DNA of 64,000 nucleotides from contig CAWJUU010000004.1 in NCBI GenBank assembly GCA_963846165.1, positions 8,143 to 72,142 of the forward strand. The letters run 5' to 3'. The stretch's first letter is position 1; the number at the start of each line of letters is the position of its first letter. Below the pieces are notes generated by a model. That model was not told the DNA's origin. It did no database searches and saw only the letters and a program-made list of their open reading frames with translations. Shown here one piece after another: positions 1-64,000 of this stretch. This DNA is from an uncultured Solirubrobacterales bacterium (GTDB lineage Bacteria > Actinomycetota > Thermoleophilia > Solirubrobacterales > 70-9). The translations under genes and the position numbers were made by a program.

Positions 1-617
1 GTATCACGTCTCCTATCCGTTCGTCTTCTTCGTCGGAGAGGATGCGTACATGCTCCCCGAGACCGGGGCTAACCGCACCATCGAGCTGTACAAAGCCGAA
101 TCGTTTCCCAACGACTGGAAGCTCGAGGCGACCCTCCTGGATAACGTCAGGGCAGTCGACCCGACGCTGATCGAACACGACGGGCGCTACTGGCTCTTCG
201 CCAACGTCGCCGTCGAGGAGGCATCCAGGAACGACGAGCTCTCGCTGTTCTCAGCCGGTCTCCATCCTCGGCCCATGGGAGCCGCACCCCCGCAACCCGA
301 TCGTCTCCGACGTACGCCGCGCGCGTCCCGCCGGCCGCCCGTTCATCCACCGAGGCGGCAGCCTGATCAGGCCTTCCCAGGACTGCTCCGACTCCTACGG
401 CAGAGCGATCGTCTTCAACCGCGTCGAGCTGCTGAGCGAGGCGGACTACCGCGAGACGACCATCGGCAGGCTCGAGCCGGGGTGGTGCCGCGCGAATCTC
501 GGTACGCACACCTACTCCCGCTCGGAGACGTGGGAGGTCGTCGACGGGCGCGCCCTGGTGAGCAAGCTCGGCGGCTATCTCGATGCGAGGCGACCCCGTG
601 GTCGACAAGCCGGCTGA
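1..617 (+). pseudogene. EPS-associated beta-propeller protein (glucosamine-inositolphosphorylceramide-transferase-like family), 5' partial and frameshifted
   Basis: Frame 2 is open from the left edge (YHVSYPFVFF..DGRYWLFANV). After a shift near 255-265 the protein-like sequence continues in frame 0 (GPWEPHPRNPIVSDVRRARPAGRPFIHRGGSLIRPSQDCSDSYGRAIVFNRVELL), ending at TGA 615-617. Confidence 0.5.
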
Positions 618-633
618 GCGCCCGGGCGGTCCG

Positions 634-1761
634 ATGACTGAGTCCCGCCCGCGGGTGTTGTTCGTCAGCAGCGACGACTTCGACCTGCCTCTCGCGCCCG
701 CACTCGCCAAGAAGTGGGACGCGCTCTCCAAGGAATTCGACGTGCGATCGATCAGTCCGGCGGGGGCGGTGCGGGCGACGGATCCGAGATTCCGGTTGGT
801 GCGCCAAGCGCCGTCGCCCATCGGGCACCTCGTCTACTTCGCTTCGCTGCCGACCATCGTCGCGCTCGAGCTGCGCCGCTTCAGGCCCGACGTGATCGTC
901 ACCACAGGTCCCTATGAGGCATTCATGCTGCTGCCGGCGTGGAAGCTCGCGCGGCCGCACTCGAAGCTGCTGATCCAACTGCACGGAGACTGGCGGACCG
1001 CGCCGCGCCTTTATGGGTCGTCAGTCCGCCGCTTGTATGCCCGACTCAGTGACCGGGTTGCCGAGTTCGCACTCCGCCACGCCTCAGGCGTCAGAGCGCT
1101 CTCGGAGTTCACGGAGTCGCTGGCGCTGGAGGTCACGGGGCGCGGCCCGCTCTCCGTCTTTCCCGGGTACATCGATCTGGAGAGCTTTACGAGGGAGCCC
1201 CCACGATCGCTTCCCGATCGACCGTCCATCACCTGGATCGGAGTCCTTCAGAGATCTAAGAATCCCCGCCTGCTCGCCGACGCCTGGCGCCTCGTCGCCG
1301 CGCGCACGACCGCGGCGCGACTGGTGGTGGTCGGCCAAGGCCCCGAGCAGCCGATCGTCGACGAGCTCGTGCGCGACTTCCCGACCCGCGCGACGAGTCT
1401 CTCCTCGCTGAATCCCCCCGAGATCGCGAGGCTCCTCGACGACAGCACCGTGCTGGTCATGTCGTCCGAATCGGAGGGGCTGCCCAGGGTGATCATGGAG
1501 GCGTTCACCCGCGGGCGCCCCGTCGTGGCCACCGCCGTCGGTGGCGTGCCGGACATCGTGAAGACCGGCCGCAACGGAATGCTCGTCCCGAGCGGGGACG
1601 CCCAGGAACTCGCGGACGCGCTGGTTCGGGTCCTGGATGATCGGGCGTTCGCCGAGCAGCTTTCGCGCGGAGCGCTCGAGGATGCGGACCGGTTGCGCTG
1701 CACGCCCAGGGAATTCTCGACGGCGTTTCGCCAGTTCGTGGATTCCGCCCTCAGCGCCTGA
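634..1761 (+). CDS. glycosyltransferase family 4
   Basis: ATG at 634 (MTESRPRVLFVSS). C-terminal GT4 EX7E region SESEGLPRVIMEAFTRGRPVVATAVGGVPDIV. Confidence 0.85.
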   Translation: MTESRPRVLFVSSDDFDLPLAPALAKKWDALSKEFDVRSISPAGAVRATDPRFRLVRQAPSPIGHLVYFASLPTIVALELRRFRPDVIVTTGPYEAFMLLPAWKLARPHSKLLIQLHGDWRTAPRLYGSSVRRLYARLSDRVAEFALRHASGVRALSEFTESLALEVTGRGPLSVFPGYIDLESFTREPPRSLPDRPSITWIGVLQRSKNPRLLADAWRLVAARTTAARLVVVGQGPEQPIVDELVRDFPTRATSLSSLNPPEIARLLDDSTVLVMSSESEGLPRVIMEAFTRGRPVVATAVGGVPDIVKTGRNGMLVPSGDAQELADALVRVLDDRAFAEQLSRGALEDADRLRCTPREFSTAFRQFVDSALSA

Positions 1762-2890
1762 TCGCGGCCATTGCGAGCTCCCGCTCGAGGGCCTCGAATA
1801 TCGGTTCGACGCGATACCTGCCGCTGACAGTGCGGGCGCCCTCGCGCAAGGTCTCCCGCAGCTCGGGATCCTCGACCAGCGAGGCCATCGCAGCTCCGAA
1901 CGCTCGCGAGTCACCAGGCGATACCAGGATCCCGTTGACGCCCGTCTCGACGATCTCAGGGACACCGCCGACCGAGGTGGCGATGACCGGCGTCCCCGCG
2001 GCCAGTGCCTCGACGGCCGCGTGGGGGAAGTTCTCGAACTTGCTTGGCAGGATCGCGGCATCGGCGGCGCGCAGCCACTCGATCGCCGCGGCGCGGGGAA
2101 GCGCCCCCTTCAGCGAGATTCGCTCGCCGACGCCGCTCTTCGCGATCATCCGGATCAGATCTTCGCGCTCAGGGCCGTCGCCGATCACGACGAGTGACGC
2201 GTCAGGGACCGCACCCAGAGCCGTTATCGCCAGCGGCAGGTTCTTCGCGTCGACGAGGCGGCCCACGAAGACGAACGTGGGGAACCGGATCCCCAGCCGC
2301 CCGCGCAGCTCGTCCCTCGAGGTGAGTCGATCAATGCGCGGTGCAGGATTGGGAACGACGGATATCCGGTCGGCTGGGAGCCCCCAACCGCATGCGATGT
2401 CGGCGAAGAAGCGGCTCGGAATGACCACGCGCGAAGCCCTCGAAAGGGTGAGCCGCCTCAACCATTTGAGAGCGCGCACGGAGCTCTGGGTCTGGCGCCC
2501 CTGGAACTCCTCCAGCGTGCCGGAAAAGACCCCGAGCGAGCGCGCGCGGTCGTAGGCGGGATCATTGACCAGCTTGAGCACGAGCGGCACGCGGTGGAGA
2601 ATCGACGCGAGCGCACTCCTTGCGTACATGCCGGTCGCGTAGATCACGTCCGCTCGCCTCGCGGCCGCGATAACGGCCATTGCTCCAGCGGGCAGCCGGA
2701 TTAGCAGTTGCCGGTCACTTCGCGACATCGTCAGCGGAAATCCCGGATCCAGCGCCCCGGCCTTGCGGGCGGTGGTGACGGCGCGCACCTGATGACCACG
2801 ATCGATAAGGAACTTGCCGAACTCCGGGCCGTGGGAGGCCGGCCCGCCGACCTCGGGTGGCCAGATCCCGGAGACGATCAGGACCCTCAT
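1751..2890 (-). CDS. glycosyltransferase family 4
   Basis: MRVLIVSGIWPPEVGGPASH N-terminus. SKFENFPHAAVEALAAGTPVIATSVGGVPEIVETGVNG motif. Confidence 0.85.
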   Translation of the reverse strand: MRVLIVSGIWPPEVGGPASHGPEFGKFLIDRGHQVRAVTTARKAGALDPGFPLTMSRSDRQLLIRLPAGAMAVIAAARRADVIYATGMYARSALASILHRVPLVLKLVNDPAYDRARSLGVFSGTLEEFQGRQTQSSVRALKWLRRLTLSRASRVVIPSRFFADIACGWGLPADRISVVPNPAPRIDRLTSRDELRGRLGIRFPTFVFVGRLVDAKNLPLAITALGAVPDASLVVIGDGPEREDLIRMIAKSGVGERISLKGALPRAAAIEWLRAADAAILPSKFENFPHAAVEALAAGTPVIATSVGGVPEIVETGVNGILVSPGDSRAFGAAMASLVEDPELRETLREGARTVSGRYRVEPIFEALERELAMAAIRR

Positions 2891-2940
2891 GGCCGGCAGA
2901 ACCCCGCCCTCGCCTAGACTCGGACCCTCTCCTCACCGGG

Positions 2941-3839
2941 ATGATCATGACCAGTCAGCCGTCAAGAGCGCTCTCCAGAACGGCCCCCCAAGCCGAGCCG
3001 AGGGGCCCGGACGTGATTGGCATCGGCGCCCAGCGAACCGGATCGTCGTGGATGTATGCGTGCATGTATGAGCATCCCCAGATCTGCATGCCGCGAAAGG
3101 AGATCAACTTCTTCAGCCGCGAGCGCAACTGGAGTCGAGGCTTCGAGTGGTACGAGGGCATCTTCGCGGAGTGTCCGGCGACCGCGGTTTGCGGTGAGTT
3201 CTCCACCTCCTACCTGCCGGACCCCGAGACTCCGCGGCGCATCCACGATCGCTACCCGGATGTGCGCCTGATCGTCTCTCTCAGGCACCCGGCGGAGCGG
3301 GCGTACTCGAGCTACCTCAACGACATCCTCGCCGGTGTGGTGTCGCCGAAGCAGGGCTTCCCGGAGGCGCTCGACGCCCATCCGGAGTACATCGAAGGCA
3401 GCCGATACGGCCACCATCTGAGCAACTTCCTCGAACTGTTCTGCCGCGATCAGATCCTGGTCTCGATGTTCGACGAAGCGCGCCGGGATCCGCTTGCCAC
3501 CGTTCGGCAGATCTACCGGTTCCTCGACGTCGACCCGGAGTTCCGGCCACGATGCTCGACCGCCCGGTCGGCATCGGTCGCGTCCCCAGGTCGCAGGGCG
3601 CGGAACGCTCGATGCTCGAGCTCGCCGAGGCCTTTCGGCATCGACGGGCGCTGAGGCCCGTGTGGTGGATGGCCAAGAAGTCGGGAATCGGCGATCGCTT
3701 TCGGGCTCTCAACACGCGCGCCGTGAAATCGGGTGGGCTGGATCCAGAGGATCGCCGCGCCTTCATCTGCGAGCTCGAGCCTGACGTCAGGGTCCTGGAG
3801 GACCTGCTTGATCTCGAGCTGTCCGCCTGGCGCTCGTGA
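2941..3839 (+). pseudogene. PAPS-dependent sulfotransferase (ST1), one frameshift near 3545
   Basis: 5'-PSB loop GAQRTGSSW and 3'-PB LRHPAERAYSSY. The C-terminus continues in another frame (PMLDRPVGIGRVPRS...LELSAWRS). Confidence 0.75.
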
Positions 3840-4677
3840 GGCGCCCGACAGTCGCGCCGCGACCGCTGCATCGTCTTCCTCCACATCCCGAAGACCGGCG
3901 GGGTGACGCTGCGGCGGACGCTGAAGCGGAAGTACTCGCGGATCCTCTCCGAGGACGACCCTCGATCCCGGGTCGCTCCGAGGCGCTCGCGCGGGTGCCG
4001 CTGAGCGAGCGCGCGGCCGCGCAGGTCGTCGCCGGGCACCTGCACTACGGCGTCCACGAGTACATCCCGCGAGAATGTGACTACATCACCGTCCTCCGCG
4101 AGCCGGTCGCGCGGGTCGTCTCCGCCTACAACCACATCCTCGAACACCCCAAGCACGTACTGCACGCCGAGCTCGTGCGCTCCAGCGAGCCGCTGGAGAC
4201 CTTCCTGCGCATCGATCCGACCGTCGACAATCACCAGACCAGGATGGTCTCGGGCCGCGGTGGCGCTGAGCTCACAGCGAGGTCGCCGGAGCCCGGGGGC
4301 CCCGAAGCGCTCGAGGAGGCGAAGCGAAACCTCGAGCGGTTCCTAGTCGTCGGCGTAACGGAGCGCTTCGACGAGACGTTCATCCTGCTCCGGCGCGCGC
4401 TGGGATGGAGGCTGCCCTTCTACGTGACCGCCAACGTCGCCGGCGGGCGACGCCGGTCAGCGAGTCCGCCCGCGAGCTGATCCGCAAGCGCAACCAGCTC
4501 GACGTCGAGCTGTATCGGTTCGCCGACAGGCTGCTCTCCACCGCGATCGCCGAGCAGGGCCCCTCGTTTCCGCGCGAGGTCGCGGCGTTCAGGGCCCTGA
4601 ACCGGGTGCCCAACGTGGCGAACCGGCATCTGTCAGGGCGAGCCCGCCGGATCCTTCGGGCCGCGCTCCCGCGCTGA
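3836..4677 (+). pseudogene. sulfotransferase family 2-like (ST2), about three frameshifts (near 3855, 3958, 4445)
   Basis: GTG 3836 overlaps the ST1 stop. CIVFLHIPKTGGVTLRRTLKRKY lies in frame 0 and VLREPVARVVSAYNH in frame 2. The C-terminus (ELIRKRNQLDVELYRFA) is in frame 1. Confidence 0.7.
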
Positions 4678-4694
4678 GTCCGAGACAGCGAAGA

Positions 4695-5864
4695 GTGCGA
4701 GCCAAGCTCAGTCGGCCAAGCTGGCGCACTCTAGTATCGGCATCCTCGGTGGCCGAACTCCCAGGGATCCTCACGGGGCGCCGCATTGCTCACTTCGGCC
4801 ACCACGATCCGCACTATTCGCGCAATCGGATAATCGCGCGGGCGCTGTCGCTCTGTGGCGCAGAGGTCACGCAGATCGCGGATCGGCGGCCGTTCGTCCG
4901 GCGTACGCCGCGCCTGGTCGGCAAGGTCGCTCGCACTGAGGTCGACGCGATCGTGGTGGGATTTCCGTCCCATTCCGACGTGCCTGTCGCGCGCGCGATC
5001 GCGCGTGCGAAAGGCATCGCCACCGTGTTCGATCCGCTGACCTCGCGGTGGGAGAACGCCGTCATCGATCGCCGGGCGGTTGCGCCGCGGAGCATTCGCG
5101 CCACTCGCTACCGGCTGAACGACAGCGTGGCCTGTCGGCTCGCGGACCTGGTCTTGCTCGACACCCAGGCTCACATCGACTTCTTCTGCGAGGAATTCGG
5201 CCTCGCGCCGGCGAAGTTCCGGCGGGTCTGGGTGGGTTCCGACGAACAGATCATGAAGCCGCTCGAAGCGCCGCAACGCAGGGACGACTTCGTCGTCTTC
5301 TTCTACGGGAGCTTTCTCCCGTTCCAGGGAGCCGAGTACATCGTTCGGGCGGCTCGCCTGCTCGAGCAGCGACGGGAGCAGGTCCGTTTCGTGCTCTGTG
5401 GTGACGGACCGACATACAAGGCCGTGCGCGGCCTCAGCGAGCGACTCGCGGTCGGCAACGTGGAGTTCCTGCCGCCCTGCTCCGTCGAGCGACTGGCGGC
5501 TCTCATCGGCGCAAGCGACGTCTGCCTGGGGGTGTTCGGTACGAACGCGAAGGCGCTGCGCGTGATCCCCAACAAGGTGTTCGACGCGCTCGCGTGCCGG
5601 CGCCCCTTGATCACCGGCGACGCCCCCGCCGTCCGCGAGGCGCTGACGGACCAAGAGCACGTCTGGCTCTGTCGGTTCGGCGACGAAGAGGCGCTCGCGG
5701 ACGCGATCGCGACGCTGCGGCACGACCGGCGGCTGCGCGATCGACTCGCGCACAACGGGCACGAGCTGTTCCGCCGCCGCTTCTCGACTGCCGCGCTGGC
5801 TCCGGAGATCGGCAGGATCGTGCGCGGGGCGATCGATGGCTCAGGCGTCGCGAGGGCGGGCTGA
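4695..5864 (+). CDS. glycosyltransferase (GT4-like)
   Basis: Intact 389-aa ORF. Rossmann-type C-terminal half (FVVFFYGSFLPFQGAEYIV..VIPNKVFDALACRRPLITGD). Confidence 0.7.
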   Translation: MRAKLSRPSWRTLVSASSVAELPGILTGRRIAHFGHHDPHYSRNRIIARALSLCGAEVTQIADRRPFVRRTPRLVGKVARTEVDAIVVGFPSHSDVPVARAIARAKGIATVFDPLTSRWENAVIDRRAVAPRSIRATRYRLNDSVACRLADLVLLDTQAHIDFFCEEFGLAPAKFRRVWVGSDEQIMKPLEAPQRRDDFVVFFYGSFLPFQGAEYIVRAARLLEQRREQVRFVLCGDGPTYKAVRGLSERLAVGNVEFLPPCSVERLAALIGASDVCLGVFGTNAKALRVIPNKVFDALACRRPLITGDAPAVREALTDQEHVWLCRFGDEEALADAIATLRHDRRLRDRLAHNGHELFRRRFSTAALAPEIGRIVRGAIDGSGVARAG

Positions 5865-5910
5865 TGGGCAGCAGGGGGATGCTCGAACAGGCGTTGCCTG
5901 CGTGGCGCCG

Positions 5911-6993
5911 ATGATCGCGCCCGAGGCGAGACGGGGGCTCGGGGTCATCTTCATCTCCCAGGCGGTCGATTGCGACGATCCGGTCGTGCCGCACACCGTC
6001 CGGTGGATCGAGGCGCTGGCGCGCAAGCCGAGCATCGATCGGGTCGCCGTTCTGGCGCTGCGCACCGGCCGCTACGAGCTTCCGGGAAACGTCGCCGTCG
6101 ACCGGTTCGGCAGATCGAACAGGCTCGGCACGCTCGCGGCGTTCTATCGCGGCGTCGTGCGTTCACTGCGCCGCCGGCCCGACTTGATCTTCATCCACCA
6201 GGGCGGGCCCTATCCGGCGCTGCTGCTGCCCGTCAAGCTGTTGGCGAGGACCCCAGTCGTCCAGTGGAAGGCGCACGGTGTCATCACTCGCGCGATGGCG
6301 TTCTACGCCCGCCGGTGCGACGACCTGATCTTCACGGCCACGCGCGCGTCGTTTCCGATGCGGATGGCGAAGGTCCGCGTCGTGGGACACGGCATCGATA
6401 CACAAGCCTTCAGCAGCCACGCAGAGGAACCGGTGGGCGATCTGATCGCCGTCGGCCGAATAGCGCCGATCAAGTGCATCGAGGAGATGGTCAGGGCGGT
6501 CGACCACGCCAACCGGACGTACGGGACGGCGTACCGTCTCGACATCTACGGCCCGACGCTGCCGGGCGACGAGGGATACGCGGCGCGGGTCGACACGCTC
6601 ATCGACCGGCTCGGAGCGCGCGACCGCATCGCGCTCCACGGGCCCGTGCTGCACGCGGATCTGCCGCGCCTGCTAAACGCACACCGGGCCGCCCTGAACT
6701 TCTCCAACCATCGCGCAATCGACAAGTCCGCGCTCGAGGCCATGGCATGTGGCCTTCCGGTGATCTCCACGAACGAGTCCGTAGCCGAGATCATGCCGAG
6801 CGGTCTCGAGCCTGTCCTGATCACCGACGCGGAGAACGAAGAAGCCCAAGCGAAGGCGATCCATGGGGTGCTGCGACAGGAGCGCACCGAGATCGCAGCG
6901 CTGGGCGAACGGATGCGCGCCGTGGTTGTCGCCGATCACAGCATCGACCGGCTCTTCGACCGGATCCTGGAAGACGTCCGGACGCTGCTGTGA
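5911..6993 (+). CDS. glycosyltransferase (GT1/GT4 superfamily)
   Basis: ATG 5911 (MIAPEARRGLGVIFISQ). IDKSALEAMACGLPVISTNES motif. An alternative start at 5836 is possible. Confidence 0.75.
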   Translation: MIAPEARRGLGVIFISQAVDCDDPVVPHTVRWIEALARKPSIDRVAVLALRTGRYELPGNVAVDRFGRSNRLGTLAAFYRGVVRSLRRRPDLIFIHQGGPYPALLLPVKLLARTPVVQWKAHGVITRAMAFYARRCDDLIFTATRASFPMRMAKVRVVGHGIDTQAFSSHAEEPVGDLIAVGRIAPIKCIEEMVRAVDHANRTYGTAYRLDIYGPTLPGDEGYAARVDTLIDRLGARDRIALHGPVLHADLPRLLNAHRAALNFSNHRAIDKSALEAMACGLPVISTNESVAEIMPSGLEPVLITDAENEEAQAKAIHGVLRQERTEIAALGERMRAVVVADHSIDRLFDRILEDVRTLL

Positions 6994-7814
6994 GCTCGCG
7001 CTGGAAGCAAGGCATCAGGAACACGCTGGTGAGGGCGGGCGGCGCAGCCGTCGCCGTCCGCGGCCCGAAGGCGGGCAAGCGTGCGCTCGCGTTCCACGAA
7101 GTGCCCGACCCCGCGCGGTTCGCGGAGTTCCTCGACCGGGTTCTTGCCGAGTACGACGTCCTTGCGCTGCAGGACTGGCTCACGGCACCTCCGGCCGACC
7201 GGACTCAGCTCACCCTGACCTTCGACGACGGATACGCGTCGTGGCACGAGTTCGTCGCGCCCCTGCTCGAGGAACGCGGCCTGCCGGCCGTGTTCTTCGT
7301 GAGCTCGGGCCTGGTGGGCTTGCGCGGAAGCGAGGCGCGGGAGTTCGCCCGCACCCGCCTTCGCCGCACCCAGGAGCTCACGTTCATCGGCGCGCGTGAG
7401 CTCGAGGACCTCGTGCGACATCCCCGATTCGAGATCGGGGGCCACACCGTTACACACGCCGATCTCGGACAGATCACCGACCCGGACATCGCCCGCGCCG
7501 AGATCGCCGGCGACCAGGCGTGGCTGGAGGACCTGGTGGGCGCCCCGGTGCGCTGGTTCGCGTACCCGTTCGGAAACCACGCGAACGTCGCGTCGACGGC
7601 TCGGTCGCTCGTGGAGGCGCTCGGCATGTCGGCGGCGTTCACCCTGATTCCGGGCTGGTGGGATCCCGGTAAGGGGGACAGGTTCCTGATCGGACGCGAC
7701 GGGATCGACCCAGCGCTTCCGTACGCCGTCTGGCGCGCCTGGCTGCGCGGTGGCTATGACCGCTTGTTCTCGGTCAAGACGGCCGCCACGAGCTTGGTCC
7801 GCTCGAGCGGTTGA
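6990..7814 (+). CDS. polysaccharide deacetylase (CE4)
   Basis: GTG 6990 overlaps the upstream stop. LTLTFDDGYASW (TFDDG motif), IGGHTVTHADL (HxxxH), WFAYPFG. Confidence 0.8.
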   Translation: MSSRWKQGIRNTLVRAGGAAVAVRGPKAGKRALAFHEVPDPARFAEFLDRVLAEYDVLALQDWLTAPPADRTQLTLTFDDGYASWHEFVAPLLEERGLPAVFFVSSGLVGLRGSEAREFARTRLRRTQELTFIGARELEDLVRHPRFEIGGHTVTHADLGQITDPDIARAEIAGDQAWLEDLVGAPVRWFAYPFGNHANVASTARSLVEALGMSAAFTLIPGWWDPGKGDRFLIGRDGIDPALPYAVWRAWLRGGYDRLFSVKTAATSLVRSSG

Positions 7815-7904
7815 ACGCCTGCTAGCTGCGGTCGACTTACTTCGCCCGTCGTCCGGCAGGCTGAACGGGCTCACATTGGCGAGGGCGGATACGGAGAGTG
7901 CTGA

Positions 7905-7982
7905 TCGTCCGGCGGCTGCTTCATCTTCCCCAACGACGTGGCGTTCCTGGACGTCCTCAAGGACGCCGGATTCACTCGCTGA
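7905..7982 (+). pseudogene. short fragment homologous to the CE4-2 deacetylase segment at about 8764-8830
   Basis: The translation SSGGCFIFPNDVAFLDVLKDAGFTR* matches SSFIFPKNHLGFLDVLSDAGFTAY further downstream. Confidence 0.4.
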
Positions 7983-7983
7983 T

Positions 7984-8161
7984 CGCCGACAAGAAGAGCA
8001 CCAGCTGCAGGCACAGATGATCCACGAGTTGCTCAGCAGGCCCGAGACGGAGATCGCCCGGCTCGGAAAGCGGATGCGCGCGCTGGTGGTGTCGGAGCCA
8101 CAGCATCGAGCCGCTCTTCGACCGCATCCTGGAGCAGATCAGGACATTGGATCGGCGCTGA
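7984..8161 (+). pseudogene. C-terminal remnant of a glycosyltransferase paralogous to the gene at 5911-6993
   Basis: QEEHQLQAQMIHELLSRPETEIARLGKRMRALVVSE then (shifted) HSIEPLFDRILEQIRTLDRR*. This aligns to NEEAQAKAIHGVLRQERTEIAALGERMRAVVVADHSIDRLFDRILEDVRTLL*. Confidence 0.55.
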
Positions 8162-9149
8162 GGAAGGCCTTCACACGCATAAGCCGATCAAAATTCATAC
8201 GCCGGGCGGGCCGGCTACTGAAGACCGGGTCGACCCATGTTCCGGATTATCAGCGCTACCTGTCGCTCTTAAAGGCCGAACGGAGCTCATTTGCGGGTCG
8301 GACGTTCAACCTGACGATCGACTTTGAGCTCGGCTGGTCACGCGCACGGCGCGACGGCGGATCGACCACCCGTCAGGAGGCCTTGCAACGGGCTCAGCGC
8401 GCCCGCGCCGCCTTCCCGGCGTTACTCGAGGCGAGCGATCGGTACGCGGTGCCGATCACCTTTGCCGTAGTCGGTCATCTCGCGATGGCCCGCTGCGAGC
8501 ACCCGCCAACGCCCGCCTTCGCACCGTATTGGCTGGGAGAGGATTGGTTCGCGATCGATCCGAGCACGGACGGGGATAGGGATCCCGCCTATTACGCGGC
8601 AGACGCGATCGAGGCGATCGCCCGCGGCGATGTGGCTCATGAGATCGGAAGTCACGGCTTTTCTCACGTCGACCTCGGAGATGACGCTACGACGCGCGAA
8701 ATCGCCACCTATGAAATCGTCGAATCGAGAAACGCTCTGCGAAGATACGACCCGGCCATTTCGAGCTTCATCTTTCCCAAGAACCATCTCGGATTCCTGG
8801 ACGTTCTCAGTGACGCCGGATTCACCGCCTATCGCTCGGGCGCCTACCTGCCATCGATCGAGATGAACATGGCATGTGGCGCTTTCCCAAGGGCCTGTGG
8901 CTCTCGCCGCAGGCATGCAGTCCTGACGAGGTGCTCGCTCTTGCAGATGTCGCCAAGGCCCAGCAACAGCTCATCCACACGTGGTGCCACCTTCACGAGT
9001 TTGCCTCGGCGAAGGAGGCGGGCGCGTACTTCTCCGCGCTCTTTCGGGGATTGGCCGATCGGCGTCAGCGCGGCCTGACGGTGCGAACCATGCGCGATGT
9101 GGTTAGAGAGGAAGCAGCGGCCCTCTCCACGAGGGAGACGCCTTTGCCC
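8017..9149 (+). pseudogene. polysaccharide deacetylase family protein (CE4-2); uncertain start, frameshift near 8860
   Basis: NLTIDFELGW, PITFAVVGHLA and HEIGSHGFSHVDL motifs. There is no ATG/GTG/TTG between the GT remnant and the domain, so the only in-frame ATG (8017) lies inside the remnant. The C-terminus is in frame 0 and runs without a stop into the next gene. Confidence 0.55.
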
Positions 9150-10077
9150 ATGAGCCCTGACCCTGCGTCCGCGTCGCGCGGCGACTCTCCGATCTTCGTG
9201 GTGGGGGTCGCGCATTCAGGGACCACGATCCTTCATCGGATGCTGGCCTACCACCCCGCGCTCGCTTGGTTCTCTCAGTTCTCGCTTCGAGGCGGCGAGA
9301 TCCGGGGTCGGTCGCGCATCCCGGGAGCCGGCCTTATGGACAGGCAGCTTCGGTCGATCCCTCATCGCTGGCAGAAGCAGAAACCCAGCTTCCGACGGCC
9401 GCCTCTGACGCCTCGCCCGGGCGAGGCGTCGGACGATTTGGGCCGACCTCATCAATGATGGCCGCGAGTTCGCCTCGGTGGAGGAACTCGACGAATCGAC
9501 GCCGGGTTCCGGCGGCCCGAGGAGCGCCAGCGCGACGATCGACGGGGACCGGCTGCGATCATGTCTGGCGGCGTTCAGCGAGCAATTCGAGGGCCGACGA
9601 GTGCTGGCCAAGCTCCCTCCTCCCGACTTCTCCCGCTATCTCGAGCCGGTCCAGACGGCCTTTCCCGGCGCCCTGTTCGTGCACATAGTCCGCGATGGGC
9701 GGCCCGTTTCATTCAGCCTGCGGCCGAAGTTCGAACCGAGGCTGGATGCTCGCAGCGCGCTGCTCGCCGCGGCCCGCCACTGGGTGGCCACGCTTGATCG
9801 AGTCCATGCAACTCGCGAGACCGACCTGCTCGAGGTGCGCTACGAGGATCTCTGTGAGGACGTGCACGGGGTCATCCGGACGATTCTCGACCGCGCCGCC
9901 CTCGACCCGGAGGCGTTTCCCTTCGGGCGATGCCCATCACGGCTCTCGCAGACGAACTCGCGCTGGGTGGACCAGGCGACGCCCCGGGAGCTCGAGGAAG
10001 TGTCCGAGATTCAGCGCGAGCAGCTGAACCGGTTCGGGTATCCGCTGGTGTTGGCGGCCGCCGGCAGCTTTTCGTGA
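9150..10077 (+). pseudogene. sulfotransferase (ST3), one frameshift near 9432
   Basis: IFVVGVAHSGTTILHRMLAYHP (5'-PSB) and VHIVRDGRPVSFS (3'-PB). It is a paralogue of the gene at 10085-10888 along its whole length. Confidence 0.7.
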
Positions 10078-10084
10078 GCGGCTG

Positions 10085-10888
10085 ATGCAACCTGAGCTCT
10101 CACCCGTCCTCGTGTGCGGGGCCCCGCATTCGGGGACGACGATCCTCTACCGCATGCTCGCCTATCACCCGGATCTGACGTGGTTCTCGCAACTCTCGCT
10201 GGGTAACGGCGAGATCCCCGGCCGCCGCACCCGCCCAGGGGCCGGCCTTCTCGACGTCAAGCTTCGGCGCGTTCCCCACTCGTGGCGGAAGGAAGAGTCC
10301 AGGCTGAGGCGACTCGTGGTCCCACTCCCCAGTGACGAGACGACGATCTGGGAGTACCTGCTGGAGGACGAGAGCACGGACGCCGAACGTGTGCGCTCGT
10401 GCCTGGCGTCGTTCAGCGAGCGCTTCGGCGGTCGCCGGATAGTCGCAAAATGGCCCGAGTTCCACCGATTCCTCGACCTCCTTCACGCTTCCTGTCCCGA
10501 TGCGCTCTATGTCCACATCGTCCGCGATGGCCGCCCGCTCGCCTTCAGCATCCGGGAGAAGTTCGAGCGTCGTCGGCTCGAGCCTCACGACGCCCTCCTC
10601 GCCGCCGCCCATCACTGGGTCGAAGTGCTCGAGAGCGTCCGCGCCGCACGGGGGATCGATCTGCTCGAGGTCCGCTACGAGGACTTCTGCGAGGACGTCC
10701 ATGGGGTGATTCGGAACATCCTCAGCCGCGGCCGCCTGGACGCCGAGCGGTTTCCCTTCCGGCGCTGCCCGCCGACGCTCTCGGCCCGAACCAACACGCG
10801 GTGGATCGACGAAGCTTCGCCTGAGGAGCTCACCCAGGTGTCCGAGATTCAGCACGACCACCTCGTCGAGTACGGGTACTCGGCGTGA
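10085..10888 (+). CDS. sulfotransferase (ST4)
   Basis: Intact 267-aa ORF with VLVCGAPHSGTTILYRMLAYHP and VHIVRDGRPLAFS. Confidence 0.8.
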   Translation: MQPELSPVLVCGAPHSGTTILYRMLAYHPDLTWFSQLSLGNGEIPGRRTRPGAGLLDVKLRRVPHSWRKEESRLRRLVVPLPSDETTIWEYLLEDESTDAERVRSCLASFSERFGGRRIVAKWPEFHRFLDLLHASCPDALYVHIVRDGRPLAFSIREKFERRRLEPHDALLAAAHHWVEVLESVRAARGIDLLEVRYEDFCEDVHGVIRNILSRGRLDAERFPFRRCPPTLSARTNTRWIDEASPEELTQVSEIQHDHLVEYGYSA

Positions 10889-12419
10889 GCGCATGGTTGT
10901 CCTCCGCTCCGGGTGCGGAGGTCGCTGACGTCATCCGCGCGATCGCAGCCAGGGCGCCGATGAACAGGGCGGGGACTACCGTGTCAACCTGGCCACCGAA
11001 GAGGGGATTGTCGTTGCTCCAGATGATCACGAGCAGCAGGCCGAGGCTCATCGTCCACGCCTGGGGCCAGAGTTCGTGCTCTCGGCCGATGCGGCGAAGG
11101 AGCGCTCGCACTCGCAGGGCTACGATGACGATCAGCGCGACGAGGAGGGCGAACCCGACGAGGCCCAGGTCGGCGAGGATCTGAACGTAGGTGTTGTGGA
11201 CGGAGCCCGGCTTCACGTCCGGGTAGAAGATCGGACGGGCATCGGGAAACCGGCGCCGCACCTCGATTGCAATTTCCCGATCGCCGATCACTTGCGGCGC
11301 GCTGCTCTGCCGCCAGCCCGCCCCGACGATGGGATTGCGCTCGAAGATCTCGAGCCCCGCCGCCCCCAGGATGATGCGCTGGGCCGCGGAGCTGTTCCTG
11401 AACGACTCCGAGGACGGGGACACCTCCGGCCGCAGGAACTGAACCGCGCTGAAGACCAGGACCCCGGCCAGAGCCACCGCGAGCACCGCGCGCGTGGCGC
11501 GGTGTGGGGCGGCAGCGGGGGACCTGCTCGCGAGGCTCGCTCCGAGCGCGAGAACGAACCCGGTCGCCACGAGTGAGGCCACGGACTTTGTGAGCAGGAG
11601 GCCCAGCAGTCCGGTCGCCCCCAGCGCAACTCTGTAGGGGGCCTTCGACGTCACTGCGCCGAATGCGGCGATCAGCAGCAGTAGACCCGAGACCAAGCCG
11701 AGCGCGTTCGGGCCCAAGGAACCTCCAGATCGGTCCGTCAGCAAGCTTCCTCCGCTGAGCGCGCCGTCGGCGACCGCGACCACACCCGCGGCGGCTACGG
11801 CGCCCAGGATCAGACGGATGTCGCCCTTCGTCTCGATCAGGCTCGCGGCGAGCCACGCGAGTGAGGCCGTCTGGACCAGGCGCAGCCAAGAGACGAAGGC
11901 GCTTCCAACAGCGCCCGAGTCGGAGGTCGCGACCGTGACGAGCGTCAACCCTGCGTAGGCGAGAAAAACAATCGCGATGGCCTGTCCGAAAGCAATCCGC
12001 GGCCGTTCGTCTGGCACGCTCCGCCCCGCGCGCTCGACGACTCCCACGAGCCACCAGGCGACCGCTCCCAGGTAGAAGACGTCGGCCAGATTCACGTCCA
12101 CGTCCCCGAATTGGCCGAACACCGGGAGAAAGCCGGTGATCGTCAGCGCTCCGATCGCCGCCAGGCAGGTCTGCGGGCCGGTCATGATCAAGGCGGCGCA
12201 CACCAGGCCCCCGACGGTCAGCACCACGGCCGAATCCAGGGCCAGGCCGAATCCGTTGAACCGGGCAACCGCCCAGCCGAGGACGAGGGCAAGCGCGGCC
12301 AAGCCGGCGAGCAGGGGCAGATCGGCCGAGGCGCCCCCGGGCCACGGCGTTCGTGAGCGAGTCACGATCGGCGAGGGCCGGGGCGTCAGCTCGGGTGCTT
12401 GTCCGCCACGAGCTTTCAC
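10830..12419 (-). CDS. wzy: O-antigen ligase/polymerase family membrane protein (Wzy-like)
   Basis: More than 10 predicted TM helices. Wzy_C-like SVHNTYVQILADLGLVGFALLVALIV. Start uncertain. Confidence 0.7.
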   Translation of the reverse strand: MKARGGQAPELTPRPSPIVTRSRTPWPGGASADLPLLAGLAALALVLGWAVARFNGFGLALDSAVVLTVGGLVCAALIMTGPQTCLAAIGALTITGFLPVFGQFGDVDVNLADVFYLGAVAWWLVGVVERAGRSVPDERPRIAFGQAIAIVFLAYAGLTLVTVATSDSGAVGSAFVSWLRLVQTASLAWLAASLIETKGDIRLILGAVAAAGVVAVADGALSGGSLLTDRSGGSLGPNALGLVSGLLLLIAAFGAVTSKAPYRVALGATGLLGLLLTKSVASLVATGFVLALGASLASRSPAAAPHRATRAVLAVALAGVLVFSAVQFLRPEVSPSSESFRNSSAAQRIILGAAGLEIFERNPIVGAGWRQSSAPQVIGDREIAIEVRRRFPDARPIFYPDVKPGSVHNTYVQILADLGLVGFALLVALIVIVALRVRALLRRIGREHELWPQAWTMSLGLLLVIIWSNDNPLFGGQVDTVVPALFIGALAAIARMTSATSAPGAEDNHALTPSTRTRRGGRAESRTPG

Positions 12420-12532
12420 CGAGTCGTGACGATAGTCGGCCGGTGCCTGGGATTCCTGGCTCCTACGCGGCGCGCGCGATGCAGTGCAATTCGGCCTTGC
12501 CGCGCCCTGCTCGCCAAGCTAGGGCACCATCG

Positions 12533-13975
12533 TCAGTAGCCTGCGCTCAGATTTCCGGGTCGCAGTCCGGGTGCTCTTTTCTCCGGGGGCAGGCGTTCCG
12601 CTTCGTCGAGAAGCCGGTTCGCCACGAAGTACAGGGGCACTTGGGTCGCAACGTACGTGAATGAGACCGCGATCGCGGCCCCCGTGGCTTCGAAGCGGGC
12701 CAGGAGCGCGATCCCAGAAATCAGGAGGACCGCGAACGCCACCTCGTATGCGGTCTGTAGGCCGGGACGGCCGATTGCCGGGAAAAACATCTTCGCCCAG
12801 GCCAGGGCCAGGTGGACGACCGTCGCGACCAGGAGGATGCGCGCGGGGCCAATCGCGTCCTCGAATTGATCCGAGTAGAAGGCTGGCAGAAGCACGGGGA
12901 GGAGGAACCATCCGGCAACGGCTGCCGGCAGCGCGATCGCCAACCCAATCCGTGTTGCGCCCCTGATGGTCGTGCGAAGACCGTCGATATCGCCTTCAGA
13001 CGCCTGGCGCGCCTGTTCGGGAAACAGCAAGAGCCGCAGTGGCGCGGTGGCGAGGCTGGCAACGGTGAACGGAAACAAGGCCACCGAGAAGATGCCTACC
13101 GTTTGCGCACCCGCCAGCGATCCGAGAATCACCGGCGCCGCCGACCGCTGCGCACCCTGGACGCTCGTTGCGACGCTCGAGAAGATGCCGAATGAGCGCA
13201 GCTTTCCCAGCCACTCGCGTGCGCCCTCTTGCGGCTCCGCGCGATCCCACTTGCTCCATCCGACGCGCCAGGCGAGCCCACCTTGAATCAAGGCCCCGGC
13301 GAAAGCAGCAGCCGCATACGCGACCAAGACCTCCTGCGGACCCCCGACGCCAACCGCCCAGAGCACTCCGATGAGGCGCAGGACGCTGGTCCCGAACATC
13401 ACCCAAGCGCGCAGTTCGCGGCGCTTTGCCAGCAGCAGCACCGCTCCTGTCGTCCCGTCGACAGTTTGGGCGAAAGCGATCACGACGGCGATTCGGACCA
13501 GAGATGCATCGGCCTCCCCGCTGCCGAGGAGGTCGCTCAGCGGGCCGGCGAGACCCAGAATCAACGCCCCGACCGCCAGGCCGATCCCCAGGTCCACCGC
13601 GAACGCGATCCGCAGCAGCGTTCGCAAGCCGCCGAAGTCCTTCGCCGTGAGCGCGCGATAGCCATGATGGACGACCGCCTGCTCCAGGGTCAGGTCGAGG
13701 AGAGTCGCGATCAGGGTGACAACGGCGATCGCCAGCACGACGGATCCGTAACCGTCCGGGCCGAGCTCCCGGGCAGCCACGATGCCTGTGATCAGCGCGA
13801 CTGCCGCGGCTGCCCAGATCGCGATCGAGGCGGACCCGGCGCGTCGCCACCACGTCCTATCCGTCCAAAAGGCAGGCTCTTGAACGTCTGGCCAGCCAAG
13901 CTCTGAGCCGGCGCTCAGGCCCCCTCCGGGATCTTCGACCGGTGGGCGGTCTTTCGGAACCCGTGGTCGCCTCAC
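12533..13975 (-). CDS. wzx: polysaccharide/oligosaccharide flippase (Wzx, MOP superfamily)
   Basis: 480 aa and polytopic, with the typical lipopolysaccharide-biosynthesis-protein architecture. It sits next to wzy. Confidence 0.7.
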   Translation of the reverse strand: MRRPRVPKDRPPVEDPGGGLSAGSELGWPDVQEPAFWTDRTWWRRAGSASIAIWAAAAVALITGIVAARELGPDGYGSVVLAIAVVTLIATLLDLTLEQAVVHHGYRALTAKDFGGLRTLLRIAFAVDLGIGLAVGALILGLAGPLSDLLGSGEADASLVRIAVVIAFAQTVDGTTGAVLLLAKRRELRAWVMFGTSVLRLIGVLWAVGVGGPQEVLVAYAAAAFAGALIQGGLAWRVGWSKWDRAEPQEGAREWLGKLRSFGIFSSVATSVQGAQRSAAPVILGSLAGAQTVGIFSVALFPFTVASLATAPLRLLLFPEQARQASEGDIDGLRTTIRGATRIGLAIALPAAVAGWFLLPVLLPAFYSDQFEDAIGPARILLVATVVHLALAWAKMFFPAIGRPGLQTAYEVAFAVLLISGIALLARFEATGAAIAVSFTYVATQVPLYFVANRLLDEAERLPPEKRAPGLRPGNLSAGY

Positions 13976-14080
13976 GCCCGAGCGACGGGGCAGGCTCTGA
14001 CTCGTCCGCGCACGCTATCCACCGGGCTGGGGGGACCGGCTCCAGGAGGCAGTGTCACTCCCCTACTATGCCGAAGTTCG

Positions 14081-15637
14081 GTGTCGATCACGGCAATACT
14101 GGGGGATGGCACGGTGCCGGAACGGCCTGCAGCAGACCCAAATCGCCCACTGAGCGTGGTCGGCCTTCTTCGCCGGCGCTTTCTCGTGATCCTGATTCCG
14201 GCGCTCCTCGTCCCAGGGGTGGCGCTTGCGTTGACCCTCCAGCAGGAGAAGCAATACGAGGCTTCGACCTCCCTGCTCTTCCGCGACTCGGGGCTCGGCT
14301 CCACGGTGCTCGCCTCCGCGGACCCCGATCGTGAGGCGGCGACCAACCTGCGCCTGCTGCAGCTCGACGCGCTCGAGAGCAAGGTCAATGCCGACCGTAA
14401 TCATCCGTTCCCGGGCGACGTCGACGTGGTCACCGAAGCGGAGTCCAATCTGGCGACGATCACCGCGACCGATACCAAGCCCAGGCGCGCCGCCCGCATG
14501 GCGGATGCGTTCGCCCAGGAGTACATAGCGCTCCGCGAGAAAGCAGTTGACCGCGAGATCGAGCTGGAGCGAACGGCGGTTAACGAAGAGCTTTCACAGA
14601 TTCCGCTCACGACCCAACCCGGGGGGGCCCAGCTGGGGCAGGGAGGACTGAAGCGCCGGGGCCGGCGGGCGGAGGCGCTCAAAGAGCGCCTGAAGGAACT
14701 CACCATCGCCGGGGTGGCCCCAATCGGCGTCCGCCAGGTCCAGCGGGCCGAGGTCCCTTCGTCCGCAGTATCGCCGGACCCGGTCCGCAACACGGTGGTC
14801 GGTGCCATCCTCGGCCTCGCGCTTGGGATCGGGTTCGCGATCTGGCTCGAGCGGCGTGACACACGCATGAGGGATGCTCGCGATCTCGAGGCCGCGTTTG
14901 GGCAGCCGATCCTCGGCCGGATTCCCCAGAGCCGCAAGCTTGCCAAGTCGAGCCCGGGCACCGGCGCCCTCGCATCACCGGAGGAGGAGGCCTTCCGCAC
15001 GCTGCGGGCCAACCTTCGGCACGTTCTGCAAGAAGGGGCACGATCGGTGCTGGTGACTTCCGCCAATCCGGGCGAGGGCAAGACGACCGTCGCCTGGAAT
15101 CTGGCCCGCGCCGAAGCGGCGTCTGGAGCCAAGGTGCTGATGGTTGAGGCGGACATGCGGCGTCCGGTTCTCGCCCGCAGCCTCGGCGCTGTCGGGGCGC
15201 CGGGGCTGAGTCAGCTGCTGACTGCGGAAGGCCGCCTCGAGGACTTGGTCCAGTCGATCGGGTTCGAGGAAAGTGAGAACGGCAACGCTTCGACGGGGAG
15301 GGTCGATGTGTTGCTCGCGGGGACTCCACCCTCCAATCCGGCGGAGCTGCTGGACTCGGACCGGATGCAGGCCGTGCTCGAAACGATGCCCGAAGCCTAC
15401 GACCTGGTCGTGCTCGACACTCCGCCTGCCTCCGTCGTCTCGGACGTGATCCCGATGTTCGAGTCAGTTGGCGGCGTGGTGGTCGTCGGCCGTTTGGGTA
15501 TGACCACATACGAGTCGATCAGAGAGCTTCGCGACCAGCTCGAGAATCTCGACGCGCCGTTGCTTGGGGTGGTCGTCAACTCCGATCTGACGAACGTCAA
15601 TGCCGCGAAGTACTCCTACGCGGCTACGACGAGTTGA
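14081..15637 (+). CDS. polysaccharide co-polymerase (Wzz-like) fused to a BY-kinase
   Basis: N-terminal TM + Wzz region, second TM, then Walker A SANPGEGKTTVAWNLA, A' VLMVEADMRRP and B DLVVLDTPP. The C-terminal tail has a short KYSY. Confidence 0.85.
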   Translation: MSITAILGDGTVPERPAADPNRPLSVVGLLRRRFLVILIPALLVPGVALALTLQQEKQYEASTSLLFRDSGLGSTVLASADPDREAATNLRLLQLDALESKVNADRNHPFPGDVDVVTEAESNLATITATDTKPRRAARMADAFAQEYIALREKAVDREIELERTAVNEELSQIPLTTQPGGAQLGQGGLKRRGRRAEALKERLKELTIAGVAPIGVRQVQRAEVPSSAVSPDPVRNTVVGAILGLALGIGFAIWLERRDTRMRDARDLEAAFGQPILGRIPQSRKLAKSSPGTGALASPEEEAFRTLRANLRHVLQEGARSVLVTSANPGEGKTTVAWNLARAEAASGAKVLMVEADMRRPVLARSLGAVGAPGLSQLLTAEGRLEDLVQSIGFEESENGNASTGRVDVLLAGTPPSNPAELLDSDRMQAVLETMPEAYDLVVLDTPPASVVSDVIPMFESVGGVVVVGRLGMTTYESIRELRDQLENLDAPLLGVVVNSDLTNVNAAKYSYAATTS

Positions 15638-15700
15638 GCCGCGAAGCTGGAATTCAACAGTTCGCGCTTTCGCGGGTTACGAGCCGGGCGCCTCGCTCGG

Positions 15701-16168
15701 TTAGGGCTCGAACGGCGGTGCCTCACCCCAGCCCCAGCGGGGAACGGGCGCGTGCTCGGCCACCTCGGCGTCGGCCTGCGAGTTGGCGAGCGCGAGGCGC
15801 GTGGCCCATTCGACGTAGGCGACGAATGCCGAGCGGAACTCCGGGTCGTCGGGGAGTGAGGCGTCGTCGGCCGCGAGGCTCATCAGCGAGGCGAAGCGGA
15901 ACCGCTGCTCTGGGGTGATCTCGAGCCCGCGATGGTGGGCGAGCATGCTCTCGTAGCCGCCGAGCTCGTCGCTGTAGCGCGTCGGGCCGCCGAAGACCTC
16001 GCACCACCACGCGGTGACGTGAGCGCGGTGTTCCTCGTGGACGCCGCCGGGGAACAGCGGCGCCAGCAGATCGTCGCCCTCGACCCGGTCGTAGAAGGCG
16101 TCGATCAGCCGTCGCAGGGCGGCCTCACCCCCCGCCCACTCGTACAGTGTCGGCGGCGGGGCGGCCAC
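15701..16168 (-). CDS. glbO: group II truncated haemoglobin (trHbO-like)
   Basis: TLYEWAGGEAALRRLIDAFYDRV...HVTAWWCEVFGGPTRYS...MLAHHRGLEI. Confidence 0.8.
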   Translation of the reverse strand: MAAPPPTLYEWAGGEAALRRLIDAFYDRVEGDDLLAPLFPGGVHEEHRAHVTAWWCEVFGGPTRYSDELGGYESMLAHHRGLEITPEQRFRFASLMSLAADDASLPDDPEFRSAFVAYVEWATRLALANSQADAEVAEHAPVPRWGWGEAPPFEP

Positions 16169-16169
16169 C

Positions 16170-17639
16170 TCAGACGTTGATCGCCACGTACTTGGTCTCG
16201 AGGAACTCGTCGATCCCCTCGTTGCCGCCCTCGCGGCCGATCCCCGACTGCTTGACGCCGCCGAACGGCGCGCCGGCGTTCGAGACCATGCCCTGGTTGA
16301 GGCCGATCATGCCCGGTCTCGAGGCCCTCGCAGACTCGAATCGCGCGCTTGATGTCGCGGGTGAAGACGTAGGCGACGAGCCCGTACTCGGTGTCGTTGG
16401 CGGCGGCGATCGCCTCCTCCTCGGAGCCGAAGGAAGCCACCGGTGCGACCGGCCCGAAGATCTCCTCGTCGAGCACTCGGGCGCCCTCGGTGACGCCGCC
16501 GAGCACCGTCGGCTCGAAGAAGTAGCCGGCGCCGTCGACAGCGGAGCCGCCGACGAGCACGTTCGCGCCCTTGGCCTTCGCGTCGTCGACCAGCTCGGCG
16601 ACCTTCTGCCGCTGCGTCGGAGTCGATCAGCGGGCCGATCTCGACGCCGTCCTCGGTCCCGCGGCCCAGCTTGAGCTTGCCCATCCGCTCGGCCAGCCGC
16701 TCGGCGAACTCCTCGGCGAGCGAGTCGGCGACGTGGAAGCGGTTCGCCGACGTGCAGGCCTCGCCGATGTTGCGCATCTTGGCCAGCATCGCGCCGTCGA
16801 GCGCCGCGTCGAGGTCGGCGTCGTCGAAGATCAGGAACGGGGCGTTGCCGCCGAGCTCCATCGAGACCTTGAGCACGTTGGGGGCCGCCTGGGCGATCAG
16901 CTTGCGCCCGACCTCGGTCGAGCCGGTGAACGAGAGCTTGCGCAGCCGCGGGTCGCCGATGATCGGCTCCGAGATCGCACTCGACGAGGAGCCGGTGATC
17001 ACGTTCAGCACCCCCGGCGGCAGCCCGGCCTCGGTGAGCAGCTCGGCGAGCGCCAGCATCGAGAGCGGCGTCTGCTGGGCGGGCTTGACCACCATCGTGC
17101 AGCCGGCGGCGATCGCCGGGCCGATCTTCCGCGTCCCCATCGCGTTGGGGAAGTTCCACGGCGTGATGAAGTAGCTGGGGCCGATCGGCTGCCGCATCAC
17201 CAGCACCCGCGACGCGGCGTTGCCGGCGATCTTGTAGTAGCCGTCGATCCGCAGCGCCTCGCCCGAGAACCAGCGAAAGAACTCGGCCGCGTAGATGATC
17301 TCGGCCTTCGACTCGGCCACCGACTTGCCCATCTCGAGCGTCATCAGCAGCGCCAGCTCGTCGGCGCGCTCGCTCAGCAGCTCGAACGCGCGGTAGAGGA
17401 TCTCCGAGCGCTCGTTCGGCGGGCTGGTGGCCCAGGCGGGCTGCGCCTCGCAGGCGGCATCGAGCGCCGCCGTGGCGTCGCTCGGGCGTCGCGTCGGCGA
17501 CCTCGCTGAAGGCCTCGCCGGTGGCGGGGTCCTCGACCGCGAGCGTCGCGCCGCCGGTCGCGTCGCGCCACTCGCCGCCGATGAAGAGCTGTCTCGGCGC
17601 CGCCTCGACGGCCGATCGTTCCTGCGTTTCGGTGCTCAT
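16170..17639 (-). pseudogene. gabD: succinate-semialdehyde dehydrogenase, three frameshifts (near 17485, 16625, 16310)
   Basis: The N-terminus ([15 protein letters not shown]), core ([37 protein letters not shown]), EEIFGPV and C-terminus ([13 protein letters not shown]) lie in three different frames in order. Confidence 0.8.
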
Positions 17640-17752
17640 CCGACCTCCCTTTCGATCTCGGTCGCAGCGTAGCGCCCGGCCTCGGGATGCTGCGGGGAGC
17701 GCGACTTCCGCACCCCCTAGGCTGTTGAACCCTCAGGGGGGAACGCGGACCA

Positions 17753-18838
17753 ATGCACCTCGCCACGCGCACAGCCACGACCCTGCTCGCGACCGCCGCG
17801 CTGCTCGCGCCGGCGGCGGCCGATGGATCGTGGACGATCAAGGGCCGCGGCTTCGGCCACGGAGTCGGCCTCTCGCAGTACGGGGCCTTCGGCTTCGCCG
17901 AGCACGGCCGCAACTACAAGCAGATCCTCGACCACTACTACAAGCACACCAAGGTCGGTAAGGCCGGGGGCGAGAACGTTCGCGTGCTGCTCGGGTCGGG
18001 CGGCGGCTCGGTGGGATTCACGGGGGCTTCCCGCGCCTGCGGTGAGGGGATCGATCCCGATCGCGACTACTCCTTCGCGGCCGAGGGCGGCGGCGTCGTG
18101 CTGCGCGGCGGCGGCGGCAAGATCAAGGGCTGCGGCAACGAGGGCAAGGCGGGCAGCTCGCTGCGCATCGACGGCTTCGGGCGCTACCGCGGCAGCCTCG
18201 TCGCCCGCAACGACGACGGCTCGCTGCTGGTCATCAACCAGCTCGGGCTCGAGGGCTACGTCAAGGGCGTGGTCCCGAACGAGGTCCCGTCGTCGTGGCC
18301 CAAGCAGGCGCTTGCGGCCCAGGCCGTGGTCGCGCGCTCCTACGGCGTCGCAACCTCCCGCGGCGGGGCCTTCGACCACTACGCCGACACCCGCAGCCAG
18401 GTCTACGGCGGCAAGGCCTCCGAGACGAGCGCGACCAACAAGGCGGTCTCGCAGACCAAGCGCGAGGTCGTCGAGCACAACGGCGAGACCGCGGTCACCT
18501 ACTACTTCTCGACCTCCGGCGGCCAGACCGAGAATTCGGAGTTCGGGTTCTCGGGCGGCAGCAAGGTCCCCTACCTGAAGTCGGTCGACGATCCCTACGA
18601 CGACGCCTCGCCGGTCCACACATGGACCATGAGGCTCTCCGACGACGAGATCGAGTCCGAGCTCACCGGCCTCTTCCAGGGCAAGCTGAAGAAGGTCGAC
18701 GTGACCGAGCGCGGCAAGTCACCGCGGATCGTCCGCGCCCGCGTCGTCGGCTCCAACGGCTCCACCAGCGTCACCGGCGACACGCTGCGCGCCCGCCTCG
18801 GCCTGCGCTCGACCTGGGCGCGCTTCACGCACCGCTAG
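17753..18838 (+). CDS. SpoIID/LytB domain protein
   Basis: Signal peptide, then GRGFGHGVGLSQYGAFGFA and YYFSTSGGQTENSEFGF. Confidence 0.85.
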   Translation: MHLATRTATTLLATAALLAPAAADGSWTIKGRGFGHGVGLSQYGAFGFAEHGRNYKQILDHYYKHTKVGKAGGENVRVLLGSGGGSVGFTGASRACGEGIDPDRDYSFAAEGGGVVLRGGGGKIKGCGNEGKAGSSLRIDGFGRYRGSLVARNDDGSLLVINQLGLEGYVKGVVPNEVPSSWPKQALAAQAVVARSYGVATSRGGAFDHYADTRSQVYGGKASETSATNKAVSQTKREVVEHNGETAVTYYFSTSGGQTENSEFGFSGGSKVPYLKSVDDPYDDASPVHTWTMRLSDDEIESELTGLFQGKLKKVDVTERGKSPRIVRARVVGSNGSTSVTGDTLRARLGLRSTWARFTHR

Positions 18839-18845
18839 ACGTGGC

Positions 18846-18871
18846 GCGCACCGACCGAACAGGCGGTGCGC
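18846..18871. terminator. GC-rich hairpin between convergent genes (possible bidirectional terminator)
   Basis: GCGCACCG (18846-53) pairs perfectly with CGGTGCGC (18864-71) around a 10-nt loop. There is no U-tract. Confidence 0.35.
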
Positions 18872-19858
18872 TCAGCCGTCCGGGTAGGGCTGCACCGGGA
18901 TCCCGTGGTCGGTCTCGCGCATGCCGATCTCGTACGCGGCGGCGCCGACGCACTCGAGCCGGCGCGGCTCGGCGCCCTTGCGCTCGATCGTCAGCTCGAG
19001 GTCGGAGATCGAGCAGTTGAGCGTGTTGTGCTCGGGGCCCTTCGGGTCGGCGTAGACCCAGGCGACGAAGTTGCGCGGCTCCGATGAGACCCGGCCGCGG
19101 AGCTTGATCTCCTTGCCGGCCATCTCGAACTCGCACGCGGTCGGCTCGTCTTCGATCTTGGTCGAGCGGATGCGGTCGAAGCCGCCCAGCCGGTGCGTCT
19201 CGCCGTCGATCGCGAGGATCCCGTTGCCGACCCACGGCGTCGTCCACGGGCCGACCTTGATCCTGCCGAGCGCCGCGTCGAAGTAGCCGTCGCCCTCGCG
19301 GAACTCGTTCGCCTGGATCCAGGTCCAGCGCTCGGCGTGCTCGGCGCCCCAGTTGTGACCGATCATCCCCGGCCAGGCGTCGACCTCGAGCTCGAGCCCG
19401 TCGACCGTGACCGTGCCCGAGTAGCGGGCGTCGGGGTACGGGGAGAGGAACTTCGTCTTCGGCAGCGGTGCGCCGTAGAGGAACTGGTATGGCAGGTGGT
19501 GGAAGGCCTCGGCCTCGGAGTCGAACTCGAGCTCCCAGGAAGCGGCCAGCTCGGCGGTCTCGACCCCGCCGCGCGCGCGGCCGGGCTCGAGCCGGGCGCC
19601 GGCGACCTCGATGTAGCCGCCGGCCGGCGCCGAGACCTCGGCGGCCGGCACGGTCACCTTCGTCGCCCGGGGGCCGGGAGCGTCGGCGTCGAAGAGCGTG
19701 AACCACAGCGACCCGTTCGGCTCTTCCCCCGGTCGCTTGTGGACCGTGTGGCGGATCCAGATCGCCTGGCCGCCTCCCGGCCGGGTTGCCTTGATGTAGA
19801 AGCTCTCGTAGTGCCCCGCGCCGAGGCCGGCGGCCGGAAAGCGCGCCTCGGTTCGCAC
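18872..19858 (-). CDS. conserved hypothetical protein
   Basis: Intact 328-aa ORF with protein-like composition (HYESFYIKA..IWIRHTVHK..GMIGHNWGAEHAERWTWIQ). I cannot confidently name a domain. Confidence 0.6.
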   Translation of the reverse strand: MRTEARFPAAGLGAGHYESFYIKATRPGGGQAIWIRHTVHKRPGEEPNGSLWFTLFDADAPGPRATKVTVPAAEVSAPAGGYIEVAGARLEPGRARGGVETAELAASWELEFDSEAEAFHHLPYQFLYGAPLPKTKFLSPYPDARYSGTVTVDGLELEVDAWPGMIGHNWGAEHAERWTWIQANEFREGDGYFDAALGRIKVGPWTTPWVGNGILAIDGETHRLGGFDRIRSTKIEDEPTACEFEMAGKEIKLRGRVSSEPRNFVAWVYADPKGPEHNTLNCSISDLELTIERKGAEPRRLECVGAAAYEIGMRETDHGIPVQPYPDG

Positions 19859-19897
19859 GCGCGGAACTTACAGGCGGCCGCGGCGGCGGAGGTACGG

Positions 19898-21578
19898 CTA
19901 CTGCTTCGGGATCACGACCTGCGCGCAAGGCGGCGCGCCCGGCACGGAGCTGTCGCCCGTGTCCAGGACCGGCGCGTCGTTCGCGTCGAGCAGGTCGACC
20001 GTGAGCCGGCTCTTGGTCACCTCGACCTGTGCGTAGCTGAACTGGTCGATCGCGGCGCACTGCATCCCGACTCCGTCCGGCGGCTGGCGGCTTGAGGAAC
20101 GCGTCGTGGACCAGCGGGCCGCGCGGCCGGATTGCCGGCCGCGTCGCTGATCTCCAGCGCAGTAGCTGGCGGTGGCGATCGGGCCGGTGGTCACGTCGAG
20201 GATCCCGGAGTTCTGCACGCCGGCGCCGCCGAGCGTGTTGAAGCGGGCGTCGTTGACCAGGTTGCCGTGCACGTCGGTGGTCAGGAAGACGGCGTTCTTG
20301 ACGTTCTTCTGCAGGTAGCGCGAGCACCGCCTGGCGCTCGGCCTCGTAGCCCTCCCAGCGGTCGTAGGGCGTCGCGTAGTACTGCTGGATCGGGACCTCG
20401 TTGAAGATCACCTTGAAGGTCGCGTCCGAGTTCGCGATCGCCTTCTTGAACTTCTGCAGCTGCTTCGCGCCGAGCATCGTCCGGCTCGGGTCGTTGATCG
20501 CCTCGACGCAGCCGGGCGGCGGCGGGTTGGCGAGCGGCGGGACGATGAGCGCGAAGACGTCGCGGGTGCTCTGCGGCGCGGTCGGCGCGAGGTCGGGGTT
20601 GCCGCTGCCGGGCGGGTTGTCGCAGACGCCCGGGTAGTCGGCGCCGGTGGCTGCGGAACGAGCGCTCGTCGAGGAAGAAGATCTCCAGGTTCTTGCCCCA
20701 GCGCGACCGTGCGGTAGATCCCGTTCTTCTTCTTGTAGGTGATCGGGTTGTAGTCGGTGAACGCGTCGACGCCGCGCTTGTAGAGCTTCTCGCCGTCGAT
20801 GTTGACGTCGCCGACGCCGAGCGGGAAGACGTCCTCGCCGAGCGCGCGAAGTCGTTGATGAACTCGTGGTCGTCCCAGTGCGCGTAGTAGGCGGCCGAGC
20901 CGCGCGCCTTCGCCCACGGCTTCATCGCCAGGTTCGTCTGGTAGGCGGCCCACTTCTGCTTCGTCGTCAGCGCGACGTCGGCGAGGCCGTACCCGGGCAC
21001 CTCGGTGTCGGAGTAGATCGTGTCGCCCAGCAGCACGTTGAAGTCGTTCTTCTGCTGCGCGGATCGCGTTCCAGACCTCGAAGTTGTTCCAGTACGGGGT
21101 CGTCTCGCCCGGGCTGCGGCCGCGCGTCCTGGTCGCCGGAGAGCGCGAAGCGGATCGTCTGCTTGGACTTCGAGCTCGGGCGCGGTGGTGAACTTGCCGG
21201 TGTCGCTCTTGCGCGCCGCCGTCCATGCAGAAGCGGTACTTGTAGTCGGTGTCGGGCTCGAGCTTCTTGGCCTTCTTCTGGACCGTGTTGTCGTTCGAGC
21301 TCTTCGCCTTCGCCGTCAGGTCGCCGGCCTCGGGGTCGCAGCTTGCCGAACCCGCCCCTGTCGGTGAGCTGAACCTCGACCTCACCGCTCTTCTTGGCCT
21401 TCGCCCAGAGGATCGCCGAGCTCGAGGTGACGTCGCCGGAGGAGACGCCGAGCTCGAACCCCTTCGCCTTCGCGGAGGCGCCGGGCGCGGCAACGAGCGC
21501 GCCGGCGACGGCGAGGCTCGAGACAAGACCGATCAGGCGGGTGCGCTTCCCTGCTAGCACTGCGGCGCAGCCTAACAT
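19898..21578 (-). pseudogene. phoD: PhoD-family alkaline phosphatase, about 12 frameshifts
   Basis: Signal peptide + GVSSGDVTSSSAILWAKA, LLGDTIYSD, YAHWDDHEFINDF, IFFLDERSFRS, FLTTDVHGN and a C-terminal QFSYAQVEVTKSRL. These are spread over three frames that must be spliced about 12 times. Confidence 0.8.
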
Positions 21579-21586
21579 GGCCGCCC

Positions 21587-23115
21587 GTGCAGGAGGAGAA
21601 AAGCCGCCGTGGGGGGTTTCTCGCTCGCGTCGCCGGCGGCACGCTGCTGCTCGTCGGCGCCGCGGGCGCTGTCGCGGCGCTCGCGCTCGCGCTCGGGCTC
21701 GGGCAGCGCGACCCGCTCGACCTCGACGTGATCAAGATCGCCCGCGAGGCGAGCGCCGCTGCCGCGCCCGAGTCGGATCCGTTCGCGTGGACGGCGTCGC
21801 GGCGGCGAGGAGTTCGAGAGTCGCGCCGCGACCGGCGCCTCGCACGTGATCTACGAGATGAGCCCGGGCGGAGCGGCCGCCTCGGCCGAGCGCACGGCGG
21901 CCTACCGCGACCGGATCGAGGGCGCCGCGGTTCGCCACGGGATCGACCCGGACACGCTCGAGGCGGTGATCTTCTTGGAAAGCGCCGGGCGCCCCGAGGT
22001 CAGCGCCGGCCCGACTCCCGAGGCAGCTTCGGGGCTCGCGCAGATCATCCCCTCGACCGCGACCGACCTGCTCGGGATGGAGGTGGACCTGGCGCGCAGC
22101 ATCGAGCTCACCGAGCAGCTCTCCACCGCGCGAACGCCCGAGCAGGCCGAGCGGCTGCGCGCGCGAGCGCGCCGCGATCGACGAGCGCTTCGATCCCGAG
22201 AAGGCGATCGAGGGGGCCGCCACCTACCTCGAGATCGCCTCCGATCGCTTCGGCGCCGACGACCTCGCGGTCGCCTCCTACCACATGGGCATCGGCAACC
22301 TCGAGAGCGTCCTGCGCGCCTATGCCCGCAGCGGCGACCAACAGCCGATCGGCGATCTCGTCGCCTCCGAAGGCCTCTCCTACGCCCAGGTCTACTTCGA
22401 CTCCTCGCCGTTCGCGCACGAGCAGGCCCACGAGCTGCTCACGGGCTTCGGCGACGAGTCCTCGGAGTACCTGTGGAAGGTGCGCGCGTCGGAGGGCGTC
22501 ATGCAGCTCTACCGCAAGGATCCCGAGCGACTCACCGAGACCGCCGAGCTGGCGACCGCGAAGGCGACCCTGGAGGAGGTCTTTCACCCCGAGGCCGAGA
22601 CCGAGGTGTTCGAGGATCCCGGCGCGATCGAGGACGCGGTCGGCGACGGTGAGCTCGCGCGGTTGCCGTTCGAGCCCGGGCTCGGCTGGATCCCCGACGA
22701 CTCGCTCGGCGAGCTGGCCCCGGAGCTCGATCAGGAGCCCGAGCTCTACCGCGCGCTGCGCCCCGAGGCGCTGGCGACGCTCAGCTACATGGCCGGCCTC
22801 GTCCTCTATGCCTCGAACGAGCCGGCGCCGCTGCTGGTCACGAGCGCGGTCCGCGACCGCACCTACCAGGAGCTGCTGATCGGCGTCAACCCCGAGGCGA
22901 CGAGCGAGTACTCGCTCCACACCACCGGCTGGGCGTTCGACATCAAGCGCGAGTACGCCTCCCGCCGCCAGGCGGTCGCCTTCCAGCACATCCTCGACCG
23001 ACTCAGCTCGCTGGCGCTGATCGACTACGCGACCGAGCCGGGTGCGATCCACGTCACCGTCTCGGAGCGCGGCAGGGAGCTGCTCGACCCGGCCCGTGGT
23101 GCGCTCAGACCTTGA
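21587..23115 (+). pseudogene. lytic transglycosylase (SLT) fused to a LAS/VanY-like peptidase domain, two frameshifts (near 21800, 22165)
   Basis: TM anchor. SLT motif IFLESAGRP..ASGLAQIIPSTA. The C-terminal SEYSLHTTGWAFDI fits the SxHxxGxAxD LAS motif. Confidence 0.7.
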
Positions 23116-24178
23116 TGTGGACGACGTCGCCGTCGGCGACCACGTAGTCGCGGCCCTCGGTGCGCAGCAGGCCCTGGTCGCGGGCGGGGACGAAGCCGCC
23201 CGCCTCGACCAGGTCCTGCCATGAGATCACCTCGGCGCGCACGAACGCCTGCTGGAGCTCGGTGTGGACCTCGCCCGCGGCTTCCCAGGCGGTCGAGCCG
23301 CGCCTGAGCGCGCGCGCCATCGCCTCCTTGCCGGAGTCGGCGGTGAAGAACTGGATCAGCTCGAGCAGGTCGAAGGCGGCGTGGACGAGCCGCTCGAGAC
23401 CCGACTCGGCGATCCCGAGGCCGGCGCGCATCTCGGCCGCCTCGGCGTCGGGAAGCTCGCCGAGCTCGGACTCGACCAGGGCCGAGATCGCCACCGCGAC
23501 CGCGCCGACGGCGCGAGCGTGCTCGGCGACCGCCGCGGGCACCTCGTCGACGCCCTCGTCGACGTTGGCGACGTAGAGGATCGGCTTCGAGGTCAGCGCC
23601 GCGAGCTTGCGCGGGGCGTCCTCGGCCCCCGCCGGCACCGGCACCTCGCGGACCGCCCGGCCGCCGGCGAGCGCCTCGACGACGGCCTCGAGCCACTCGC
23701 GCTCGGCGACCGCCTGCTTGTCGAGCGAGCGGGCCTGCTTGGTCACCCGTTCGAGCCGGCGCTCGGCCTGCTCGAGGTCCGCCGCCAGCAGCTCGGTCTC
23801 GATCAGCTCGATGTCGTCGAGCGGGTCGATGCGCCCCTCGGGGTGCGCGACGCCCCCGCTCGAGTGGCAGCGGACGACATGGCAGATCGCGACCGTCTCG
23901 CGGATCGCGGCGAGGAACTGGTTGCCGAGCCCCTCGCCCTGCGAGGCGCCGCGCACGAGCCCGGCGATGTCATGGAACTCGATCGTCTCGTGGACGACCT
24001 CGCTCGCCGCGAGCGTCTCGGCGACGCGCTCGATCCGCTCGTCGGGGACGGGGACGATCGCGACGTTGGGGTCGATCGTGGTGAAGGCGTAGTCGGCGGT
24101 CTCGGCGCCGGCGCGGGTGAGCGCGTTGAAGAGCGTCGACTTGCCGGCGTTCGGCAGCCCGACGATGCCGATCTTCAC
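23105..24178 (-). CDS. ychF: redox-regulated ATPase YchF
   Basis: GTG 24178. VKIGIVGLPNAGKSTLFNALT. TGS-like C-terminus (RTEGRDYVVADGDVVHIKV). Confidence 0.9.
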   Translation of the reverse strand: MKIGIVGLPNAGKSTLFNALTRAGAETADYAFTTIDPNVAIVPVPDERIERVAETLAASEVVHETIEFHDIAGLVRGASQGEGLGNQFLAAIRETVAICHVVRCHSSGGVAHPEGRIDPLDDIELIETELLAADLEQAERRLERVTKQARSLDKQAVAEREWLEAVVEALAGGRAVREVPVPAGAEDAPRKLAALTSKPILYVANVDEGVDEVPAAVAEHARAVGAVAVAISALVESELGELPDAEAAEMRAGLGIAESGLERLVHAAFDLLELIQFFTADSGKEAMARALRRGSTAWEAAGEVHTELQQAFVRAEVISWQDLVEAGGFVPARDQGLLRTEGRDYVVADGDVVHIKV

Positions 24179-24903
24179 GCGGTCGCGGGATCGACGGGGT
24201 CGTCGGCCGCGACCGGCGCCGCCGCGCCGCCGTTGCCCGTTGCCCGGCGGCTCGCGTGGGCGCGCTGGTTTGCATCGACGGCGAGCTCGAACAAACGCTC
24301 CTCGGTTGGCGACGCCCCGAGTCCGGGAACCAGCCTGCCGAGGCAGTAGCCGAGCGCGGCCCCGCCGAGCACGTCGGACGGGTAGTGCATGCCGAGATAG
24401 GGCCGACCGATGCAGATCGCCGCGGCGAGCGCGAACAGGTAGGGGCGCGCCCGCGGCTCGACCCGTCCGCACGCGGTCGCCGCGGCGACCGAGGACGTCG
24501 CATGGGCGGACGGGAACGAGAGCTTGGTCGGCGCCCTGGCGAGCGGAGGGTGCTCCTCGATCAGCGGCCGCTCGCGGCCGACCGAGACCTTGGCGAGGAA
24601 GTTGATCCCGACCGCGATTGGCCCGGTGGCGCCTGCGGCCAGCCACTGGCGCCGGCGCTTGGGGTCGATCGACGCCCCGACGGCGCCGATCCCGACCCAG
24701 ACGGCCGCGTACTCACCGGCCAGGCCGAGCGCCTTGATCACCGTCTCGATCGGCTCCTGGTGACCACGCGTGCGCAGGAACCGAAGCACGACCTGGTCGG
24801 CATCCCCCAACGCGGCGAGCACTGGGTGGCGCGTGCGGCGGGCGAACAGCGAGCGGCCCTTGCTGCGCGCGAGCACCGTGCCGCGACGTTTGCGTTCGAA
24901 CAC
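24175..24903 (-). CDS. PAP2-family phosphatase
   Basis: PAP2 motifs KVSVGRERP, SFPSAHA and GRPYLGMHYPSDV. The stop overlaps the ychF start. Start GTG 24903 is tentative. Confidence 0.7.
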   Translation of the reverse strand: MFERKRRGTVLARSKGRSLFARRTRHPVLAALGDADQVVLRFLRTRGHQEPIETVIKALGLAGEYAAVWVGIGAVGASIDPKRRRQWLAAGATGPIAVGINFLAKVSVGRERPLIEEHPPLARAPTKLSFPSAHATSSVAAATACGRVEPRARPYLFALAAAICIGRPYLGMHYPSDVLGGAALGYCLGRLVPGLGASPTEERLFELAVDANQRAHASRRATGNGGAAAPVAADDPVDPATA

Positions 24904-24922
24904 GGGCGCCAGGATACGGGGG

Positions 24923-26269
24923 CTAGAGCTCCCGGCGGAGCACCGTGGTCGCCGCCTCGGTCGCGCGCTGCAGCGGGCCGCGGCCGTTCCAGCGATCGGC
25001 ATGGATCTCCTCTGAGCGACCGAGGTCGCGCTCGAACGCTTCCGAAAGTTCGGCCGCGAAGCGCTCGTCCCAGATGCAGAGCGTGACCTCGTCGTGGAGC
25101 TGGAACGAGCGGTTGTCGAAGTTGATGGTGCCGACCGACGACCAGGCACCGTCGATGCAGAGGGTCTTCGCGTGCAGCATTGTCGGCTGGTACTCCCAGA
25201 TCCGCGCTCCCGCCTCGAGCAGCTGTTCGTAGGCCGCCCGCCCCGCGACCCGGACCAAGCCCTTGTCGATATGGGGGCCCGGGACCAGGATGCGGACATC
25301 GACGCCGCGCTCGGCCGCGGCGCAGAGCGCGTCCGTGAACGCCGGGCGGGGGACGAAGTAGGCGGCGGTGAGTTGGATCGTCCGGCGCGCCGACGAGATC
25401 GCCAGGTAGTACAGCGCCTCGGCATTGGTATCGCCGACCTTGGCGCTCGAGCGCACGAGCTGCATCCGCCCGCCACCGTCGACCGGCTCGAGCTCGGGCA
25501 GGTAGCCCTCGCCCGAGAGCACCTCGCCGGTGCCCTCGAGCCAGTTTTCGGCGAACGTTCCCTGCATCCCGCGGACCACCGGACCGCGAACGCGCACGTG
25601 GGTGTCGCGCCAGTGCTCCGCGTCCTCGGCGTCTCCCGTCCACTCACCCGCGATCCCGACGCCGCCAGTCATCCCGACGCGGCCGTCGGCGATCAGCAGC
25701 CGCCTGTGCGTCCGGTTGGCGACTCGCTTGATCGCGTACGGCTTCGGCGGGCGAAAGAGGATCACCTTGACCCCGGCCGACTCCATCTCGTCGATCAGCG
25801 AGCGCTCCATCTTCGCCGCTCCGAGCGCGTCGAGGATCACGTTGCAGCGCACCCCGTGTTGCGCCCGCTCACCGATCGCACCCGCGACCTCGGCGGCGAT
25901 CTCGCCGCGCCAGTAGACGTACGTCTGGACATTCAGCGTCTGCTGCGCCGAGGCGATCGTCTCCAGGAAAACGGGGAAGATCCGATCGCCGTTGATCAGC
26001 AGCTCAGCACGGTTTCCGTCCGAGATCGGCGCGCTGGTGAGCGCCTCGGCGGCGCGCAGGAAGTTCTCCGAACCGACCTCGATGTCGGTGGCGACCTCGT
26101 AGCCGAAGGCGCCCTCGCGACGGTGGCGAAGACTGTCGGCGGCGTACCAGCCGAGCAGCGCGGCGCCGGCGAGGGCCGGAGCGCCGTAGGTGCGCAAGGC
26201 CTGTCCGAGTCTTGGACCTTCGCGGCGCACGCGCGGCGGCTCGACTCGGAGGTCGCGCATGAGTCTCAT
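24923..26269 (-). CDS. cls: cardiolipin synthase / phospholipase D family
   Basis: Two HKD-type motifs: THRRLLIADGRVGMTGGVGI and LHAKTLCIDGAWSSVGTINFDNRS. Confidence 0.85.
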   Translation of the reverse strand: MRLMRDLRVEPPRVRREGPRLGQALRTYGAPALAGAALLGWYAADSLRHRREGAFGYEVATDIEVGSENFLRAAEALTSAPISDGNRAELLINGDRIFPVFLETIASAQQTLNVQTYVYWRGEIAAEVAGAIGERAQHGVRCNVILDALGAAKMERSLIDEMESAGVKVILFRPPKPYAIKRVANRTHRRLLIADGRVGMTGGVGIAGEWTGDAEDAEHWRDTHVRVRGPVVRGMQGTFAENWLEGTGEVLSGEGYLPELEPVDGGGRMQLVRSSAKVGDTNAEALYYLAISSARRTIQLTAAYFVPRPAFTDALCAAAERGVDVRILVPGPHIDKGLVRVAGRAAYEQLLEAGARIWEYQPTMLHAKTLCIDGAWSSVGTINFDNRSFQLHDEVTLCIWDERFAAELSEAFERDLGRSEEIHADRWNGRGPLQRATEAATTVLRREL

Positions 26270-27108
26270 CGGCCGACGACGACCTCGAAGGCGCCCGGCT
26301 CGACCTCGAACCGGATGTCGGCGGCCTCGACGAGTTCGCCGTCGACGTTGAAGCCGGTTGCGCCGTCAGTCTCGACCTCGACTCGGCGCCCCTGGCCGGT
26401 AACCACTCCCTGCTGGTGTTCGACTCGGCCGGCGCGCATGCCGTAGGCGTGGGCGACCAACCGGGCTCGCGAGCCGGCCTCGATCACGACAACGTCGAGG
26501 ATGCCGTCGTCGGGCTTGGCCTCGACCTCGGAGCCGCCTCCGAAGGCGCCCGTGCAGGCGACGGTCACCTGCCAGACACGCCCCTCGAAGAGCTCGTGCT
26601 CGTCGCAGCAAACGCGGCAGGCGATCGGATTGGCGCTGAACCCGGCTCGCAGCGCCCCGACCGCGTAAGCAAGCGGACCGAGGAGCCGCTTGAGCCCTTC
26701 GGCTCGCCGGGCGGCGGCCGGCGAGAGCCCGGCGCTGGCGGCGTTGACGAATGGGCGCTCGGCCGTGCGACCGAGGTCGAGCGGGCGTGTGCGGTTGCCT
26801 TCGACAGCAAGCTCGACCGCCTCAGTGGGGTCGAGCGGAAGGTCGAGCGCACGGGCGAAGTCGTTCGCTGTGCCGACAGGGATCACGGCGAGCGGCACCT
26901 CAGCCCGGGACGCGATCTCGGCCGCGCAACCGACCGAGCCGTCGCCGCCCGCGACGACGATCCGCTCGGGGCGCGAGGCGATCACGTCGCTCCCGTCATC
27001 GAGGCCGAAGCAGGTCAACTCCGCATCGCGCCCGCGAAGCAGCCGCACGACTTCCCCCGCCTCGCCCGACCCGGAGTCCGGGTTGGCGAGCAGCGCGACC
27101 CTCGTCAC
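26266..27108 (-). CDS. diacylglycerol/lipid kinase family protein (YegS-like)
   Basis: RVALLANPDSGSG...IVVAGGDGSVGCAA...IPVGTANDFAR. There is a 4-nt overlap with cls. Confidence 0.8.
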   Translation of the reverse strand: MTRVALLANPDSGSGEAGEVVRLLRGRDAELTCFGLDDGSDVIASRPERIVVAGGDGSVGCAAEIASRAEVPLAVIPVGTANDFARALDLPLDPTEAVELAVEGNRTRPLDLGRTAERPFVNAASAGLSPAAARRAEGLKRLLGPLAYAVGALRAGFSANPIACRVCCDEHELFEGRVWQVTVACTGAFGGGSEVEAKPDDGILDVVVIEAGSRARLVAHAYGMRAGRVEHQQGVVTGQGRRVEVETDGATGFNVDGELVEAADIRFEVEPGAFEVVVGR

Positions 27109-27350
27109 TAGGTGGGCATCTTCGAACGGCCCTCGCGGCCCTTCTGGGCGCTCTTGTTCGTCGCCTTGCGCGAGGACTCGAACGGCTTCTCGGCCAGCTC
27201 ACCCGCCTTGCCGGGCAGCTTCGACGCCGCGTCCTGGCCGGTCCCGAGCGTCTTGTCGACTCCCTTCTGGGGCCACCAGGAGGCCCGCGGGAGCAGGAAA
27301 GCCAGCACGAGCAAGATGATGCAGACGGCGACGATGATCGCAATGGTCAC
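27108..27350 (-). CDS. small single-TM membrane protein
   Basis: GTG 27350 is preceded by GGAGAA. VTIAIIVAVCIILLVLAFLLP, then a Lys-rich tail. Confidence 0.4.
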   Translation of the reverse strand: MTIAIIVAVCIILLVLAFLLPRASWWPQKGVDKTLGTGQDAASKLPGKAGELAEKPFESSRKATNKSAQKGREGRSKMPT

Positions 27351-27431
27351 GGCGTTCTCCCTCGGTCGACTCCCCTGTAGGAGAGCGGTACCCGCGCGAG
27401 CGGACCGGGAAACCGGGCACAATCCCGCGCC

Positions 27432-28508
27432 GTGGGGACCGCCGACCAGCTCGCCGCCTACGAGAAGCAGTTCCGCCGCGCGGGCTTGCCGCTGTTCGTC
27501 GAGGACTTCTCGGCCTCGACCGACGTCTTCAATCGTGCCGCGCCGCTGCTCGGCCTGGTCTTCGTCGGCGAGCTGCTCGGCGCCGGACAGCTCGACTGGA
27601 CCTGGTGGCAGAACCTGCTCGCGATCCTCGGCGGCGTCGCCGTGGTGCTCGCCGCGCTTGCGCTCCTCAACCTGGCCCAGGGCCGGCCGATGAGCGCGAT
27701 CCCGGACCGGCTCGGGAAGACCGAGCTGGCCGGGTTCGTCCTCGTGCCGGCGCTGCTGCCGCTGATCTTCGGCGGCCAGCTCGGCAGCGCCGCGGCGACG
27801 ATCGCGGCCAACCTCGCGATCCTCGCGGTGATCTACGCGGTCTTCGTCTACGGGCTGCTCTCGATCCTGCGCTGGGTCTTCGTCCGCCTCGCCGGCCAGC
27901 TCGCCTCCTCGCTCGGGCTGCTCGCTAAGGCCGTCCCGCTGCTCGCGATCTTCGCCCTGCTCTCGTTCACGACCGAGGAGATGTGGGACATCTTCGCCTC
28001 GATCAGCGGCTTCGCCTACGCCTGCGTGATCGGCCTCTTCGTCGTCCTCGGGACCGTGTTCCTGGTGGTGCGGGTGCCGCGCGAGACCCGGCGGATCGAG
28101 CGCGACGCGTGCCCGGACGGTCCCAGCCTGCGACCCGCCCAGCGGATGAACGTCGGCCTCGTCCTCTTCGTCAGCCAGGCCGTGCAGGTGCTGATCGTCA
28201 GCCTCACGATCGGCGCCTTCTTCGTCGTCTTCGGCATGCTCGCGATCGACGAGGCGGTTCGGATCGAATGGACCGGCGATACCGGCAACACGCTGCTCTC
28301 GGTCTCGATCGGCGGCGATAGCTTCGAGCTCACCAGCGACCTGCTGCGGGTGGCCGGCGGGCTGGCCGCCTTCTCGGGCTTCTATTTTGCCGTGGCGATG
28401 CTCACCGACTCGACCTACCGCGAGGAGTTCCTCGAGGAGCTCGCCGACGAGATGCGGACCAGCTTCAAGGCCCGCGCCGAGTACCTGGGCCTGAGGGGAG
28501 CGACGTGA
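27432..28508 (+). CDS. integral membrane protein, unknown function
   Basis: Intact 358-aa ORF with about 6-8 hydrophobic helices. The stop overlaps the next start. Confidence 0.6.
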   Translation: MGTADQLAAYEKQFRRAGLPLFVEDFSASTDVFNRAAPLLGLVFVGELLGAGQLDWTWWQNLLAILGGVAVVLAALALLNLAQGRPMSAIPDRLGKTELAGFVLVPALLPLIFGGQLGSAAATIAANLAILAVIYAVFVYGLLSILRWVFVRLAGQLASSLGLLAKAVPLLAIFALLSFTTEEMWDIFASISGFAYACVIGLFVVLGTVFLVVRVPRETRRIERDACPDGPSLRPAQRMNVGLVLFVSQAVQVLIVSLTIGAFFVVFGMLAIDEAVRIEWTGDTGNTLLSVSIGGDSFELTSDLLRVAGGLAAFSGFYFAVAMLTDSTYREEFLEELADEMRTSFKARAEYLGLRGAT

Positions 28509-29478
28509 GCGCGACGATGGTCCCCGGCTACCGGCACGTCCCCGGCAACCACTGCGGCTCGACCGCGCTTCGCAACCTGCTCGGCTTCGGCGGCGTCGCG
28601 ATCTCCGAGGAGATGGCGCTCGGGCTCGGCGCCGGCGTCTGCTTCTACTACTTCCCGCTCGACGGCCAGTCGCCGTCGCGGTTCACCAACGGGCGCGTCG
28701 CGCGGCTCGAGGAGCAGTTCCTCGAGCTCACCGGCCTGCCGCTCTCCTTGCGGACCTTCGACGCGCCCGATCAGTCCTGGGAGGCGGCGCGCGCCGCCGT
28801 CGACGCCGGCAGCCCCGCGCTCCTGCTCACCGACCTCTACTACCTCGACCACTACGGCAACTCCGCCCACTTCCCCGGCCACGCGGTGGTCCTCGCCGGG
28901 TACGACGACGAGCTCGCGTATCTGTCCGACACCGCCTTCGACGAGCTGCAGACGACCCGGCTCGAGAACCTCGCCCGGGCGCGGCACGGCAAGCACCCGG
29001 TGTTCGCGCTCGAGGGCCACATGGTCACCCTGCCCGACCGACGCGCGAGCTCGGCGACCCGCGCGAGGCCGCCGACCGCGCGATCGAGCGCAACGCGCGG
29101 CAGATGCTCGAGCCCGCGGCCGGCGAGTACGAGGGCCTGCCGGCGCTGCGCCGGTTCGCGGCCGAGGTCGGCGAGTGGCCGGCTGAGATCGAGGACTGGC
29201 AGTGGTGCGCGCGCTTCGGCTACCAGGTGATCGAGCGCCGCGGGACCGGCGGCGGCAACTTCCGGCTCATGTACTCGCGCTTCCTCGCCGAGGCGGGTCG
29301 TGACGAGGCCGGGCTCGCCGCCCGCGGCGCCGAGCAGTGGACCGGGCTCGCGACCGCGCTGCTCGCGGCGAGCGAGTCCGAAACGCCCGAGCCCGAGCTC
29401 TGGGAGCCGATTCGCGAGCGCGCCGCCGCCGTGCTCGAGACCGAGGAGCGCCTCTGGCCGGCGCTCGCGGGCGCCTAG
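28505..29478 (+). pseudogene. BtrH_N-like (papain-fold) + DUF4872-like protein, one frameshift near 29038
   Basis: VPGNHCGSTALRNLL..FPGHAVVLAGYDD (Cys/His pair). The C-terminus continues in frame 1 (TRELGDPREAADRAIERNARQMLEP...). Confidence 0.55.
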
Positions 29479-30491
29479 CCGATCAACCGCAGCACGGCGC
29501 GTTCGATCCGTTCGCGGTCGGGGAACTCGCCCGGCTCTGAGCCGGCGACGATCCTTCGCAGCGGGGCGCGGATGGTTTCGCCGCTGTCGTAGCGATCGAA
29601 GACGCGGGGGTCGATGTAGGCCTTGCGACAGACCGCCGGGGTGTTGGACAGGTAGGCGGCGACTCGCTTGGTCGCCTCGGTGGCAGCGCGCTTGCGAGCC
29701 GTCTTCGTCGTCGCCTCGTGGCCGTTGGTTGCCAGCTCGACCGCGGCGAGCACGGTCGCGTTCCAGGTGCGGAAGTCCTTCGCCGAGTAGTCGCCGCCGG
29801 TGACCGCCTTCAGGTACTCGTTGATCTCCTCCGCCTTGACGTCCGCCCAGCCGCTTCGTCCCTGGCGGTAGGCGAGCAGTTCGTGGCCACCGCCGTCGCG
29901 GTCGACGAGCGCCTTGATCGTCGGCACGACCACCGGATCGGCGATCTCCTGGTCGTGGTCGACCGAGCCCTTCGCCTTGTAGTGAAAGCTCGCGACCCCG
30001 CCGTGGACCTCGACGTGCTTTCGCCGCAGGGTCGAAAGCCCGAAGGTCTCATTCTCCTCCGTGTAGCGATCGCTGCCGATGCGAAAGAAGCCGAGGTCGA
30101 GCAGCCGCACGGCGCAGGCCAGGACCCGGTCGCGGACCAGGCCTCGCTTGCCGAGGTCGGCCTCGGTGCGCTTGCGCATCGCCGGCAGCGCCTTCGCGAA
30201 CCGCTCCATCTCGGCGAACTTCTCGCGGTCGCGGTTCTCGCGCCACTGCGGGTGGTAGAGGTACTGCTTGCGGCCTGCCGCATCGATCCCGGTCGCCTGG
30301 ATGTGGCCATTCGGGTGCGGGCAGATCCAGACGTCCTTCCAGGCCGGAGGGATGGCGAGCTCGCGAATCCGCTCGAGCACCTCGCGGTCGGCGATCGTCT
30401 GACCGTCGACCTCCTCGTAGCTGAACCCGCGCCCGCGGCCTACCCTCCGGATCCCGGCGGAGGAGCAGTCGACGCGGCGAAGGCGTGGCAT
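29475..30491 (-). CDS. DNA topoisomerase IB (poxvirus-like bacterial TopIB)
   Basis: ATG 30491. MPRLRRVD..GFSY..IPPAWKDVWICP..GHIQATGIDAAGRKQYLYHPQW..SAKDFRTWNATV..KAYIDPRV. Confidence 0.85.
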   Translation of the reverse strand: MPRLRRVDCSSAGIRRVGRGRGFSYEEVDGQTIADREVLERIRELAIPPAWKDVWICPHPNGHIQATGIDAAGRKQYLYHPQWRENRDREKFAEMERFAKALPAMRKRTEADLGKRGLVRDRVLACAVRLLDLGFFRIGSDRYTEENETFGLSTLRRKHVEVHGGVASFHYKAKGSVDHDQEIADPVVVPTIKALVDRDGGGHELLAYRQGRSGWADVKAEEINEYLKAVTGGDYSAKDFRTWNATVLAAVELATNGHEATTKTARKRAATEATKRVAAYLSNTPAVCRKAYIDPRVFDRYDSGETIRAPLRRIVAGSEPGEFPDRERIERAVLRLIG

Positions 30492-30549
30492 GGGATCGAC
30501 TTCTACCCGGCATGGCCAGGCGAACACAATGTCTGCCGAGCGAACGCCC

Positions 30550-31316
30550 TCAGAGCCGCGACGCGAGCTCGAGCAGGAATGCGCCCGCGGCCTCGCGGTC
30601 GACCTCGCCGGCTCCATCTCTGGCCGCCAGCGCGGTCGCGATCACCGAGCCGTGCGACGGGTCGTGATCCAGCGCCCAGCGCCCCGCCTCGGGCTTGGAG
30701 GACCAATGGCCGTCGGAGAGGAACCGCAGCGACCGACAGGCGTTGAGCACGGCATCCTCGCCGCGCGTCTCGGCCTCGTCGGGTGATTCGCCCCCGGCGC
30801 CAGGATCGCCCGCCGATGCCACGCGATCGAGCCGACGAGCAGCGGGCGCAGCAGGTCGGGTTCGATCGGGGCAAAGATCTGCGGCGCGGGGGGTCCGGTC
30901 AGGGCGACGCCGGCCTGGGCGAGGATGCTGCGGTCGATCGCGAACCAGTGCCCGGGGGCCGACCCGGGGTTGGTATCGAGCCGAAACGGGGTCTCGGCCC
31001 CAGTGTTGAGGTTGAGCTCGAATGCCCCGTCGAGGCTTGCCGCCGCCGCGGCCGCGGCGGTGTAGACGACGAGCTCGAGCCTGCGGGCCGGGCAGGGAAG
31101 CGCCTCGTGGCTCAGCCGCTCTCCGATCGCCGTCTTGCGGGCGCGCTCGAGCGGCTTGTCGACCACCGCCGCGATGTCGACGTCGCTGCGGCCGGGCCGG
31201 TAGTCCCCCAGCGCCAGCGAGCCGCCGAGGTAGGCGCCGACGAAGCGCTCTGCGAGCAGCGCCTCGAGGCGGGCCGCGACCTCGGCCGCGTAGGGGCGTT
31301 CAGGCGGGCCGGTCAA
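30550..31316 (-). pseudogene. ANT-like nucleotidyltransferase (NTase + DUF4111-like C-terminus), one frameshift near 30810
   Basis: GAYLGGSLALGDYRPGRSDVDIAAVV (GS..DxD NTase motif). The C-terminal helical part is in another frame (EDAVLNACRSLRFL...). Confidence 0.55.
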
Positions 31317-31333
31317 GGTCAGTCGGCCGAGGA

Positions 31334-31942
31334 CTATGCGGCGAGCCGGGCGAAGTAGCCGAAAGCCGGCCCGTTTCGATGCTCGAAACGAAGCCCGGCC
31401 GCCTCGGCCCGAGCTCGGAGCGCGCCCGGCGAGGTGTAGTGCGGGTCGCCGAACAGCTCGCCGACGACGAGCCGGCCACCGGGGCGCAGCACGCGGGCGA
31501 TCTCACGCAGGGCAGCGTCCTGGTCGGGGATCTCGCCGAGCACCGTGGTCAGGACCACGGCGTCGACGCTGTCGTCTGCGAACGGGAGCGCTTCGGCGTC
31601 GCCCTGGGTCGCGACGACGTTCGCGAGCCCGCGCTCGTCGGCGCGGCGCATCGTGTGGTCGAGCATCTCGTGCTGGATGTCGAAGATCTCGAGCGTCCCC
31701 TCGACCCCGATCGACTCGGCGATGTCGAGCGTGTAATAGCCGGTCCCGGGGCCGACCTCGAGGATCCGCTCGCCGCTGACGGGCTCTAGCGCCGCCCGCA
31801 GGCGCTCGCGGGTGATCAGCGGATGCGGCGCCTGGATCCAGAAGCGCTGGTTGTAGGGGCAGGCCGAGGGGTTCCGCCGCCACCACACCGCGGCGGCGAC
31901 CACGGCGGCGAAAGCGAGCAGGAACAGGCCCCGGACGGACAT
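31334..31942 (-). CDS. class I SAM-dependent methyltransferase with N-terminal TM
   Basis: ILEVGPGTGYYTLDIA (motif I) and LRPGGRLVVGE. Confidence 0.8.
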   Translation of the reverse strand: MSVRGLFLLAFAAVVAAAVWWRRNPSACPYNQRFWIQAPHPLITRERLRAALEPVSGERILEVGPGTGYYTLDIAESIGVEGTLEIFDIQHEMLDHTMRRADERGLANVVATQGDAEALPFADDSVDAVVLTTVLGEIPDQDAALREIARVLRPGGRLVVGELFGDPHYTSPGALRARAEAAGLRFEHRNGPAFGYFARLAA

Positions 31943-31952
31943 TAAGCCGACC

Positions 31953-32177
31953 CTAGGAGCCGCTGAACCCGATCGCGTGCGTTGCGTCGTCGACCCGAAC
32001 GAAGACCACGGTCGCGAGGTTGAGCGCCACCGTCCCCTCCTGGGTCTTGAGGTCGTGCCAGCCCTTGCCGGCCTCGACCGCCTGGCGCAGATCGGCCAGC
32101 TCGTCCTTGGTCAGCTTCACCGAAAGCACCTGACCGATCCCGAATCCGATCTCGACCTTCGTCTGCTCGTCAGTCAT
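31953..32177 (-). CDS. DUF3107 family protein
   Basis: ATG 32177. The 74-aa product MTDEQTKVEIGFGIGQVLSVKL...FVRVDD fits this small actinobacterial family. The longer upstream ORF portion is Arg/Pro junk. Confidence 0.65.
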   Translation of the reverse strand: MTDEQTKVEIGFGIGQVLSVKLTKDELADLRQAVEAGKGWHDLKTQEGTVALNLATVVFVRVDDATHAIGFSGS

Positions 32178-32587
32178 CAGTGTCCCTCCGCGGGTTCGAC
32201 GATCTCGGTCAACACATTGCCCGTGGCCCTGGGGTGCACGAAGGCGACCCGGCTCTGGCGGATGCCGGTCCGCGGCTCGGAGTCGATCAAGACGATGCCC
32301 TCGTCCTTGAGCCGCGCGAGCGCGGCCTCGATGTCGTCCACCCGGTAGGCGACGTGGTGCAGGCCCGGGCCCTTGCGCTCGAGAAACCTGCCCACGGGCG
32401 TCTCGGGGCCGAGCGGCCGCAGGAGCTCGACGTGGCAATCGCCGACGTCGAGCAGGACGGCCTCGACACCCTGCTCGCTGACTGTCTCGCGATGCGCCAC
32501 CGGCATCCCGAAGGTGCCCTCGTAGAGCTCCAGCGCGGCGTCGAGGTCATCGACCGCGACGCCGACATGATCGATCAGCCCGAACAT
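32177..32587 (-). CDS. mce: methylmalonyl-CoA epimerase (VOC family)
   Basis: IDHVGVAVDDLDAALELY...GPGLHHVAYRVDDIEAA...VAFVHP. Confidence 0.85.
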   Translation of the reverse strand: MFGLIDHVGVAVDDLDAALELYEGTFGMPVAHRETVSEQGVEAVLLDVGDCHVELLRPLGPETPVGRFLERKGPGLHHVAYRVDDIEAALARLKDEGIVLIDSEPRTGIRQSRVAFVHPRATGNVLTEIVEPAEGH

Positions 32588-32599
32588 CGGGCGCTGAGA

Positions 32600-34159
<1,560 letters not shown>

Positions 34160-34185
34160 GGCGTCAAGCGGGCCTCCGTGCCCGC

Positions 34186-35055
34186 CTACACGGTATCGGC
34201 AGCTTGCTGTTCAGCCCGTAATACTTCGCCCAAAGCGGCGATCCCGATCTCGAGCTGTTCCGGCGTCGGCTCGCGGGTCGAGAACCGGCGCTGGATCTCG
34301 TGGCCGGGCCCGTGGACCGCGCGGCCCACCGGCGAGCCGGGGTTGCGCTCGGCGTAGACGAAGAGCTCGATCGCGGCCCCGATCCCGGCTACGGCGGTGA
34401 CGGCGCGCGCCACCGGCCCCGGCTTACTCGCCAGCCGCTCGATCACGACCTGGCCGGCGATCGAGAGCGCCAGCATCGGGGCGATCAAGTTCGAGCCGCA
34501 CCGCCCATGTTCCTTGGGCACCTCGGCCGGGTCCAGCCCCTGCTCGTAGCCGCCGATCGCCTTGTGCTCGACCCCGTGATACGCCGCGAGGTCGGGATCT
34601 CGCAGGGCCGCCAGGGCGGGCAGCGCCCCGAGCGCGGCGATCGCCAGCTCGCGGCCGACGGTGGGCGGCCGCAGACGCCGCAGAGCCCCGGTCGCGGCGG
34701 TGCTTGCGACCATCGCACCGAGTACCGACGGGTCCTCGAACGGCAGCCGCGAGGAGGGCAGGCGCATCCGGGCCATCGGGATCACCGCGAAGGCCTCGGC
34801 GAGACGCAGCGGCCCGCGCAGGATCGGCACCCTTGCGAGCCGGCCGCGAGCGAGCGACGGCTTCGGCCCTGACGCGACCTCGATCTTCCCGTCGGCGGTG
34901 CGCGCGGCGACCGCCCACGTGTTCGGCCCGTGGATCAGTAGGCCGTTGCGAAGTGCCATCCCGCCGAGCCGAAGGCGCTGTTCCTCGGCCTGCTCGTGAC
35001 CGTCGCCGTTCGCGCTTGCGCCGTTGCCGCTCTGCGCGTCGGGGATCTCGGTCAT
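34186..35055 (-). CDS. DUF1385 domain protein
   Basis: ATG 35055. GGMALRNGLLIHG...YHGVEHKAI...HGRCGSNL. Confidence 0.7.
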   Translation of the reverse strand: MTEIPDAQSGNGASANGDGHEQAEEQRLRLGGMALRNGLLIHGPNTWAVAARTADGKIEVASGPKPSLARGRLARVPILRGPLRLAEAFAVIPMARMRLPSSRLPFEDPSVLGAMVASTAATGALRRLRPPTVGRELAIAALGALPALAALRDPDLAAYHGVEHKAIGGYEQGLDPAEVPKEHGRCGSNLIAPMLALSIAGQVVIERLASKPGPVARAVTAVAGIGAAIELFVYAERNPGSPVGRAVHGPGHEIQRRFSTREPTPEQLEIGIAALGEVLRAEQQAADTV

Positions 35056-36395
35056 CCGAGCATCCTTCGGCAGAGGTCGGTGTAGAAGTCGGCGGCGAGC
35101 GCCAGGTCGGTGACCGCGGCGCGTTCGTCGGGGGCGTGGATCAACGGCGCAGCCTTGAACAGCCCGAGCTCGCGCTGGGGACAGAAGCCATAGACGGTGG
35201 CGGCGCCGAACGCCTTGCGGAACCAGTGGCTGTCGCTGAATCCGGGCATCACGATTGGCACCAGTGCCGCGCCCGGGTCGACCTCGGCGACCCATTCGGC
35301 AATCGCGTCGGCGAGCCGCGACTCGAACGGTGAGCGGTTGCCGACCGTCTGCACGGCGAACTCGACCTCGAGCCCCTCGGCGAGTGGCTCAAGCAGATCG
35401 GCGATTCGCTCGCGGACCGTATCGGCGCCGGCCCCGGGCGGCACCCGGCAGTCGACCAGGACCTCTGCCTGCGAGGGGATCACGTTCTCCTTCTGCGAGG
35501 CGCTGATCGTGGTCGGAACCATCGTCACCCTCAGCATCGGCTCGGCGAGGAACGCGGCGAGCTGCGGCGAGATGCCGCGCAGGCGCTCGACGGCGGACTC
35601 GACCGCGGCCTGATCGGCGTCGACCGGCTCGCCGAGCACGGCCGCAAGCAGGGCGACGCCGTCCTCGGTCGGCTCGAGCGGCGGCTGCTCGCGCAGGCGG
35701 GCGATCGCCGGCGCGAGCCGCAGCAGCGCGTTGTCGCCGAGTGCCGGGACCGAGGCGTGGCCGGCGGTGCCGCGGGCGCGCAGCCAAAATCGGTTGACGC
35801 CCTTCTCGCCGACGCAGAGGGTGTAGAAGCGCCGGCCGTCGAGCTCGAACGCGGCACCGCCGCCCTCGTTGACGACCAGGTCCGCCCGCACCGCCTCGGG
35901 GTGCTCGTCGCAGAGCCACTGGGCGCCCGCCGCGGCGCCCATCTCCTCGTCGGCGGTGAGCACCAGCTTCAGCTCCCCGCGCGCCGGGCGCCAGCCGTTG
36001 CCGGCAAGAGCGGTGGCCGCGGCGACCTCCGCTGCCACCTGGCCCTTCATGTCCTGGGCGCCTCGACCGCGGATCTCGCCGCCAACCACCTCGCCCGACC
36101 AGGGGTCGAATGTCCACTCCGAGGCATCGGCGGGGACGGTGTCGACGTGGCCGAGCAGGCAGAGCGTCTGACCCGATGCCTCGCCGGGCAGGCGGGCGAC
36201 CAGGTTCGGCCGTCCGGGCTCGGCGGCGAGCAGCGTGCACTCGAAGCCGGCGTCAGCGAGGCGCGCCGCGAGCAGCTCCTGCGCGGCCGCTTCGTTGCCC
36301 GGCGGGTTGACCGTGTCGAGCCGGATCAACTCGGAGAGCAACTCGACCGTTGCGGACCCGAGCGAGCTCTCGGCCACCGCCGTCCTCTCACCCAT
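35052..36395 (-). CDS. M20 family metallopeptidase
   Basis: ATG 36395. LLGHVDTVP, GRGAQDMKG, TADEEMG, HAPDERA. Confidence 0.85.
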   Translation of the reverse strand: MGERTAVAESSLGSATVELLSELIRLDTVNPPGNEAAAQELLAARLADAGFECTLLAAEPGRPNLVARLPGEASGQTLCLLGHVDTVPADASEWTFDPWSGEVVGGEIRGRGAQDMKGQVAAEVAAATALAGNGWRPARGELKLVLTADEEMGAAAGAQWLCDEHPEAVRADLVVNEGGGAAFELDGRRFYTLCVGEKGVNRFWLRARGTAGHASVPALGDNALLRLAPAIARLREQPPLEPTEDGVALLAAVLGEPVDADQAAVESAVERLRGISPQLAAFLAEPMLRVTMVPTTISASQKENVIPSQAEVLVDCRVPPGAGADTVRERIADLLEPLAEGLEVEFAVQTVGNRSPFESRLADAIAEWVAEVDPGAALVPIVMPGFSDSHWFRKAFGAATVYGFCPQRELGLFKAAPLIHAPDERAAVTDLALAADFYTDLCRRMLG

Positions 36396-36410
36396 GCAGG
36401 CAGGGTACCC

Positions 36411-36839
36411 ATGACCTGGCGCCGGGCCATACTGCGCCGCATGGCACGGTCGAACCCCGAGCTGATCCGCGACGCGGTCGCGCTCTACCGCCGCGAGGGC
36501 TTCGCCGCGCTGACCAGATTCGCCGACCCAGAGGTCGAGGTCCGGATGGGGGCCGGGATCAACGAGGGCGAGTACCACGGCGTCGACGAGACGCTGCGCT
36601 TCAACGACGACTGGGAGGACGCCTGGGCAAGGATGGACTACGACCCGGCCGAGATCGAGGAGATCGACGAGCGAAACGTCATCGTCAGGGTCGAGATGAC
36701 CATGCGCGGGGAGGGCAGCGGCGTCGAAGTCACGGGTACGCAGTGGTGGCTGTTCGAGGTCCGCGACGAGCGCTTCGTCCGCTGGCATCTCTACCTCGAT
36801 CGCAAGAGCGCGGTCGCGGCGGTCGAGGCCGATGGCTGA
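36411..36839 (+). CDS. SnoaL/NTF2-like small protein
   Basis: C-terminal part of the 360-aa track ORF. Start is ATG 36411 or 36441. ...VIVRVEMTMRGEGSGVEVTGTQWWLFEVRDERFVRWHLY. Confidence 0.5.
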   Translation: MTWRRAILRRMARSNPELIRDAVALYRREGFAALTRFADPEVEVRMGAGINEGEYHGVDETLRFNDDWEDAWARMDYDPAEIEEIDERNVIVRVEMTMRGEGSGVEVTGTQWWLFEVRDERFVRWHLYLDRKSAVAAVEADG

Positions 36840-38175
36840 TCGCCTCTTCGACGCGCCGGAGCCCGCCGGCCCGGGCAGGACCCCGGTACCGGCGGCCGAG
36901 GCGCCGTTGGCGGTACGGATGCGCCCGCGCACGCTCGACGAGTTGGTCGGCCAGGACCACCTGCTCGGACAGGGCTCGGCCCTGCGGACGGCGATCGAGA
37001 CCGGTGAGCCGCACTCGATGGTCCTCTACGGGCCGCCCGGGAGCGGTAAGACGACCCTGGCGCGGATCGTCGCCACGGCGGCGCGCGGAGCGTTCGAGGA
37101 GGAGTCGGCTGTGAACGCGGGCCGGGCCGAGGTCCGGGCCGTGATCGCGCGTGCCAGCGAGCGCCGCCGGGCGACCGGCCAGCCGACGATCTTCTTCCTC
37201 GACGAGATCCACCGCTTCAACAAGGCGCAGCAGGACGCCCTGCTGCCCGCGGTCGAGGAGGACCTGGTGACGCTGATCGGGGCGACGACCGAGAACCCCT
37301 ACTTCGAGGTCAACTCCGCGCTGCTCTCACGCACTCAGATCTACGAGCTGCGGGCGCTGGAGGCGACTGACCTCTCTGTACTGCTCGGCCGCGCGCTCGA
37401 CGACCCCGAGCGCGGGATCGCGGATCCGCCCGAGGTCGCCGCCGAGGCGCTCGAGCTGCTCGCGATCCGCTCCGGCGGCGACGCCCGTACGGCTCTGGCT
37501 GCGCTCGAGCGCGCAATCGAGGCCGCCGACGCCACCGGCGAGGCGATCGACCTCGCCACCGCGGAGGATGCGCTCCAGCGCAAGGCCGTCTCCTTCGACC
37601 GCGAGGGCGACCAGCACTACGACTACATCTCGGCCTGGATCAAGGCCACCCGCGGCTCGGATCCCGACGCCTCGCTCTACTACCTGGCGGTGATGCTCGA
37701 GGGCGGCGAGGACCCGCGCTTCATTGCCCGCCGGATGGTCATCCTCGCCTCCGAGGACGTCGGCAATGCCGACCCCCAGGCACTGGTGGTAGCGACGGCG
37801 GCCGCCCAGGCGGTCGACCGGGTCGGGCTTCCCGAGTGCGCGCTCAACCTCGCCCAGGCGGCCGCCTACCTGGCGCTGGCGCCGAAGTCGAACGCCTCGA
37901 CCAAGGCGATCTCGAAGGTTGTGGCCCACGTCCGCGAGCACGGCGCCAAGCTGCCGCCCGACTACCTTCGCGACGCCCACTACGCGGGCGCGAAGAAGCT
38001 CGGCCGCGGCGAGGGCTACGTCTACTCGCATGACGAGCCGGGCGGCGTCGCCGAGCAGCCGCTCGCGCCGCCCGAGGTCCAGGGCGAGCGCTTCTACGAA
38101 CCCACCGATCGGGGATTCGAGGCCGAGCTTCGCGAGCGGCTCGAAAGGATCCGTCGCCGCCTCGCAGGGAAGTAA
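36832..38175 (+). CDS. rarA: replication-associated recombination protein A
   Basis: [22 protein letters not shown]...[17 protein letters not shown]...[14 protein letters not shown]...PDYLRDAHY. Confidence 0.9.
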
Positions 38176-38280
38176 CGACCGCCGCCGGTGTCGGCGGGCG
38201 GCTCGGCCCGCCCGACGACGGAGGGCCGGCGGCGGTCAACCGTATTTCTACCCGATCGCCCGCCCATAGAATCACCGGCG

Positions 38281-39846
38281 ATGGGGACGCTCGAATCCTT
38301 CAACCCGGCGACGGGTGAGCTGGTCGGCACGGTCGAGACGATCACCCCCGAGCAGGTGCAGGCGGTCGTCGACGACGTCGCCGACGTGCAGCCGTTCTGG
38401 GCCCAGCTCTCGCTCGCCGATCGCGCCCGCTACCTGCGCCGCGCCGCCGAGGTGCTGGTCTCCGATATGGAGGAGGTGGCGGACCTGCTCACGCGCGAAC
38501 AGGGCAAGCCGCTGACCGAGAGCTATGTGATGGAGCTGATCCCGACGATCGACGCGCTGCACTGGTGCGCGAACGCCGGGCCGAGGATCCTCGCGGACGA
38601 GAAGGTCCCCTACCCGCAGGCGTTCCTGAAGACCAAGCGCAGCTTCTTCAGTTACGAGCCGCTCGGCGTCGTCGGCGTGATCGCGCCCTGGAACTACCCC
38701 TGGTCGATCCCCTTCGGTGAGGTCGCGATCGCGCTCATCGCCGGCAACGGCGTCGTGCTCAAGCCGGCGAGCCTGACGCCGTTGCTCGGCAACCGGATCC
38801 AGCAGGTCTTCGACGACGCCGGATTCCCGGAGGGGCTCGTCCGCACCGTGCACGGTGGCGGCGCCGTCGGCCAGGCGCTCTGCGAGGCGTCGACGGCCAA
38901 GATCTTCTTCACCGGCTCGGTCGAGGTTGGTCGCAAGGTCGGCGAGATCTGCGCCCAGCGGCTCAAGGGCTCGGTGCTCGAGCTCGGGGGCAAGGACCCG
39001 CAGATCGTCTGCGCCGACGCCGACCTCGAGAATGCGATCTCGGGCTGCGTCTGGGGCGGCTTCGCCAACTCGGGACAGACCTGCTCGGGGATCGAGCGCA
39101 CCTACGTCGTCGAAGCGGTCGCCGACCGCTTCCTCGAGGGCGTGCGGCGTGAAACCGAGCGGCTCACGGTCGGCGACCCGCTCGACTGGGAGACCGAGAT
39201 CGGCCCGATGGTCTCCGCCGAGCAGGCCGACCTCGTCACCGGCATCGTCGACGATGCGCTCGCCGGCGGCGCCGACCGGATCACCGGTGGCCCCCGCGAG
39301 GTGCCGGGGTACTCGGGCCGCTTCATCGCCCCGACCCTGCTCGCCGGGGTCGAGGACGAGATGCGGATCATGAACGAGGAGATCTTCGGCCCGGTGGTAC
39401 CCGTGATCGTCGTTAGCGACGAGGCCGAGGCGCTCGAGCGCGCCAACGACTCCAACTTCGGCCTCGGCGCCTCGGTGTGGACCAAGGATCGCGCCAAGGG
39501 CGAGCGGCTCGCGCGCCGGATCGAGTCGGGAATGGTGTGGATCAACGACCACTCCTACTCCCACGGGGCCGCCCAGTGCTCATGGGGCGGGGTCAAGGAG
39601 TCGGGGCTCGGCCGCTCGCACTCGAAGTTCGGCCTCTATGAGTGCGTCAACGTCAAGCTCGTCGCCTGGGAGCCCGGCCTCACCCGCGACTTCTGGTGGC
39701 AGCCCTACGACGAGACGCTCGGCATCGCGCTGCGCTCCTCGGCGCGGCTGCTCTACGGCCGCAACGGCGCCCGGCTGAAGGCGCTGCGCGAGGGTCTCGT
39801 GCCGCTTGCCAAGGTCGGCGCGCGGACGCTGCGCAAGGGCCGCTGA
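38281..39846 (+). CDS. aldehyde dehydrogenase family protein
   Basis: ATG 38281. IAPWNYPW, ELGGKDP, EEIFGPV. It carries a C-terminal extension. Confidence 0.85.
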   Translation: MGTLESFNPATGELVGTVETITPEQVQAVVDDVADVQPFWAQLSLADRARYLRRAAEVLVSDMEEVADLLTREQGKPLTESYVMELIPTIDALHWCANAGPRILADEKVPYPQAFLKTKRSFFSYEPLGVVGVIAPWNYPWSIPFGEVAIALIAGNGVVLKPASLTPLLGNRIQQVFDDAGFPEGLVRTVHGGGAVGQALCEASTAKIFFTGSVEVGRKVGEICAQRLKGSVLELGGKDPQIVCADADLENAISGCVWGGFANSGQTCSGIERTYVVEAVADRFLEGVRRETERLTVGDPLDWETEIGPMVSAEQADLVTGIVDDALAGGADRITGGPREVPGYSGRFIAPTLLAGVEDEMRIMNEEIFGPVVPVIVVSDEAEALERANDSNFGLGASVWTKDRAKGERLARRIESGMVWINDHSYSHGAAQCSWGGVKESGLGRSHSKFGLYECVNVKLVAWEPGLTRDFWWQPYDETLGIALRSSARLLYGRNGARLKALREGLVPLAKVGARTLRKGR

Positions 39847-39910
39847 GGCGTCATGCGCAGCCGACCCGTGACACAGGCGCCTGCGCCGCAGCCGAGTTCT
39901 GTCTAGCGCG

Positions 39911-40546
39911 ATGCAACGCAGAACCTTCAGCCGTGGCGAGCGCGCCTTCCTCCTCGGCGTTCCGATCGCGTGGGCGATCCTGCTGCTCTTCCACCCGCGG
40001 GGCGAGGGCGAAGACTTCTATCCGATCGTACGCGACGAAGTAACCGCGTGGCAGGTTGTCCACTTGGGCACCTTGATCTTCGTCCCGCTCATGGTAGGGG
40101 TGGTTTTTCTTCTCCTGCGCGGCACCGAAGGCACGTCAGCAATGATCAGCCGGATCGCGCTCGCTGTCTTCGCCGTTGTCTATACGGCGTGGGAGGTGTT
40201 GATCGGAATCGGCACCGGCATCCTCGTAGACGAGGTCAATCAGCTCGCGGATGCGGAGAGGGCCATTGGGGCCGTGCTGGTGGAGGAATTCACCGACAAC
40301 TCTCTGATCATGACGCTGGAAACAATTACCGCGACTGCCTGGCTTGTGGCTCTGGTGGCGGCCGGCGTTGCGCTTGTTCGACAAGCCGGGGCATCGTGGA
40401 TGGTGCTCGTCTTGCTGGCGCTTTCCGCCGTCCCAACCGCGTGGCACGTCTTTCCATTCGGCCAGGTAGGCCTAGCCCTCTTCGCGGCCGCCGTCCTGCT
40501 GTTCGTGCGAAGCCGATCAGCATCCCGAGCGCCCGCTACCGCTTAA
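39911..40546 (+). CDS. hypothetical membrane protein
   Basis: 211-aa ORF with about 6 hydrophobic segments. Its G+C is visibly lower than that of its neighbours. Confidence 0.5.
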   Translation: MQRRTFSRGERAFLLGVPIAWAILLLFHPRGEGEDFYPIVRDEVTAWQVVHLGTLIFVPLMVGVVFLLLRGTEGTSAMISRIALAVFAVVYTAWEVLIGIGTGILVDEVNQLADAERAIGAVLVEEFTDNSLIMTLETITATAWLVALVAAGVALVRQAGASWMVLVLLALSAVPTAWHVFPFGQVGLALFAAAVLLFVRSRSASRAPATA

Positions 40547-40585
40547 GACTCTGCAGCGCAGTCAAAGCGGCACTCCAGTCGCGGG

Positions 40586-40984
40586 CTACGACGCGTTCAG
40601 CTCAGCCGCAGAGCGGACGACGGCTTTGAATGCCTCCTCGTCAATGCCGTCTCCCTCGTGGAGGTCGATGGCGCGCCTCACCTTGCCCTCGAGGCTGGAG
40701 TTGAAGAGGCCGGCGGGATCCTCCAGGGAAGCTCCCTTGGCGAAGGTGAGCTTCACCTTGTCCTTGTAGGTCTCGCCGGTGAGAAGGATCCCGTCATGGG
40801 ACCAAACCGGGACGCCGAAAGGGTTCGATGACTTCCGCCACTTGACCTCTTCGACGACTTCGGGAGCGGCCTGCTTGATGAGTCCGCGGATTCGGGAGAG
40901 CATCTCCCCGCGCCAATCGTCCAGTTCCTCGATCTTCGCGTCGATGAGCTCAGAAGGTGTCCCTGATTCGGACTCGGCGGGCAT
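40586..40984 (-). CDS. DUF1801 (YdhG-like) domain protein
   Basis: ELDDWRGEMLSRIRGLIKQAAPEVVEEVKW...KDKVKLTFAKGASL. Confidence 0.7.
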   Translation of the reverse strand: MPAESESGTPSELIDAKIEELDDWRGEMLSRIRGLIKQAAPEVVEEVKWRKSSNPFGVPVWSHDGILLTGETYKDKVKLTFAKGASLEDPAGLFNSSLEGKVRRAIDLHEGDGIDEEAFKAVVRSAAELNAS

Positions 40985-41083
40985 GGTCGGACTCTTTCAG
41001 AGTGCTGGTTTCCATGCGAGCGAGAGAAAGTCGACGCTCGGTGATCCAGGCAGGTGGAGCGGCGCGGGCCTAACGAAGCGCCC

Positions 41084-41788
41084 TCAGCCCCAGGACGCCT
41101 CGGTCATCGGGCGAAAGCTGGTGGTCAGGATCCGCATTCGCCTGGGGCGTGTGACCGTGAACAGCACGACCTCGGCGACCTCGTCGGCGGTCAGCATGCC
41201 CTCGAGCTCGGGGTCGCCCTGCTCACGGCCCGCCCCAATCGCGAAGTCCGTCTTCACGCCACCCGGACAGATGCAGGTGGCGCGCACGCCGCGCTCGCGC
41301 AGCTCGTGGTCCAGGGCGCGCGTGAAGCCCAACTGGCCGAACTTCGACGCGTTGTAGACCGCCTCGCCCGGAAAGGCGCGTAGGCCGGCGACGCTCGCGA
41401 GCGCGACGAAGTCTCCTTCGCCCGCCTCGATCAGGTGCGGCAGCGCCGCGGCCGCCGTGTAGAGCGTGCCCTTGAGGTTCACGTCGATCATCGCCTCGAG
41501 CTGCCCCGGATCCAGATCGAGGAACGACCCGTAGGCCCCGACACCCGCGTTCGCGACGACGATGTCGAGCCGGCCAAAGCGCTCGACCACCGCGTCCGCG
41601 GCGGCGCCAACCGCGGTGCGATCGCGCACGTCGCAGGCCACGCCGAGCGCACGCTCGAGTCCGAGGTCGTCGCCGCGCCGCGAGAGCAGCCCGACCGAGG
41701 CGCCCGCTTCGTGAAGCCCGCGCGCTACCGCCGCGCCGATGCCGCCGCTCGCGCCGGTGACGAGCGCAACCTTGCCTTCCAGTTCCAT
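41084..41788 (-). CDS. SDR family oxidoreductase
   Basis: GKVALVTGASGGIGAA; YNASK catalytic motif. Confidence 0.85.
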   Translation of the reverse strand: MELEGKVALVTGASGGIGAAVARGLHEAGASVGLLSRRGDDLGLERALGVACDVRDRTAVGAAADAVVERFGRLDIVVANAGVGAYGSFLDLDPGQLEAMIDVNLKGTLYTAAAALPHLIEAGEGDFVALASVAGLRAFPGEAVYNASKFGQLGFTRALDHELRERGVRATCICPGGVKTDFAIGAGREQGDPELEGMLTADEVAEVVLFTVTRPRRMRILTTSFRPMTEASWG

Positions 41789-42021
41789 CGTCTCTCCTCC
41801 GTTCGACTGGTGACTGCCCAGCGTATGCGGCTTGCCGCCGACGGGAGGACGCAGGCGGCGCGCCCCGGGCCACGCGCTCCGACGGCGATCGCGTGAGGTC
41901 TCGGTCTTCGTCCCTGCCGCTGCTCGTGCAAGGGAGGCGTGAGCAGACCGGCTCCGCGTCGCGCTCAGCCGGCCTCTGATCTAATCGCCTGGCCGCAGAG
42001 ATCTCCGACCGAGGGAGACGC

Positions 42022-42825
42022 ATGGGTGCCCAATGGAATGATGGACGGCGCTTCGAGGGAAAAGTGGCGGTGGTTACCGGGGGCGGAGGGACGCTTGGCG
42101 GAGCTGTTGCCAGAGGCTTCGGTTCGGAGGGCGCCTCGGTTGCGATCGGCTATCGCTCCTCTCACTCCCAGGCCGCGGAAGCCGTAGCGGAACTGGAGCG
42201 CGGGGGCGGGCAGGCTCACTCCGGGCACCTCGACGTCACCGATCAGGAGTCGGTCGACGCGTTCGTCGCCGACGTTGTGAAGCGCTACGGTCGATTGGAC
42301 GTCCTCGTCAACGCCGCCGGCCGCCTCGACGAGGCGGACACCGTGAGATTCAGCGAGCTGGACACAGCCGCGGCGAGCGCCCTCCTTCAAGTTGATGTGG
42401 TCGGAGCGATGCGGATGTGTCACGCGGTGAGGCCGATCATGCTCGAAGGTGGCGGCGGCGCCATCATCAACTTCTCGAGCACATACGGGAACGGCATCAA
42501 TCCCGACAACGCGATCAACTTCGTTCCCGTCACCTACTCCACCGCGAAGGGAGCAATCCGCGGCTTCACCACCACGTTGGCCAGGGACCTGGCCCCGGAG
42601 ATTCGCGTCAACGCGCTTGCACCCGGGCCAATCTCAGGCGAATGGGAGACCGAGTGGGGAGTCTCGCCCGAGCACATCGACGAGGCTATCGCCATGAACC
42701 CGCTGAAGCGTTTCGGCATGCCGGAGGAGATTGCCGAGACCGTCCTGTTCTTGGCTTCGGACGGGGCCGGGTACATCACCGGTCAGGTGATCCACGTGGA
42801 TGGCGGCTGGGTGGTGACCGGGTAG
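42022..42825 (+). CDS. SDR family oxidoreductase (FabG-like)
   Basis: GKVAVVTGGGGTLGGA; YSTAK motif; IHVDGGW. Confidence 0.85.
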   Translation: MGAQWNDGRRFEGKVAVVTGGGGTLGGAVARGFGSEGASVAIGYRSSHSQAAEAVAELERGGGQAHSGHLDVTDQESVDAFVADVVKRYGRLDVLVNAAGRLDEADTVRFSELDTAAASALLQVDVVGAMRMCHAVRPIMLEGGGGAIINFSSTYGNGINPDNAINFVPVTYSTAKGAIRGFTTTLARDLAPEIRVNALAPGPISGEWETEWGVSPEHIDEAIAMNPLKRFGMPEEIAETVLFLASDGAGYITGQVIHVDGGWVVTG

Positions 42826-43017
42826 AGCTTGCACTGCTCCCACCGCTCACGCAAGAGTCGCCGGCCGCGATGGGCGGTGCCGGCACGGGCTCGCCGCTGA
42901 GCACCGTTGGTTGACGAACCTATACGTCGTTTCAATCGATCAGATCAGTGAGGAGCAGGTTGGCCCCGTATATGGCGGTGAACCTGCTCTTTGCCGCCCC
43001 GCCGGTGGAGGACTGCT

Positions 43018-43497
43018 CTAGCTCGCCGGAAGCTCGGCGAGGAGCTGCTTGGCCTGCGCGGAGACCTCGTGGTCGATCTGGAGCTCGTAGCGCTCCGCCT
43101 CCATCCCGTGCACTGAGGCGAAGTCGCGCCGGCCGCCCGTCATCGCCTGGGTCAGCCCCCCGAAGATGGCGCCGAAGAGCGCGCCGACGATCAGCGCGTA
43201 GAGAAGCACGCCGAAGAATGCCTCGTCGATGGTGAAGAAGAGCCCGATCAACAGGGCGAAGAACAAGCCGATCGTCGCTCCCTGACCGGCTCCCATGAGC
43301 GCGGCACGGCCGGTGGTCAACCGCCCGGCGATCTGCTCGACCGTCTTCAGACCGGTGCCGACGATCGCGGCCCGCTCGACCGCAAAGCCCTTGTCGGAGA
43401 GGAAGTCGACGGCGCGCTCCGCCTCACGGTAGGTGCCGTAGGTGGCGACGGTGGTGCGGGCCGGCGGTCCCGCGGTCGGTGTTCTCGCCTCCTCCAC
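43018..43497 (-). CDS. general-stress-type membrane protein (GsiB/17M-like N-domain + Gly-zipper TMs)
   Basis: GTG 43497. TYGTYREAERAVDFLSDKGF, then two TM helices (GATIGLFFALLIGLFF; LLYALIVGALFGAIFGG). Confidence 0.55.
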   Translation of the reverse strand: MEEARTPTAGPPARTTVATYGTYREAERAVDFLSDKGFAVERAAIVGTGLKTVEQIAGRLTTGRAALMGAGQGATIGLFFALLIGLFFTIDEAFFGVLLYALIVGALFGAIFGGLTQAMTGGRRDFASVHGMEAERYELQIDHEVSAQAKQLLAELPAS

Positions 43498-43505
43498 GGC
43501 GCCGA

Positions 43506-44138
43506 TTATGGCGCGATCCGGGCGTGCAGGTGGGTGTCGTGGTTGACGGCCGGCGTGACGATCCCGGGCGGACCGCGGAGCGGCAGGTTCGGGCCGACGT
43601 AGATCGTCGTCGCGCCCGCTTCCAGGAAGAGGTCGACGAGCTCCTGGGCCGCCGCCGGGTCCACCTGGTCCGGGGAGCGGGGTGGTCGCTCGCGGCGGTC
43701 CAGGCGCGGGTAGTAGACGTCGACGTCGAGGCCGTTCTGATGCGTCGCGTGTCCGATCCCGCCGCCGACCTCGGGCCCGAAGTAGCCGCCTCGGGGCAGG
43801 CTCAGGTCGCCGACGCCGACCCGCGGGGCGCCGGGGTGGCGGCGCCGGAACTCGCGCAGGACCCGGAGGGTGGTCCGCACCAAGTCGTCGGTGCCCCAGC
43901 GGCGCCAATCGCGGTTGGGTTGTCGCTTGAGCACTGGATCCCAGGTGAAGTAGGCGCGACCCTCTGCCGGCAGCCGGACGCCGTCGACGAGCCGGCCGGC
44001 CTCGGGCTCTCCGACGGCTACCGACTCGCGCCACTCGATTCGCGGCTCGCGGGCCAGTTCGTCCTGCGGCGGGCCGGATGTGCCGGGTCCCGGCGCCAGC
44101 GCCATGGCGGCGATCGCGAGCGCAACTTCTATCCACAT
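43506..44138 (-). CDS. murein endopeptidase MepA-like (peptidase M74-like)
   Basis: ATG 44138 with a signal peptide. GHATHQNGLDVDVYY and NHDTHLHARI metal-site motifs. Confidence 0.65.
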   Translation of the reverse strand: MWIEVALAIAAMALAPGPGTSGPPQDELAREPRIEWRESVAVGEPEAGRLVDGVRLPAEGRAYFTWDPVLKRQPNRDWRRWGTDDLVRTTLRVLREFRRRHPGAPRVGVGDLSLPRGGYFGPEVGGGIGHATHQNGLDVDVYYPRLDRRERPPRSPDQVDPAAAQELVDLFLEAGATTIYVGPNLPLRGPPGIVTPAVNHDTHLHARIAP

Positions 44139-44187
44139 GCACTCTCTACGGAGGCCGCGAACGCCGCGGTCCGCGATCCTAAGGGAG

Positions 44188-44937
44188 ATGGAGAGCGCTC
44201 TCGAGCCAATCACGGGGCGCCGCGAGGCCGAGGCGGAGGTGCCCGCCGTCGCCGCGGGCGACCTGCGCCGCGACTACAACGATCGTCCCGTCCTGCGCCA
44301 CGTCTCGATCGAGCTCGCCGTTGGCGAGACGCTCGCGGTGCTCGGGCCCAACGGCGCCGGCAAGACGACCCTGCTGCGCATCCTCGCCACCCTGCTGCGG
44401 CCCACGGCGGGCGAGGTCTCGGTGCTCGGCGCCGAGCTTCCACGCCAGGCCCACAAGGCCCGTGGCCGGGTCGGCTACCTCGGCCACGAGCCGCTGCTCT
44501 ACCGCGAGCTCTCGGTGCGCGAGAACCTCGAGTTCAACGCCCGCCTGCACGGGATCGAGCCCGCCGCCGAGCGGATCGGCGAGTTGCTGGAGCGCTCCGG
44601 CCTCGCCCGCCGCGGCGACGAGATGGTGCGCAACCTCTCGGCCGGGATGCTCCAGCGGGCCGCGATCTGCCGCGCGTTGCTGCACGACCCCGAGCTCTTG
44701 CTGCTCGACGAGCCGCGCTCGCATCTCGATCTCGGCGCGTCGGGCGTCGTCGACGACCTGCTCGGCCCGGCACTCGGGCGAACCCGCGTCGTCGTCACCC
44801 ACGAGGTCGAGGCCGGCCTCGAGCAGGCCGACTCGGTGTTGCTTTTGCGCGCGGACGGGACCGTCGTCCACGCCGGGCTCGCGTCGGCGCTCTCGCCCGG
44901 CGACGTGCGCGCCGTCTATCAGGGGCAGGTGCGATGA
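44188..44937 (+). CDS. ccmA: haem exporter ATP-binding protein CcmA-like ABC ATPase
   Basis: AAGGGAG RBS before ATG 44188. GPNGAGKTTLLRIL, LSAGMLQR, LLLLDEP. Confidence 0.8.
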   Translation: MESALEPITGRREAEAEVPAVAAGDLRRDYNDRPVLRHVSIELAVGETLAVLGPNGAGKTTLLRILATLLRPTAGEVSVLGAELPRQAHKARGRVGYLGHEPLLYRELSVRENLEFNARLHGIEPAAERIGELLERSGLARRGDEMVRNLSAGMLQRAAICRALLHDPELLLLDEPRSHLDLGASGVVDDLLGPALGRTRVVVTHEVEAGLEQADSVLLLRADGTVVHAGLASALSPGDVRAVYQGQVR

Positions 44938-45602
44938 GCGCCTTTCGCGCCATCCTCGCCAAGGACCTGCGAACCGAGTTGCGCACGCTCGAGTCGGTGC
45001 CGGCGATGGCGCTCTTTGCGGCGACCACCTTCGTCCTCTTTCGCTTCGGGCTCGACCGCACCAGCCTCGAGGGAAGCCTCGCCGCGGGTGTGCTGCTCGC
45101 GACCGTGCTCTTCGCCGCGATTCTGGCGATCAACCGCGTCTTCGTCGCCGAGCGCGAGCAGGGTGGCTTCGACGTGATCAGGCTCGCGCCCGTCGACGGC
45201 GCCTCGTTGTTCGCGGCCAAGCTCTGCGTGCTCGCGATCTACCTGCTCGCGCTCGAGCTGATTGCCGTCCCGGTGTTCGCGATCCTCTTCCTCGATGACG
45301 CCTCCGGCCTGCTGCCGCTGTTCGCGGTCCTGCTGCTCGCCGATCTCGGCCTGGCGACGATCGGCGCCCTCGTCTCCTCGATCGCGGTCAACTCACGCGC
45401 CCGCGACCTGATCGCTCCGCTGCTGTTGTTGCCGCTGCTCGTCCCGGTGATGATCGCCGCCGCCGGCGCGGCCGAGCCACTGCTCGCGGCAGGCGGTCCC
45501 TCATACGACGATTTCGCCAAGTGGGTGGCGGTGCTCGCTCTCTACGATGTTGTGTTCTGCCTGGTCGGCTACGCGGTCTACGACTTCCTACTCGAGGACT
45601 GA
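44934..45602 (+). CDS. ccmB: haem exporter permease CcmB
   Basis: ATGA overlap with ccmA. Six-TM protein with FAAILAINRVFVAEREQGGFD. Confidence 0.75.
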   Translation: MSAFRAILAKDLRTELRTLESVPAMALFAATTFVLFRFGLDRTSLEGSLAAGVLLATVLFAAILAINRVFVAEREQGGFDVIRLAPVDGASLFAAKLCVLAIYLLALELIAVPVFAILFLDDASGLLPLFAVLLLADLGLATIGALVSSIAVNSRARDLIAPLLLLPLLVPVMIAAAGAAEPLLAAGGPSYDDFAKWVAVLALYDVVFCLVGYAVYDFLLED

Positions 45603-45620
45603 GTCGACCCGACGGAGAAG

Positions 45621-46367
45621 ATGAGCTTCCGAGCCCCTCGACTGCTTCCCGCACTGACCGTCGCAACGCTCGTCGGGGGCTTCGCGCTGGTCTTCCTCTG
45701 GACTCCCAACGACGCCGACCAGGGCTTCGTCCAGAAGATCTTCTACCTCCATGTCCCGATCGCGATCTGCGCCCTGGTCGGGTTCATAGTCGCGGCGGTG
45801 CAGTCGATCCTCCACCTGCGATCGGGAGATCCGAAGTGGGACGTGCGCTCCTACGTATCGATCCACATCTCGATCATCTTCGGCGTCGCGGTGCTGATCA
45901 CCGGGGCGATCTGGGCACGCGCTTCGTGGGGCAAATGGTTCGTCTGGGACGAGCCGACGCTGGTCTCGTTCCTGATCGTCTTCCTTCTCTACTGCACCTA
46001 CTACCCGCTCCGTTACGCGATCGAGGACCGTGAGCGCCAGGCGCGCTATGCCTCGGTCTTCGCGATCACCGCGGGTGCGTTCGTGCCCCTCAACTTCATC
46101 GCCGTGCGGCTTGCCGAGACGCTGGTGCACCCGCGCGTCTTCGCCACCGCCGACGGCGGGCTGACCCCGAGGATGACCGTGACCTTCCTCGTCTGCATGG
46201 CCGGGATGGCTCTGCTCTGGGAGACGTTGGTGCGCTTCGAGCTGGCGACGAAGTCGTCGCGGGCGCGGATCGGGCGCCTGCGCCGCGCGCTCGAAGGTGA
46301 CGAGGTGATCGCTTCGGGGTCGCGCATCGCCCCCGTGCCCCGCGAGGCCTCGGGGGGTGCGAGCTGA
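45621..46367 (+). CDS. ccmC: haem-handling protein CcmC
   Basis: The WGKWFVWDEPTLVSF Trp-rich motif plus flanking His residues. Confidence 0.85.
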   Translation: MSFRAPRLLPALTVATLVGGFALVFLWTPNDADQGFVQKIFYLHVPIAICALVGFIVAAVQSILHLRSGDPKWDVRSYVSIHISIIFGVAVLITGAIWARASWGKWFVWDEPTLVSFLIVFLLYCTYYPLRYAIEDRERQARYASVFAITAGAFVPLNFIAVRLAETLVHPRVFATADGGLTPRMTVTFLVCMAGMALLWETLVRFELATKSSRARIGRLRRALEGDEVIASGSRIAPVPREASGGAS

Positions 46368-46564
46368 TGCCCGCGCTGCCGCTCGACGAGGCCGGCAAGT
46401 ACGTCGCCGGCGCCTATCTCGTCTTCCTCGCGCTGTTGCTGATCTACGTCGCGATCATGGCCGCGCGGCTGGCGCGCATCGACCGCGAGCTGGGCGAGCT
46501 GACCGAGCTTGCGGAGCGCGAGAACGCCGAGCCCGAGCCGCTGCGGGAGGAGGTCGGCGTATGA
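46367..46564 (+). CDS. ccmD: CcmD-like small single-TM protein
   Basis: 65 aa. GKYVAGAYLVFLALLLIYVAIMAARLARIDRELGEL. It overlaps both neighbouring genes. Confidence 0.5.
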   Translation: MPALPLDEAGKYVAGAYLVFLALLLIYVAIMAARLARIDRELGELTELAERENAEPEPLREEVGV

Positions 46565-47901
46565 GTGAGCTGCTTGCGCTCGGCGTCTCGCACAAGACCG
46601 CACCGCTCGAGCTGCGCGAGGGGATGGCGCTCACCGAGGGCCGCGCGGTCGGCGTGCTCGGCGAGCTGGTCGAGCGCGACGAGGTGCTCGAGGCGGCGAC
46701 GATCTCGACCTGCAACCGGACCGAGCTCTACCTCTACGTCGACGATCCGGTCGGCGCCGAGTCGCTCGCGCTCGGGCTGCTCGCCCGCGAGTCCGAGACC
46801 CAGCCGACCGAGCTCGTCGGCCACCTCTACTCGCTCCGCGGCTCGGCCGCCGCCGAGCAGCTGATGCGGGTCACCGCGGGCCTCGACTCGATGATCATCG
46901 GCGAGGCCGAGGTCCAGGGCCAGGTCAAGCGCGCCTACGAGCTCGCCCTGGTCGAGGGCGCGACCGGCCCGGTCCTCAACCGGCTCTTCCGCTCGGCGCT
47001 CGCCGCCGGCAAGCGCGCCCGCTCAGAGACCGGGATCTCGCAGCGCGCGCTCTCGGTGCCGTCGATCGCCGTCGACCTCGCCCAGCGCACTCTCGGCGAC
47101 CTCGAGGATCGCCGCGTGCTCGTCGTCGGAGCCGGCGAGACCGCCGAGCTCACCGCCCGCGCGCTTGCGGCGAAGGGGGTGCATGCGATCTTCATCGCCA
47201 ACCGCCACTACGACCGCGCGATCGGTCTCGCGCAGCGCTTCGACGGCCAGGCGGTGCGTTTCGAGGCCCTGCCGGAGGAGATGGAGACCGCCGACATCGT
47301 CGTCGCCTCGACCAGCTCGCCCCACCATGTGATCGAGCGCGAGGAGCTTGCCCAGGTGATGGCCGCGCGCGAGAACCGGCCGCTGCTGCTGATCGACCTC
47401 GCGGTGCCGCGCGACATCCATCCCTCCTGCCGCGATCTGCCGGCGGTCAGCCTCTACGACATGGACGACCTCCAGGCGCTGGTCGAGCGGAATGTCTCCG
47501 GGCGCGAGGCCGAGGCGCGGCGCGCCGAGGTCATCCTGCGAGCCGAGCAGACGCGCTTCGATCGCTGGCTCGCGGCTCAGGACGTGACCTCGACGGTCGC
47601 GGCGCTGCGCACACGCGCCGACGATGTGGTCGAGCGGGTGCTGGCCGAGAATGAACCGCGCTGGGAGGGCGTCACCGAGGCCGATCGCGAACGGCTCGAG
47701 GCGGCGGCGCGGGCGATCGCGTCGCGCCTGCTGCATGAGCCGACGCTGCGGCTGAAGCGAGCCGCGGGCGAGGGCGATGCGTACGCGAAGGTCGCGGTCC
47801 TTCGGGAGCTCTTCGGCCTCGATCCCGGCAACGAGCCGGTCGAGGCGCGAGGCGCGGAGGTCTCCGACCTCCGCGACCGCCAGCGCCGCCGCGGCCGGTG
47901 A
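46561..47901 (+). CDS. hemA: glutamyl-tRNA reductase
   Basis: ALGVSHKTAPLELRE...STCNRTELY...VVGAGETAE. Confidence 0.9.
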   Translation: MSELLALGVSHKTAPLELREGMALTEGRAVGVLGELVERDEVLEAATISTCNRTELYLYVDDPVGAESLALGLLARESETQPTELVGHLYSLRGSAAAEQLMRVTAGLDSMIIGEAEVQGQVKRAYELALVEGATGPVLNRLFRSALAAGKRARSETGISQRALSVPSIAVDLAQRTLGDLEDRRVLVVGAGETAELTARALAAKGVHAIFIANRHYDRAIGLAQRFDGQAVRFEALPEEMETADIVVASTSSPHHVIEREELAQVMAARENRPLLLIDLAVPRDIHPSCRDLPAVSLYDMDDLQALVERNVSGREAEARRAEVILRAEQTRFDRWLAAQDVTSTVAALRTRADDVVERVLAENEPRWEGVTEADRERLEAAARAIASRLLHEPTLRLKRAAGEGDAYAKVAVLRELFGLDPGNEPVEARGAEVSDLRDRQRRRGR

Positions 47902-48776
47902 GCCTCAAGCTCGGGACGCGCTCGAGCGCGCTCGCGCTCGCGCAGGCAGAGACCGTCGCCGCCGCGCTCGGGGGGGCGGAGGTGGTCCCGGTGACGACCG
48001 CCGACTCGGAGGTCGGCGACAAGGCCCGCTTCGTGCGCGGGGTCGAGGCGGCGCTGCTCGATCGCGAGGTCGACATCGGCGTCCACTCCGCCAAGGACCT
48101 TCCCGGCGAGCTGCCCGATGGCCTCGCGCTGGTCGGGGTTCCCGGCCGCGAGGATCCCAGCGACGCGCTCGTCGGCGCGGCGGGGTCGCTAGATCAGCTG
48201 CCCGATGAAGCGCGGGTCGGTACCTCGAGCTTGCGCCGGCGCTCGCAGCTGCTCGCAATCCGCCCCCACCTCGAGATCGCCGGGCTGCGCGGCAACGTCG
48301 ATACCAGGCTGGCGAAGCTTGGCTCGCGGGACTACGACGCGATCGTGCTCGCGACCGCCGGCCTCGCCCGCCTCGGCCGCGAGGCCGAGATCGCGTTTCG
48401 CTTCTCGCTCGACCAGCTCACCCCATCAGCCGGCCAGGGCTGCCTCGCGCTCGAGGCACGCGACGACGATGCCGAGGCTGCGGCGGCCGCCGGGCGGATC
48501 TCCGACCGCGCCGCGCTCACCGAGCTGACCGCCGAGCGCGCGGCCGTGCGGGCGCTGGGGGCGAGCTGCGATACCCCGGTTGGTGTCTGCGCCCGGTCCC
48601 GGGGCGAGGAGCTGGTGCTGCTCGGCTACGCCGGGCTGCCCGACGGCAGCGAGTGGGTCCGCGACCGCGTCGCCGGCGATCCGCGGCAGCCGGCGGCGCT
48701 CGGCGAGGCGCTTGCCGAGCGGATGCTGGCCGCGGGCGCGGGTGAGATCCTCGAACGGGCACAGCGCGAGCGATGA
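47898..48776 (+). CDS. hemC: hydroxymethylbilane synthase
   Basis: LKLGTRSSALALAQAE...VHSAKDLP...GTSSLRRRSQL...RGNVDTRL. Confidence 0.9.
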   Translation: MSLKLGTRSSALALAQAETVAAALGGAEVVPVTTADSEVGDKARFVRGVEAALLDREVDIGVHSAKDLPGELPDGLALVGVPGREDPSDALVGAAGSLDQLPDEARVGTSSLRRRSQLLAIRPHLEIAGLRGNVDTRLAKLGSRDYDAIVLATAGLARLGREAEIAFRFSLDQLTPSAGQGCLALEARDDDAEAAAAAGRISDRAALTELTAERAAVRALGASCDTPVGVCARSRGEELVLLGYAGLPDGSEWVRDRVAGDPRQPAALGEALAERMLAAGAGEILERAQRER

Positions 48777-50290
48777 GCGCGCGAGCCGGAGTCGCCTACC
48801 TCGTCGGCGCGGGCCCCGGCGACCCGGGTCTGGTCACATCGCGGGCGCTCGAGCTGATCGCCTCCGCCGATGTCGTCCTCTACGACCGGCTGATACCCGA
48901 GGGCGTCCTCGACGGCGCCCGCGAGGATGCCGAGTTGGTCTATGTCGGCAAGCCGTCCGGGGTCGAGGGGTTCAGCGCCACGGACGCCCAGCGCGAGACC
49001 GACGAGCTGATGATCGAGCGCGCCCGCGCGGGCGCGAGCGTGGTGCGGCTGAAGGGCGGCGACCCGTTCGTGTTCGGCCGCGGCGGCGAGGAGGCCGAGA
49101 AGCTGGCCGAGGCCGGGATCGAGTTCGAGGTCGTCCCCGGAGTCACCGCCGGGGTCGCCGCGCCGGCGTATGCGGGCATCCCGGTGACCCATCGCGACGA
49201 CGCGTCCGCGGTCGCCTTCGTCACCGGCCACGAGGACCCCGGCAAGGACGAGACCGCGCTCGACTGGGACGCGCTCGCCCGCTTCCCCGGCACCCTCGTC
49301 CTCTACATGGGGGTCAAGAACCTGCCGCTGATCGCCGAGCGACTCGCGAACGCCGGCCGCGACCCGGCCGAGCCCGCCGCGGCGATCGAGCGCGGCACCT
49401 ATCCGAGCCAGCGCACCGTGGCCTCGACCCTCGCCGGGCTGCCCGAGGCCGTCGCGGCGGCCGGGCTGCGTGCGCCGGCGATCCTGCTCTTCGGCCCGGT
49501 CGCCGCCCGGCGCGAGGCGATCGCCTGGCTCGAGCACCGCCCGCTGCACGGGAGGCGCGTCGTCGTCACCCGCGCCCGCGCCCAGGCGAGCGGCCTCGCG
49601 GCCACCCTGCGCGCGCTCGGGGCCGATGTGGTCGAGCTGCCCGCGATCAGGATCGAGCCGCGCCTCGACACCGCCGAGGTCCGCGACGCGGTCGCCGACC
49701 TGCACTCATACGCGCTCGTCTGCCTGACGAGCCCGAACGGGGTCCGGCTGCTGTTCGAGGCGATGGCGGCCCAGGGCCGCGACGCACGGGCGCTCGCCAA
49801 CGCGACCGTCGCCGCGATCGGCCCCGGCACCGCCGCGGCGCTCGCCGAGCGCGGCGTGATCGCCGACGTCGTCGGAGAGCGTTTCGTCGCCGAGTCGCTG
49901 GTTGACGCCCTCGCCGGGGTCGAGGTCGCCGATCGGCCGGTGCTCGTCGCCCGCGCCGCCGAGGCGCGCGACGTGCTCCCGGATGCGCTCACCGGGCGCG
50001 GCGCCAAGGTGGACGTGGTGGCGCTGTATGAGACCGTCCGCGAGGACCCCGAGGCCGAGGCGGTCGAGGCTGCCGCCGATGCCGAATACGTCACCTTCAC
50101 CTCGTCCTCGACGGTCACCAACCTGCTCGCCGCAATCGGCGATCGCTTCCCGAAAGGCGCCCGGGTCGTCTCGATCGGCCCGATCACCAGCCAAACGGCG
50201 CGCGACGCCGGTCTCGATGTCCACGTCGAGGCCGATCGCCACGACGTCGATGGGATGGTCGAGGCGCTGCTGGCCGACGCCTCGGTGTGA
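48773..50290 (+). CDS. cobA: uroporphyrinogen-III C-methyltransferase / uroporphyrinogen-III synthase fusion
   Basis: N-terminal VAYLVGAGPGDPGLVT..VVRLKGGDPFVFGRGGEE. The C-terminal half is HemD-like (RVVVTRA..LTSPNGV..FTSSSTV). Confidence 0.9.
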   Translation: MSARAGVAYLVGAGPGDPGLVTSRALELIASADVVLYDRLIPEGVLDGAREDAELVYVGKPSGVEGFSATDAQRETDELMIERARAGASVVRLKGGDPFVFGRGGEEAEKLAEAGIEFEVVPGVTAGVAAPAYAGIPVTHRDDASAVAFVTGHEDPGKDETALDWDALARFPGTLVLYMGVKNLPLIAERLANAGRDPAEPAAAIERGTYPSQRTVASTLAGLPEAVAAAGLRAPAILLFGPVAARREAIAWLEHRPLHGRRVVVTRARAQASGLAATLRALGADVVELPAIRIEPRLDTAEVRDAVADLHSYALVCLTSPNGVRLLFEAMAAQGRDARALANATVAAIGPGTAAALAERGVIADVVGERFVAESLVDALAGVEVADRPVLVARAAEARDVLPDALTGRGAKVDVVALYETVREDPEAEAVEAAADAEYVTFTSSSTVTNLLAAIGDRFPKGARVVSIGPITSQTARDAGLDVHVEADRHDVDGMVEALLADASV

Positions 50291-51105
50291 GCGTGACCCG
50301 CCCGATCACCTTCCTCTCCGACTACGGCACAGACGACGAGTTCGCCGGCGTCTGCCGGGCGGTGATCGCACGAATCGCGCCCGAGGCGCGGGTGATCGAC
50401 CTGACCCACGGGATCGCCCGCCACGACGTGCGCCACGGCGCCGCGGTGCTCGCGAGCGCGCTTCCCTTTGCCCCGCCGGGCATCCACCTGGCGGTGATCG
50501 ACCCCGGCGTCGGCTCGGGGCGCAGGGCGGTTGCCGTGGCGGCCGCCGAGGAGGACCGGATCCTGGTCGGCCCCGACAACGGCCTGCTCAGCCTCGCGAT
50601 CGCGCGCTTCGGGGGCGCGGTCGAGGCGGTCGACATCTCGCTCTCGCCGGCCCGCCTCGAGCCGGTCTCGGCGACCTTTCACGGTCGCGACCTGTTCGCG
50701 CCGGTGGCGGCGCGGCTGGCGCTCGGCGACGAGCTCGTGCGCCACGGCGAGCCGGTCGAGCCCGACTCGCTCGCGCGCGTCGACCGAACCGCGCCAGAGA
50801 TCGAGCCCGGGCGCCGGCTCGAGGCCGAGGTCTCGCACGTCGATGCCTTCGGCAACCTCTCGCTGCTCGCGACCGCGGCCGATGCCGACGACGCCGGGCT
50901 CGAGCCGGGCAAGCGGCTGCGCGTAGGCGAGCCGCAGCGCTCGGACGAGGCCGTCTATGCGCTCACCTTCGCTGACGTGGAGCGTGGCGAGCTGGTGTTG
51001 CTGGTCGACTCGGCGCGCTCGCTGGCGCTCGCCGTCAATCACGGCGATGCCTCGCGCCTGCTCGACCTCGCTGCCGGCGACCGGGTCGCGCTGACGGCGC
51101 TGTGA
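50287..51105 (+). CDS. SAM hydrolase / SAM hydroxide adenosyltransferase family (DUF62)
   Basis: ITFLSDYGTDDEFAGVCRAVI...VIDPGVGS...TFHGRDLFAPVAA. Confidence 0.8.
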   Translation: MSVTRPITFLSDYGTDDEFAGVCRAVIARIAPEARVIDLTHGIARHDVRHGAAVLASALPFAPPGIHLAVIDPGVGSGRRAVAVAAAEEDRILVGPDNGLLSLAIARFGGAVEAVDISLSPARLEPVSATFHGRDLFAPVAARLALGDELVRHGEPVEPDSLARVDRTAPEIEPGRRLEAEVSHVDAFGNLSLLATAADADDAGLEPGKRLRVGEPQRSDEAVYALTFADVERGELVLLVDSARSLALAVNHGDASRLLDLAAGDRVALTAL

Positions 51106-51815
51106 CCGAGTTCGGCCATCCGCATCTGCACCTGCGGCGGACCGACTCGACCAACGACCGAGCCCGCGAGCTGGCCGCGTCCGGGGCGCCGAGCGGCTCC
51201 GTGGTCACCGCGGCGGAACAGCACGCCGGCCGCGGCCGCCGCGGGCGCGTCTGGTCGGCGCCGGCGGGCCGGGCGCTGCTCTACTCGGCGATCCTGCGCC
51301 CGCTCGAGCTCAAGCACTTGCTGCTGCCGCTCTCGGCCCCGGTCGCGGTCTGTGAGGCGATCGAGTCGGTAACGGAGATCGAGGCCCGGATCAAGTGGCC
51401 GAACGACATCTGGATCGACGAGGCGAAGGCCGCGGGAGTGCTGATCGAGGCGCGGCCGCCCGAGTGGGCGGTGATCGGGATCGGCGTCAACGTCTCGATC
51501 GAGGCGGATGAGTTCCCCGACGACCTGCGCTGGCCGGCGACCTCGATCGCGGGCGGCGCGAGTGTTGATGCCGTCCGCGACGCGCTCTCGGCGGCGCTCG
51601 GTGGCTGGATCGAGGCGCCGCAGGCCGAGACGCTGGCCGAATTTCGCCGTCGCGACGCGCTCGCCGGCCGCGAGGTGAGCTGGGAGGGAGCCGGGATCGA
51701 CCCGGGCTCGGGCATCGCTGTCGGCGTCGACGACCGCGGCAACCTGATCGTCGAGCCCGCGACCGGAAACCGTCTCACCCTCGGCTCCGGCGAGGTCAGC
51801 CTGCGGCCGGAGTGA
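51102..51815 (+). CDS. birA: biotin--[acetyl-CoA-carboxylase] ligase (no HTH domain)
   Basis: QHAGRGRRGRVWSAPAG; KWPNDIW. Confidence 0.85.
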   Translation: MTEFGHPHLHLRRTDSTNDRARELAASGAPSGSVVTAAEQHAGRGRRGRVWSAPAGRALLYSAILRPLELKHLLLPLSAPVAVCEAIESVTEIEARIKWPNDIWIDEAKAAGVLIEARPPEWAVIGIGVNVSIEADEFPDDLRWPATSIAGGASVDAVRDALSAALGGWIEAPQAETLAEFRRRDALAGREVSWEGAGIDPGSGIAVGVDDRGNLIVEPATGNRLTLGSGEVSLRPE

Positions 51816-51840
51816 CGACTAGGCGCTCGAGCAGCCGCGC

Positions 51841-52212
51841 TCAGCCCTGCGGCATGTGGCAGACGGCCTCGATGTTGTTGCCGTCCGGGTCGAGCACGAA
51901 GGCACCGTAATAGTGCTCGTGGTAGATCGGCCGCCGGCCCGGCTCGCCGTTGTCGCGTGCGCCGGCGCCGATCGCCGCCTCGTGGAAGGCGTCGACCGTG
52001 GCGTGGTCGGGAGCCTCGAAGGCGATGTGTGCCGAGGGCGTCTGCGGGTCTCGTTTGGCGATCCAGAAGTAGGGCTTCTGGTCGTCACCGAAGCCGCAGG
52101 CGATGCCCTCGAAGTCCATCAGCGGCTTGATCCCGAGCGGCTCGAGCGCGGCGACGTAGAAGCTGCGCGCGGCGGCGAAGTCGCTGACGTTGACGCCGAC
52201 GTGATCAAGCAC
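51841..52212 (-). CDS. VOC/glyoxalase family protein
   Basis: MLDHVGVNVSDFAAARSFY...HIAFEAP...YGAFVLDPDGNNIE. Confidence 0.8.
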   Translation of the reverse strand: MLDHVGVNVSDFAAARSFYVAALEPLGIKPLMDFEGIACGFGDDQKPYFWIAKRDPQTPSAHIAFEAPDHATVDAFHEAAIGAGARDNGEPGRRPIYHEHYYGAFVLDPDGNNIEAVCHMPQG

Positions 52213-52222
52213 GGAACCGATC

Positions 52223-54715
52223 CTAGTCGTCTGCGGCGCCGGCGTCGTCGTCGCCGGCGTCGTCGAGGCGCTCGCGCTCGCGCCCCTTGGCCGCCTCAGC
52301 CTGCTCGCCGCCGCCGTTACGCTTCGAGGAGCGACGGCGACGTCGCTTGCCGCCCTTGGGGAAGTTGCGCAGGAGCTCGCGCGCCACCGCCGAGGGCTTG
52401 CGAGCCATCCGCATCCGCGCCCCGCGGAGGACCTCTTCGGCCTCCGGCGTGTGCGCGACGGCCGCCGCGAGCAGGGCGACCGCCAGCCGGCGGTCCTGCT
52501 GACGTGCGGCGTGCACGATCCGCCGGGCGTTGCGCCCGTGGGCGCGCCCGGAGGAGTTCACGAACAGGCCCAGCAGCCGCTTGGTCTCGGGCCAGCGCTG
52601 GACCGCGTACTCCTCGTGCAGCTCGCGGGTGATCTCGGCCAGGCGCCAGACCCACGCCTGGGCCTGGTCGCGACGACCGATGCGGCGCTCGGCGAGCGCC
52701 TGGAGCAGTACCTTGGCGCCCGCGCGACGCTCCTCGCGCGGCCAGGTAGCGACCACCTCGACGGCGTCGTCGAACGGCTCGGGCTCGCGCAGCGCCGCGG
52801 CCTCGGCCAGCGCCTTGAGCCGGAGCTGGTGATTGCGGTTGCGTTGTAAGCAGGTGAGCAGGAAGCGGCGGCGCAGCTCCTTCGCCTGGTCGTGCTGGAT
52901 CATCGCCTTCGCGCGGCGCCAGTTGTTGGCGGTCACGCGCGCGCCGGCGAGCGCCGCCCACGCATGCTGCTCGGAGTAGTTGAGGTTCTCGACCGCGATC
53001 CGCCAGAGCTCGCGCTCGAGCACCGCGAGCCGGCGCTCGGGGTCGGCGGAGACGGGGACGACTCGGCGCTCGACCCGGACCCGGCGCCCGCGCCCGCGGC
53101 GCACCGGGCCGACGACGATCGCGCCGCCGCGGTAGACGTCACGGTCGAGCAGGCTGTGCAGCGAGACCACGGTCTCGTCATGGGTGGTCGCCGGGTGAAC
53201 GAAGTCGATCACCAGCCCGGCCTCCTTGCCGGGGTTGCGGCGGGTGACGCGGCCGACCCGCTGCTGGTAGACGCGCCGCGACGCGGTCGGCGCCAGGTGC
53301 ATGCAGATCGTCGCGCGGGGCGAGTTCCAGCCCTCGGCGAGCAGCATCGCGTTGCAGAGCACGTCGACCTCGCCGCGCTCGAATGCGGCCAGGATCTCGG
53401 TCAGCTCGCGCTTCGGGGTCTCACCGGAGACGGCGCGCGCGTTGATGCCGGCCTTCTGGAACGCCTTGGCGACGTTATTGGCGTGCCTGACGCCGGCGGT
53501 GTAGATGACGCCCGGGACGCGCCTGAACCTCGACTGGTAGAGGTCGGCGATGGCGACGTTGAAGGGCTCCTGGTCGAGCAATGCCGCCAGCTCTTCCTGG
53601 TCGAAGTCCTGGTCGACTTCGCCGCGGCGCAGCGGCACCTTGGCGATCGTGCGCACGCCCGGGCCGGGCGGGATGCGGATGCAGCGAAGCGGCGCGATCA
53701 CCCCTCGCCGCGCCGCCTGGGCGAGGTCGAAGCGCGAGGTCTGAGTCGGGAAGAGGTCGGCGACGTGGCGCGCGATCAGCGCCCCGGTCGCGGTCATGCC
53801 GATGAACACCGGCCCGGTCCAGCGGCGGATGCAGGCGCTCGTCTTCTCCCCGAGCGCAGTGTGGGCCTCGTCGCAGATCACGATCGAGTAGGCGTCGGAG
53901 ACGCGGCCGGCGTTGCGAACGAACCATTGGTAGGTCTCGACCGTGACCGGGCCGTAGGGGTGGTCTGCGCCGTCGAGCAGTGCCGGCGAGAGCCGCTCCT
54001 TGTAGCCGCGGTCCGAGATCTCGCCGATGAACTGGTCGACGAGGTTGCGGCGGTGGGTGAGGATCAGGACGCCGCCGGTGCGCGACGCGTCGATGAAGCC
54101 GACCGCCGCCACCGTTTTGCCGGCGCCGGTCGCGTGCTCGAACCAGAACCTGCGGCTCGCGCCCGGGTCCTCGGGCGCCTCCGCGACCACGTCCTCGTCT
54201 TCCTCGGCCGGCTCGTCCCAATCCTGCGGCTCCTCGTCGGGCTCGAGCACATCGTTTTCGTCGAGCTCGGGATCGCCGTTCGGGCCCGCGGCCTCGCCGT
54301 TGCCCTCGGCGGGGGCCTTGGCCGCCCCGTTGCCGCGTCCGTTGCGGCGTGCCTCGCCCTCCGGGCTCTCGAGCTCGGCGGTGATCGCCGCCAGCGTGCC
54401 TGCGAGCACGTCGACCTGGTGCTCGTTGAACTCGGCGCCGTCGAGCAGCACCGGCTTCTCGTCCCAGAGCAGGCGTTCGAGCCCGAGCAGCAGCGAGTAG
54501 TCGCGGCGCCACTCGAACGACGGCACCTCGGCACCCGCGTTGAGCTCCTCGAGCGCGGCATCGACGGCGCGGCGCCGGGCAGTCCCGGGGGCGAGGTCGG
54601 CGATCGTCTCGCCCTCGAGCAGGATCGGCTCACGGGTGAACGCCCGCACCCGGTCGAGGTCGGCCTCGGTCAGCGCGCGAGCCGCGCCTGCGGCAACGTC
54701 GGTGGTATTGGCCAT
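52223..54715 (-). CDS. SF2 DEAD/DEAH-box (ResIII-type) helicase with a long C-terminal extension
   Basis: ATG 54715. Motif I HATGAGKTV, motif II VICDEAH, III GMTATG, VI QRVGRVTRR. About 330 aa of unassigned C-terminus ends in a KRRRRR/acidic tail. Confidence 0.8.
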   Translation of the reverse strand: MANTTDVAAGAARALTEADLDRVRAFTREPILLEGETIADLAPGTARRRAVDAALEELNAGAEVPSFEWRRDYSLLLGLERLLWDEKPVLLDGAEFNEHQVDVLAGTLAAITAELESPEGEARRNGRGNGAAKAPAEGNGEAAGPNGDPELDENDVLEPDEEPQDWDEPAEEDEDVVAEAPEDPGASRRFWFEHATGAGKTVAAVGFIDASRTGGVLILTHRRNLVDQFIGEISDRGYKERLSPALLDGADHPYGPVTVETYQWFVRNAGRVSDAYSIVICDEAHTALGEKTSACIRRWTGPVFIGMTATGALIARHVADLFPTQTSRFDLAQAARRGVIAPLRCIRIPPGPGVRTIAKVPLRRGEVDQDFDQEELAALLDQEPFNVAIADLYQSRFRRVPGVIYTAGVRHANNVAKAFQKAGINARAVSGETPKRELTEILAAFERGEVDVLCNAMLLAEGWNSPRATICMHLAPTASRRVYQQRVGRVTRRNPGKEAGLVIDFVHPATTHDETVVSLHSLLDRDVYRGGAIVVGPVRRGRGRRVRVERRVVPVSADPERRLAVLERELWRIAVENLNYSEQHAWAALAGARVTANNWRRAKAMIQHDQAKELRRRFLLTCLQRNRNHQLRLKALAEAAALREPEPFDDAVEVVATWPREERRAGAKVLLQALAERRIGRRDQAQAWVWRLAEITRELHEEYAVQRWPETKRLLGLFVNSSGRAHGRNARRIVHAARQQDRRLAVALLAAAVAHTPEAEEVLRGARMRMARKPSAVARELLRNFPKGGKRRRRRSSKRNGGGEQAEAAKGRERERLDDAGDDDAGAADD

Positions 54716-54909
54716 CAGTGAGTAAGGGGGAAAGAACCGGTCCCGCGCTCGCCACGTGATCCAGGTTGAGGACGGCGAGCGAAGTAAGCTCGGATGAGGC
54801 GGGCGCCGGGCCGGAATCCCCTCCGGTCGGACCGACGACCCCCCGCGGTCCAAGAACTTGGGACCGACCTGAATTGAACCACACTGGCCGGTAATTGGGC
54901 TCTCGAACG

Positions 54910-55491
54910 ATGAAAACGGTGCTGATCGTGCTTGCTGCCGGGCTCTGTGCGGCGGCCGTCATTTACGTCCTCACCTCCGACGAGGTCGATTCCGGCGACC
55001 CCGGGGCCGCGAATCCGGACTCCGCGGCGACCGACTACGAGGCCGCGCTCGCCGGCGCGCCGCCGCCGCTCGCCGACCTCTACGCACAGGGCGATGCGCT
55101 GATCGAGGGCGGCCCCGAAGGGTTCGAGACCCAGCTCGCCGAGCTCGAGGGCCATCCGGTGGTGGTCAACAAGTGGGCCTCGTGGTGCGGCCCGTGCCGG
55201 TTCGAGTTCCCGTTCTTCCAATCGCAGGCGGCAAAGCGCGGCGACGAGGTCGCCTTCATCGGCATCGACTCCGACGACTCCCCCGACGCGGCCGAGACCT
55301 TCCTCGAGGAGTTCCCCGTTCCGTATCCGAGCTTCAGCGACCCCGACCAGGAGATCGCTCGGCTGATCGACGCGCGCGAGTTCCCGGCGACCGCTTTCTA
55401 TGACTCATCCGGCGAGCTCGTCCACACCCGCCTCGGCGGCTATCCCGACGAGGCGACGCTCGCAGCCGACATCGACAAGTACGGGAGCTGA
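54910..55491 (+). CDS. TlpA/ResA-like thiol:disulfide oxidoreductase
   Basis: ATG 54910. TM anchor; VVNKWASWCGPCRFEFP (WCGPC). Confidence 0.8.
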   Translation: MKTVLIVLAAGLCAAAVIYVLTSDEVDSGDPGAANPDSAATDYEAALAGAPPPLADLYAQGDALIEGGPEGFETQLAELEGHPVVVNKWASWCGPCRFEFPFFQSQAAKRGDEVAFIGIDSDDSPDAAETFLEEFPVPYPSFSDPDQEIARLIDAREFPATAFYDSSGELVHTRLGGYPDEATLAADIDKYGS

Positions 55492-56169
55492 TCAGCCCGA
55501 GGGCGAGGCGACGCAGCGGTACTGGCGCGCCGCCCCCACGGCCACCTCGCTCTGAACGCCGTTGTCATTGACCACCTGGACGAAGTTGGTGATCGTCGTG
55601 CCGTCGTCGTCTCCATGCCGGGTGTCGGTCCACTCGCCGATCGCGATCAGCGTGATTCCCGGCTCGAGCCGGAACTGGTGCAGCTCGGCGATCGTCGGGA
55701 GCCGCCGGTTGAGGCCGACACAGGTGTCACCGGCCGTCCCCCAGACAGCGCCGGGACGGAGGTCGGTCTCGATGCACGCGCCCTCGAGGTAGCTCGTTCC
55801 GGTCGGGCACTGGAAGCCGAGCTCGGCAGCGGTCTCGGAGAGACCCACCTGGCCGTCGCCGATCTTCGCGGCGCCTACCGCGCCATCGGCGATCTTCGCG
55901 GTGCCCACCGCTCCGTCGCCGATCTTCGCGGCCCCGACGGCTCCTTCGCCGATCTCGCCGCCGCCGATCGCTCCGTTGGAAATCTCCGAAGACCCGACGG
56001 CGTCCGCCTTGATCTCGCTCGCTCGCACCGCGTCCTTGGCGATCTGCTTCGCCTTGACGCTGTTCTTGGACAGGCTGGCGGCATAGACGCCACCGCCGAG
56101 CGCGATGAACACCGCCAGGGTCGCCATCAGGTTCGCGTACGTCAGCCTTGCGCGCATGCGAGTCAGCAT
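55492..56169 (-). CDS. membrane-anchored repeat protein with a Cys-containing C-terminal domain
   Basis: ATG 56169. TM (LMATLAVFIALGGGVYAA), about seven 10-aa repeats (xDGAVGxAKI), then CPTGTSYLEGACI...CVGLNRRLPTIAELHQF...YRCV. Confidence 0.6.
   Translation of the reverse strand: MLTRMRARLTYANLMATLAVFIALGGGVYAASLSKNSVKAKQIAKDAVRASEIKADAVGSSEISNGAIGGGEIGEGAVGAAKIGDGAVGTAKIADGAVGAAKIGDGQVGLSETAAELGFQCPTGTSYLEGACIETDLRPGAVWGTAGDTCVGLNRRLPTIAELHQFRLEPGITLIAIGEWTDTRHGDDDGTTITNFVQVVNDNGVQSEVAVGAARQYRCVASPSG
55831..56070. repeat. in-frame 30-bp tandem repeat, about 8 units, inside the CDS at 55492-56169
   Basis: Units start at 55861, 55891 and 55921 with an identical gatcttcgcgg. Later units are degenerate (gatctcgccg, aatctccgaa, gatctcgctc, gatctgcttc). 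Confidence 0.8.
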
Positions 56170-56267
56170 GTTCTTCCCCTCTCGGACACCTGCCCTGACG
56201 GCCATTCTCCATTCGTCCCCGGATGGAATCCGCGAGGCCGAGCTCGCCGGTAGCGGATAATCAGGGT

Positions 56268-57611
56268 ATGCGCCCGCGGATGCAGATTTGGCTCTTCTCG
56301 CTCCTCGCGGGGCTGCTGCTGCTGCCGGGAGCGGTCGGCGCGCAGAGCTCGCAGACCGTGCCCTCGATCGAGCTCTCGGGGACGATCGACCCGGCGACCG
56401 AGAAGTGGATCGGCTCGGCGCTCGATGACGCGGCCGACGACGGTGCCCCGCTGGCGATCATCCGCCTCGACACACCCGGCGGGCTCGACACCTCGATGCG
56501 CGAGATCGTCCAGGAGATCATCGACGCGCCGATGCCGGTGGTCGTCTACGTCTCGCCCGACGGCGCCCGCGCCGCATCGGCGGGCGTCTTCGTCACCGAG
56601 GCAGGCGACGTCGCCGCGATGGCGCCGCAGACGAACATCGGCTCGGCGAGCCCGGTCTCGCTCACCGGCGCCGACATCGACACCGTCCTCGGCGAGAAGA
56701 TCGAGAACGACGCCGCCGCCTATGCCCGCGCGCTCGCCGGCGCCCACGGCCGCAACGGCCAGCTCGCCGCCCGGACGGTGACTGAGGCCGAGAACGTGAC
56801 CGCGACCGAGGCGCTCGACGCCGGCCTGATCGACATCGTCGTCGCCAGCGAGGAGGAGCTGCTCGCCGAGCTCGACGGGTTCCGCGTCCAGGGCCCAAAG
56901 GCGCAGGCGCTCGACACCTCAGGGCTGGTGATCGACCAGCGCGACATGCCGTTCCAGTACGAGCTGCTCCAGATCCTCGTCAACCCGACGATCGCCTACC
57001 TGCTGCTGCTCGTCGGCCTGGTCGGGATCGCGATCGAGATCTTCAGCCCGGGGCTGTTCATCCCCGGGACGCTCGGCGTCGTCTGCTTCCTACTCGGCGC
57101 CTACGGCACCGCCCAGCTCCCGGTGACCGCCGCCGGAATCCTGCTGCTGGTCGTCGGCATCGCCTTCATCATCGCCGAGGCCCACTTACCCACCAACGGC
57201 ATCCTCGGCGCGATTGGGGTGGTCGCGCTCGCGCTCTCGGGGCTGCTGCTGTTCGACACCGGCAGCGACCAGTTCGAGGTCTCAGTCCCGGTGGTGATCA
57301 CGATCGCAGTGCTGCTGGGCGGCTTCATGGTCTTTGCGACCACCAAGGTTGTCCAGGCGCGCCGCAACCCGGTCATGGGCGGCCCCGAGCAGCTCATCGG
57401 CGCCCCCGGCGACGTTCGCGTCGCCCTCGACCCCGCCGGGCAGGTATTCGTCGGTGGGGCGCTGTGGCGCGCGACGCTCGCCGACGGCGCGGATGGCGAC
57501 GAGGCTGAGCGGGTGCGCGAGCGCGGCGCTAGAGTGCGGGTCGAGTCGGTAGATGGGTTGACGCTTCGCGTCCGCCCGGCGCAAGAGGACGAAGAGGAGG
57601 CGCAGGAGTAG
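56268..57611 (+). CDS. NfeD-family membrane-bound ClpP-class protease
   Basis: ATG 56268 with a signal peptide. [14 protein letters not shown], a TM block, and a C-terminal OB-fold NfeD domain. Confidence 0.8.
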
Positions 57612-57613
57612 AG

Positions 57614-58426
57614 ATGGTTGGCCTGATCGTCGCCGGTGTGATCGCGGTCTTCGTCCTCATCCTGCTCGCCTCGGCGATCCGGATCCTGCGCGAGTACGAG
57701 CGCGGGGTCATCTTCCGCCTCGGCCGCCTGATCGCCCAGAAGGGCCCCGGCCTGATCCTGCTGATTCCGATCATCGACCAGATGGTCCGGGTCGACCTGC
57801 GGACGATCACGCTCAACGTGCCGCCCCAGGAGGTGATCACCAAGGACAACGTCACCGTTCGGGTGAACGCGGTCGCCTACTTCCGTGTCGTCGACCCGAA
57901 CAAGGCCGTCACCGAGGTCGAGAACTTCCTCCTCGCGACGTCGCAGATCGCGCAGACGACTCTGCGCTCGGTGCTCGGCAAGGCCGAGCTCGACGCGCTG
58001 CTCGCCGAGCGCGAGCGCCTCAACGTCGAGTTGCAGCAGATCATCGACGAGCAGACCGAGCCCTGGGGGGTCAAGGTCTCGACGGTCGAGGTCAAGGACG
58101 TCGAGCTGCCCGCCGACATGCAGAAGGCGATGTCCCGCCAGGCCGAGGCCGAGCGCGAGCGGCGGGCGAAGATCATCGCCGCCGACGGCGAGTTCCAGGC
58201 CGCCGAGAAGCTCTCGCAGGCGGCGAACATCATCAGCCGCAACCCGGCCACGCTCCAGCTTCGCTACCTGCAGACGCTGGTCGAGATCGGCGGCACGAAC
58301 AGCTCGACGATCCTCTTCCCGCTGCCGATCGACCTGCTCAAGCCGCTGCTCGAGCCGGCGGCGCCTTCGAGCGTCGCGCCACCCGACCTGCCGCCGACGC
58401 GACCGGCGTCCGACGCGCCTTCCTGA
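57614..58426 (+). CDS. SPFH/Band 7 (stomatin-like) protein
   Basis: [18 protein letters not shown]...[17 protein letters not shown]...[14 protein letters not shown]. Confidence 0.9.
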
Positions 58427-58430
58427 TCCG

Positions 58431-59486
58431 CTGAGCTCACCCGAGGTCCGGATAGACCAGCTCACCGGCCTGCGGGCGATTCTCGCCCCGGGCCGCGCCG
58501 AACGCCCGGACGCGTTCGCGCCCACGCCGCCGCAGACGCGGCCCGACGCGGCCGAGAGCTGCCCGTTCTGTGAGGGGCGGGAGGACCGCACGCCACCCGA
58601 GGTCTGGGCCGAGCGCCCGGGCGGCGGAGCGCCCGACACGCCGGGCTGGACCGCGCGCTCGGTTCCCAACCTCTATCCGGTGCTTGGCTCGGGGGGCGAC
58701 GGCGAGTCGGCCGCCGCGGCACCCGAGACCGGGCTCGCGAGCTCGATCGACCCGCTCGCCGCCTCGACGCGAATCGCCGAGGCCGACCTGTTTCGCTCCC
58801 AGCCGGCCGCGGGCGCGCACGAGGTGATCGTCGGCGCGCCCGAGCACGTGACCTCGCTCGCTCAGCTCTCCGACGAGCGGCTCGCAGGCACGGTCGCCGG
58901 CTGGCGCGAGCGAATGCGCGCCCATGCCGAGGCGGCCTATGTCCACCTGATCGTCAACGAGGGCCCCGACGCGGGCGCGTCGCTCGAGCACAGCCACGCG
59001 CAGCTCTACGCGCTCGGTTTCGTGCCCGCGGAGATCGCCCGCGAGCGCGAACGCGCGACCGCCTACCACGAGCGGACCATGGGCTCGCACCTGCTCGAGG
59101 ACGTCGCAACCGAGGAGGTGCGCCGGCGCGAGCGGCTGGTCGCCTTCGACGACGAGGCGTTGCTGATCTGCCCCTGGGCCTCGCGGGCGCCGTTCGAGCT
59201 CCGCGTGATCCCGCGACGCCCGGTGGCGCGCTTCGAGGAGGACGAGGGCGGTGCGGCGATGATCGCCACCGCCCTTCGGGCCTTCGCCGGTGCCCTCGGC
59301 TCGATGCCGCAGTTCAACCTCTGGGTGCGCACCGCCCCGCGCGCAGCGGAGGAGTTCTGCTGGCACGTCGACATCGTCCCCAGGCTGACCATACGAGCCG
59401 GGTTCGAGATCGGCACCGGGGTCGAGATCAACGTCTACGAGCCCGAGCGCGCCGCCTCGGACCTGCGCGAAGCGCTCGGCCGCTGA
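58431..59486 (+). CDS. galT: galactose-1-phosphate uridylyltransferase (HIT family); start codon unresolved
   Basis: RIDQLTGLRAILAPGRAERP, CPFCEGRE, and the HSHAQ histidine-triad variant. There is no ATG/GTG/TTG upstream of the conserved N-terminus after the SPFH stop. Confidence 0.7.
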   Translation: MSSPEVRIDQLTGLRAILAPGRAERPDAFAPTPPQTRPDAAESCPFCEGREDRTPPEVWAERPGGGAPDTPGWTARSVPNLYPVLGSGGDGESAAAAPETGLASSIDPLAASTRIAEADLFRSQPAAGAHEVIVGAPEHVTSLAQLSDERLAGTVAGWRERMRAHAEAAYVHLIVNEGPDAGASLEHSHAQLYALGFVPAEIARERERATAYHERTMGSHLLEDVATEEVRRRERLVAFDDEALLICPWASRAPFELRVIPRRPVARFEEDEGGAAMIATALRAFAGALGSMPQFNLWVRTAPRAAEEFCWHVDIVPRLTIRAGFEIGTGVEINVYEPERAASDLREALGR

Positions 59487-59543
59487 TCCGTCCATTCGCC
59501 GGTAGGCTGGCCCTGGGACGACCACGGAGCAAGGAGGAGACGG

Positions 59544-60266
59544 ATGGCGGTTGAGCAGACGCTGGCGCAGTTCAAGGAGACCGAGGGTGGGGATGCCTTT
59601 CGCCTCCAGAACTCGAAGCTGCTCAAGGTCGAGCTCGCCGGGGAGGAGATCCAGACGAAGCTCGGCTCGATGGTCGCCTACCAGGGTGACGTCCGCTTCG
59701 AGCACGCCGGCTCGGGCGGGCTCTCGAAGATGATCAAGAAGGCGGTGACCAGCGAGGGCACCGACCTGATGAAGGTCACGGGGACCGGCGAGGTCTTCCT
59801 CGCCCACCTCGCCCAGGAGGTCCAGCTGCTCCAGCTCAACGACGAGAGCATCACCGCCAACGGCCCGCATGTGCTCGCGTTCGAGACCGGGATCGACTGG
59901 GACATCAAGCGCGTCGAGGGCGCGTCGGGCGCGCTCTCCGGCGGGCTCTACAACATGGAGCTCGCGGGGACGGGCATGGTCGCCCTCGTCTCCGACGGGA
60001 CGCCGTTATTGATCGAGATCGACGGCGAGGACACCTTCGCCGACCCGCAGGCCGCGATCACCTGGTCACAGGGTGTCTCGAGCACGGTCAAGACCGACAC
60101 CAACCTGAAGACCTTCATCGGCAGGGGCTCGGGCGAGACGTTCCAGCTCTCGTTCTCGGGCAAGGGCTGGCTGCTGATCCAGCCGTCGGAGGGCCAGGTC
60201 GCCGCGGCGGCGGGCGCCGGCGGAGGGGCGGCCGGCGCGCTCGGCAACCTGCTCGGCGGCCGCTAG
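59544..60266 (+). CDS. AIM24 (DUF124) family protein
   Basis: GSMVAYQGDVRFEH...GTGEVFLA...GGLYNMELAGTGMVAL...FSGKGWLLIQPSEG. Confidence 0.8.
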   Translation: MAVEQTLAQFKETEGGDAFRLQNSKLLKVELAGEEIQTKLGSMVAYQGDVRFEHAGSGGLSKMIKKAVTSEGTDLMKVTGTGEVFLAHLAQEVQLLQLNDESITANGPHVLAFETGIDWDIKRVEGASGALSGGLYNMELAGTGMVALVSDGTPLLIEIDGEDTFADPQAAITWSQGVSSTVKTDTNLKTFIGRGSGETFQLSFSGKGWLLIQPSEGQVAAAAGAGGGAAGALGNLLGGR

Positions 60267-60310
60267 ACAAGCCGGCATCCGGCCCCGCTACCGCTACGCT
60301 GGCGCCCCCG

Positions 60311-61033
60311 ATGCCGCCGATTCGTCGCCCATTCCCGCGCTTCATCGCCGACGCCTCGCAGGAGGGCCGGCCCTACGGGCGCTGGGAGGAGCGGCTGCGC
60401 GAGTCGTTCGCCGGCGCCTGCGAGCCGCTTGCCGGCGAGGCGGGATCGGCGCTCGACCCGATGACCGTGAAGTGGTTCCCCGATCGCACCTGGGCCCAGC
60501 GCGTGTACGTGCCGGCGAGCGGCCGCGCGGCGGAGCCGACCACCGGCGAGGACGGCGAGCCGGTGCTGGCCGAGTTCTTCGGCTGGGTCTCGTTCGCGCC
60601 GGGCGAGGACTCGGAAGGGCCGCAGGACGTTCGCGCGAAGGCCGAGTTCACCGACGTCACCGCCGAGGAGAACCCCGATTGGCAGATCGACCTCAATGAC
60701 GATGTGATCGGCAGCTGGAACACCGACGGCGGTCGTGGCGGCGACGTGACGCTGATCTGGGGGCTGCCGCTGGTCCGCGGTGCGGTCGCGGTCACCGCCG
60801 AGCTCGACGGCGAGCCGATCGACCAGGCCCCGGTCGCCGACGGGCGATTCACGCTCGTCGCCGTGGACGCGGTCCATGGCTTCGGCGACGACCTCTTCCT
60901 CGACGTCAAGCTCTGGAATCGTGGCGTCAAGGAGATCGCGTCGGAGAGCCTGTACGCCGAGGGCGGGGACGAGGACGACGACGAGGCTGAGGTCGACGAC
61001 GCGCCCGACCCCAAAGCTGAAGAGAAGACGTAG
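60311..61033 (+). CDS. hypothetical protein with an acidic C-terminal tail
   Basis: Intact 240-aa ORF with coding-like composition, ending GGDEDDDEAEVDDAPDPKAEEKT. No domain recognised. Confidence 0.45.
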   Translation: MPPIRRPFPRFIADASQEGRPYGRWEERLRESFAGACEPLAGEAGSALDPMTVKWFPDRTWAQRVYVPASGRAAEPTTGEDGEPVLAEFFGWVSFAPGEDSEGPQDVRAKAEFTDVTAEENPDWQIDLNDDVIGSWNTDGGRGGDVTLIWGLPLVRGAVAVTAELDGEPIDQAPVADGRFTLVAVDAVHGFGDDLFLDVKLWNRGVKEIASESLYAEGGDEDDDEAEVDDAPDPKAEEKT

Positions 61034-61045
61034 CCGGAGCCGACG

Positions 61046-62215
61046 ATGAGCCGCTGGCTCGCCGCCGCCTTCGCCGTCGTCTGCATCGTCGGCGCCGCGG
61101 TCGCTGTCTGGCTCGTTGTCATCGACGGCTCGGACGAGCCGGGGCCGGGTTCGGCCCGCGGCACGAACGGATCCGAGGCCGAGGCCGAGGCCGGCGCCGA
61201 GCCGGCCCGGTTCACCGTCTCGGTCAGCGGCGACCTGCTCATGCACCAGCCGCTGCTCGACCGCGCGCTCGCCAACGGTGGTGGGAGCGAGTACGACTTC
61301 GCGCCCTTCTTCAGCGCGATCGGCCCCTACGTCCGCGACGTCGACCTCGGGCTCTGCCACATCGAGACCCCGATGGGCCCCGGCCCGCCCGCCTCCTACC
61401 CGATTTTCAACACCCCGACCGGGCTCGCGACCTCGCTCCGAAGGAGCGGCTGGGACGCCTGCTCGACCGCGTCGAACCACTCGCTCGACCAGGGGCTCGA
61501 GGGGATCGACGGGACGCTCGTCGCCCTCGACCAGCAGGAGATCGTCCACACCGGGTCGTTTGAGTCCGAGAAGGCGCGTGGGCCGACGCTCATCGACGTG
61601 CACGGGGTCAAGCTCGGCTACCTCTCATACACCGACGCCACCAACGGGATCCCGGCCCCGACCGCGTGGGCGCTCAACGAGTACGCCGCCGCAGACCCGA
61701 AGGCCGGCGCCGAAGCGATCCTCGCCGACGCTCGCGCAACCCGCCGCGCCGGAGCCGAGGCGGTGATCGTCAACCTGCACTGGGGCGATGAGAACTCGAG
61801 CCAGCCGAACGACTCGCAGATCGAGGTCGCCAAGCGGCTCACCGAGTCCCCGCTGATCACCGCCGTCGTCGGCCAGGGACCTCATGTCGTGCAGCCGATC
61901 TGGCGCATGAATGGGAAGTTCGTCGTCTTCAGCGAGGGCAACCTGGTCTCCAACCAGAGTCCCGCCTCGGGCCTGCCCGCGGCGACCCAGGACGGCCTGA
62001 TCGCGCTGCTCGACTTCCGCGCCGACGGCGACCGGGTCGAGGTCAGGCGGATCCGCTACGTGCCGGTCTGGGTCCGCCCCGGCGACTACACGGTGCTTCC
62101 GGCGAAGGCCCCGGCCGACCCTGCGAATGCCTCCGCGCTCGATCAGTCCTACGCCCGCACGGTCGCCGTCGCCGGTGACGGCGAGGGAATCGAGCCGGCG
62201 TTCGGCGGCCCGTAG
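61046..62215 (+). CDS. CapA-family (PGA_cap metallophosphatase-like) protein
   Basis: TM anchor; FTVSVSGDLLMHQPL..LGLCHIETP..STASNHSLD..VNLHWGDENS..VVGQGPHVVQP. Confidence 0.8.
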   Translation: MSRWLAAAFAVVCIVGAAVAVWLVVIDGSDEPGPGSARGTNGSEAEAEAGAEPARFTVSVSGDLLMHQPLLDRALANGGGSEYDFAPFFSAIGPYVRDVDLGLCHIETPMGPGPPASYPIFNTPTGLATSLRRSGWDACSTASNHSLDQGLEGIDGTLVALDQQEIVHTGSFESEKARGPTLIDVHGVKLGYLSYTDATNGIPAPTAWALNEYAAADPKAGAEAILADARATRRAGAEAVIVNLHWGDENSSQPNDSQIEVAKRLTESPLITAVVGQGPHVVQPIWRMNGKFVVFSEGNLVSNQSPASGLPAATQDGLIALLDFRADGDRVEVRRIRYVPVWVRPGDYTVLPAKAPADPANASALDQSYARTVAVAGDGEGIEPAFGGP

Positions 62216-62269
62216 CCGGGGCGCGACCGGGGCTATGCTCGCGGGGCGAGCGATTTGACCGAGGTTGCG

Positions 62270-63800
62270 ATGATCGAGCTGGGGCCGGGCGGAGTCACGG
62301 CCGAGGAGGTGGTCTCCGTCGCCCGCCGCGGGGCCGTCGCAGAGCTCTCGGACGAGGGGCGTGCGGCGATGGCGGAGACGGCGGCCGTCGTCGACCGCCT
62401 GGCAGCCGCCGAGGAGCCGGCCTACGGCGTCTCGACCGGCTTCGGCTCGCTCGCACAGACGGCGATCCCCGCCGACCGCCGCGCCGAGCTCCAGCGGGCG
62501 TTGATCCGCTCCCATGCCGCCGGGATGGGCCCCCCGGTGGAGCGCGAGGTGGTTCGGGCGATGCTCTTCCTCCGGGCCCGCTCGCTCGCCCTCGGACGCT
62601 CCGGCGCCCGACCGCTGATCGCCGAGAGCATGCTCGCCATGCTGGCTGCGGAGATCGAGCCGATCGTCCCCGAGCACGGCTCGCTCGGCGCCAGCGGCGA
62701 CCTCGCTCCGCTGGCCCATTGCGGGCTGGCGCTGATCGGCGAGGGCGAGGTCTTCGACGCCGCGGGCAGGCCGCTTGCAGCCGCCGAGGGGCTGCGCGAG
62801 GCGCGGGCTCGAACCGGTCGTGCTCGGCGCCAAGGAGGGATTGGCGCTGATCAACGGCACCGACGGGATCCTCGGCATGCTGGTGCTGGCGCTCGCCGAC
62901 CTGCGGCGGCTGCTCGAGCTCGCCGACGTCGCCGGCGCGATGAGCACCGAGGCCCTGCTGGGAACCGACCGCGCCTTCGCCGCCGACCTGATCGCGCTCC
63001 GCCCGCAGCCCGGGCAGGCGCTCAGCGCCGCCAACCTCCGCCGGCTGCTCGACGGCTCGGCGATCGTCGCCAGTCACCGCGAGGACGACCCGCGGGTCCA
63101 GGACGCCTACTCGATTCGCTGCACGCCTCAGGTTCACGGCGCGGCCCGCGACACCCACCGCCACGCGCAGAGCGTCGCCGACGCCGAGCTCGTCTCCGCG
63201 ATCGACAACCCGATGGTGCTCCCGGACGGGCGGGTGGAGTCGTGCGGGAACTTCCACGGCGCTCCGGTCGCGTTTGCGTGCGACTTCCTCGCCATCGCCG
63301 CGGCCGAGCTGGGCGCGATCAGCGAGCGCCGCACCGACCGCCTGCTCGACGCCGCACGCTCGCACGGGCTGCCGCCCTTCCTGGCGCCCGACGCCGGGGT
63401 CAACTCGGGGCTGATGATCGCCCAGTACACGCAGGCGGCGATGGTGGCCGAGAACCGCCGCCTCGCGGCGCCGGCCGCGGTCGACTCGGTGCCGACCAGC
63501 GCGATGCAGGAGGACCACGTCTCGATGGGCTGGGGGGCTGCGCGCAAGCTGCGCACCGCGGTCGCCAACCTGCGCCGGATCCTCGCGGTCGAGCTCTCCT
63601 GCGCCGCGCGGGGACTCGAGCTGCGGGCCCCGCTCGAGCCCGCCCGCGGCACCGCCGCGGCGCTCGGGGCGCTCCGGCGGGTGGCGCCCGGCGCGGGCCC
63701 GGACCGCTGGCTTTCACCCGAGCTGGCCGCGGTCGAGGAGCTGCTCGCCGGCGAGGCGATGATCACCGCGGTCGAGGCCGAGATCGGGGAGCTCGAGTGA
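62270..63800 (+). pseudogene. hutH: histidine ammonia-lyase, one frameshift near 62803
   Basis: The hand-translated N-terminus (frame 2) starts at ATG 62270 and includes the [17 protein letters not shown] motif. It continues in frame 0 ([20 protein letters not shown]...QEDHVSMG). An extra c sits in gaggcgCgggctc. Confidence 0.85.
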
Positions 63801-64000
63801 GTGGCCCACGCGAGGTGCGGGCGCCTCGCGGTTCGGACCTCACCTGCCGCGGCTGGCCCCAGGAGGCGGCGCTGCGGATGCTGATGAACAACCTCGACCC
63901 CGAGGTCGCCGAGCGCCCCGAGGAGCTCGTCGTCTACGGCGGCACCGGGCGCGCGGCGCGCTCCTGGGATGCCTTCGACGCGATCGTCGCCGAGCTGCGC
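63797..64000 (+). CDS. hutU: urocanate hydratase, 3' partial (runs off the window)
   Basis: GTG 63797 overlaps the hutH stop. [57 protein letters not shown]. Confidence 0.8.

Follow-up and report, generated by a model that had tools for sequence, protein, structure and literature searches.

A mosaic Wzx/Wzy locus with four sulfotransferase genes of three types, probably encoding a sulfated polysaccharide, in an uncultured soil Solirubrobacterales bacterium

We describe a locus of an uncultured soil Solirubrobacterales bacterium (Thermoleophilia, Actinomycetota) whose product is probably a polysaccharide with heavy sulfation, either secreted or on the cell surface. The reading we favour, at a probability of roughly 0.6, is that this is a working Wzx/Wzy locus directing a heavily decorated, sulfated hetero-polysaccharide, and that the frameshifts in its genes arose as errors in the consensus of a mixed-strain assembly of long reads.

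The locus lies at positions 1 to 15,637 of the 64,000-nucleotide stretch analysed here (the window) and is a single, co-directional polysaccharide locus of overlapping genes. Pfam searches identified four GT4/GT1 glycosyltransferases, two CE4-type genes, Wzy, Wzx, a Wzz/P-loop co-polymerase and four sulfotransferase genes, in agreement with the inventory of an earlier note on this DNA, the second CE4 gene being borderline by Pfam and supported by its predicted fold. The left edge of the window cuts the locus within a GINT1_N-domain gene, whose 3′ part (1–617, forward strand; PF24793, E = 1.4e-38 with the frame-merged translation) has orthologs of 535–573 aa, intact copies among them; orthologous contigs go on with GINT1_N, another GT4 and then either a PF00953 priming transferase or Glf. 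Two intact GT4 glycosyltransferases follow, GT4a (583–1761, forward; 392 aa; PF13692/PF00534/PF13579; orthologs of 392–393 aa) and GT4b (1751–2890, reverse; 379 aa, as in its orthologs; PF00534, E = 5e-39), and beyond the first two sulfotransferase genes lie two intact GT1-type glycosyltransferases, GT1c (4695–5864, forward; PF00534/PF13692/PF13524), with DNA identity of 96–97% to the orthologous loci L009 and L003, and GT1d (5836–6993, forward; PF13692/PF00534). The right-hand part encodes a Wzy-type polymerase with a Wzy_C domain and approximately 10 TM segments (10830–12419, reverse; PF04932), a Wzx-type flippase with approximately 11 TM segments (12533–13975, reverse; PF01943/PF13440) and a co-polymerase with weak Wzz/GNVR matches fused to a P-loop BY-kinase-like ATPase (14081–15637, forward; PF01656/PF13614/PF02706/PF13807), which has two TM segments, the Walker A sequence GEGKT and a short C-terminal Tyr pair. 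Gene overlaps were found at ST1/ST2, GT1c/GT1d and GT1d/CE4a, ST3 and ST4 are separated by 7 nt, and the Wzy gene overlaps ST4 convergently by 59 nt, an arrangement kept in relatives such as L004. Neither a PAPS synthesis gene (cysD/N/C, sat) nor cysQ was found within the window or in the loci of close relatives, which counts against the reading we favour; in its support, ST3/4-like genes of other phyla adjoin sat/cysC/cysQ.

All four sulfotransferases scored above the Pfam gathering cut-off, and they fall into the three types that the earlier note had proposed; each PAPS-loop motif quoted there was located in the sequence. ST1 (2941–3839, forward; PF00685, 51 bits) is of the Sulfotransfer_1 type, carries QRTGSSW at 3031–3051 and RHPAERAYS at 3283–3309, and has intact orthologs of 299 aa at 83–91% identity. 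Its PDB matches were 3rnl (9.5e-23, full length and co-linear), HS 3-OST-1 (2.8e-18) and NDST1 (1e-9), and judged by alignment it resembles HS 3-OST and the NDST N-sulfotransferase domain at the level of family identity: the 5′-PSB loop, the 3′-PB loop and the catalytic Glu position align with those of the animal enzymes, the Glu of GEFS in ST1 being matched to that of VEKT in 3-OST-1. ST2 (3836–4677, forward; PF06990, 53 bits, plus PF03567) belongs to the Gal-3-O-sulfotransferase/Sulfotransfer_2 type, with HIPKTGG at 3882–3902 and REPVARVVS at 4097–4123; its GTG start codon and the stop of ST1 share bases (GTGA), and its nearest solved relative is animal HS 6-OST (3e-8), with which it aligns. 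ST2 is co-linear with intact orthologs at 86–88% identity, orthologs measuring 275–277 aa, and the gene behaves as a present/absent cassette among relatives, occurring in L003, L085 and L086 and absent from L009. ST3 (9150–10077, forward; PF13469, 69 bits), of which intact orthologs exist, and the intact 267 aa ST4 (10085–10888, forward; PF13469, 77.5 bits) are paralogous Sulfotransfer_3-type proteins with approximately 53% identity. Both contain HSGTT (9210–9227 and 10124–10141, respectively) and RDGRPxxFS (9691–9717 and 10523–10549), and a family alignment showed HSGTT and VRDGR...S to be invariant; ST4 has 220 homologs.

CE4a (6990–7814, forward) is a canonical polysaccharide deacetylase (PF01522, 71.8 bits against a cut-off of 23.1) with the motifs TFDD, HTVTH and RWFAYP and PDB matches to IcaB (4wcj) and PgaB (4u10). 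CE4b (8017–9149, forward) is a divergent CE4-fold deacetylase with a borderline PF01522 score of 22.8–23.5 bits; its AF2 model (pLDDT 82) gave CE4 deacetylases as the top Foldseek matches (probability 1.00). The 963 relatives of CE4b are mostly standalone proteins, its orthologs measure 305–335 aa, and its translation probably begins downstream of 8017. As sequenced, the CE4b tail reads in frame into ST3. Translations showed that a short piece of CE4b (FIFPNDVAFLDVLKDAGFT) is repeated out of context at 7918–7972 (forward), so that the motif occurs twice; this copy is probably a recombination scar where the CE4b block inserted. No counterpart of block 7835–9125 exists in L009, L004 or L001. DNA alignments further revealed the 3′ end of an FkbM-type methyltransferase gene (9100–9160, forward; ...EGDAFAHEP* in frame 2) as a remnant of a gene that sits between CE4b and ST3 in relatives, annotated as Methyltransf_21 in a 24-kb contig. 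Hydropathy and reading of N-termini gave no signal peptide or TM segment in CE4a, CE4b or ST1–ST4, and these enzymes are accordingly predicted to be cytoplasmic, so that de-N-acetylation and PAPS-dependent sulfation would be possible in the same compartment.

The locus is conserved, in mosaic form, in Solirubrobacterales MAGs and soil metagenome contigs. On one short-read contig of 24,260 bp the four sulfotransferase genes, the two CE4 genes, Wzy and Wzx are all intact and follow the order seen here, and another of 9,246 bp carries PF00953, GT4, GINT1_N, GT4, GT4, ST1 (299 aa) and ST2 (275 aa). Intact sulfotransferase orthologs are present in every short-read contig examined.

The earlier note had observed that three of the four sulfotransferase genes are frameshifted; this is true of the sequence, but as a sign of decay it is less convincing, since assembly error explains it best. 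ST1 has a single lesion, a 1-nt deletion at 3547 (CC, against CCC in L009, L085 and L086), and ST3 a single 1-nt insertion at 9430 (TGG to TCGG, compared with short-read contigs L004 and L001), while ST4 has none. ST2 has three lesions (approximately 3840–3850, 3956–3980 and 4443–4449), the second being a burst of five 1-nt insertions in a loop whose length also differs among intact orthologs, so part of this burst may be real. Two further frameshifts had been overlooked, in the GINT1_N gene at 258–263 (an indel relative to L009) and in CE4b at approximately 8866, across which co-linearity is kept. True pseudogenes, leaving the polysaccharide of this strain unsulfated or less sulfated through lost selection or strain-level antigenic variation, are in our judgement very unlikely. 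Such decay would fit the concentration of lesions in sulfotransferase genes (five of seven in the locus; approximately 0.008 if lesions are independent and 0.08 by gene, the lesions being clumped), the want of an in-frame start codon in ST2, the dispensability of the ST2 cassette in L009, and the loss from the window of the methyltransferase gene, which suggests a locus undergoing remodelling. Against it, genes elsewhere in the window that are otherwise perfectly conserved are broken in the same manner: the aldehyde dehydrogenase at 16171–17727 needs three frame changes and yet matches Pfam positions 1–461 (E = 9e-154), PhoD needs approximately five, and HutH and two further genes are likewise split. 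No in-frame stops were found in the sulfotransferase genes after frame correction, and dN/dS in the broken genes (0.23 for ST1, 0.37 for ST2, 0.26 for ST3) indicates purifying selection and equals that of intact neighbours (ST4 0.25–0.34, GT1c 0.29, Wzy 0.23, the co-polymerase/kinase gene 0.24); in ST1 the lesion alters the length of a homopolymer, and five 1-nt insertions within 25 nt are unlike natural mutation. The nearest genomes are Nanopore-only Solirubrobacterales MAGs, polished with a single Medaka round (PMC12313526), and their loci show frameshifts elsewhere, in every gene. Because housekeeping genes are also affected, short-read contigs at 86–92% identity carry intact ST1–ST4, the ST1 lesion is a CC/CCC difference and dN/dS matches that of intact neighbours, the frameshifts in ST1–ST3 are most likely assembly errors rather than gene decay.

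Highly doubtful, too, is the idea that the sulfotransferases, at least ST3 and ST4, are mere neighbours of the glycan genes and act on a glycolipid, a menaquinone-type lipid, a small molecule or protein tyrosine. ST3/ST4, with PDB matches to TPST, mycobacterial Stf1 and the CurM sulfotransferase, do fall in a family in which the acceptors of characterised enzymes are tyrosine, polyketides or lipids and not sugars, automatic metagenome names include menaquinone sulfotransferase, and many distant homologs have no Wzx/Wzy neighbour detectable by tblastn, a search that is insensitive for both proteins. However, the position of ST3/ST4 and the 59-nt Wzy overlap are constant in all close relatives, both genes share a co-directional block with glycosyltransferases and CE4s, and ST1 and ST2 are of carbohydrate-sulfotransferase types. 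It is rather unlikely that the product is cell-bound (a capsule, wall-linked secondary polymer or protein/S-layer glycan) instead of free EPS, with the Wzy_C protein serving as ligase or polymerase: PF04932 spans O-antigen ligases and polymerases alike, the locus specifies no release function, and the Actinoplanes wps-1 product is considered a component of a sporangium matrix (PMC13390465), but no LCP-family ligase, sortase or oligosaccharyltransferase was found in the window, and a PCP/BY-kinase is typical of both EPS and CPS assembly. A cell-bound product would alter destination, not chemistry.

On the preferred reading of a working sulfation locus, a WecA-like polyprenyl-phosphate HexNAc-1-P transferase would load the lipid carrier; its gene, seen in one orthologous contig only, is presumed to lie just past the left edge. 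About five GT4/GT1 enzymes would then assemble an oligosaccharide repeat at the cytoplasmic membrane face, and one or two cytoplasmic CE4 enzymes would de-N-acetylate HexNAc residues. While still cytoplasmic, the unit would receive sulfate from as many as four soluble sulfotransferases that use PAPS and belong to three families, before being flipped by Wzx and polymerised by Wzy, with chain length and output under the control of the Wzz/P-loop kinase. That the lipid-linked repeat is the acceptor, the order of the steps and the presence of sulfate in the product are what we infer, as is any choice between O- and N-sulfation or between secreted EPS and a cell-retained product; N-sulfation by the locus enzymes is purely conjectural.

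The description "GAG-like" holds insofar as ST1 and ST2 resemble HS sulfotransferases, and the pairing of de-N-acetylase and sulfotransferases in one pathway recalls NDST logic, although the deacetylases here are separate proteins. It does not extend to polymer assembly: animal HS is made by a processive co-polymerase in the Golgi, whereas approximately 5–6 transferases and a Wzx/Wzy pathway on a lipid carrier imply a hetero-oligosaccharide repeat, and no processive synthase, UDP-glucose dehydrogenase or uronic-acid genes were found in the window by Pfam scans and reading of the sequence.

Closer parallels exist among bacteria. The capsule locus of Vibrio sp. KMM 8419 also has several sulfotransferase genes and a product chemically shown to be sulfated, but it uses a Gram-negative ABC-transporter (Kps) pathway, includes cysDNC and lacks Wzy and CE4 (PMC11641403). 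The synechan xss cluster of Synechocystis sp. PCC 6803 makes a chemically proven sulfated EPS (Rha:Man:Gal:Glc:sulfate 1:1:1:5:2) with Wzx/Wzy and two sulfotransferases (PMC8205485). Like the present locus it is Wzx/Wzy-dependent, with a PCP, many glycosyltransferases, more than one sulfotransferase from different bacterial subfamilies and sulfation proposed at the cytoplasmic repeat unit; it differs in having two sulfotransferases rather than four of three Pfam types, eight glycosyltransferases, XssQ/R/S regulators that have no equivalent here, and no CE4, in contrast to the two cytoplasmic CE4s of the present locus. Its host is a diderm cyanobacterium carrying it on a megaplasmid, with OPX elsewhere, whereas ours is an uncultured monoderm actinobacterium and the sulfation of its polysaccharide is a prediction. 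The wps-1 cluster of Actinoplanes missouriensis, the subject of a genetic study in an actinomycete (PMC13390465, 2026), shares with our locus the phylum Actinomycetota, Wzx, Wzy, Wzz and predicted sulfation, and its methyltransferase is matched in relatives of our locus. Compared by description, its two sulfotransferases come from different families and it also encodes a GH26 and a kinase-like protein, with no CE4 reported; genetic work in this cultured member of the Micromonosporales ties the cluster to the formation of sporangia. The earlier view that no multi-sulfotransferase Wzy-type locus had been characterised in a high-GC Gram-positive genome has thus been overtaken by wps-1 (PMC13390465), with synechan xss (PMC8205485) a further precedent. 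As both had already been described, the Solirubrobacterales locus has precedents, and it adds a notable further example to a known kind of system.

With a G+C content of ~70% in the window, plain ORF lists were useless, and the gene map was built from a third-position GC frame plot and a codon-usage Viterbi segmentation, followed by a Pfam scan of the resulting frames. G+C was 0.65-0.69 in the locus (1-15637) and 0.70-0.76 in the remaining window. The window edge cuts the first gene, which encodes a GINT1_N-domain protein (3′ part, 1-617, +); this conserved protein of 535-573 aa with weak GH43 similarity sits amid GT4 genes here and in the orthologs. It is followed by the glycosyltransferase genes GT4a (583-1761, +) and GT4b (1751-2890, −), the sulfotransferase genes ST1 (2941-3839, +; PF00685) and ST2 (3836-4677, +; PF06990 and PF03567), two further glycosyltransferase genes, GT1c (4695-5864, +) and GT1d (5836-6993, +), the deacetylase genes CE4a (6990-7814, +) and CE4b (8017 to ~9149, +), and the sulfotransferase genes ST3 (9150-10077, +) and ST4 (10085-10888, +). 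Because the genes from ST1 to ST4 are co-directional, with overlapping or nearly abutting ends, they probably form a single operon. Beyond them lie genes for Wzy (10830-12419, −), a multi-TM Wzx flippase (12533-13975, −; PF01943/PF13440) and a Wzz-like co-polymerase fused to a P-loop kinase domain (14081-15637, +). Wzy matched PF04932 with 56 bits (cut-off 31.7) and has ~10 TM segments, polymerase and ligase being indistinguishable from sequence. The co-polymerase/kinase has two TM segments and P-loop domains over the cut-off, with Wzz and GNVR matches under it. The locus content read from the sequence by the earlier note (Wzx, Wzy, co-polymerase/kinase, glycosyltransferases, deacetylases and four sulfotransferase genes) was thus borne out by the gene map and Pfam. 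No priming polyprenyl-phosphate sugar-phosphate transferase was found inside the window; on a 9,246-bp short-read soil metagenome contig the orthologs have a PF00953 (WecA/MraY-type) gene upstream of them, and Glf occupies that side on a 24-kb contig.

All four sulfotransferases exceeded the curated Pfam cut-offs: ST1 scored 51.1 bits against PF00685 (cut-off 22), ST2 53.1 bits against PF06990 (cut-off 27) with a further match to PF03567, and ST3 and ST4 68.9 and 77.5 bits, respectively, against PF13469 (cut-off 27). The 5′-phosphosulfate-binding loop and the 3′-phosphate-binding motif were located in every enzyme (all eight elements), are invariant in the family alignments and align to solved enzymes; each PAPS-loop motif quoted by the earlier note lies in the gene to which it had been ascribed. 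The canonical Lys is replaced by Arg or His in ST1 and ST3/4, as it is in TPST (PRSGTT). ST1 aligned with HS 3-OST-1 (2.8e-18), 3-OST-5 and the N-sulfotransferase domain of NDST1 (1e-9), is nearer to the 3-O- than to the N-sulfotransferases, and places the Glu of its GEFS segment opposite the Glu of the 3-OST-1 VEKT segment. ST2 aligned with HS 6-OST, and ST3/4 with TPST, Stf1 and the CurM sulfotransferase. Of the four enzymes, ST1 and ST2 have nearest solved relatives that point towards carbohydrate acceptors; for ST3/4, family membership does not tell the acceptor. ST2-type genes are also found as paralogs: three tandem genes (Gal-3-O-sulfotransferase-like) lie beside the Wzy/kinase genes of a related MAG (L012:16586-19193), and several metagenome contigs carry two or three, e.g. 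an 8,059-bp contig with P0196, P0198 and P0237.

CE4a (PF01522, 71.8 bits; motifs TFDD, HTVTH and RWFAYP) has the PNAG deacetylases IcaB and PgaB as its nearest solved relatives and is predicted to be a canonical CE4 deacetylase. CE4b lies at the PF01522 cut-off (22.8-23.5 bits against 23.1), and its motifs are divergent, with invariant D102, E104, H208, H213 and H217; its family comprises ~1,000 proteins, mostly standalone and 305-335 aa long. A PDB profile search returned PuuE alone (E 0.05), and the assignment was settled by a fold search, in which the top Foldseek matches of an AlphaFold model built with the family (pLDDT 82) were CE4 deacetylases (HP0310, PgaB, PplD, PdaA and PdaC; probability 1.00), so that CE4b is predicted to have a CE4 fold. 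CE4a and ST4 showed no TM segment, and CE4b and ST1-ST3 look soluble from a reading of their N-termini by eye. Together with fusions of CE4b-family members to GT4, methyltransferase and hexapeptide-acyltransferase domains, this points to cytoplasmic action on the lipid-linked unit as it grows.

The closest genome loci come from the Microflora Danica long-read project, in MAGs of uncultured Solirubrobacterales that are Nanopore-only assemblies with one round of Medaka polishing (PMC12313526); ST4 is 93% identical in L005 and 87% in L009. No cultured organism was among the close relatives found. Conservation of the architecture extends to several species-level relatives and to many metagenome contigs. 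A tblastn neighbour survey of 80 genome loci was too insensitive for Wzx/Wzy to yield a prevalence. Block by block, the locus is a mosaic. Positions 1-3851 match L009 at 89%, and the ST2 cassette (3853-4691) is missing from L009 and present in L003, L085 and L086. The GT1c-GT1d-CE4a block (4701-7834) is 96-97% identical to both L009 and L003, clearly above its flanks, whereas the flanking parts of the locus are 84-91% identical to relatives; this difference suggests that the block was recently exchanged between lineages. The CE4b block (7835-9125) is without counterpart in L009, L004 and L001, and positions 9126-15650 are common to all relatives at 84-91%. Shortly past CE4a, an out-of-context stretch at 7918-7972 encoding FIFPNDVAFLDVLKDAGFT repeats the CE4b segment FIFPKNHLGFLDVLSDAGFT at 8767-8823, and is probably the scar of the recombination that introduced the CE4b block.

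As sequenced, only ST4 has an uninterrupted frame: ST1 needs one correction (3547), ST2 three (near 3846 at its start, a burst at 3956-3980, and 4443-4449) and ST3 one (9430), and single frameshifts also affect the GINT1_N gene (258-263) and CE4b (~8866). The caveat that three of the sulfotransferase genes are broken is therefore correct as to the sequence; we judge that the lesions are assembly errors rather than decay. Conserved genes outside the locus are broken in the same way. The aldehyde dehydrogenase gene (16171-17727, −) has three frame changes and a merged translation that spans Pfam positions 1-461 unbroken (E 9e-154), and the PhoD phosphatase gene (19899-21584, −), otherwise well conserved, has about five; frameshift density reaches its window maximum of ~1.5 per kb in this 5-kb patch, against ~0.07 per kb in 21.6-64 kb. 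Single frame breaks at 29045, 30780 and 62801 fall in a BtrH_N/DUF4872 gene, a nucleotidyltransferase gene (AadA_C-type) and the histidine ammonia-lyase gene hutH, and in each the Pfam domain crosses the junction once the frames are merged.

Orthologs and lesion type argue for the same reading. Short-read metagenome contigs 86-93% identical to the window carry intact genes: ST3, ST4, Wzy, Wzx and kinase on L001 and L004; ST1 (299 aa) and ST2 (275 aa), which overlap at ATGA, on L085, L086 and the 9,246-bp contig; and the whole architecture on the 24,260-bp contig of JGI sample 3300056388, in the order Glf, GT4, GINT1_N, GT4, GT4(−), ST1 (299 aa), ST2 (277 aa), GT1, GT1, CE4 (274 aa), CE4-like (310 aa), Methyltransf_21, ST3 (277 aa), ST4, Wzy(−), methyltransferase(−) and Wzx(−). 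Decay of the sulfotransferase genes in orthologous loci is contradicted by these contigs. The ST1 lesion is CC in the window and CCC in three relatives, the ST2 burst consists of five single-base insertions in 25 nt, an unnatural pattern, and every gene of the related Nanopore MAG loci, Wzy, Wzx and kinase among them, has frameshifts at other positions. No internal stop was left once frames were corrected, and dN/dS of the corrected genes (ST1 0.23, ST2 0.37, ST3 0.26) is similar to that of intact neighbours (ST4 0.25-0.34, GT1c 0.29, Wzy 0.23, Wzx 0.14, co-polymerase/kinase 0.24), giving no sign of the relaxation that decay would bring. True pseudogenisation in the host strain would draw on the five of seven locus lesions that fall in sulfotransferase genes, an enrichment with a probability of ~0.008 if lesions were independent; however, lesions are clumped all over the window, the figure is only 0.08 when counted per gene, and all lesions but that at 258-263 lie in, or within ~300 nt of, strain-variable blocks, regions in which one would expect a consensus of mixed strains to break down. 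We consider pseudogenisation improbable. Phase variation by slipped-strand mispairing was rejected, the tracts being 2-3 nt long and the lesions heterogeneous. Frameshifted genes in long-read MAGs should be compared with short-read relatives before they are called pseudogenes.

In the 24-kb relative, CE4b and ST3 are separated by an FkbM-type methyltransferase gene, of which the window keeps no more than the last few dozen bases, reading ...EGDAFAHEP* in another frame. Because the junction is the scar of this gene's deletion, the CE4b tail runs as sequenced in frame into ST3 without a stop, a continuity that depends on one nucleotide in error-prone sequence. There is a low probability that the deletion created a bifunctional deacetylase-sulfotransferase in this genome. 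A CE4b-ST3 fusion as an NDST analogue was set aside as no more than this low-probability case: one added base would bring back the ancestral stop (...AFAHEP*), and ST3 is separate in all relatives. No fusion of CE4b to a sulfotransferase was found among the best 150 of the ~1,000 CE4b homologs.

[quoted passage not shown] Here the PF00953 transferase known from one orthologous contig would prime the unit, and its WecA/MraY type suggests a HexNAc as first sugar. About five further glycosyltransferases would build a penta- or hexasaccharide repeat; the soluble CE4 enzymes and sulfotransferases would act on it ahead of flipping, since PAPS is cytoplasmic, and Wzx, Wzy and the co-polymerase would then export and polymerise it. 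Genes for PAPS synthesis and PAP removal (cysD/N/C, sat, cysQ) were found neither in the 64-kb window (by Pfam, frame-merged over 16-64 kb, and by motif search) nor, by motif, in the loci of close relatives. Elsewhere in the window, a co-directional block at 44176-51810 (+) with a ccmA/B/C-like heme exporter, hemA, hemC, a cobA/hemD fusion, a SAM hydroxide adenosyltransferase and birA is ordinary housekeeping context, unlinked to sulfur metabolism, and a gene at 29476-30550 (−) encodes a bacterial type IB topoisomerase (Top1B_N_bact and Topoisom_I domains). Among the loci searched, motifs of sat, cysC and cysQ occur only within a few kb of distant ST3/4-like genes in Acidobacteriota and Krumholzibacteriales (L027, L036, L050, L051 and L073), loci that would thereby be able to make PAPS and clear PAP themselves; these neighbours support PAPS dependence of the ST3/4 family and tell nothing about the host genome.

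The product had been described as GAG-like, which stands loosely, for a predicted sulfated amino-sugar polymer. The pathway is not of the synthase type that makes heparosan, chondroitin and hyaluronan: Pfam scans of the window found no processive synthase-type glycosyltransferase, no UDPG dehydrogenase domain and no gene for uronic acid, the transferases being of GT4/GT1 type only, alongside Wzy. N-sulfation is possible, as a cytoplasmic de-N-acetylase and sulfotransferases would share one compartment, and ST1, a relative of both 3-OST and the NDST N-sulfotransferase domain, is the obvious candidate. That the two CE4 enzymes bare amino groups on a lipid-linked HexNAc, which a sulfotransferase then N-sulfates, in an NDST-like two-step logic independently evolved on a Wzy pathway, seems to us unlikely. 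We know of no precedent for a bacterial N-sulfated polysaccharide made by such logic.

Sulfated polysaccharides are valuable materials still deemed rare in bacteria. Two recent papers place cyanobacteria essentially alone among bacterial producers. In the synechan xss cluster, Wzx/Wzy/PCP and eight glycosyltransferases accompany two sulfotransferases, and the sulfated EPS is chemically proven (PMC8205485); the present locus has four sulfotransferases from three families and two CE4 genes. The Wzx/Wzy/Wzz cluster wps-1 of Actinoplanes missouriensis, likewise from Actinomycetota, has two sulfotransferases, of heparan-sulfate type and of Gal/GlcNAc/GalNAc type, against four here; both are required for normal sporangia, and sulfation is predicted (PMC13390465, June 2026). 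The earlier note's claim that no characterised multi-sulfotransferase Wzy-type locus was known in a high-GC Gram-positive has been overtaken by this cluster. In Vibrio sp. KMM 8419, an ABC-type capsule locus carries cysDNC beside three sulfotransferases, and the capsule is chemically sulfated (PMC11641403), whereas ours is a Wzx/Wzy locus without cysDNC in the window. Given these three loci, the kind of system is already known, Actinomycetota included; the present locus is set apart by its four sulfotransferases of three families and their pairing with two cytoplasmic CE4 enzymes, and its host, from an uncultured Thermoleophilia order common in soil, is new. In an abundant uncultured order of soil actinobacteria, then, a conserved set of genes pairs an unusually high predicted capacity for sulfation with two cytoplasmic de-N-acetylases. 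Should the product be confirmed, sulfated EPS would reach terrestrial Thermoleophilia, engineering would gain a compact set of soluble carbohydrate sulfotransferases of bacterial origin, and the locus would be a place to seek bacterial N-sulfation.

Follow-up and report, generated by a model that had tools for sequence, protein, structure and literature searches.

An apparent deacetylase–sulfotransferase fusion in a Solirubrobacterales polysaccharide cluster is probably an artefact at the boundary of two genes

NDSTs combine a metal-dependent deacetylase, which is a (beta/alpha)7 barrel, with a PAPS sulfotransferase that acts on the same polysaccharide (PMC10864358). In a 64,000-nucleotide stretch of DNA from an uncultured Solirubrobacterales bacterium (the window), the first-pass annotation had reported a CE4 deacetylase gene (DA2) that reads in frame into a PAPS sulfotransferase gene (ST3), as in a bacterial NDST. 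If true, this CE4-sulfotransferase fusion would take such an architecture beyond animals for the first time, and a natural bacterial enzyme with N-deacetylase and N-sulfotransferase activities would be of interest to heparin bioengineering. In bacteria, active NDST is difficult to obtain, which is why artificial fusions are under construction (PMC13353177). Does this locus encode one protein or two? We conclude that DA2 and ST3 are probably distinct genes within a sulfated-polysaccharide cluster of the Wzx/Wzy type (Table 1).

Table 1. Features near the boundary of DA2 and ST3 (window positions)
Feature	Position	Strand	Basis or remark
GT4 glycosyltransferase, intact	5836..6993	+	Glyco_trans_1_4/Glycos_transf_1 (Pfam); within the 3856-7980 cassette
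DA1, intact canonical CE4 polysaccharide deacetylase	6990..7814	+	PF01522, E = 4.9e-20
Rearrangement scar: 70-base copy of an internal piece of DA2 (FIFPNDVAFLDVLKDAGFTR*)	7918..7986	+	compare 8763-8833
Remnant: last ~60 codons of an L004-type glycosyltransferase	7981..8160	+	frameshifted near 8098; tblastn
DA2 start codon site	8179..8181	+	ATA here; ATG in L004 and in X4 and X5 contigs; TTG in L003
DA2, N-terminal and catalytic part	8179..8853	+	frame 1; Pfam, homologues, AF2 model, Foldseek
DA2, C-terminal part	8853..9127	+	frame 0; aligned to P0003 and P0004; tblastn of L004 DA residues 220-314
194-aa ORF	8874..9458	+	92 C-terminal aa of DA2, 93 N-terminal aa of ST3, and an out-of-frame tail
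Indel cluster relative to L003	9111..9129	+	+GA and +C (net +3), then +CA at 9128-9129; pairwise DNA alignment
ST3 ribosome-binding site and start	9131..9152	+	GAGGGAG at 9131-9137, ATG at 9150-9152
ST3, Sulfotransfer_3 PAPS sulfotransferase	9150..10077	+	308 aa once corrected; Pfam, tblastn
Native DA2 stop, TGA	9158..9160	+	frame 2; L003 tail ...GCCTTTGCCCAAAAGTCCTGA aligned; used in L003, bypassed here
ST4, intact paralogue of ST3	10085..10888	+	59% identical to ST3; orthologue of the second sulfotransferase of L004
Wzy-type polymerase (-), Wzx-type flippase (-), chain-length regulator / tyrosine kinase-like ATPase (+)	10830..15637	mixed	Pfam, synteny with L004

The deacetylase and the sulfotransferases

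Both domain identities given by the first-pass annotation hold up. Polysacc_deac_1 (PF01522) matches 8149-8865 weakly, at 24.4 bits and thus just over the cut-off of 23.1, and the top Foldseek matches are CE4 enzymes. The AF2 model of P0004, an orthologue of DA2, is a CE4-type barrel (pLDDT 90). DA2 therefore has both a score above the gathering cut-off and the CE4 fold. About half of the DA2 homologues carry PF01522. The family's conserved Asp/Glu/His motifs are TIDFE, HEIxSHGFSH, and CHLHE, and the window's DA2 retains all of the family-invariant residues, including the invariant D, E, and H.

Structurally, the DA2 family is closest to bacterial CE4 deacetylases (3rxz, HP0310/3qbu, PgdA, PdaC, ArnD, NodB, PgaB, and HfsH; E-values down to 1e-9, TM about 0.55-0.6). 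They have the Asp/Glu and His motifs in common with the DA2 family and, like it, are found in exopolysaccharide and cell-envelope loci. The DA2 family differs in its first motif (TIDFE, not TFDD), in scoring only at the Pfam threshold, and in that its gene usually precedes a methyltransferase gene; the methyltransferase partner is seen in distant phyla, for instance at the Planctomycetota locus L011, and the sulfotransferase in this soil lineage. In NCBIfam, neither DA2, the partner methyltransferase, ST3, nor ST4 had a match near a curated cut-off. DA2 is a CE4-fold deacetylase of an uncharacterised family and is about 315-325 aa when intact.

Sulfotransfer_3 (PF13469) matches both halves of ST3 (E = 8.6e-7 for the N-terminal half and 1.6e-10 for the C-terminal half) as well as ST4 (2.4e-21). 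The 5'-phosphosulfate-binding loop GVAHSGTT is present, and the AF2 model of ST4 (pLDDT 94.7) matches sulfotransferase structures. Domain, loop, and fold are those of PAPS-dependent sulfotransferases. The nearest solved folds to ST4 are O-sulfotransferases (the sulfotransferase domains of olefin synthase and CurM, and TPST1/2), the mycobacterial Stf9 and Stf1 lie at an equal structural distance, and the sulfotransferase domain of NDST1 ranks only 28-40 among the structural matches. This comparison gives no positive support to N-sulfation, and a fold alone cannot fix specificity. A sequence search of the PDB with ST4 found nothing significant.

We rejected the idea that the ST3/ST4 family is obligately coupled to a deacetylase: among 80 metagenome loci that contain family members, a DA2-type gene is found at none and a DA1-like CE4 gene anywhere nearby at only 5. 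At the closest of those loci, L014, the flanking genes are other sulfotransferases.

The open frame across the boundary

A stop-free run from the end of the deacetylase into the start of the sulfotransferase is present as sequenced. Frame 0 runs uninterrupted from 8874 until a stop at 9456-9458 (194 aa in the ORF listing), and it reads ...TMRDVVREEAAALSTRETPLP-MSPDPASASRGDSPIFVVGVAHSGTTILHRML... across the boundary, with the ATG of ST3 at 9150. A fused product would carry the peptide …STRETPLPMSPDPAS… at the join. A frame shift had been placed near 8860, and one base is indeed absent between 8852 and 8854 relative to two relatives; the C-terminal part of DA2 does read in frame 0 from there.

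But the two catalytic domains are not in one frame. The CE4 part (8179-8853) is in frame 1, which stops at 9076-9078. Nor does the shared frame hold a whole sulfotransferase domain: ST3 shifts again at 9430, and frame 0 ends shortly afterwards. The 194-aa ORF contains no complete catalytic domain, neither CE4 nor sulfotransferase, and as the largest ORF over the join, it falls short of the two domains in one polypeptide that define an NDST. (A Viterbi scan of GC content by codon position served as a pointer to frame switches only, not as evidence.)

The continuity of the frame is not beyond chance, because at 70% G+C the window is full of similar frames and because the join hinges on two bases in which the window differs from the nearest intact orthologue. 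ORFs as long as 194 aa are abundant throughout the window. The first-pass annotation had itself cautioned that stop-free frames are common at high G+C and that indels are frequent in this region. Besides DA2 and ST3, frameshifts affect at least five more of the window's genes: a GINT1_N-like gene (~258), ST1 (~3540), ST2 (~3955), an aldehyde dehydrogenase, and PhoD. Because of these, assembly errors and real decay look alike in the sequence.

Separate genes in relatives, and lesions in the window

In the relatives, DA2 and ST3 are separate. L003 and L004 have the closest intact orthologues. L003 is 94% identical, and its intact DA2 (325 aa) ends at the TGA equivalent to 9158-9160, just past the position where ST3 starts. 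L004 is 73% identical and syntenic, with the order GT, DA (314 aa), ST (308 aa), ST (271 aa), Wzy, Wzx, and the stop and start of its DA and ST overlap as ATGA. This layout, in intact relatives, is typical of translational coupling, and the pair is probably co-translated. P0037, a stand-alone orthologue of ST3 (308 aa, 94% identical), begins at the same Met. So, contrary to the proposed NDST-like polypeptide, a stop codon separates the two genes in the orthologues, and ST3 has its own Shine-Dalgarno sequence (GAGGGAG) and ATG; this is the outcome that the first-pass annotation had itself named as refuting the fusion. The weaker claim, that the two genes directly abut, is borne out.

Fused orthologues were absent from wider searches. 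A homology search with DA2 alone gave 36 homologues, all of which are stand-alone proteins of 245-373 aa; in the alignment, they terminate a few residues past the TMRDVV helix. Exhaustive phmmer with the junction ORF against 1.84 billion proteins gave 127 matches, none of which is a CE4-sulfotransferase fusion. Each aligns to one half only, except for TPR-sulfotransferases, which carry Sulfotransfer_3 domains and are the sole proteins whose alignments "span" the join. Their N-terminal parts are TPR repeats, with no deacetylase, and the spanning results from the alignment running on into alanine-rich sequence. With a 637-aa "repaired fusion" as the query, a word-seeded search returned only two proteins, its candidate selection having been swamped. 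Single-protein scans, of genome contigs with DA2 and of metagenome contigs with ST3, found nothing; alignment-based scans gave matches in both cases.

Against intact close orthologues, the window's DA2 has the disabling lesions of a pseudogene: the start codon has become ATA, one base is lost near 8853, and two are added before the stop. X4 and X5 contigs have G instead of A at 8181. At 8852-8854, an X2 contig has an extra T after 8852, and L003 has an extra C after 8853. The added CA shifts the tail of DA2 into the frame of ST3, about 20 bases 5' of the ATG, and because of this insertion (9128-9129), DA2 misses its native TGA. A CA-containing motif, CCACGAGGG, is found in independent short-read contigs of relatives, so the CA is probably genuine. 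In ST3, one base too many is present at ~9430 (frame 0 to 9428, frame 1 from 9430); this base is absent from an X3 contig; P0037 and L004 read GEAWTIW there. The database gene call for this region (P0001, 8017-9078, 353 aa) begins inside the glycosyltransferase remnant.

We therefore think it likely that the apparent fusion is an artefact of a 2-base insertion where two genes meet, both of which are broken by frameshifts here. Some of the single-base breaks may be assembly errors instead. Direct observation covers the identities of the domains, the separateness of the orthologues, and the indels; how the locus came to be this way is a reconstruction, of which the likeliest version is as follows. 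A cassette with the other CE4 gene, DA1, would have been inserted upstream, which would have made DA2 redundant. DA2 would then be decaying here, and would already have been deleted in sister strains.

The flanking sequence has several traces of rearrangement. The 3856-7980 cassette is absent from L004, which aligns to the window from 7981 (L004 position 9783) onwards. The GT4 gene within the cassette is 62% identical to the L004 GT and is at a different position. The scar was recognised by blastn (L003 665-735 matches 7918-7986 at 76%). Most relatives lack DA2 here and have ST3 directly after DA1, with joints in metagenome contigs at 7789>9126, 7815>9125, and 7824>9137; locus L092 has the same arrangement. 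DA1 and DA2 appear to be interchangeable directly upstream of ST3, and the cluster shows cassette turnover.

The joints also raise the question of whether the assembler made a chimeric contig near 9126 from two strain variants that occur together, a DA2-bearing one and one in which DA1 immediately precedes ST3, so that the DA2/ST3 junction exists in no cell. Homology to the DA2-less relatives does begin at 9125-9137, beside or inside the indel cluster, and none of the contigs from four metagenomes bridges 9110-9126. We nevertheless consider a chimera very improbable: DA2 followed by ST3 is the natural arrangement in L003, and a second chimeric join would be needed to account for the left side (DA1, the scars, and DA2).

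If the CA is real and the single-base shifts are errors, then this strain has a continuous DA2-ST3 frame. A genuine and very young fusion of ~640-690 aa, with both domains active, would require that the shifts at 8853 and 9430, and perhaps the ATA, be assembly errors. Error-like frameshifts in at least five other window genes, including the aldehyde dehydrogenase and PhoD, fit this idea, as do the presence of the CA in relatives' contigs and the retention of every family-invariant residue. The dN/dS between the window's DA2 and that of L003 is 0.24 on either side of the frameshift, so any inactivation of DA2 is recent or not real. In models, about 25-30 aa of linker would separate the last helix of DA2 from the first strand of ST3 in such a fusion. 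Still, the start codon was lost by a substitution, and a random error at exactly that site is unlikely. The absence of fused homologues (among 36 family members or 127 phmmer matches), the Shine-Dalgarno sequence and ATG that ST3 retains, the deletion of DA2 in sister strains, the presence of a second CE4 gene (DA1), and the truncation of the gene upstream of DA2 also argue against a young fusion, which we judge to be unlikely.

Conversely, all of the differences at the boundary, including the CA, might be assembly errors, in which case the real genome would have two intact overlapping genes, as L003 and L004 do. The CA-bearing motif in independent contigs of relatives, the location of the boundary indels outside of homopolymer runs, and the ATA start, which is a substitution, make this quite unlikely. 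It would account for the density of frameshifts in the window and for three indel events within 19 bases (9111-9129), and the window's junction words are in no indexed run. That last result is a weak negative: 31-mers across the three lesions were found in none of the indexed runs, but only three words were sampled per lesion, and the best-matching run shares 20% of the window's words. We rejected programmed frameshifting or read-through, since the shifts are absent from relatives, whose frames are uninterrupted.

Comparison with NDST and with Nod-factor synthesis

We took an NDST-type deacetylase to be a (beta/alpha)7 barrel with an Asp-His-His metal site that is related to Agd3 and NDST1. 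As modelled, the DA2 orthologue is in the same barrel fold class as NDST, and ST4 has a sulfotransferase fold with the PAPS loop. But NDST1 is only a distant match for the sulfotransferase, as noted above, and for the deacetylase (Foldseek rank 37, E = 3.8e-4, TM 0.49), with the bacterial CE4 enzymes much closer to the latter, and NDST is one polypeptide while the orthologues here are two genes with no conserved fusion.

A functional link between the deacetylase and the sulfotransferase is plausible, because the DA2-ST pair is kept in L004, with the same order and overlapping stop and start, and because the other CE4 gene, DA1, precedes ST3 elsewhere. The deacetylase would expose a group that the sulfotransferase would then modify. 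In the synthesis of Nod factors, the CE4 deacetylase NodB frees an amine, the SAM methyltransferase NodS modifies that amine, and NodH, which is a Sulfotransfer_3-type O-sulfotransferase, sulfates the same glycan. By analogy, NodB with NodS or NodH resembles the DA2-methyltransferase pairs elsewhere and the DA2-sulfotransferase pair here. (NodH is mentioned in PMC11625862.) The resemblance does not extend to sequence orthology. The NCBIfam model for NodB matches DA2 far below its cut-off, and a Wzx/Wzy repeat unit is the presumed substrate here.

Could the pair be a bacterial counterpart of NDST chemistry, separate in the relatives and possibly in one frame here via the 2-base insertion at an overlapping stop and start? 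The DA2-family enzyme would then deacetylate an N-acetylated amino sugar in the repeat unit. The freed amine would be modified by the adjacent transferase, through N-sulfation in this lineage and N-methylation in the many lineages where a SAM methyltransferase is the partner. We regard this as rather improbable.

Unless reads confirm it, the claimed fusion should be kept out of annotation and enzyme mining. The locus still offers a conserved pair of deacetylase and sulfotransferase genes, probably co-translated, within a cluster for a sulfated polysaccharide. Two modest points deserve keeping: the turnover of cassettes in the cluster, and a CE4-like family, so far uncharacterised, that has a methyltransferase downstream in distant phyla and a sulfotransferase in this soil lineage.

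The reading frame across the deacetylase-sulfotransferase junction

The first-pass annotation proposed that the second CE4-type deacetylase gene (DA2) and the third sulfotransferase gene (ST3) form a single NDST-like fusion. The stop-free frame that it described is present: an ORF at 8874-9458 runs from the C-terminus of DA2 into the N-terminus of ST3 and reads ...TMRDVVREEAAALSTRETPLPMSPDPASASRGDSPIFVVGVAHSGTT..., with an ATG at 9150. This junction ORF encodes only 194 amino acids. DA2's catalytic part (8179-8853) is read in a different frame, which ends at a stop at 9076-9078, and frame 0 ends at 9456-9458 because ST3 shifts frame at 9430. No ORF, as sequenced, holds both catalytic domains.

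A fused relative should align with both halves of the junction ORF and head the ranking, so we used this ORF as the HMMER query against 1.84 billion representative proteins. None of the 127 matches was a CE4-sulfotransferase fusion. Some proteins (~245-323 amino acids) matched the DA2 tail with their C-terminus, and the others (~280-308 amino acids) matched the ST3 head with their N-terminus. The long proteins and the few alignments that crossed the join were TPR-sulfotransferases without any CE4 domain.

A search with the repaired DA2 found 36 homologs, all stand-alone (245-373 amino acids). They terminate a few residues past a conserved TMRDVV helix, and none of the 36 has a sulfotransferase domain. 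The closest, P0003 (325 amino acids, 94% identity), is encoded on L003, a JGI soil contig that aligns to 8099-9310. The second closest, P0004 (73% identity), is on L004, a 29-kb contig that is syntenic with the window: a glycosyltransferase, a deacetylase (314 amino acids), and two sulfotransferases (308 and 271 amino acids) are followed by Wzy and Wzx on the opposite strand. The deacetylase stop and the sulfotransferase start overlap there as ATGA. In both orthologous loci, a stop codon lies between the two genes, which contradicts a single fused gene. Although real, the stop-free frame is incidental, and an NDST-like fusion is not supported.

Nor do the proteins particularly resemble NDST. 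The AlphaFold model of P0004 (pLDDT 90) is a CE4-type barrel whose nearest structures are the bacterial deacetylases 3rxz, 3qbu, Bc1960, and ArnD; NDST1 is only match number 37. In the NDST1 deacetylase, a (beta/alpha)7 barrel carries a His-His-Asp site (PMC10864358); DA2 is like it in fold class only. The model of ST4, the intact paralog of ST3, has a pLDDT of 94.7 and is nearest to the sulfotransferase domains of olefin synthase and CurM, mycobacterial Stf9 and Stf1, and tyrosylprotein sulfotransferases, while the NDST1 sulfotransferase domain ranks 28-40. An insertion of ~24 residues (GREFASVEEL...) is conserved between ST3 (9440-9520) and its L004 counterpart (L004 11240-11320; alignment A2), and is absent from ST4-type paralogs.

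Gene content and alternative deacetylases

The genes around the junction are listed in the table. Given its sulfotransferases and Wzy/Wzx genes, this is a cluster of the Wzx/Wzy type whose polysaccharide is heavily sulfated. It contains four sulfotransferase genes (2857-4480 and 9150-10888) from three Pfam families: one Sulfotransfer_1-like, one Gal-3-O-sulfotransferase-like, and two Sulfotransfer_3. Such a set suggests that the polysaccharide of this uncultured soil bacterium is multiply sulfated. The window's G+C content is 70%.

Features, lesions, and frameshifts (window positions)
Feature	Position	Strand	Remarks
GINT1_N-like gene	~258		frameshift
Upstream sulfotransferases ST1 and ST2	2857-3654 and 3836-4480		other Pfam families
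Within ST1	~3540		frameshift
Within ST2	~3955		frameshift
GT4 glycosyltransferase	5836-6993	+	intact
DA1 (first deacetylase)	6990-7814	+	intact, canonical CE4; PF01522, 4.9e-20
Duplicate of internal DA2 piece	7918-7986	+	70 bases
Another glycosyltransferase	7981-8160	+	last ~60 codons; also frameshifted
DA2 (second deacetylase)	8179-~9150	+
DA2 start	8179-8181		ATA; TTG in L003; ATG in L004 and two metagenome contigs
DA2 frameshift	8852-8854		one base short; extra base in run X2 and in L003 restores frame
DA2 insertion	9111-9118		net +3 bases versus L003
CA insertion	9128-9129		+CA (two bases) versus L003
ST3 (sulfotransferase)	9150-10077	+
ST4 (sulfotransferase)	10085-10888	+	intact ST3 paralog, 59% identity to ST3
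Wzy polymerase, Wzx flippase, tyrosine-kinase-like ATPase	from 10830	-, -, +
Aldehyde dehydrogenase	16108-17640		spread over three frames
PhoD phosphatase	19900-21600		spread over three frames

Rearrangement scars lie at 7918-8160, where the duplicated DA2 segment abuts the end of a glycosyltransferase whose gene body has been replaced. In the database, the gene called here (353 amino acids, 8017-9078) begins within this remnant.

The scars and DA2 (7824-9125) are absent from most close relatives. In soil and rhizosphere metagenome contigs from related strains, 7789, 7815, or 7824 is joined directly to 9125-9137, and the alignment of the 11.5-kb contig L092 covers 4734-7823 and resumes with 9126-15656; in all of these, the 1.3-kb segment is missing and ST3 directly follows DA1. 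L004 lacks 3856-7980 (ST2, two glycosyltransferase genes, and DA1). Comparing L004 with the DA2-less contigs gives three states: DA2 only (L004), DA1 only (most close relatives), or both (the window). In a further state, L003 has an intact DA2 and then a decayed ST3 (L003 1056-1364, window 9150-9310) that has lost its ATG and has two one-base deletions; beyond 9310 its sequence is unrelated. The same breakpoint recurs as a loose end in metagenome run X1. DA1 and DA2 appear to be alternative CE4 genes before ST3.

Assembly errors or gene decay

We compared the window to L003 base by base (see the table). Without the CA, DA2 would read ...LSEGDAFA... and stop at a TGA at 9158-9160, eleven bases into ST3, as in L003; with it, DA2 is shifted into the frame of ST3. 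The CA motif (CCACGAGGG) is also found in DA2-less relatives and is therefore probably a genuine allele. ST3 retains its own Shine-Dalgarno sequence (GAGGGAG, 9131-9137) and ATG, and P0037, a 308-amino-acid ortholog, starts at the same methionine (94% identity across the aligned N-terminal 93 residues). The extra base in ST3 at 9430 is absent from a contig of run X3, P0037, and L004.

Several other genes in the window are frameshifted, all within 1-22000, a pattern that fits an indel-prone assembly. Those frameshifts suggest either such an assembly or widespread gene decay, and single-base frame features in the window should be treated with caution. Several points favor real decay: the DA2 start codon was lost by substitution, the indels are outside of homopolymer runs, DA1 makes DA2 redundant, and sister strains have deleted DA2. 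The dN/dS between the window's DA2 and that of L003 is 0.24 on either side of the frameshift, so any inactivation would be recent. Neither errors nor decay gives a conserved bifunctional enzyme. A strain-specific fused ORF would exist only if the single-base shifts are errors and the CA is real, and we consider a working fusion improbable.

L092, an ENA contig, shares ~90% identity with the window (gaps ~1.4-3%), and many of its gene calls are fragments; it has the look of a long-read assembly of a related strain that was left uncorrected. The middle third of P0037 is translated out of frame.

Partner genes of the DA2 family

Members of the DA2-type CE4-like family are rare and come from scattered phyla (Planctomycetota, Saccharibacteria, Parcubacteria, and Binatia). 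We examined the deacetylase gene and the next gene in distant loci (L005, L007, L009, L011/L095, L093, L096, and L097) from Planctomycetota, Saccharibacteria, Parcubacteria, and metagenome bins. Of eight distant loci, seven have an orthologous SAM methyltransferase of ~277 amino acids (42-49% mutual identity) immediately after the deacetylase. A sulfotransferase is the partner in the window's lineage only, and none of 80 metagenome loci with ST3/ST4-family genes has a DA2-type gene. No NCBIfam model matched DA2, the methyltransferase, ST3, or ST4 at its curated cut-off: the first two had only weak matches, far under the cut-off, and ST3 and ST4 had none. A distant relative, P0002 (31% identity over 80% of DA2; L001/L002 2393-7122), lies in a cluster that also holds a heparinase II/III-like gene, a pectate-lyase-fold protein, and a low-molecular-weight phosphatase.

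What remains in the window is a deacetylase-sulfotransferase gene pair that is uncharacterised but otherwise ordinary, within a variable exopolysaccharide cluster and on a contig of doubtful indel quality. From the partner genes we infer, as a reasonable hypothesis, that the family may form a module in which the deacetylase acts first and an exchangeable transferase then modifies the group it frees, like NodB and NodS.
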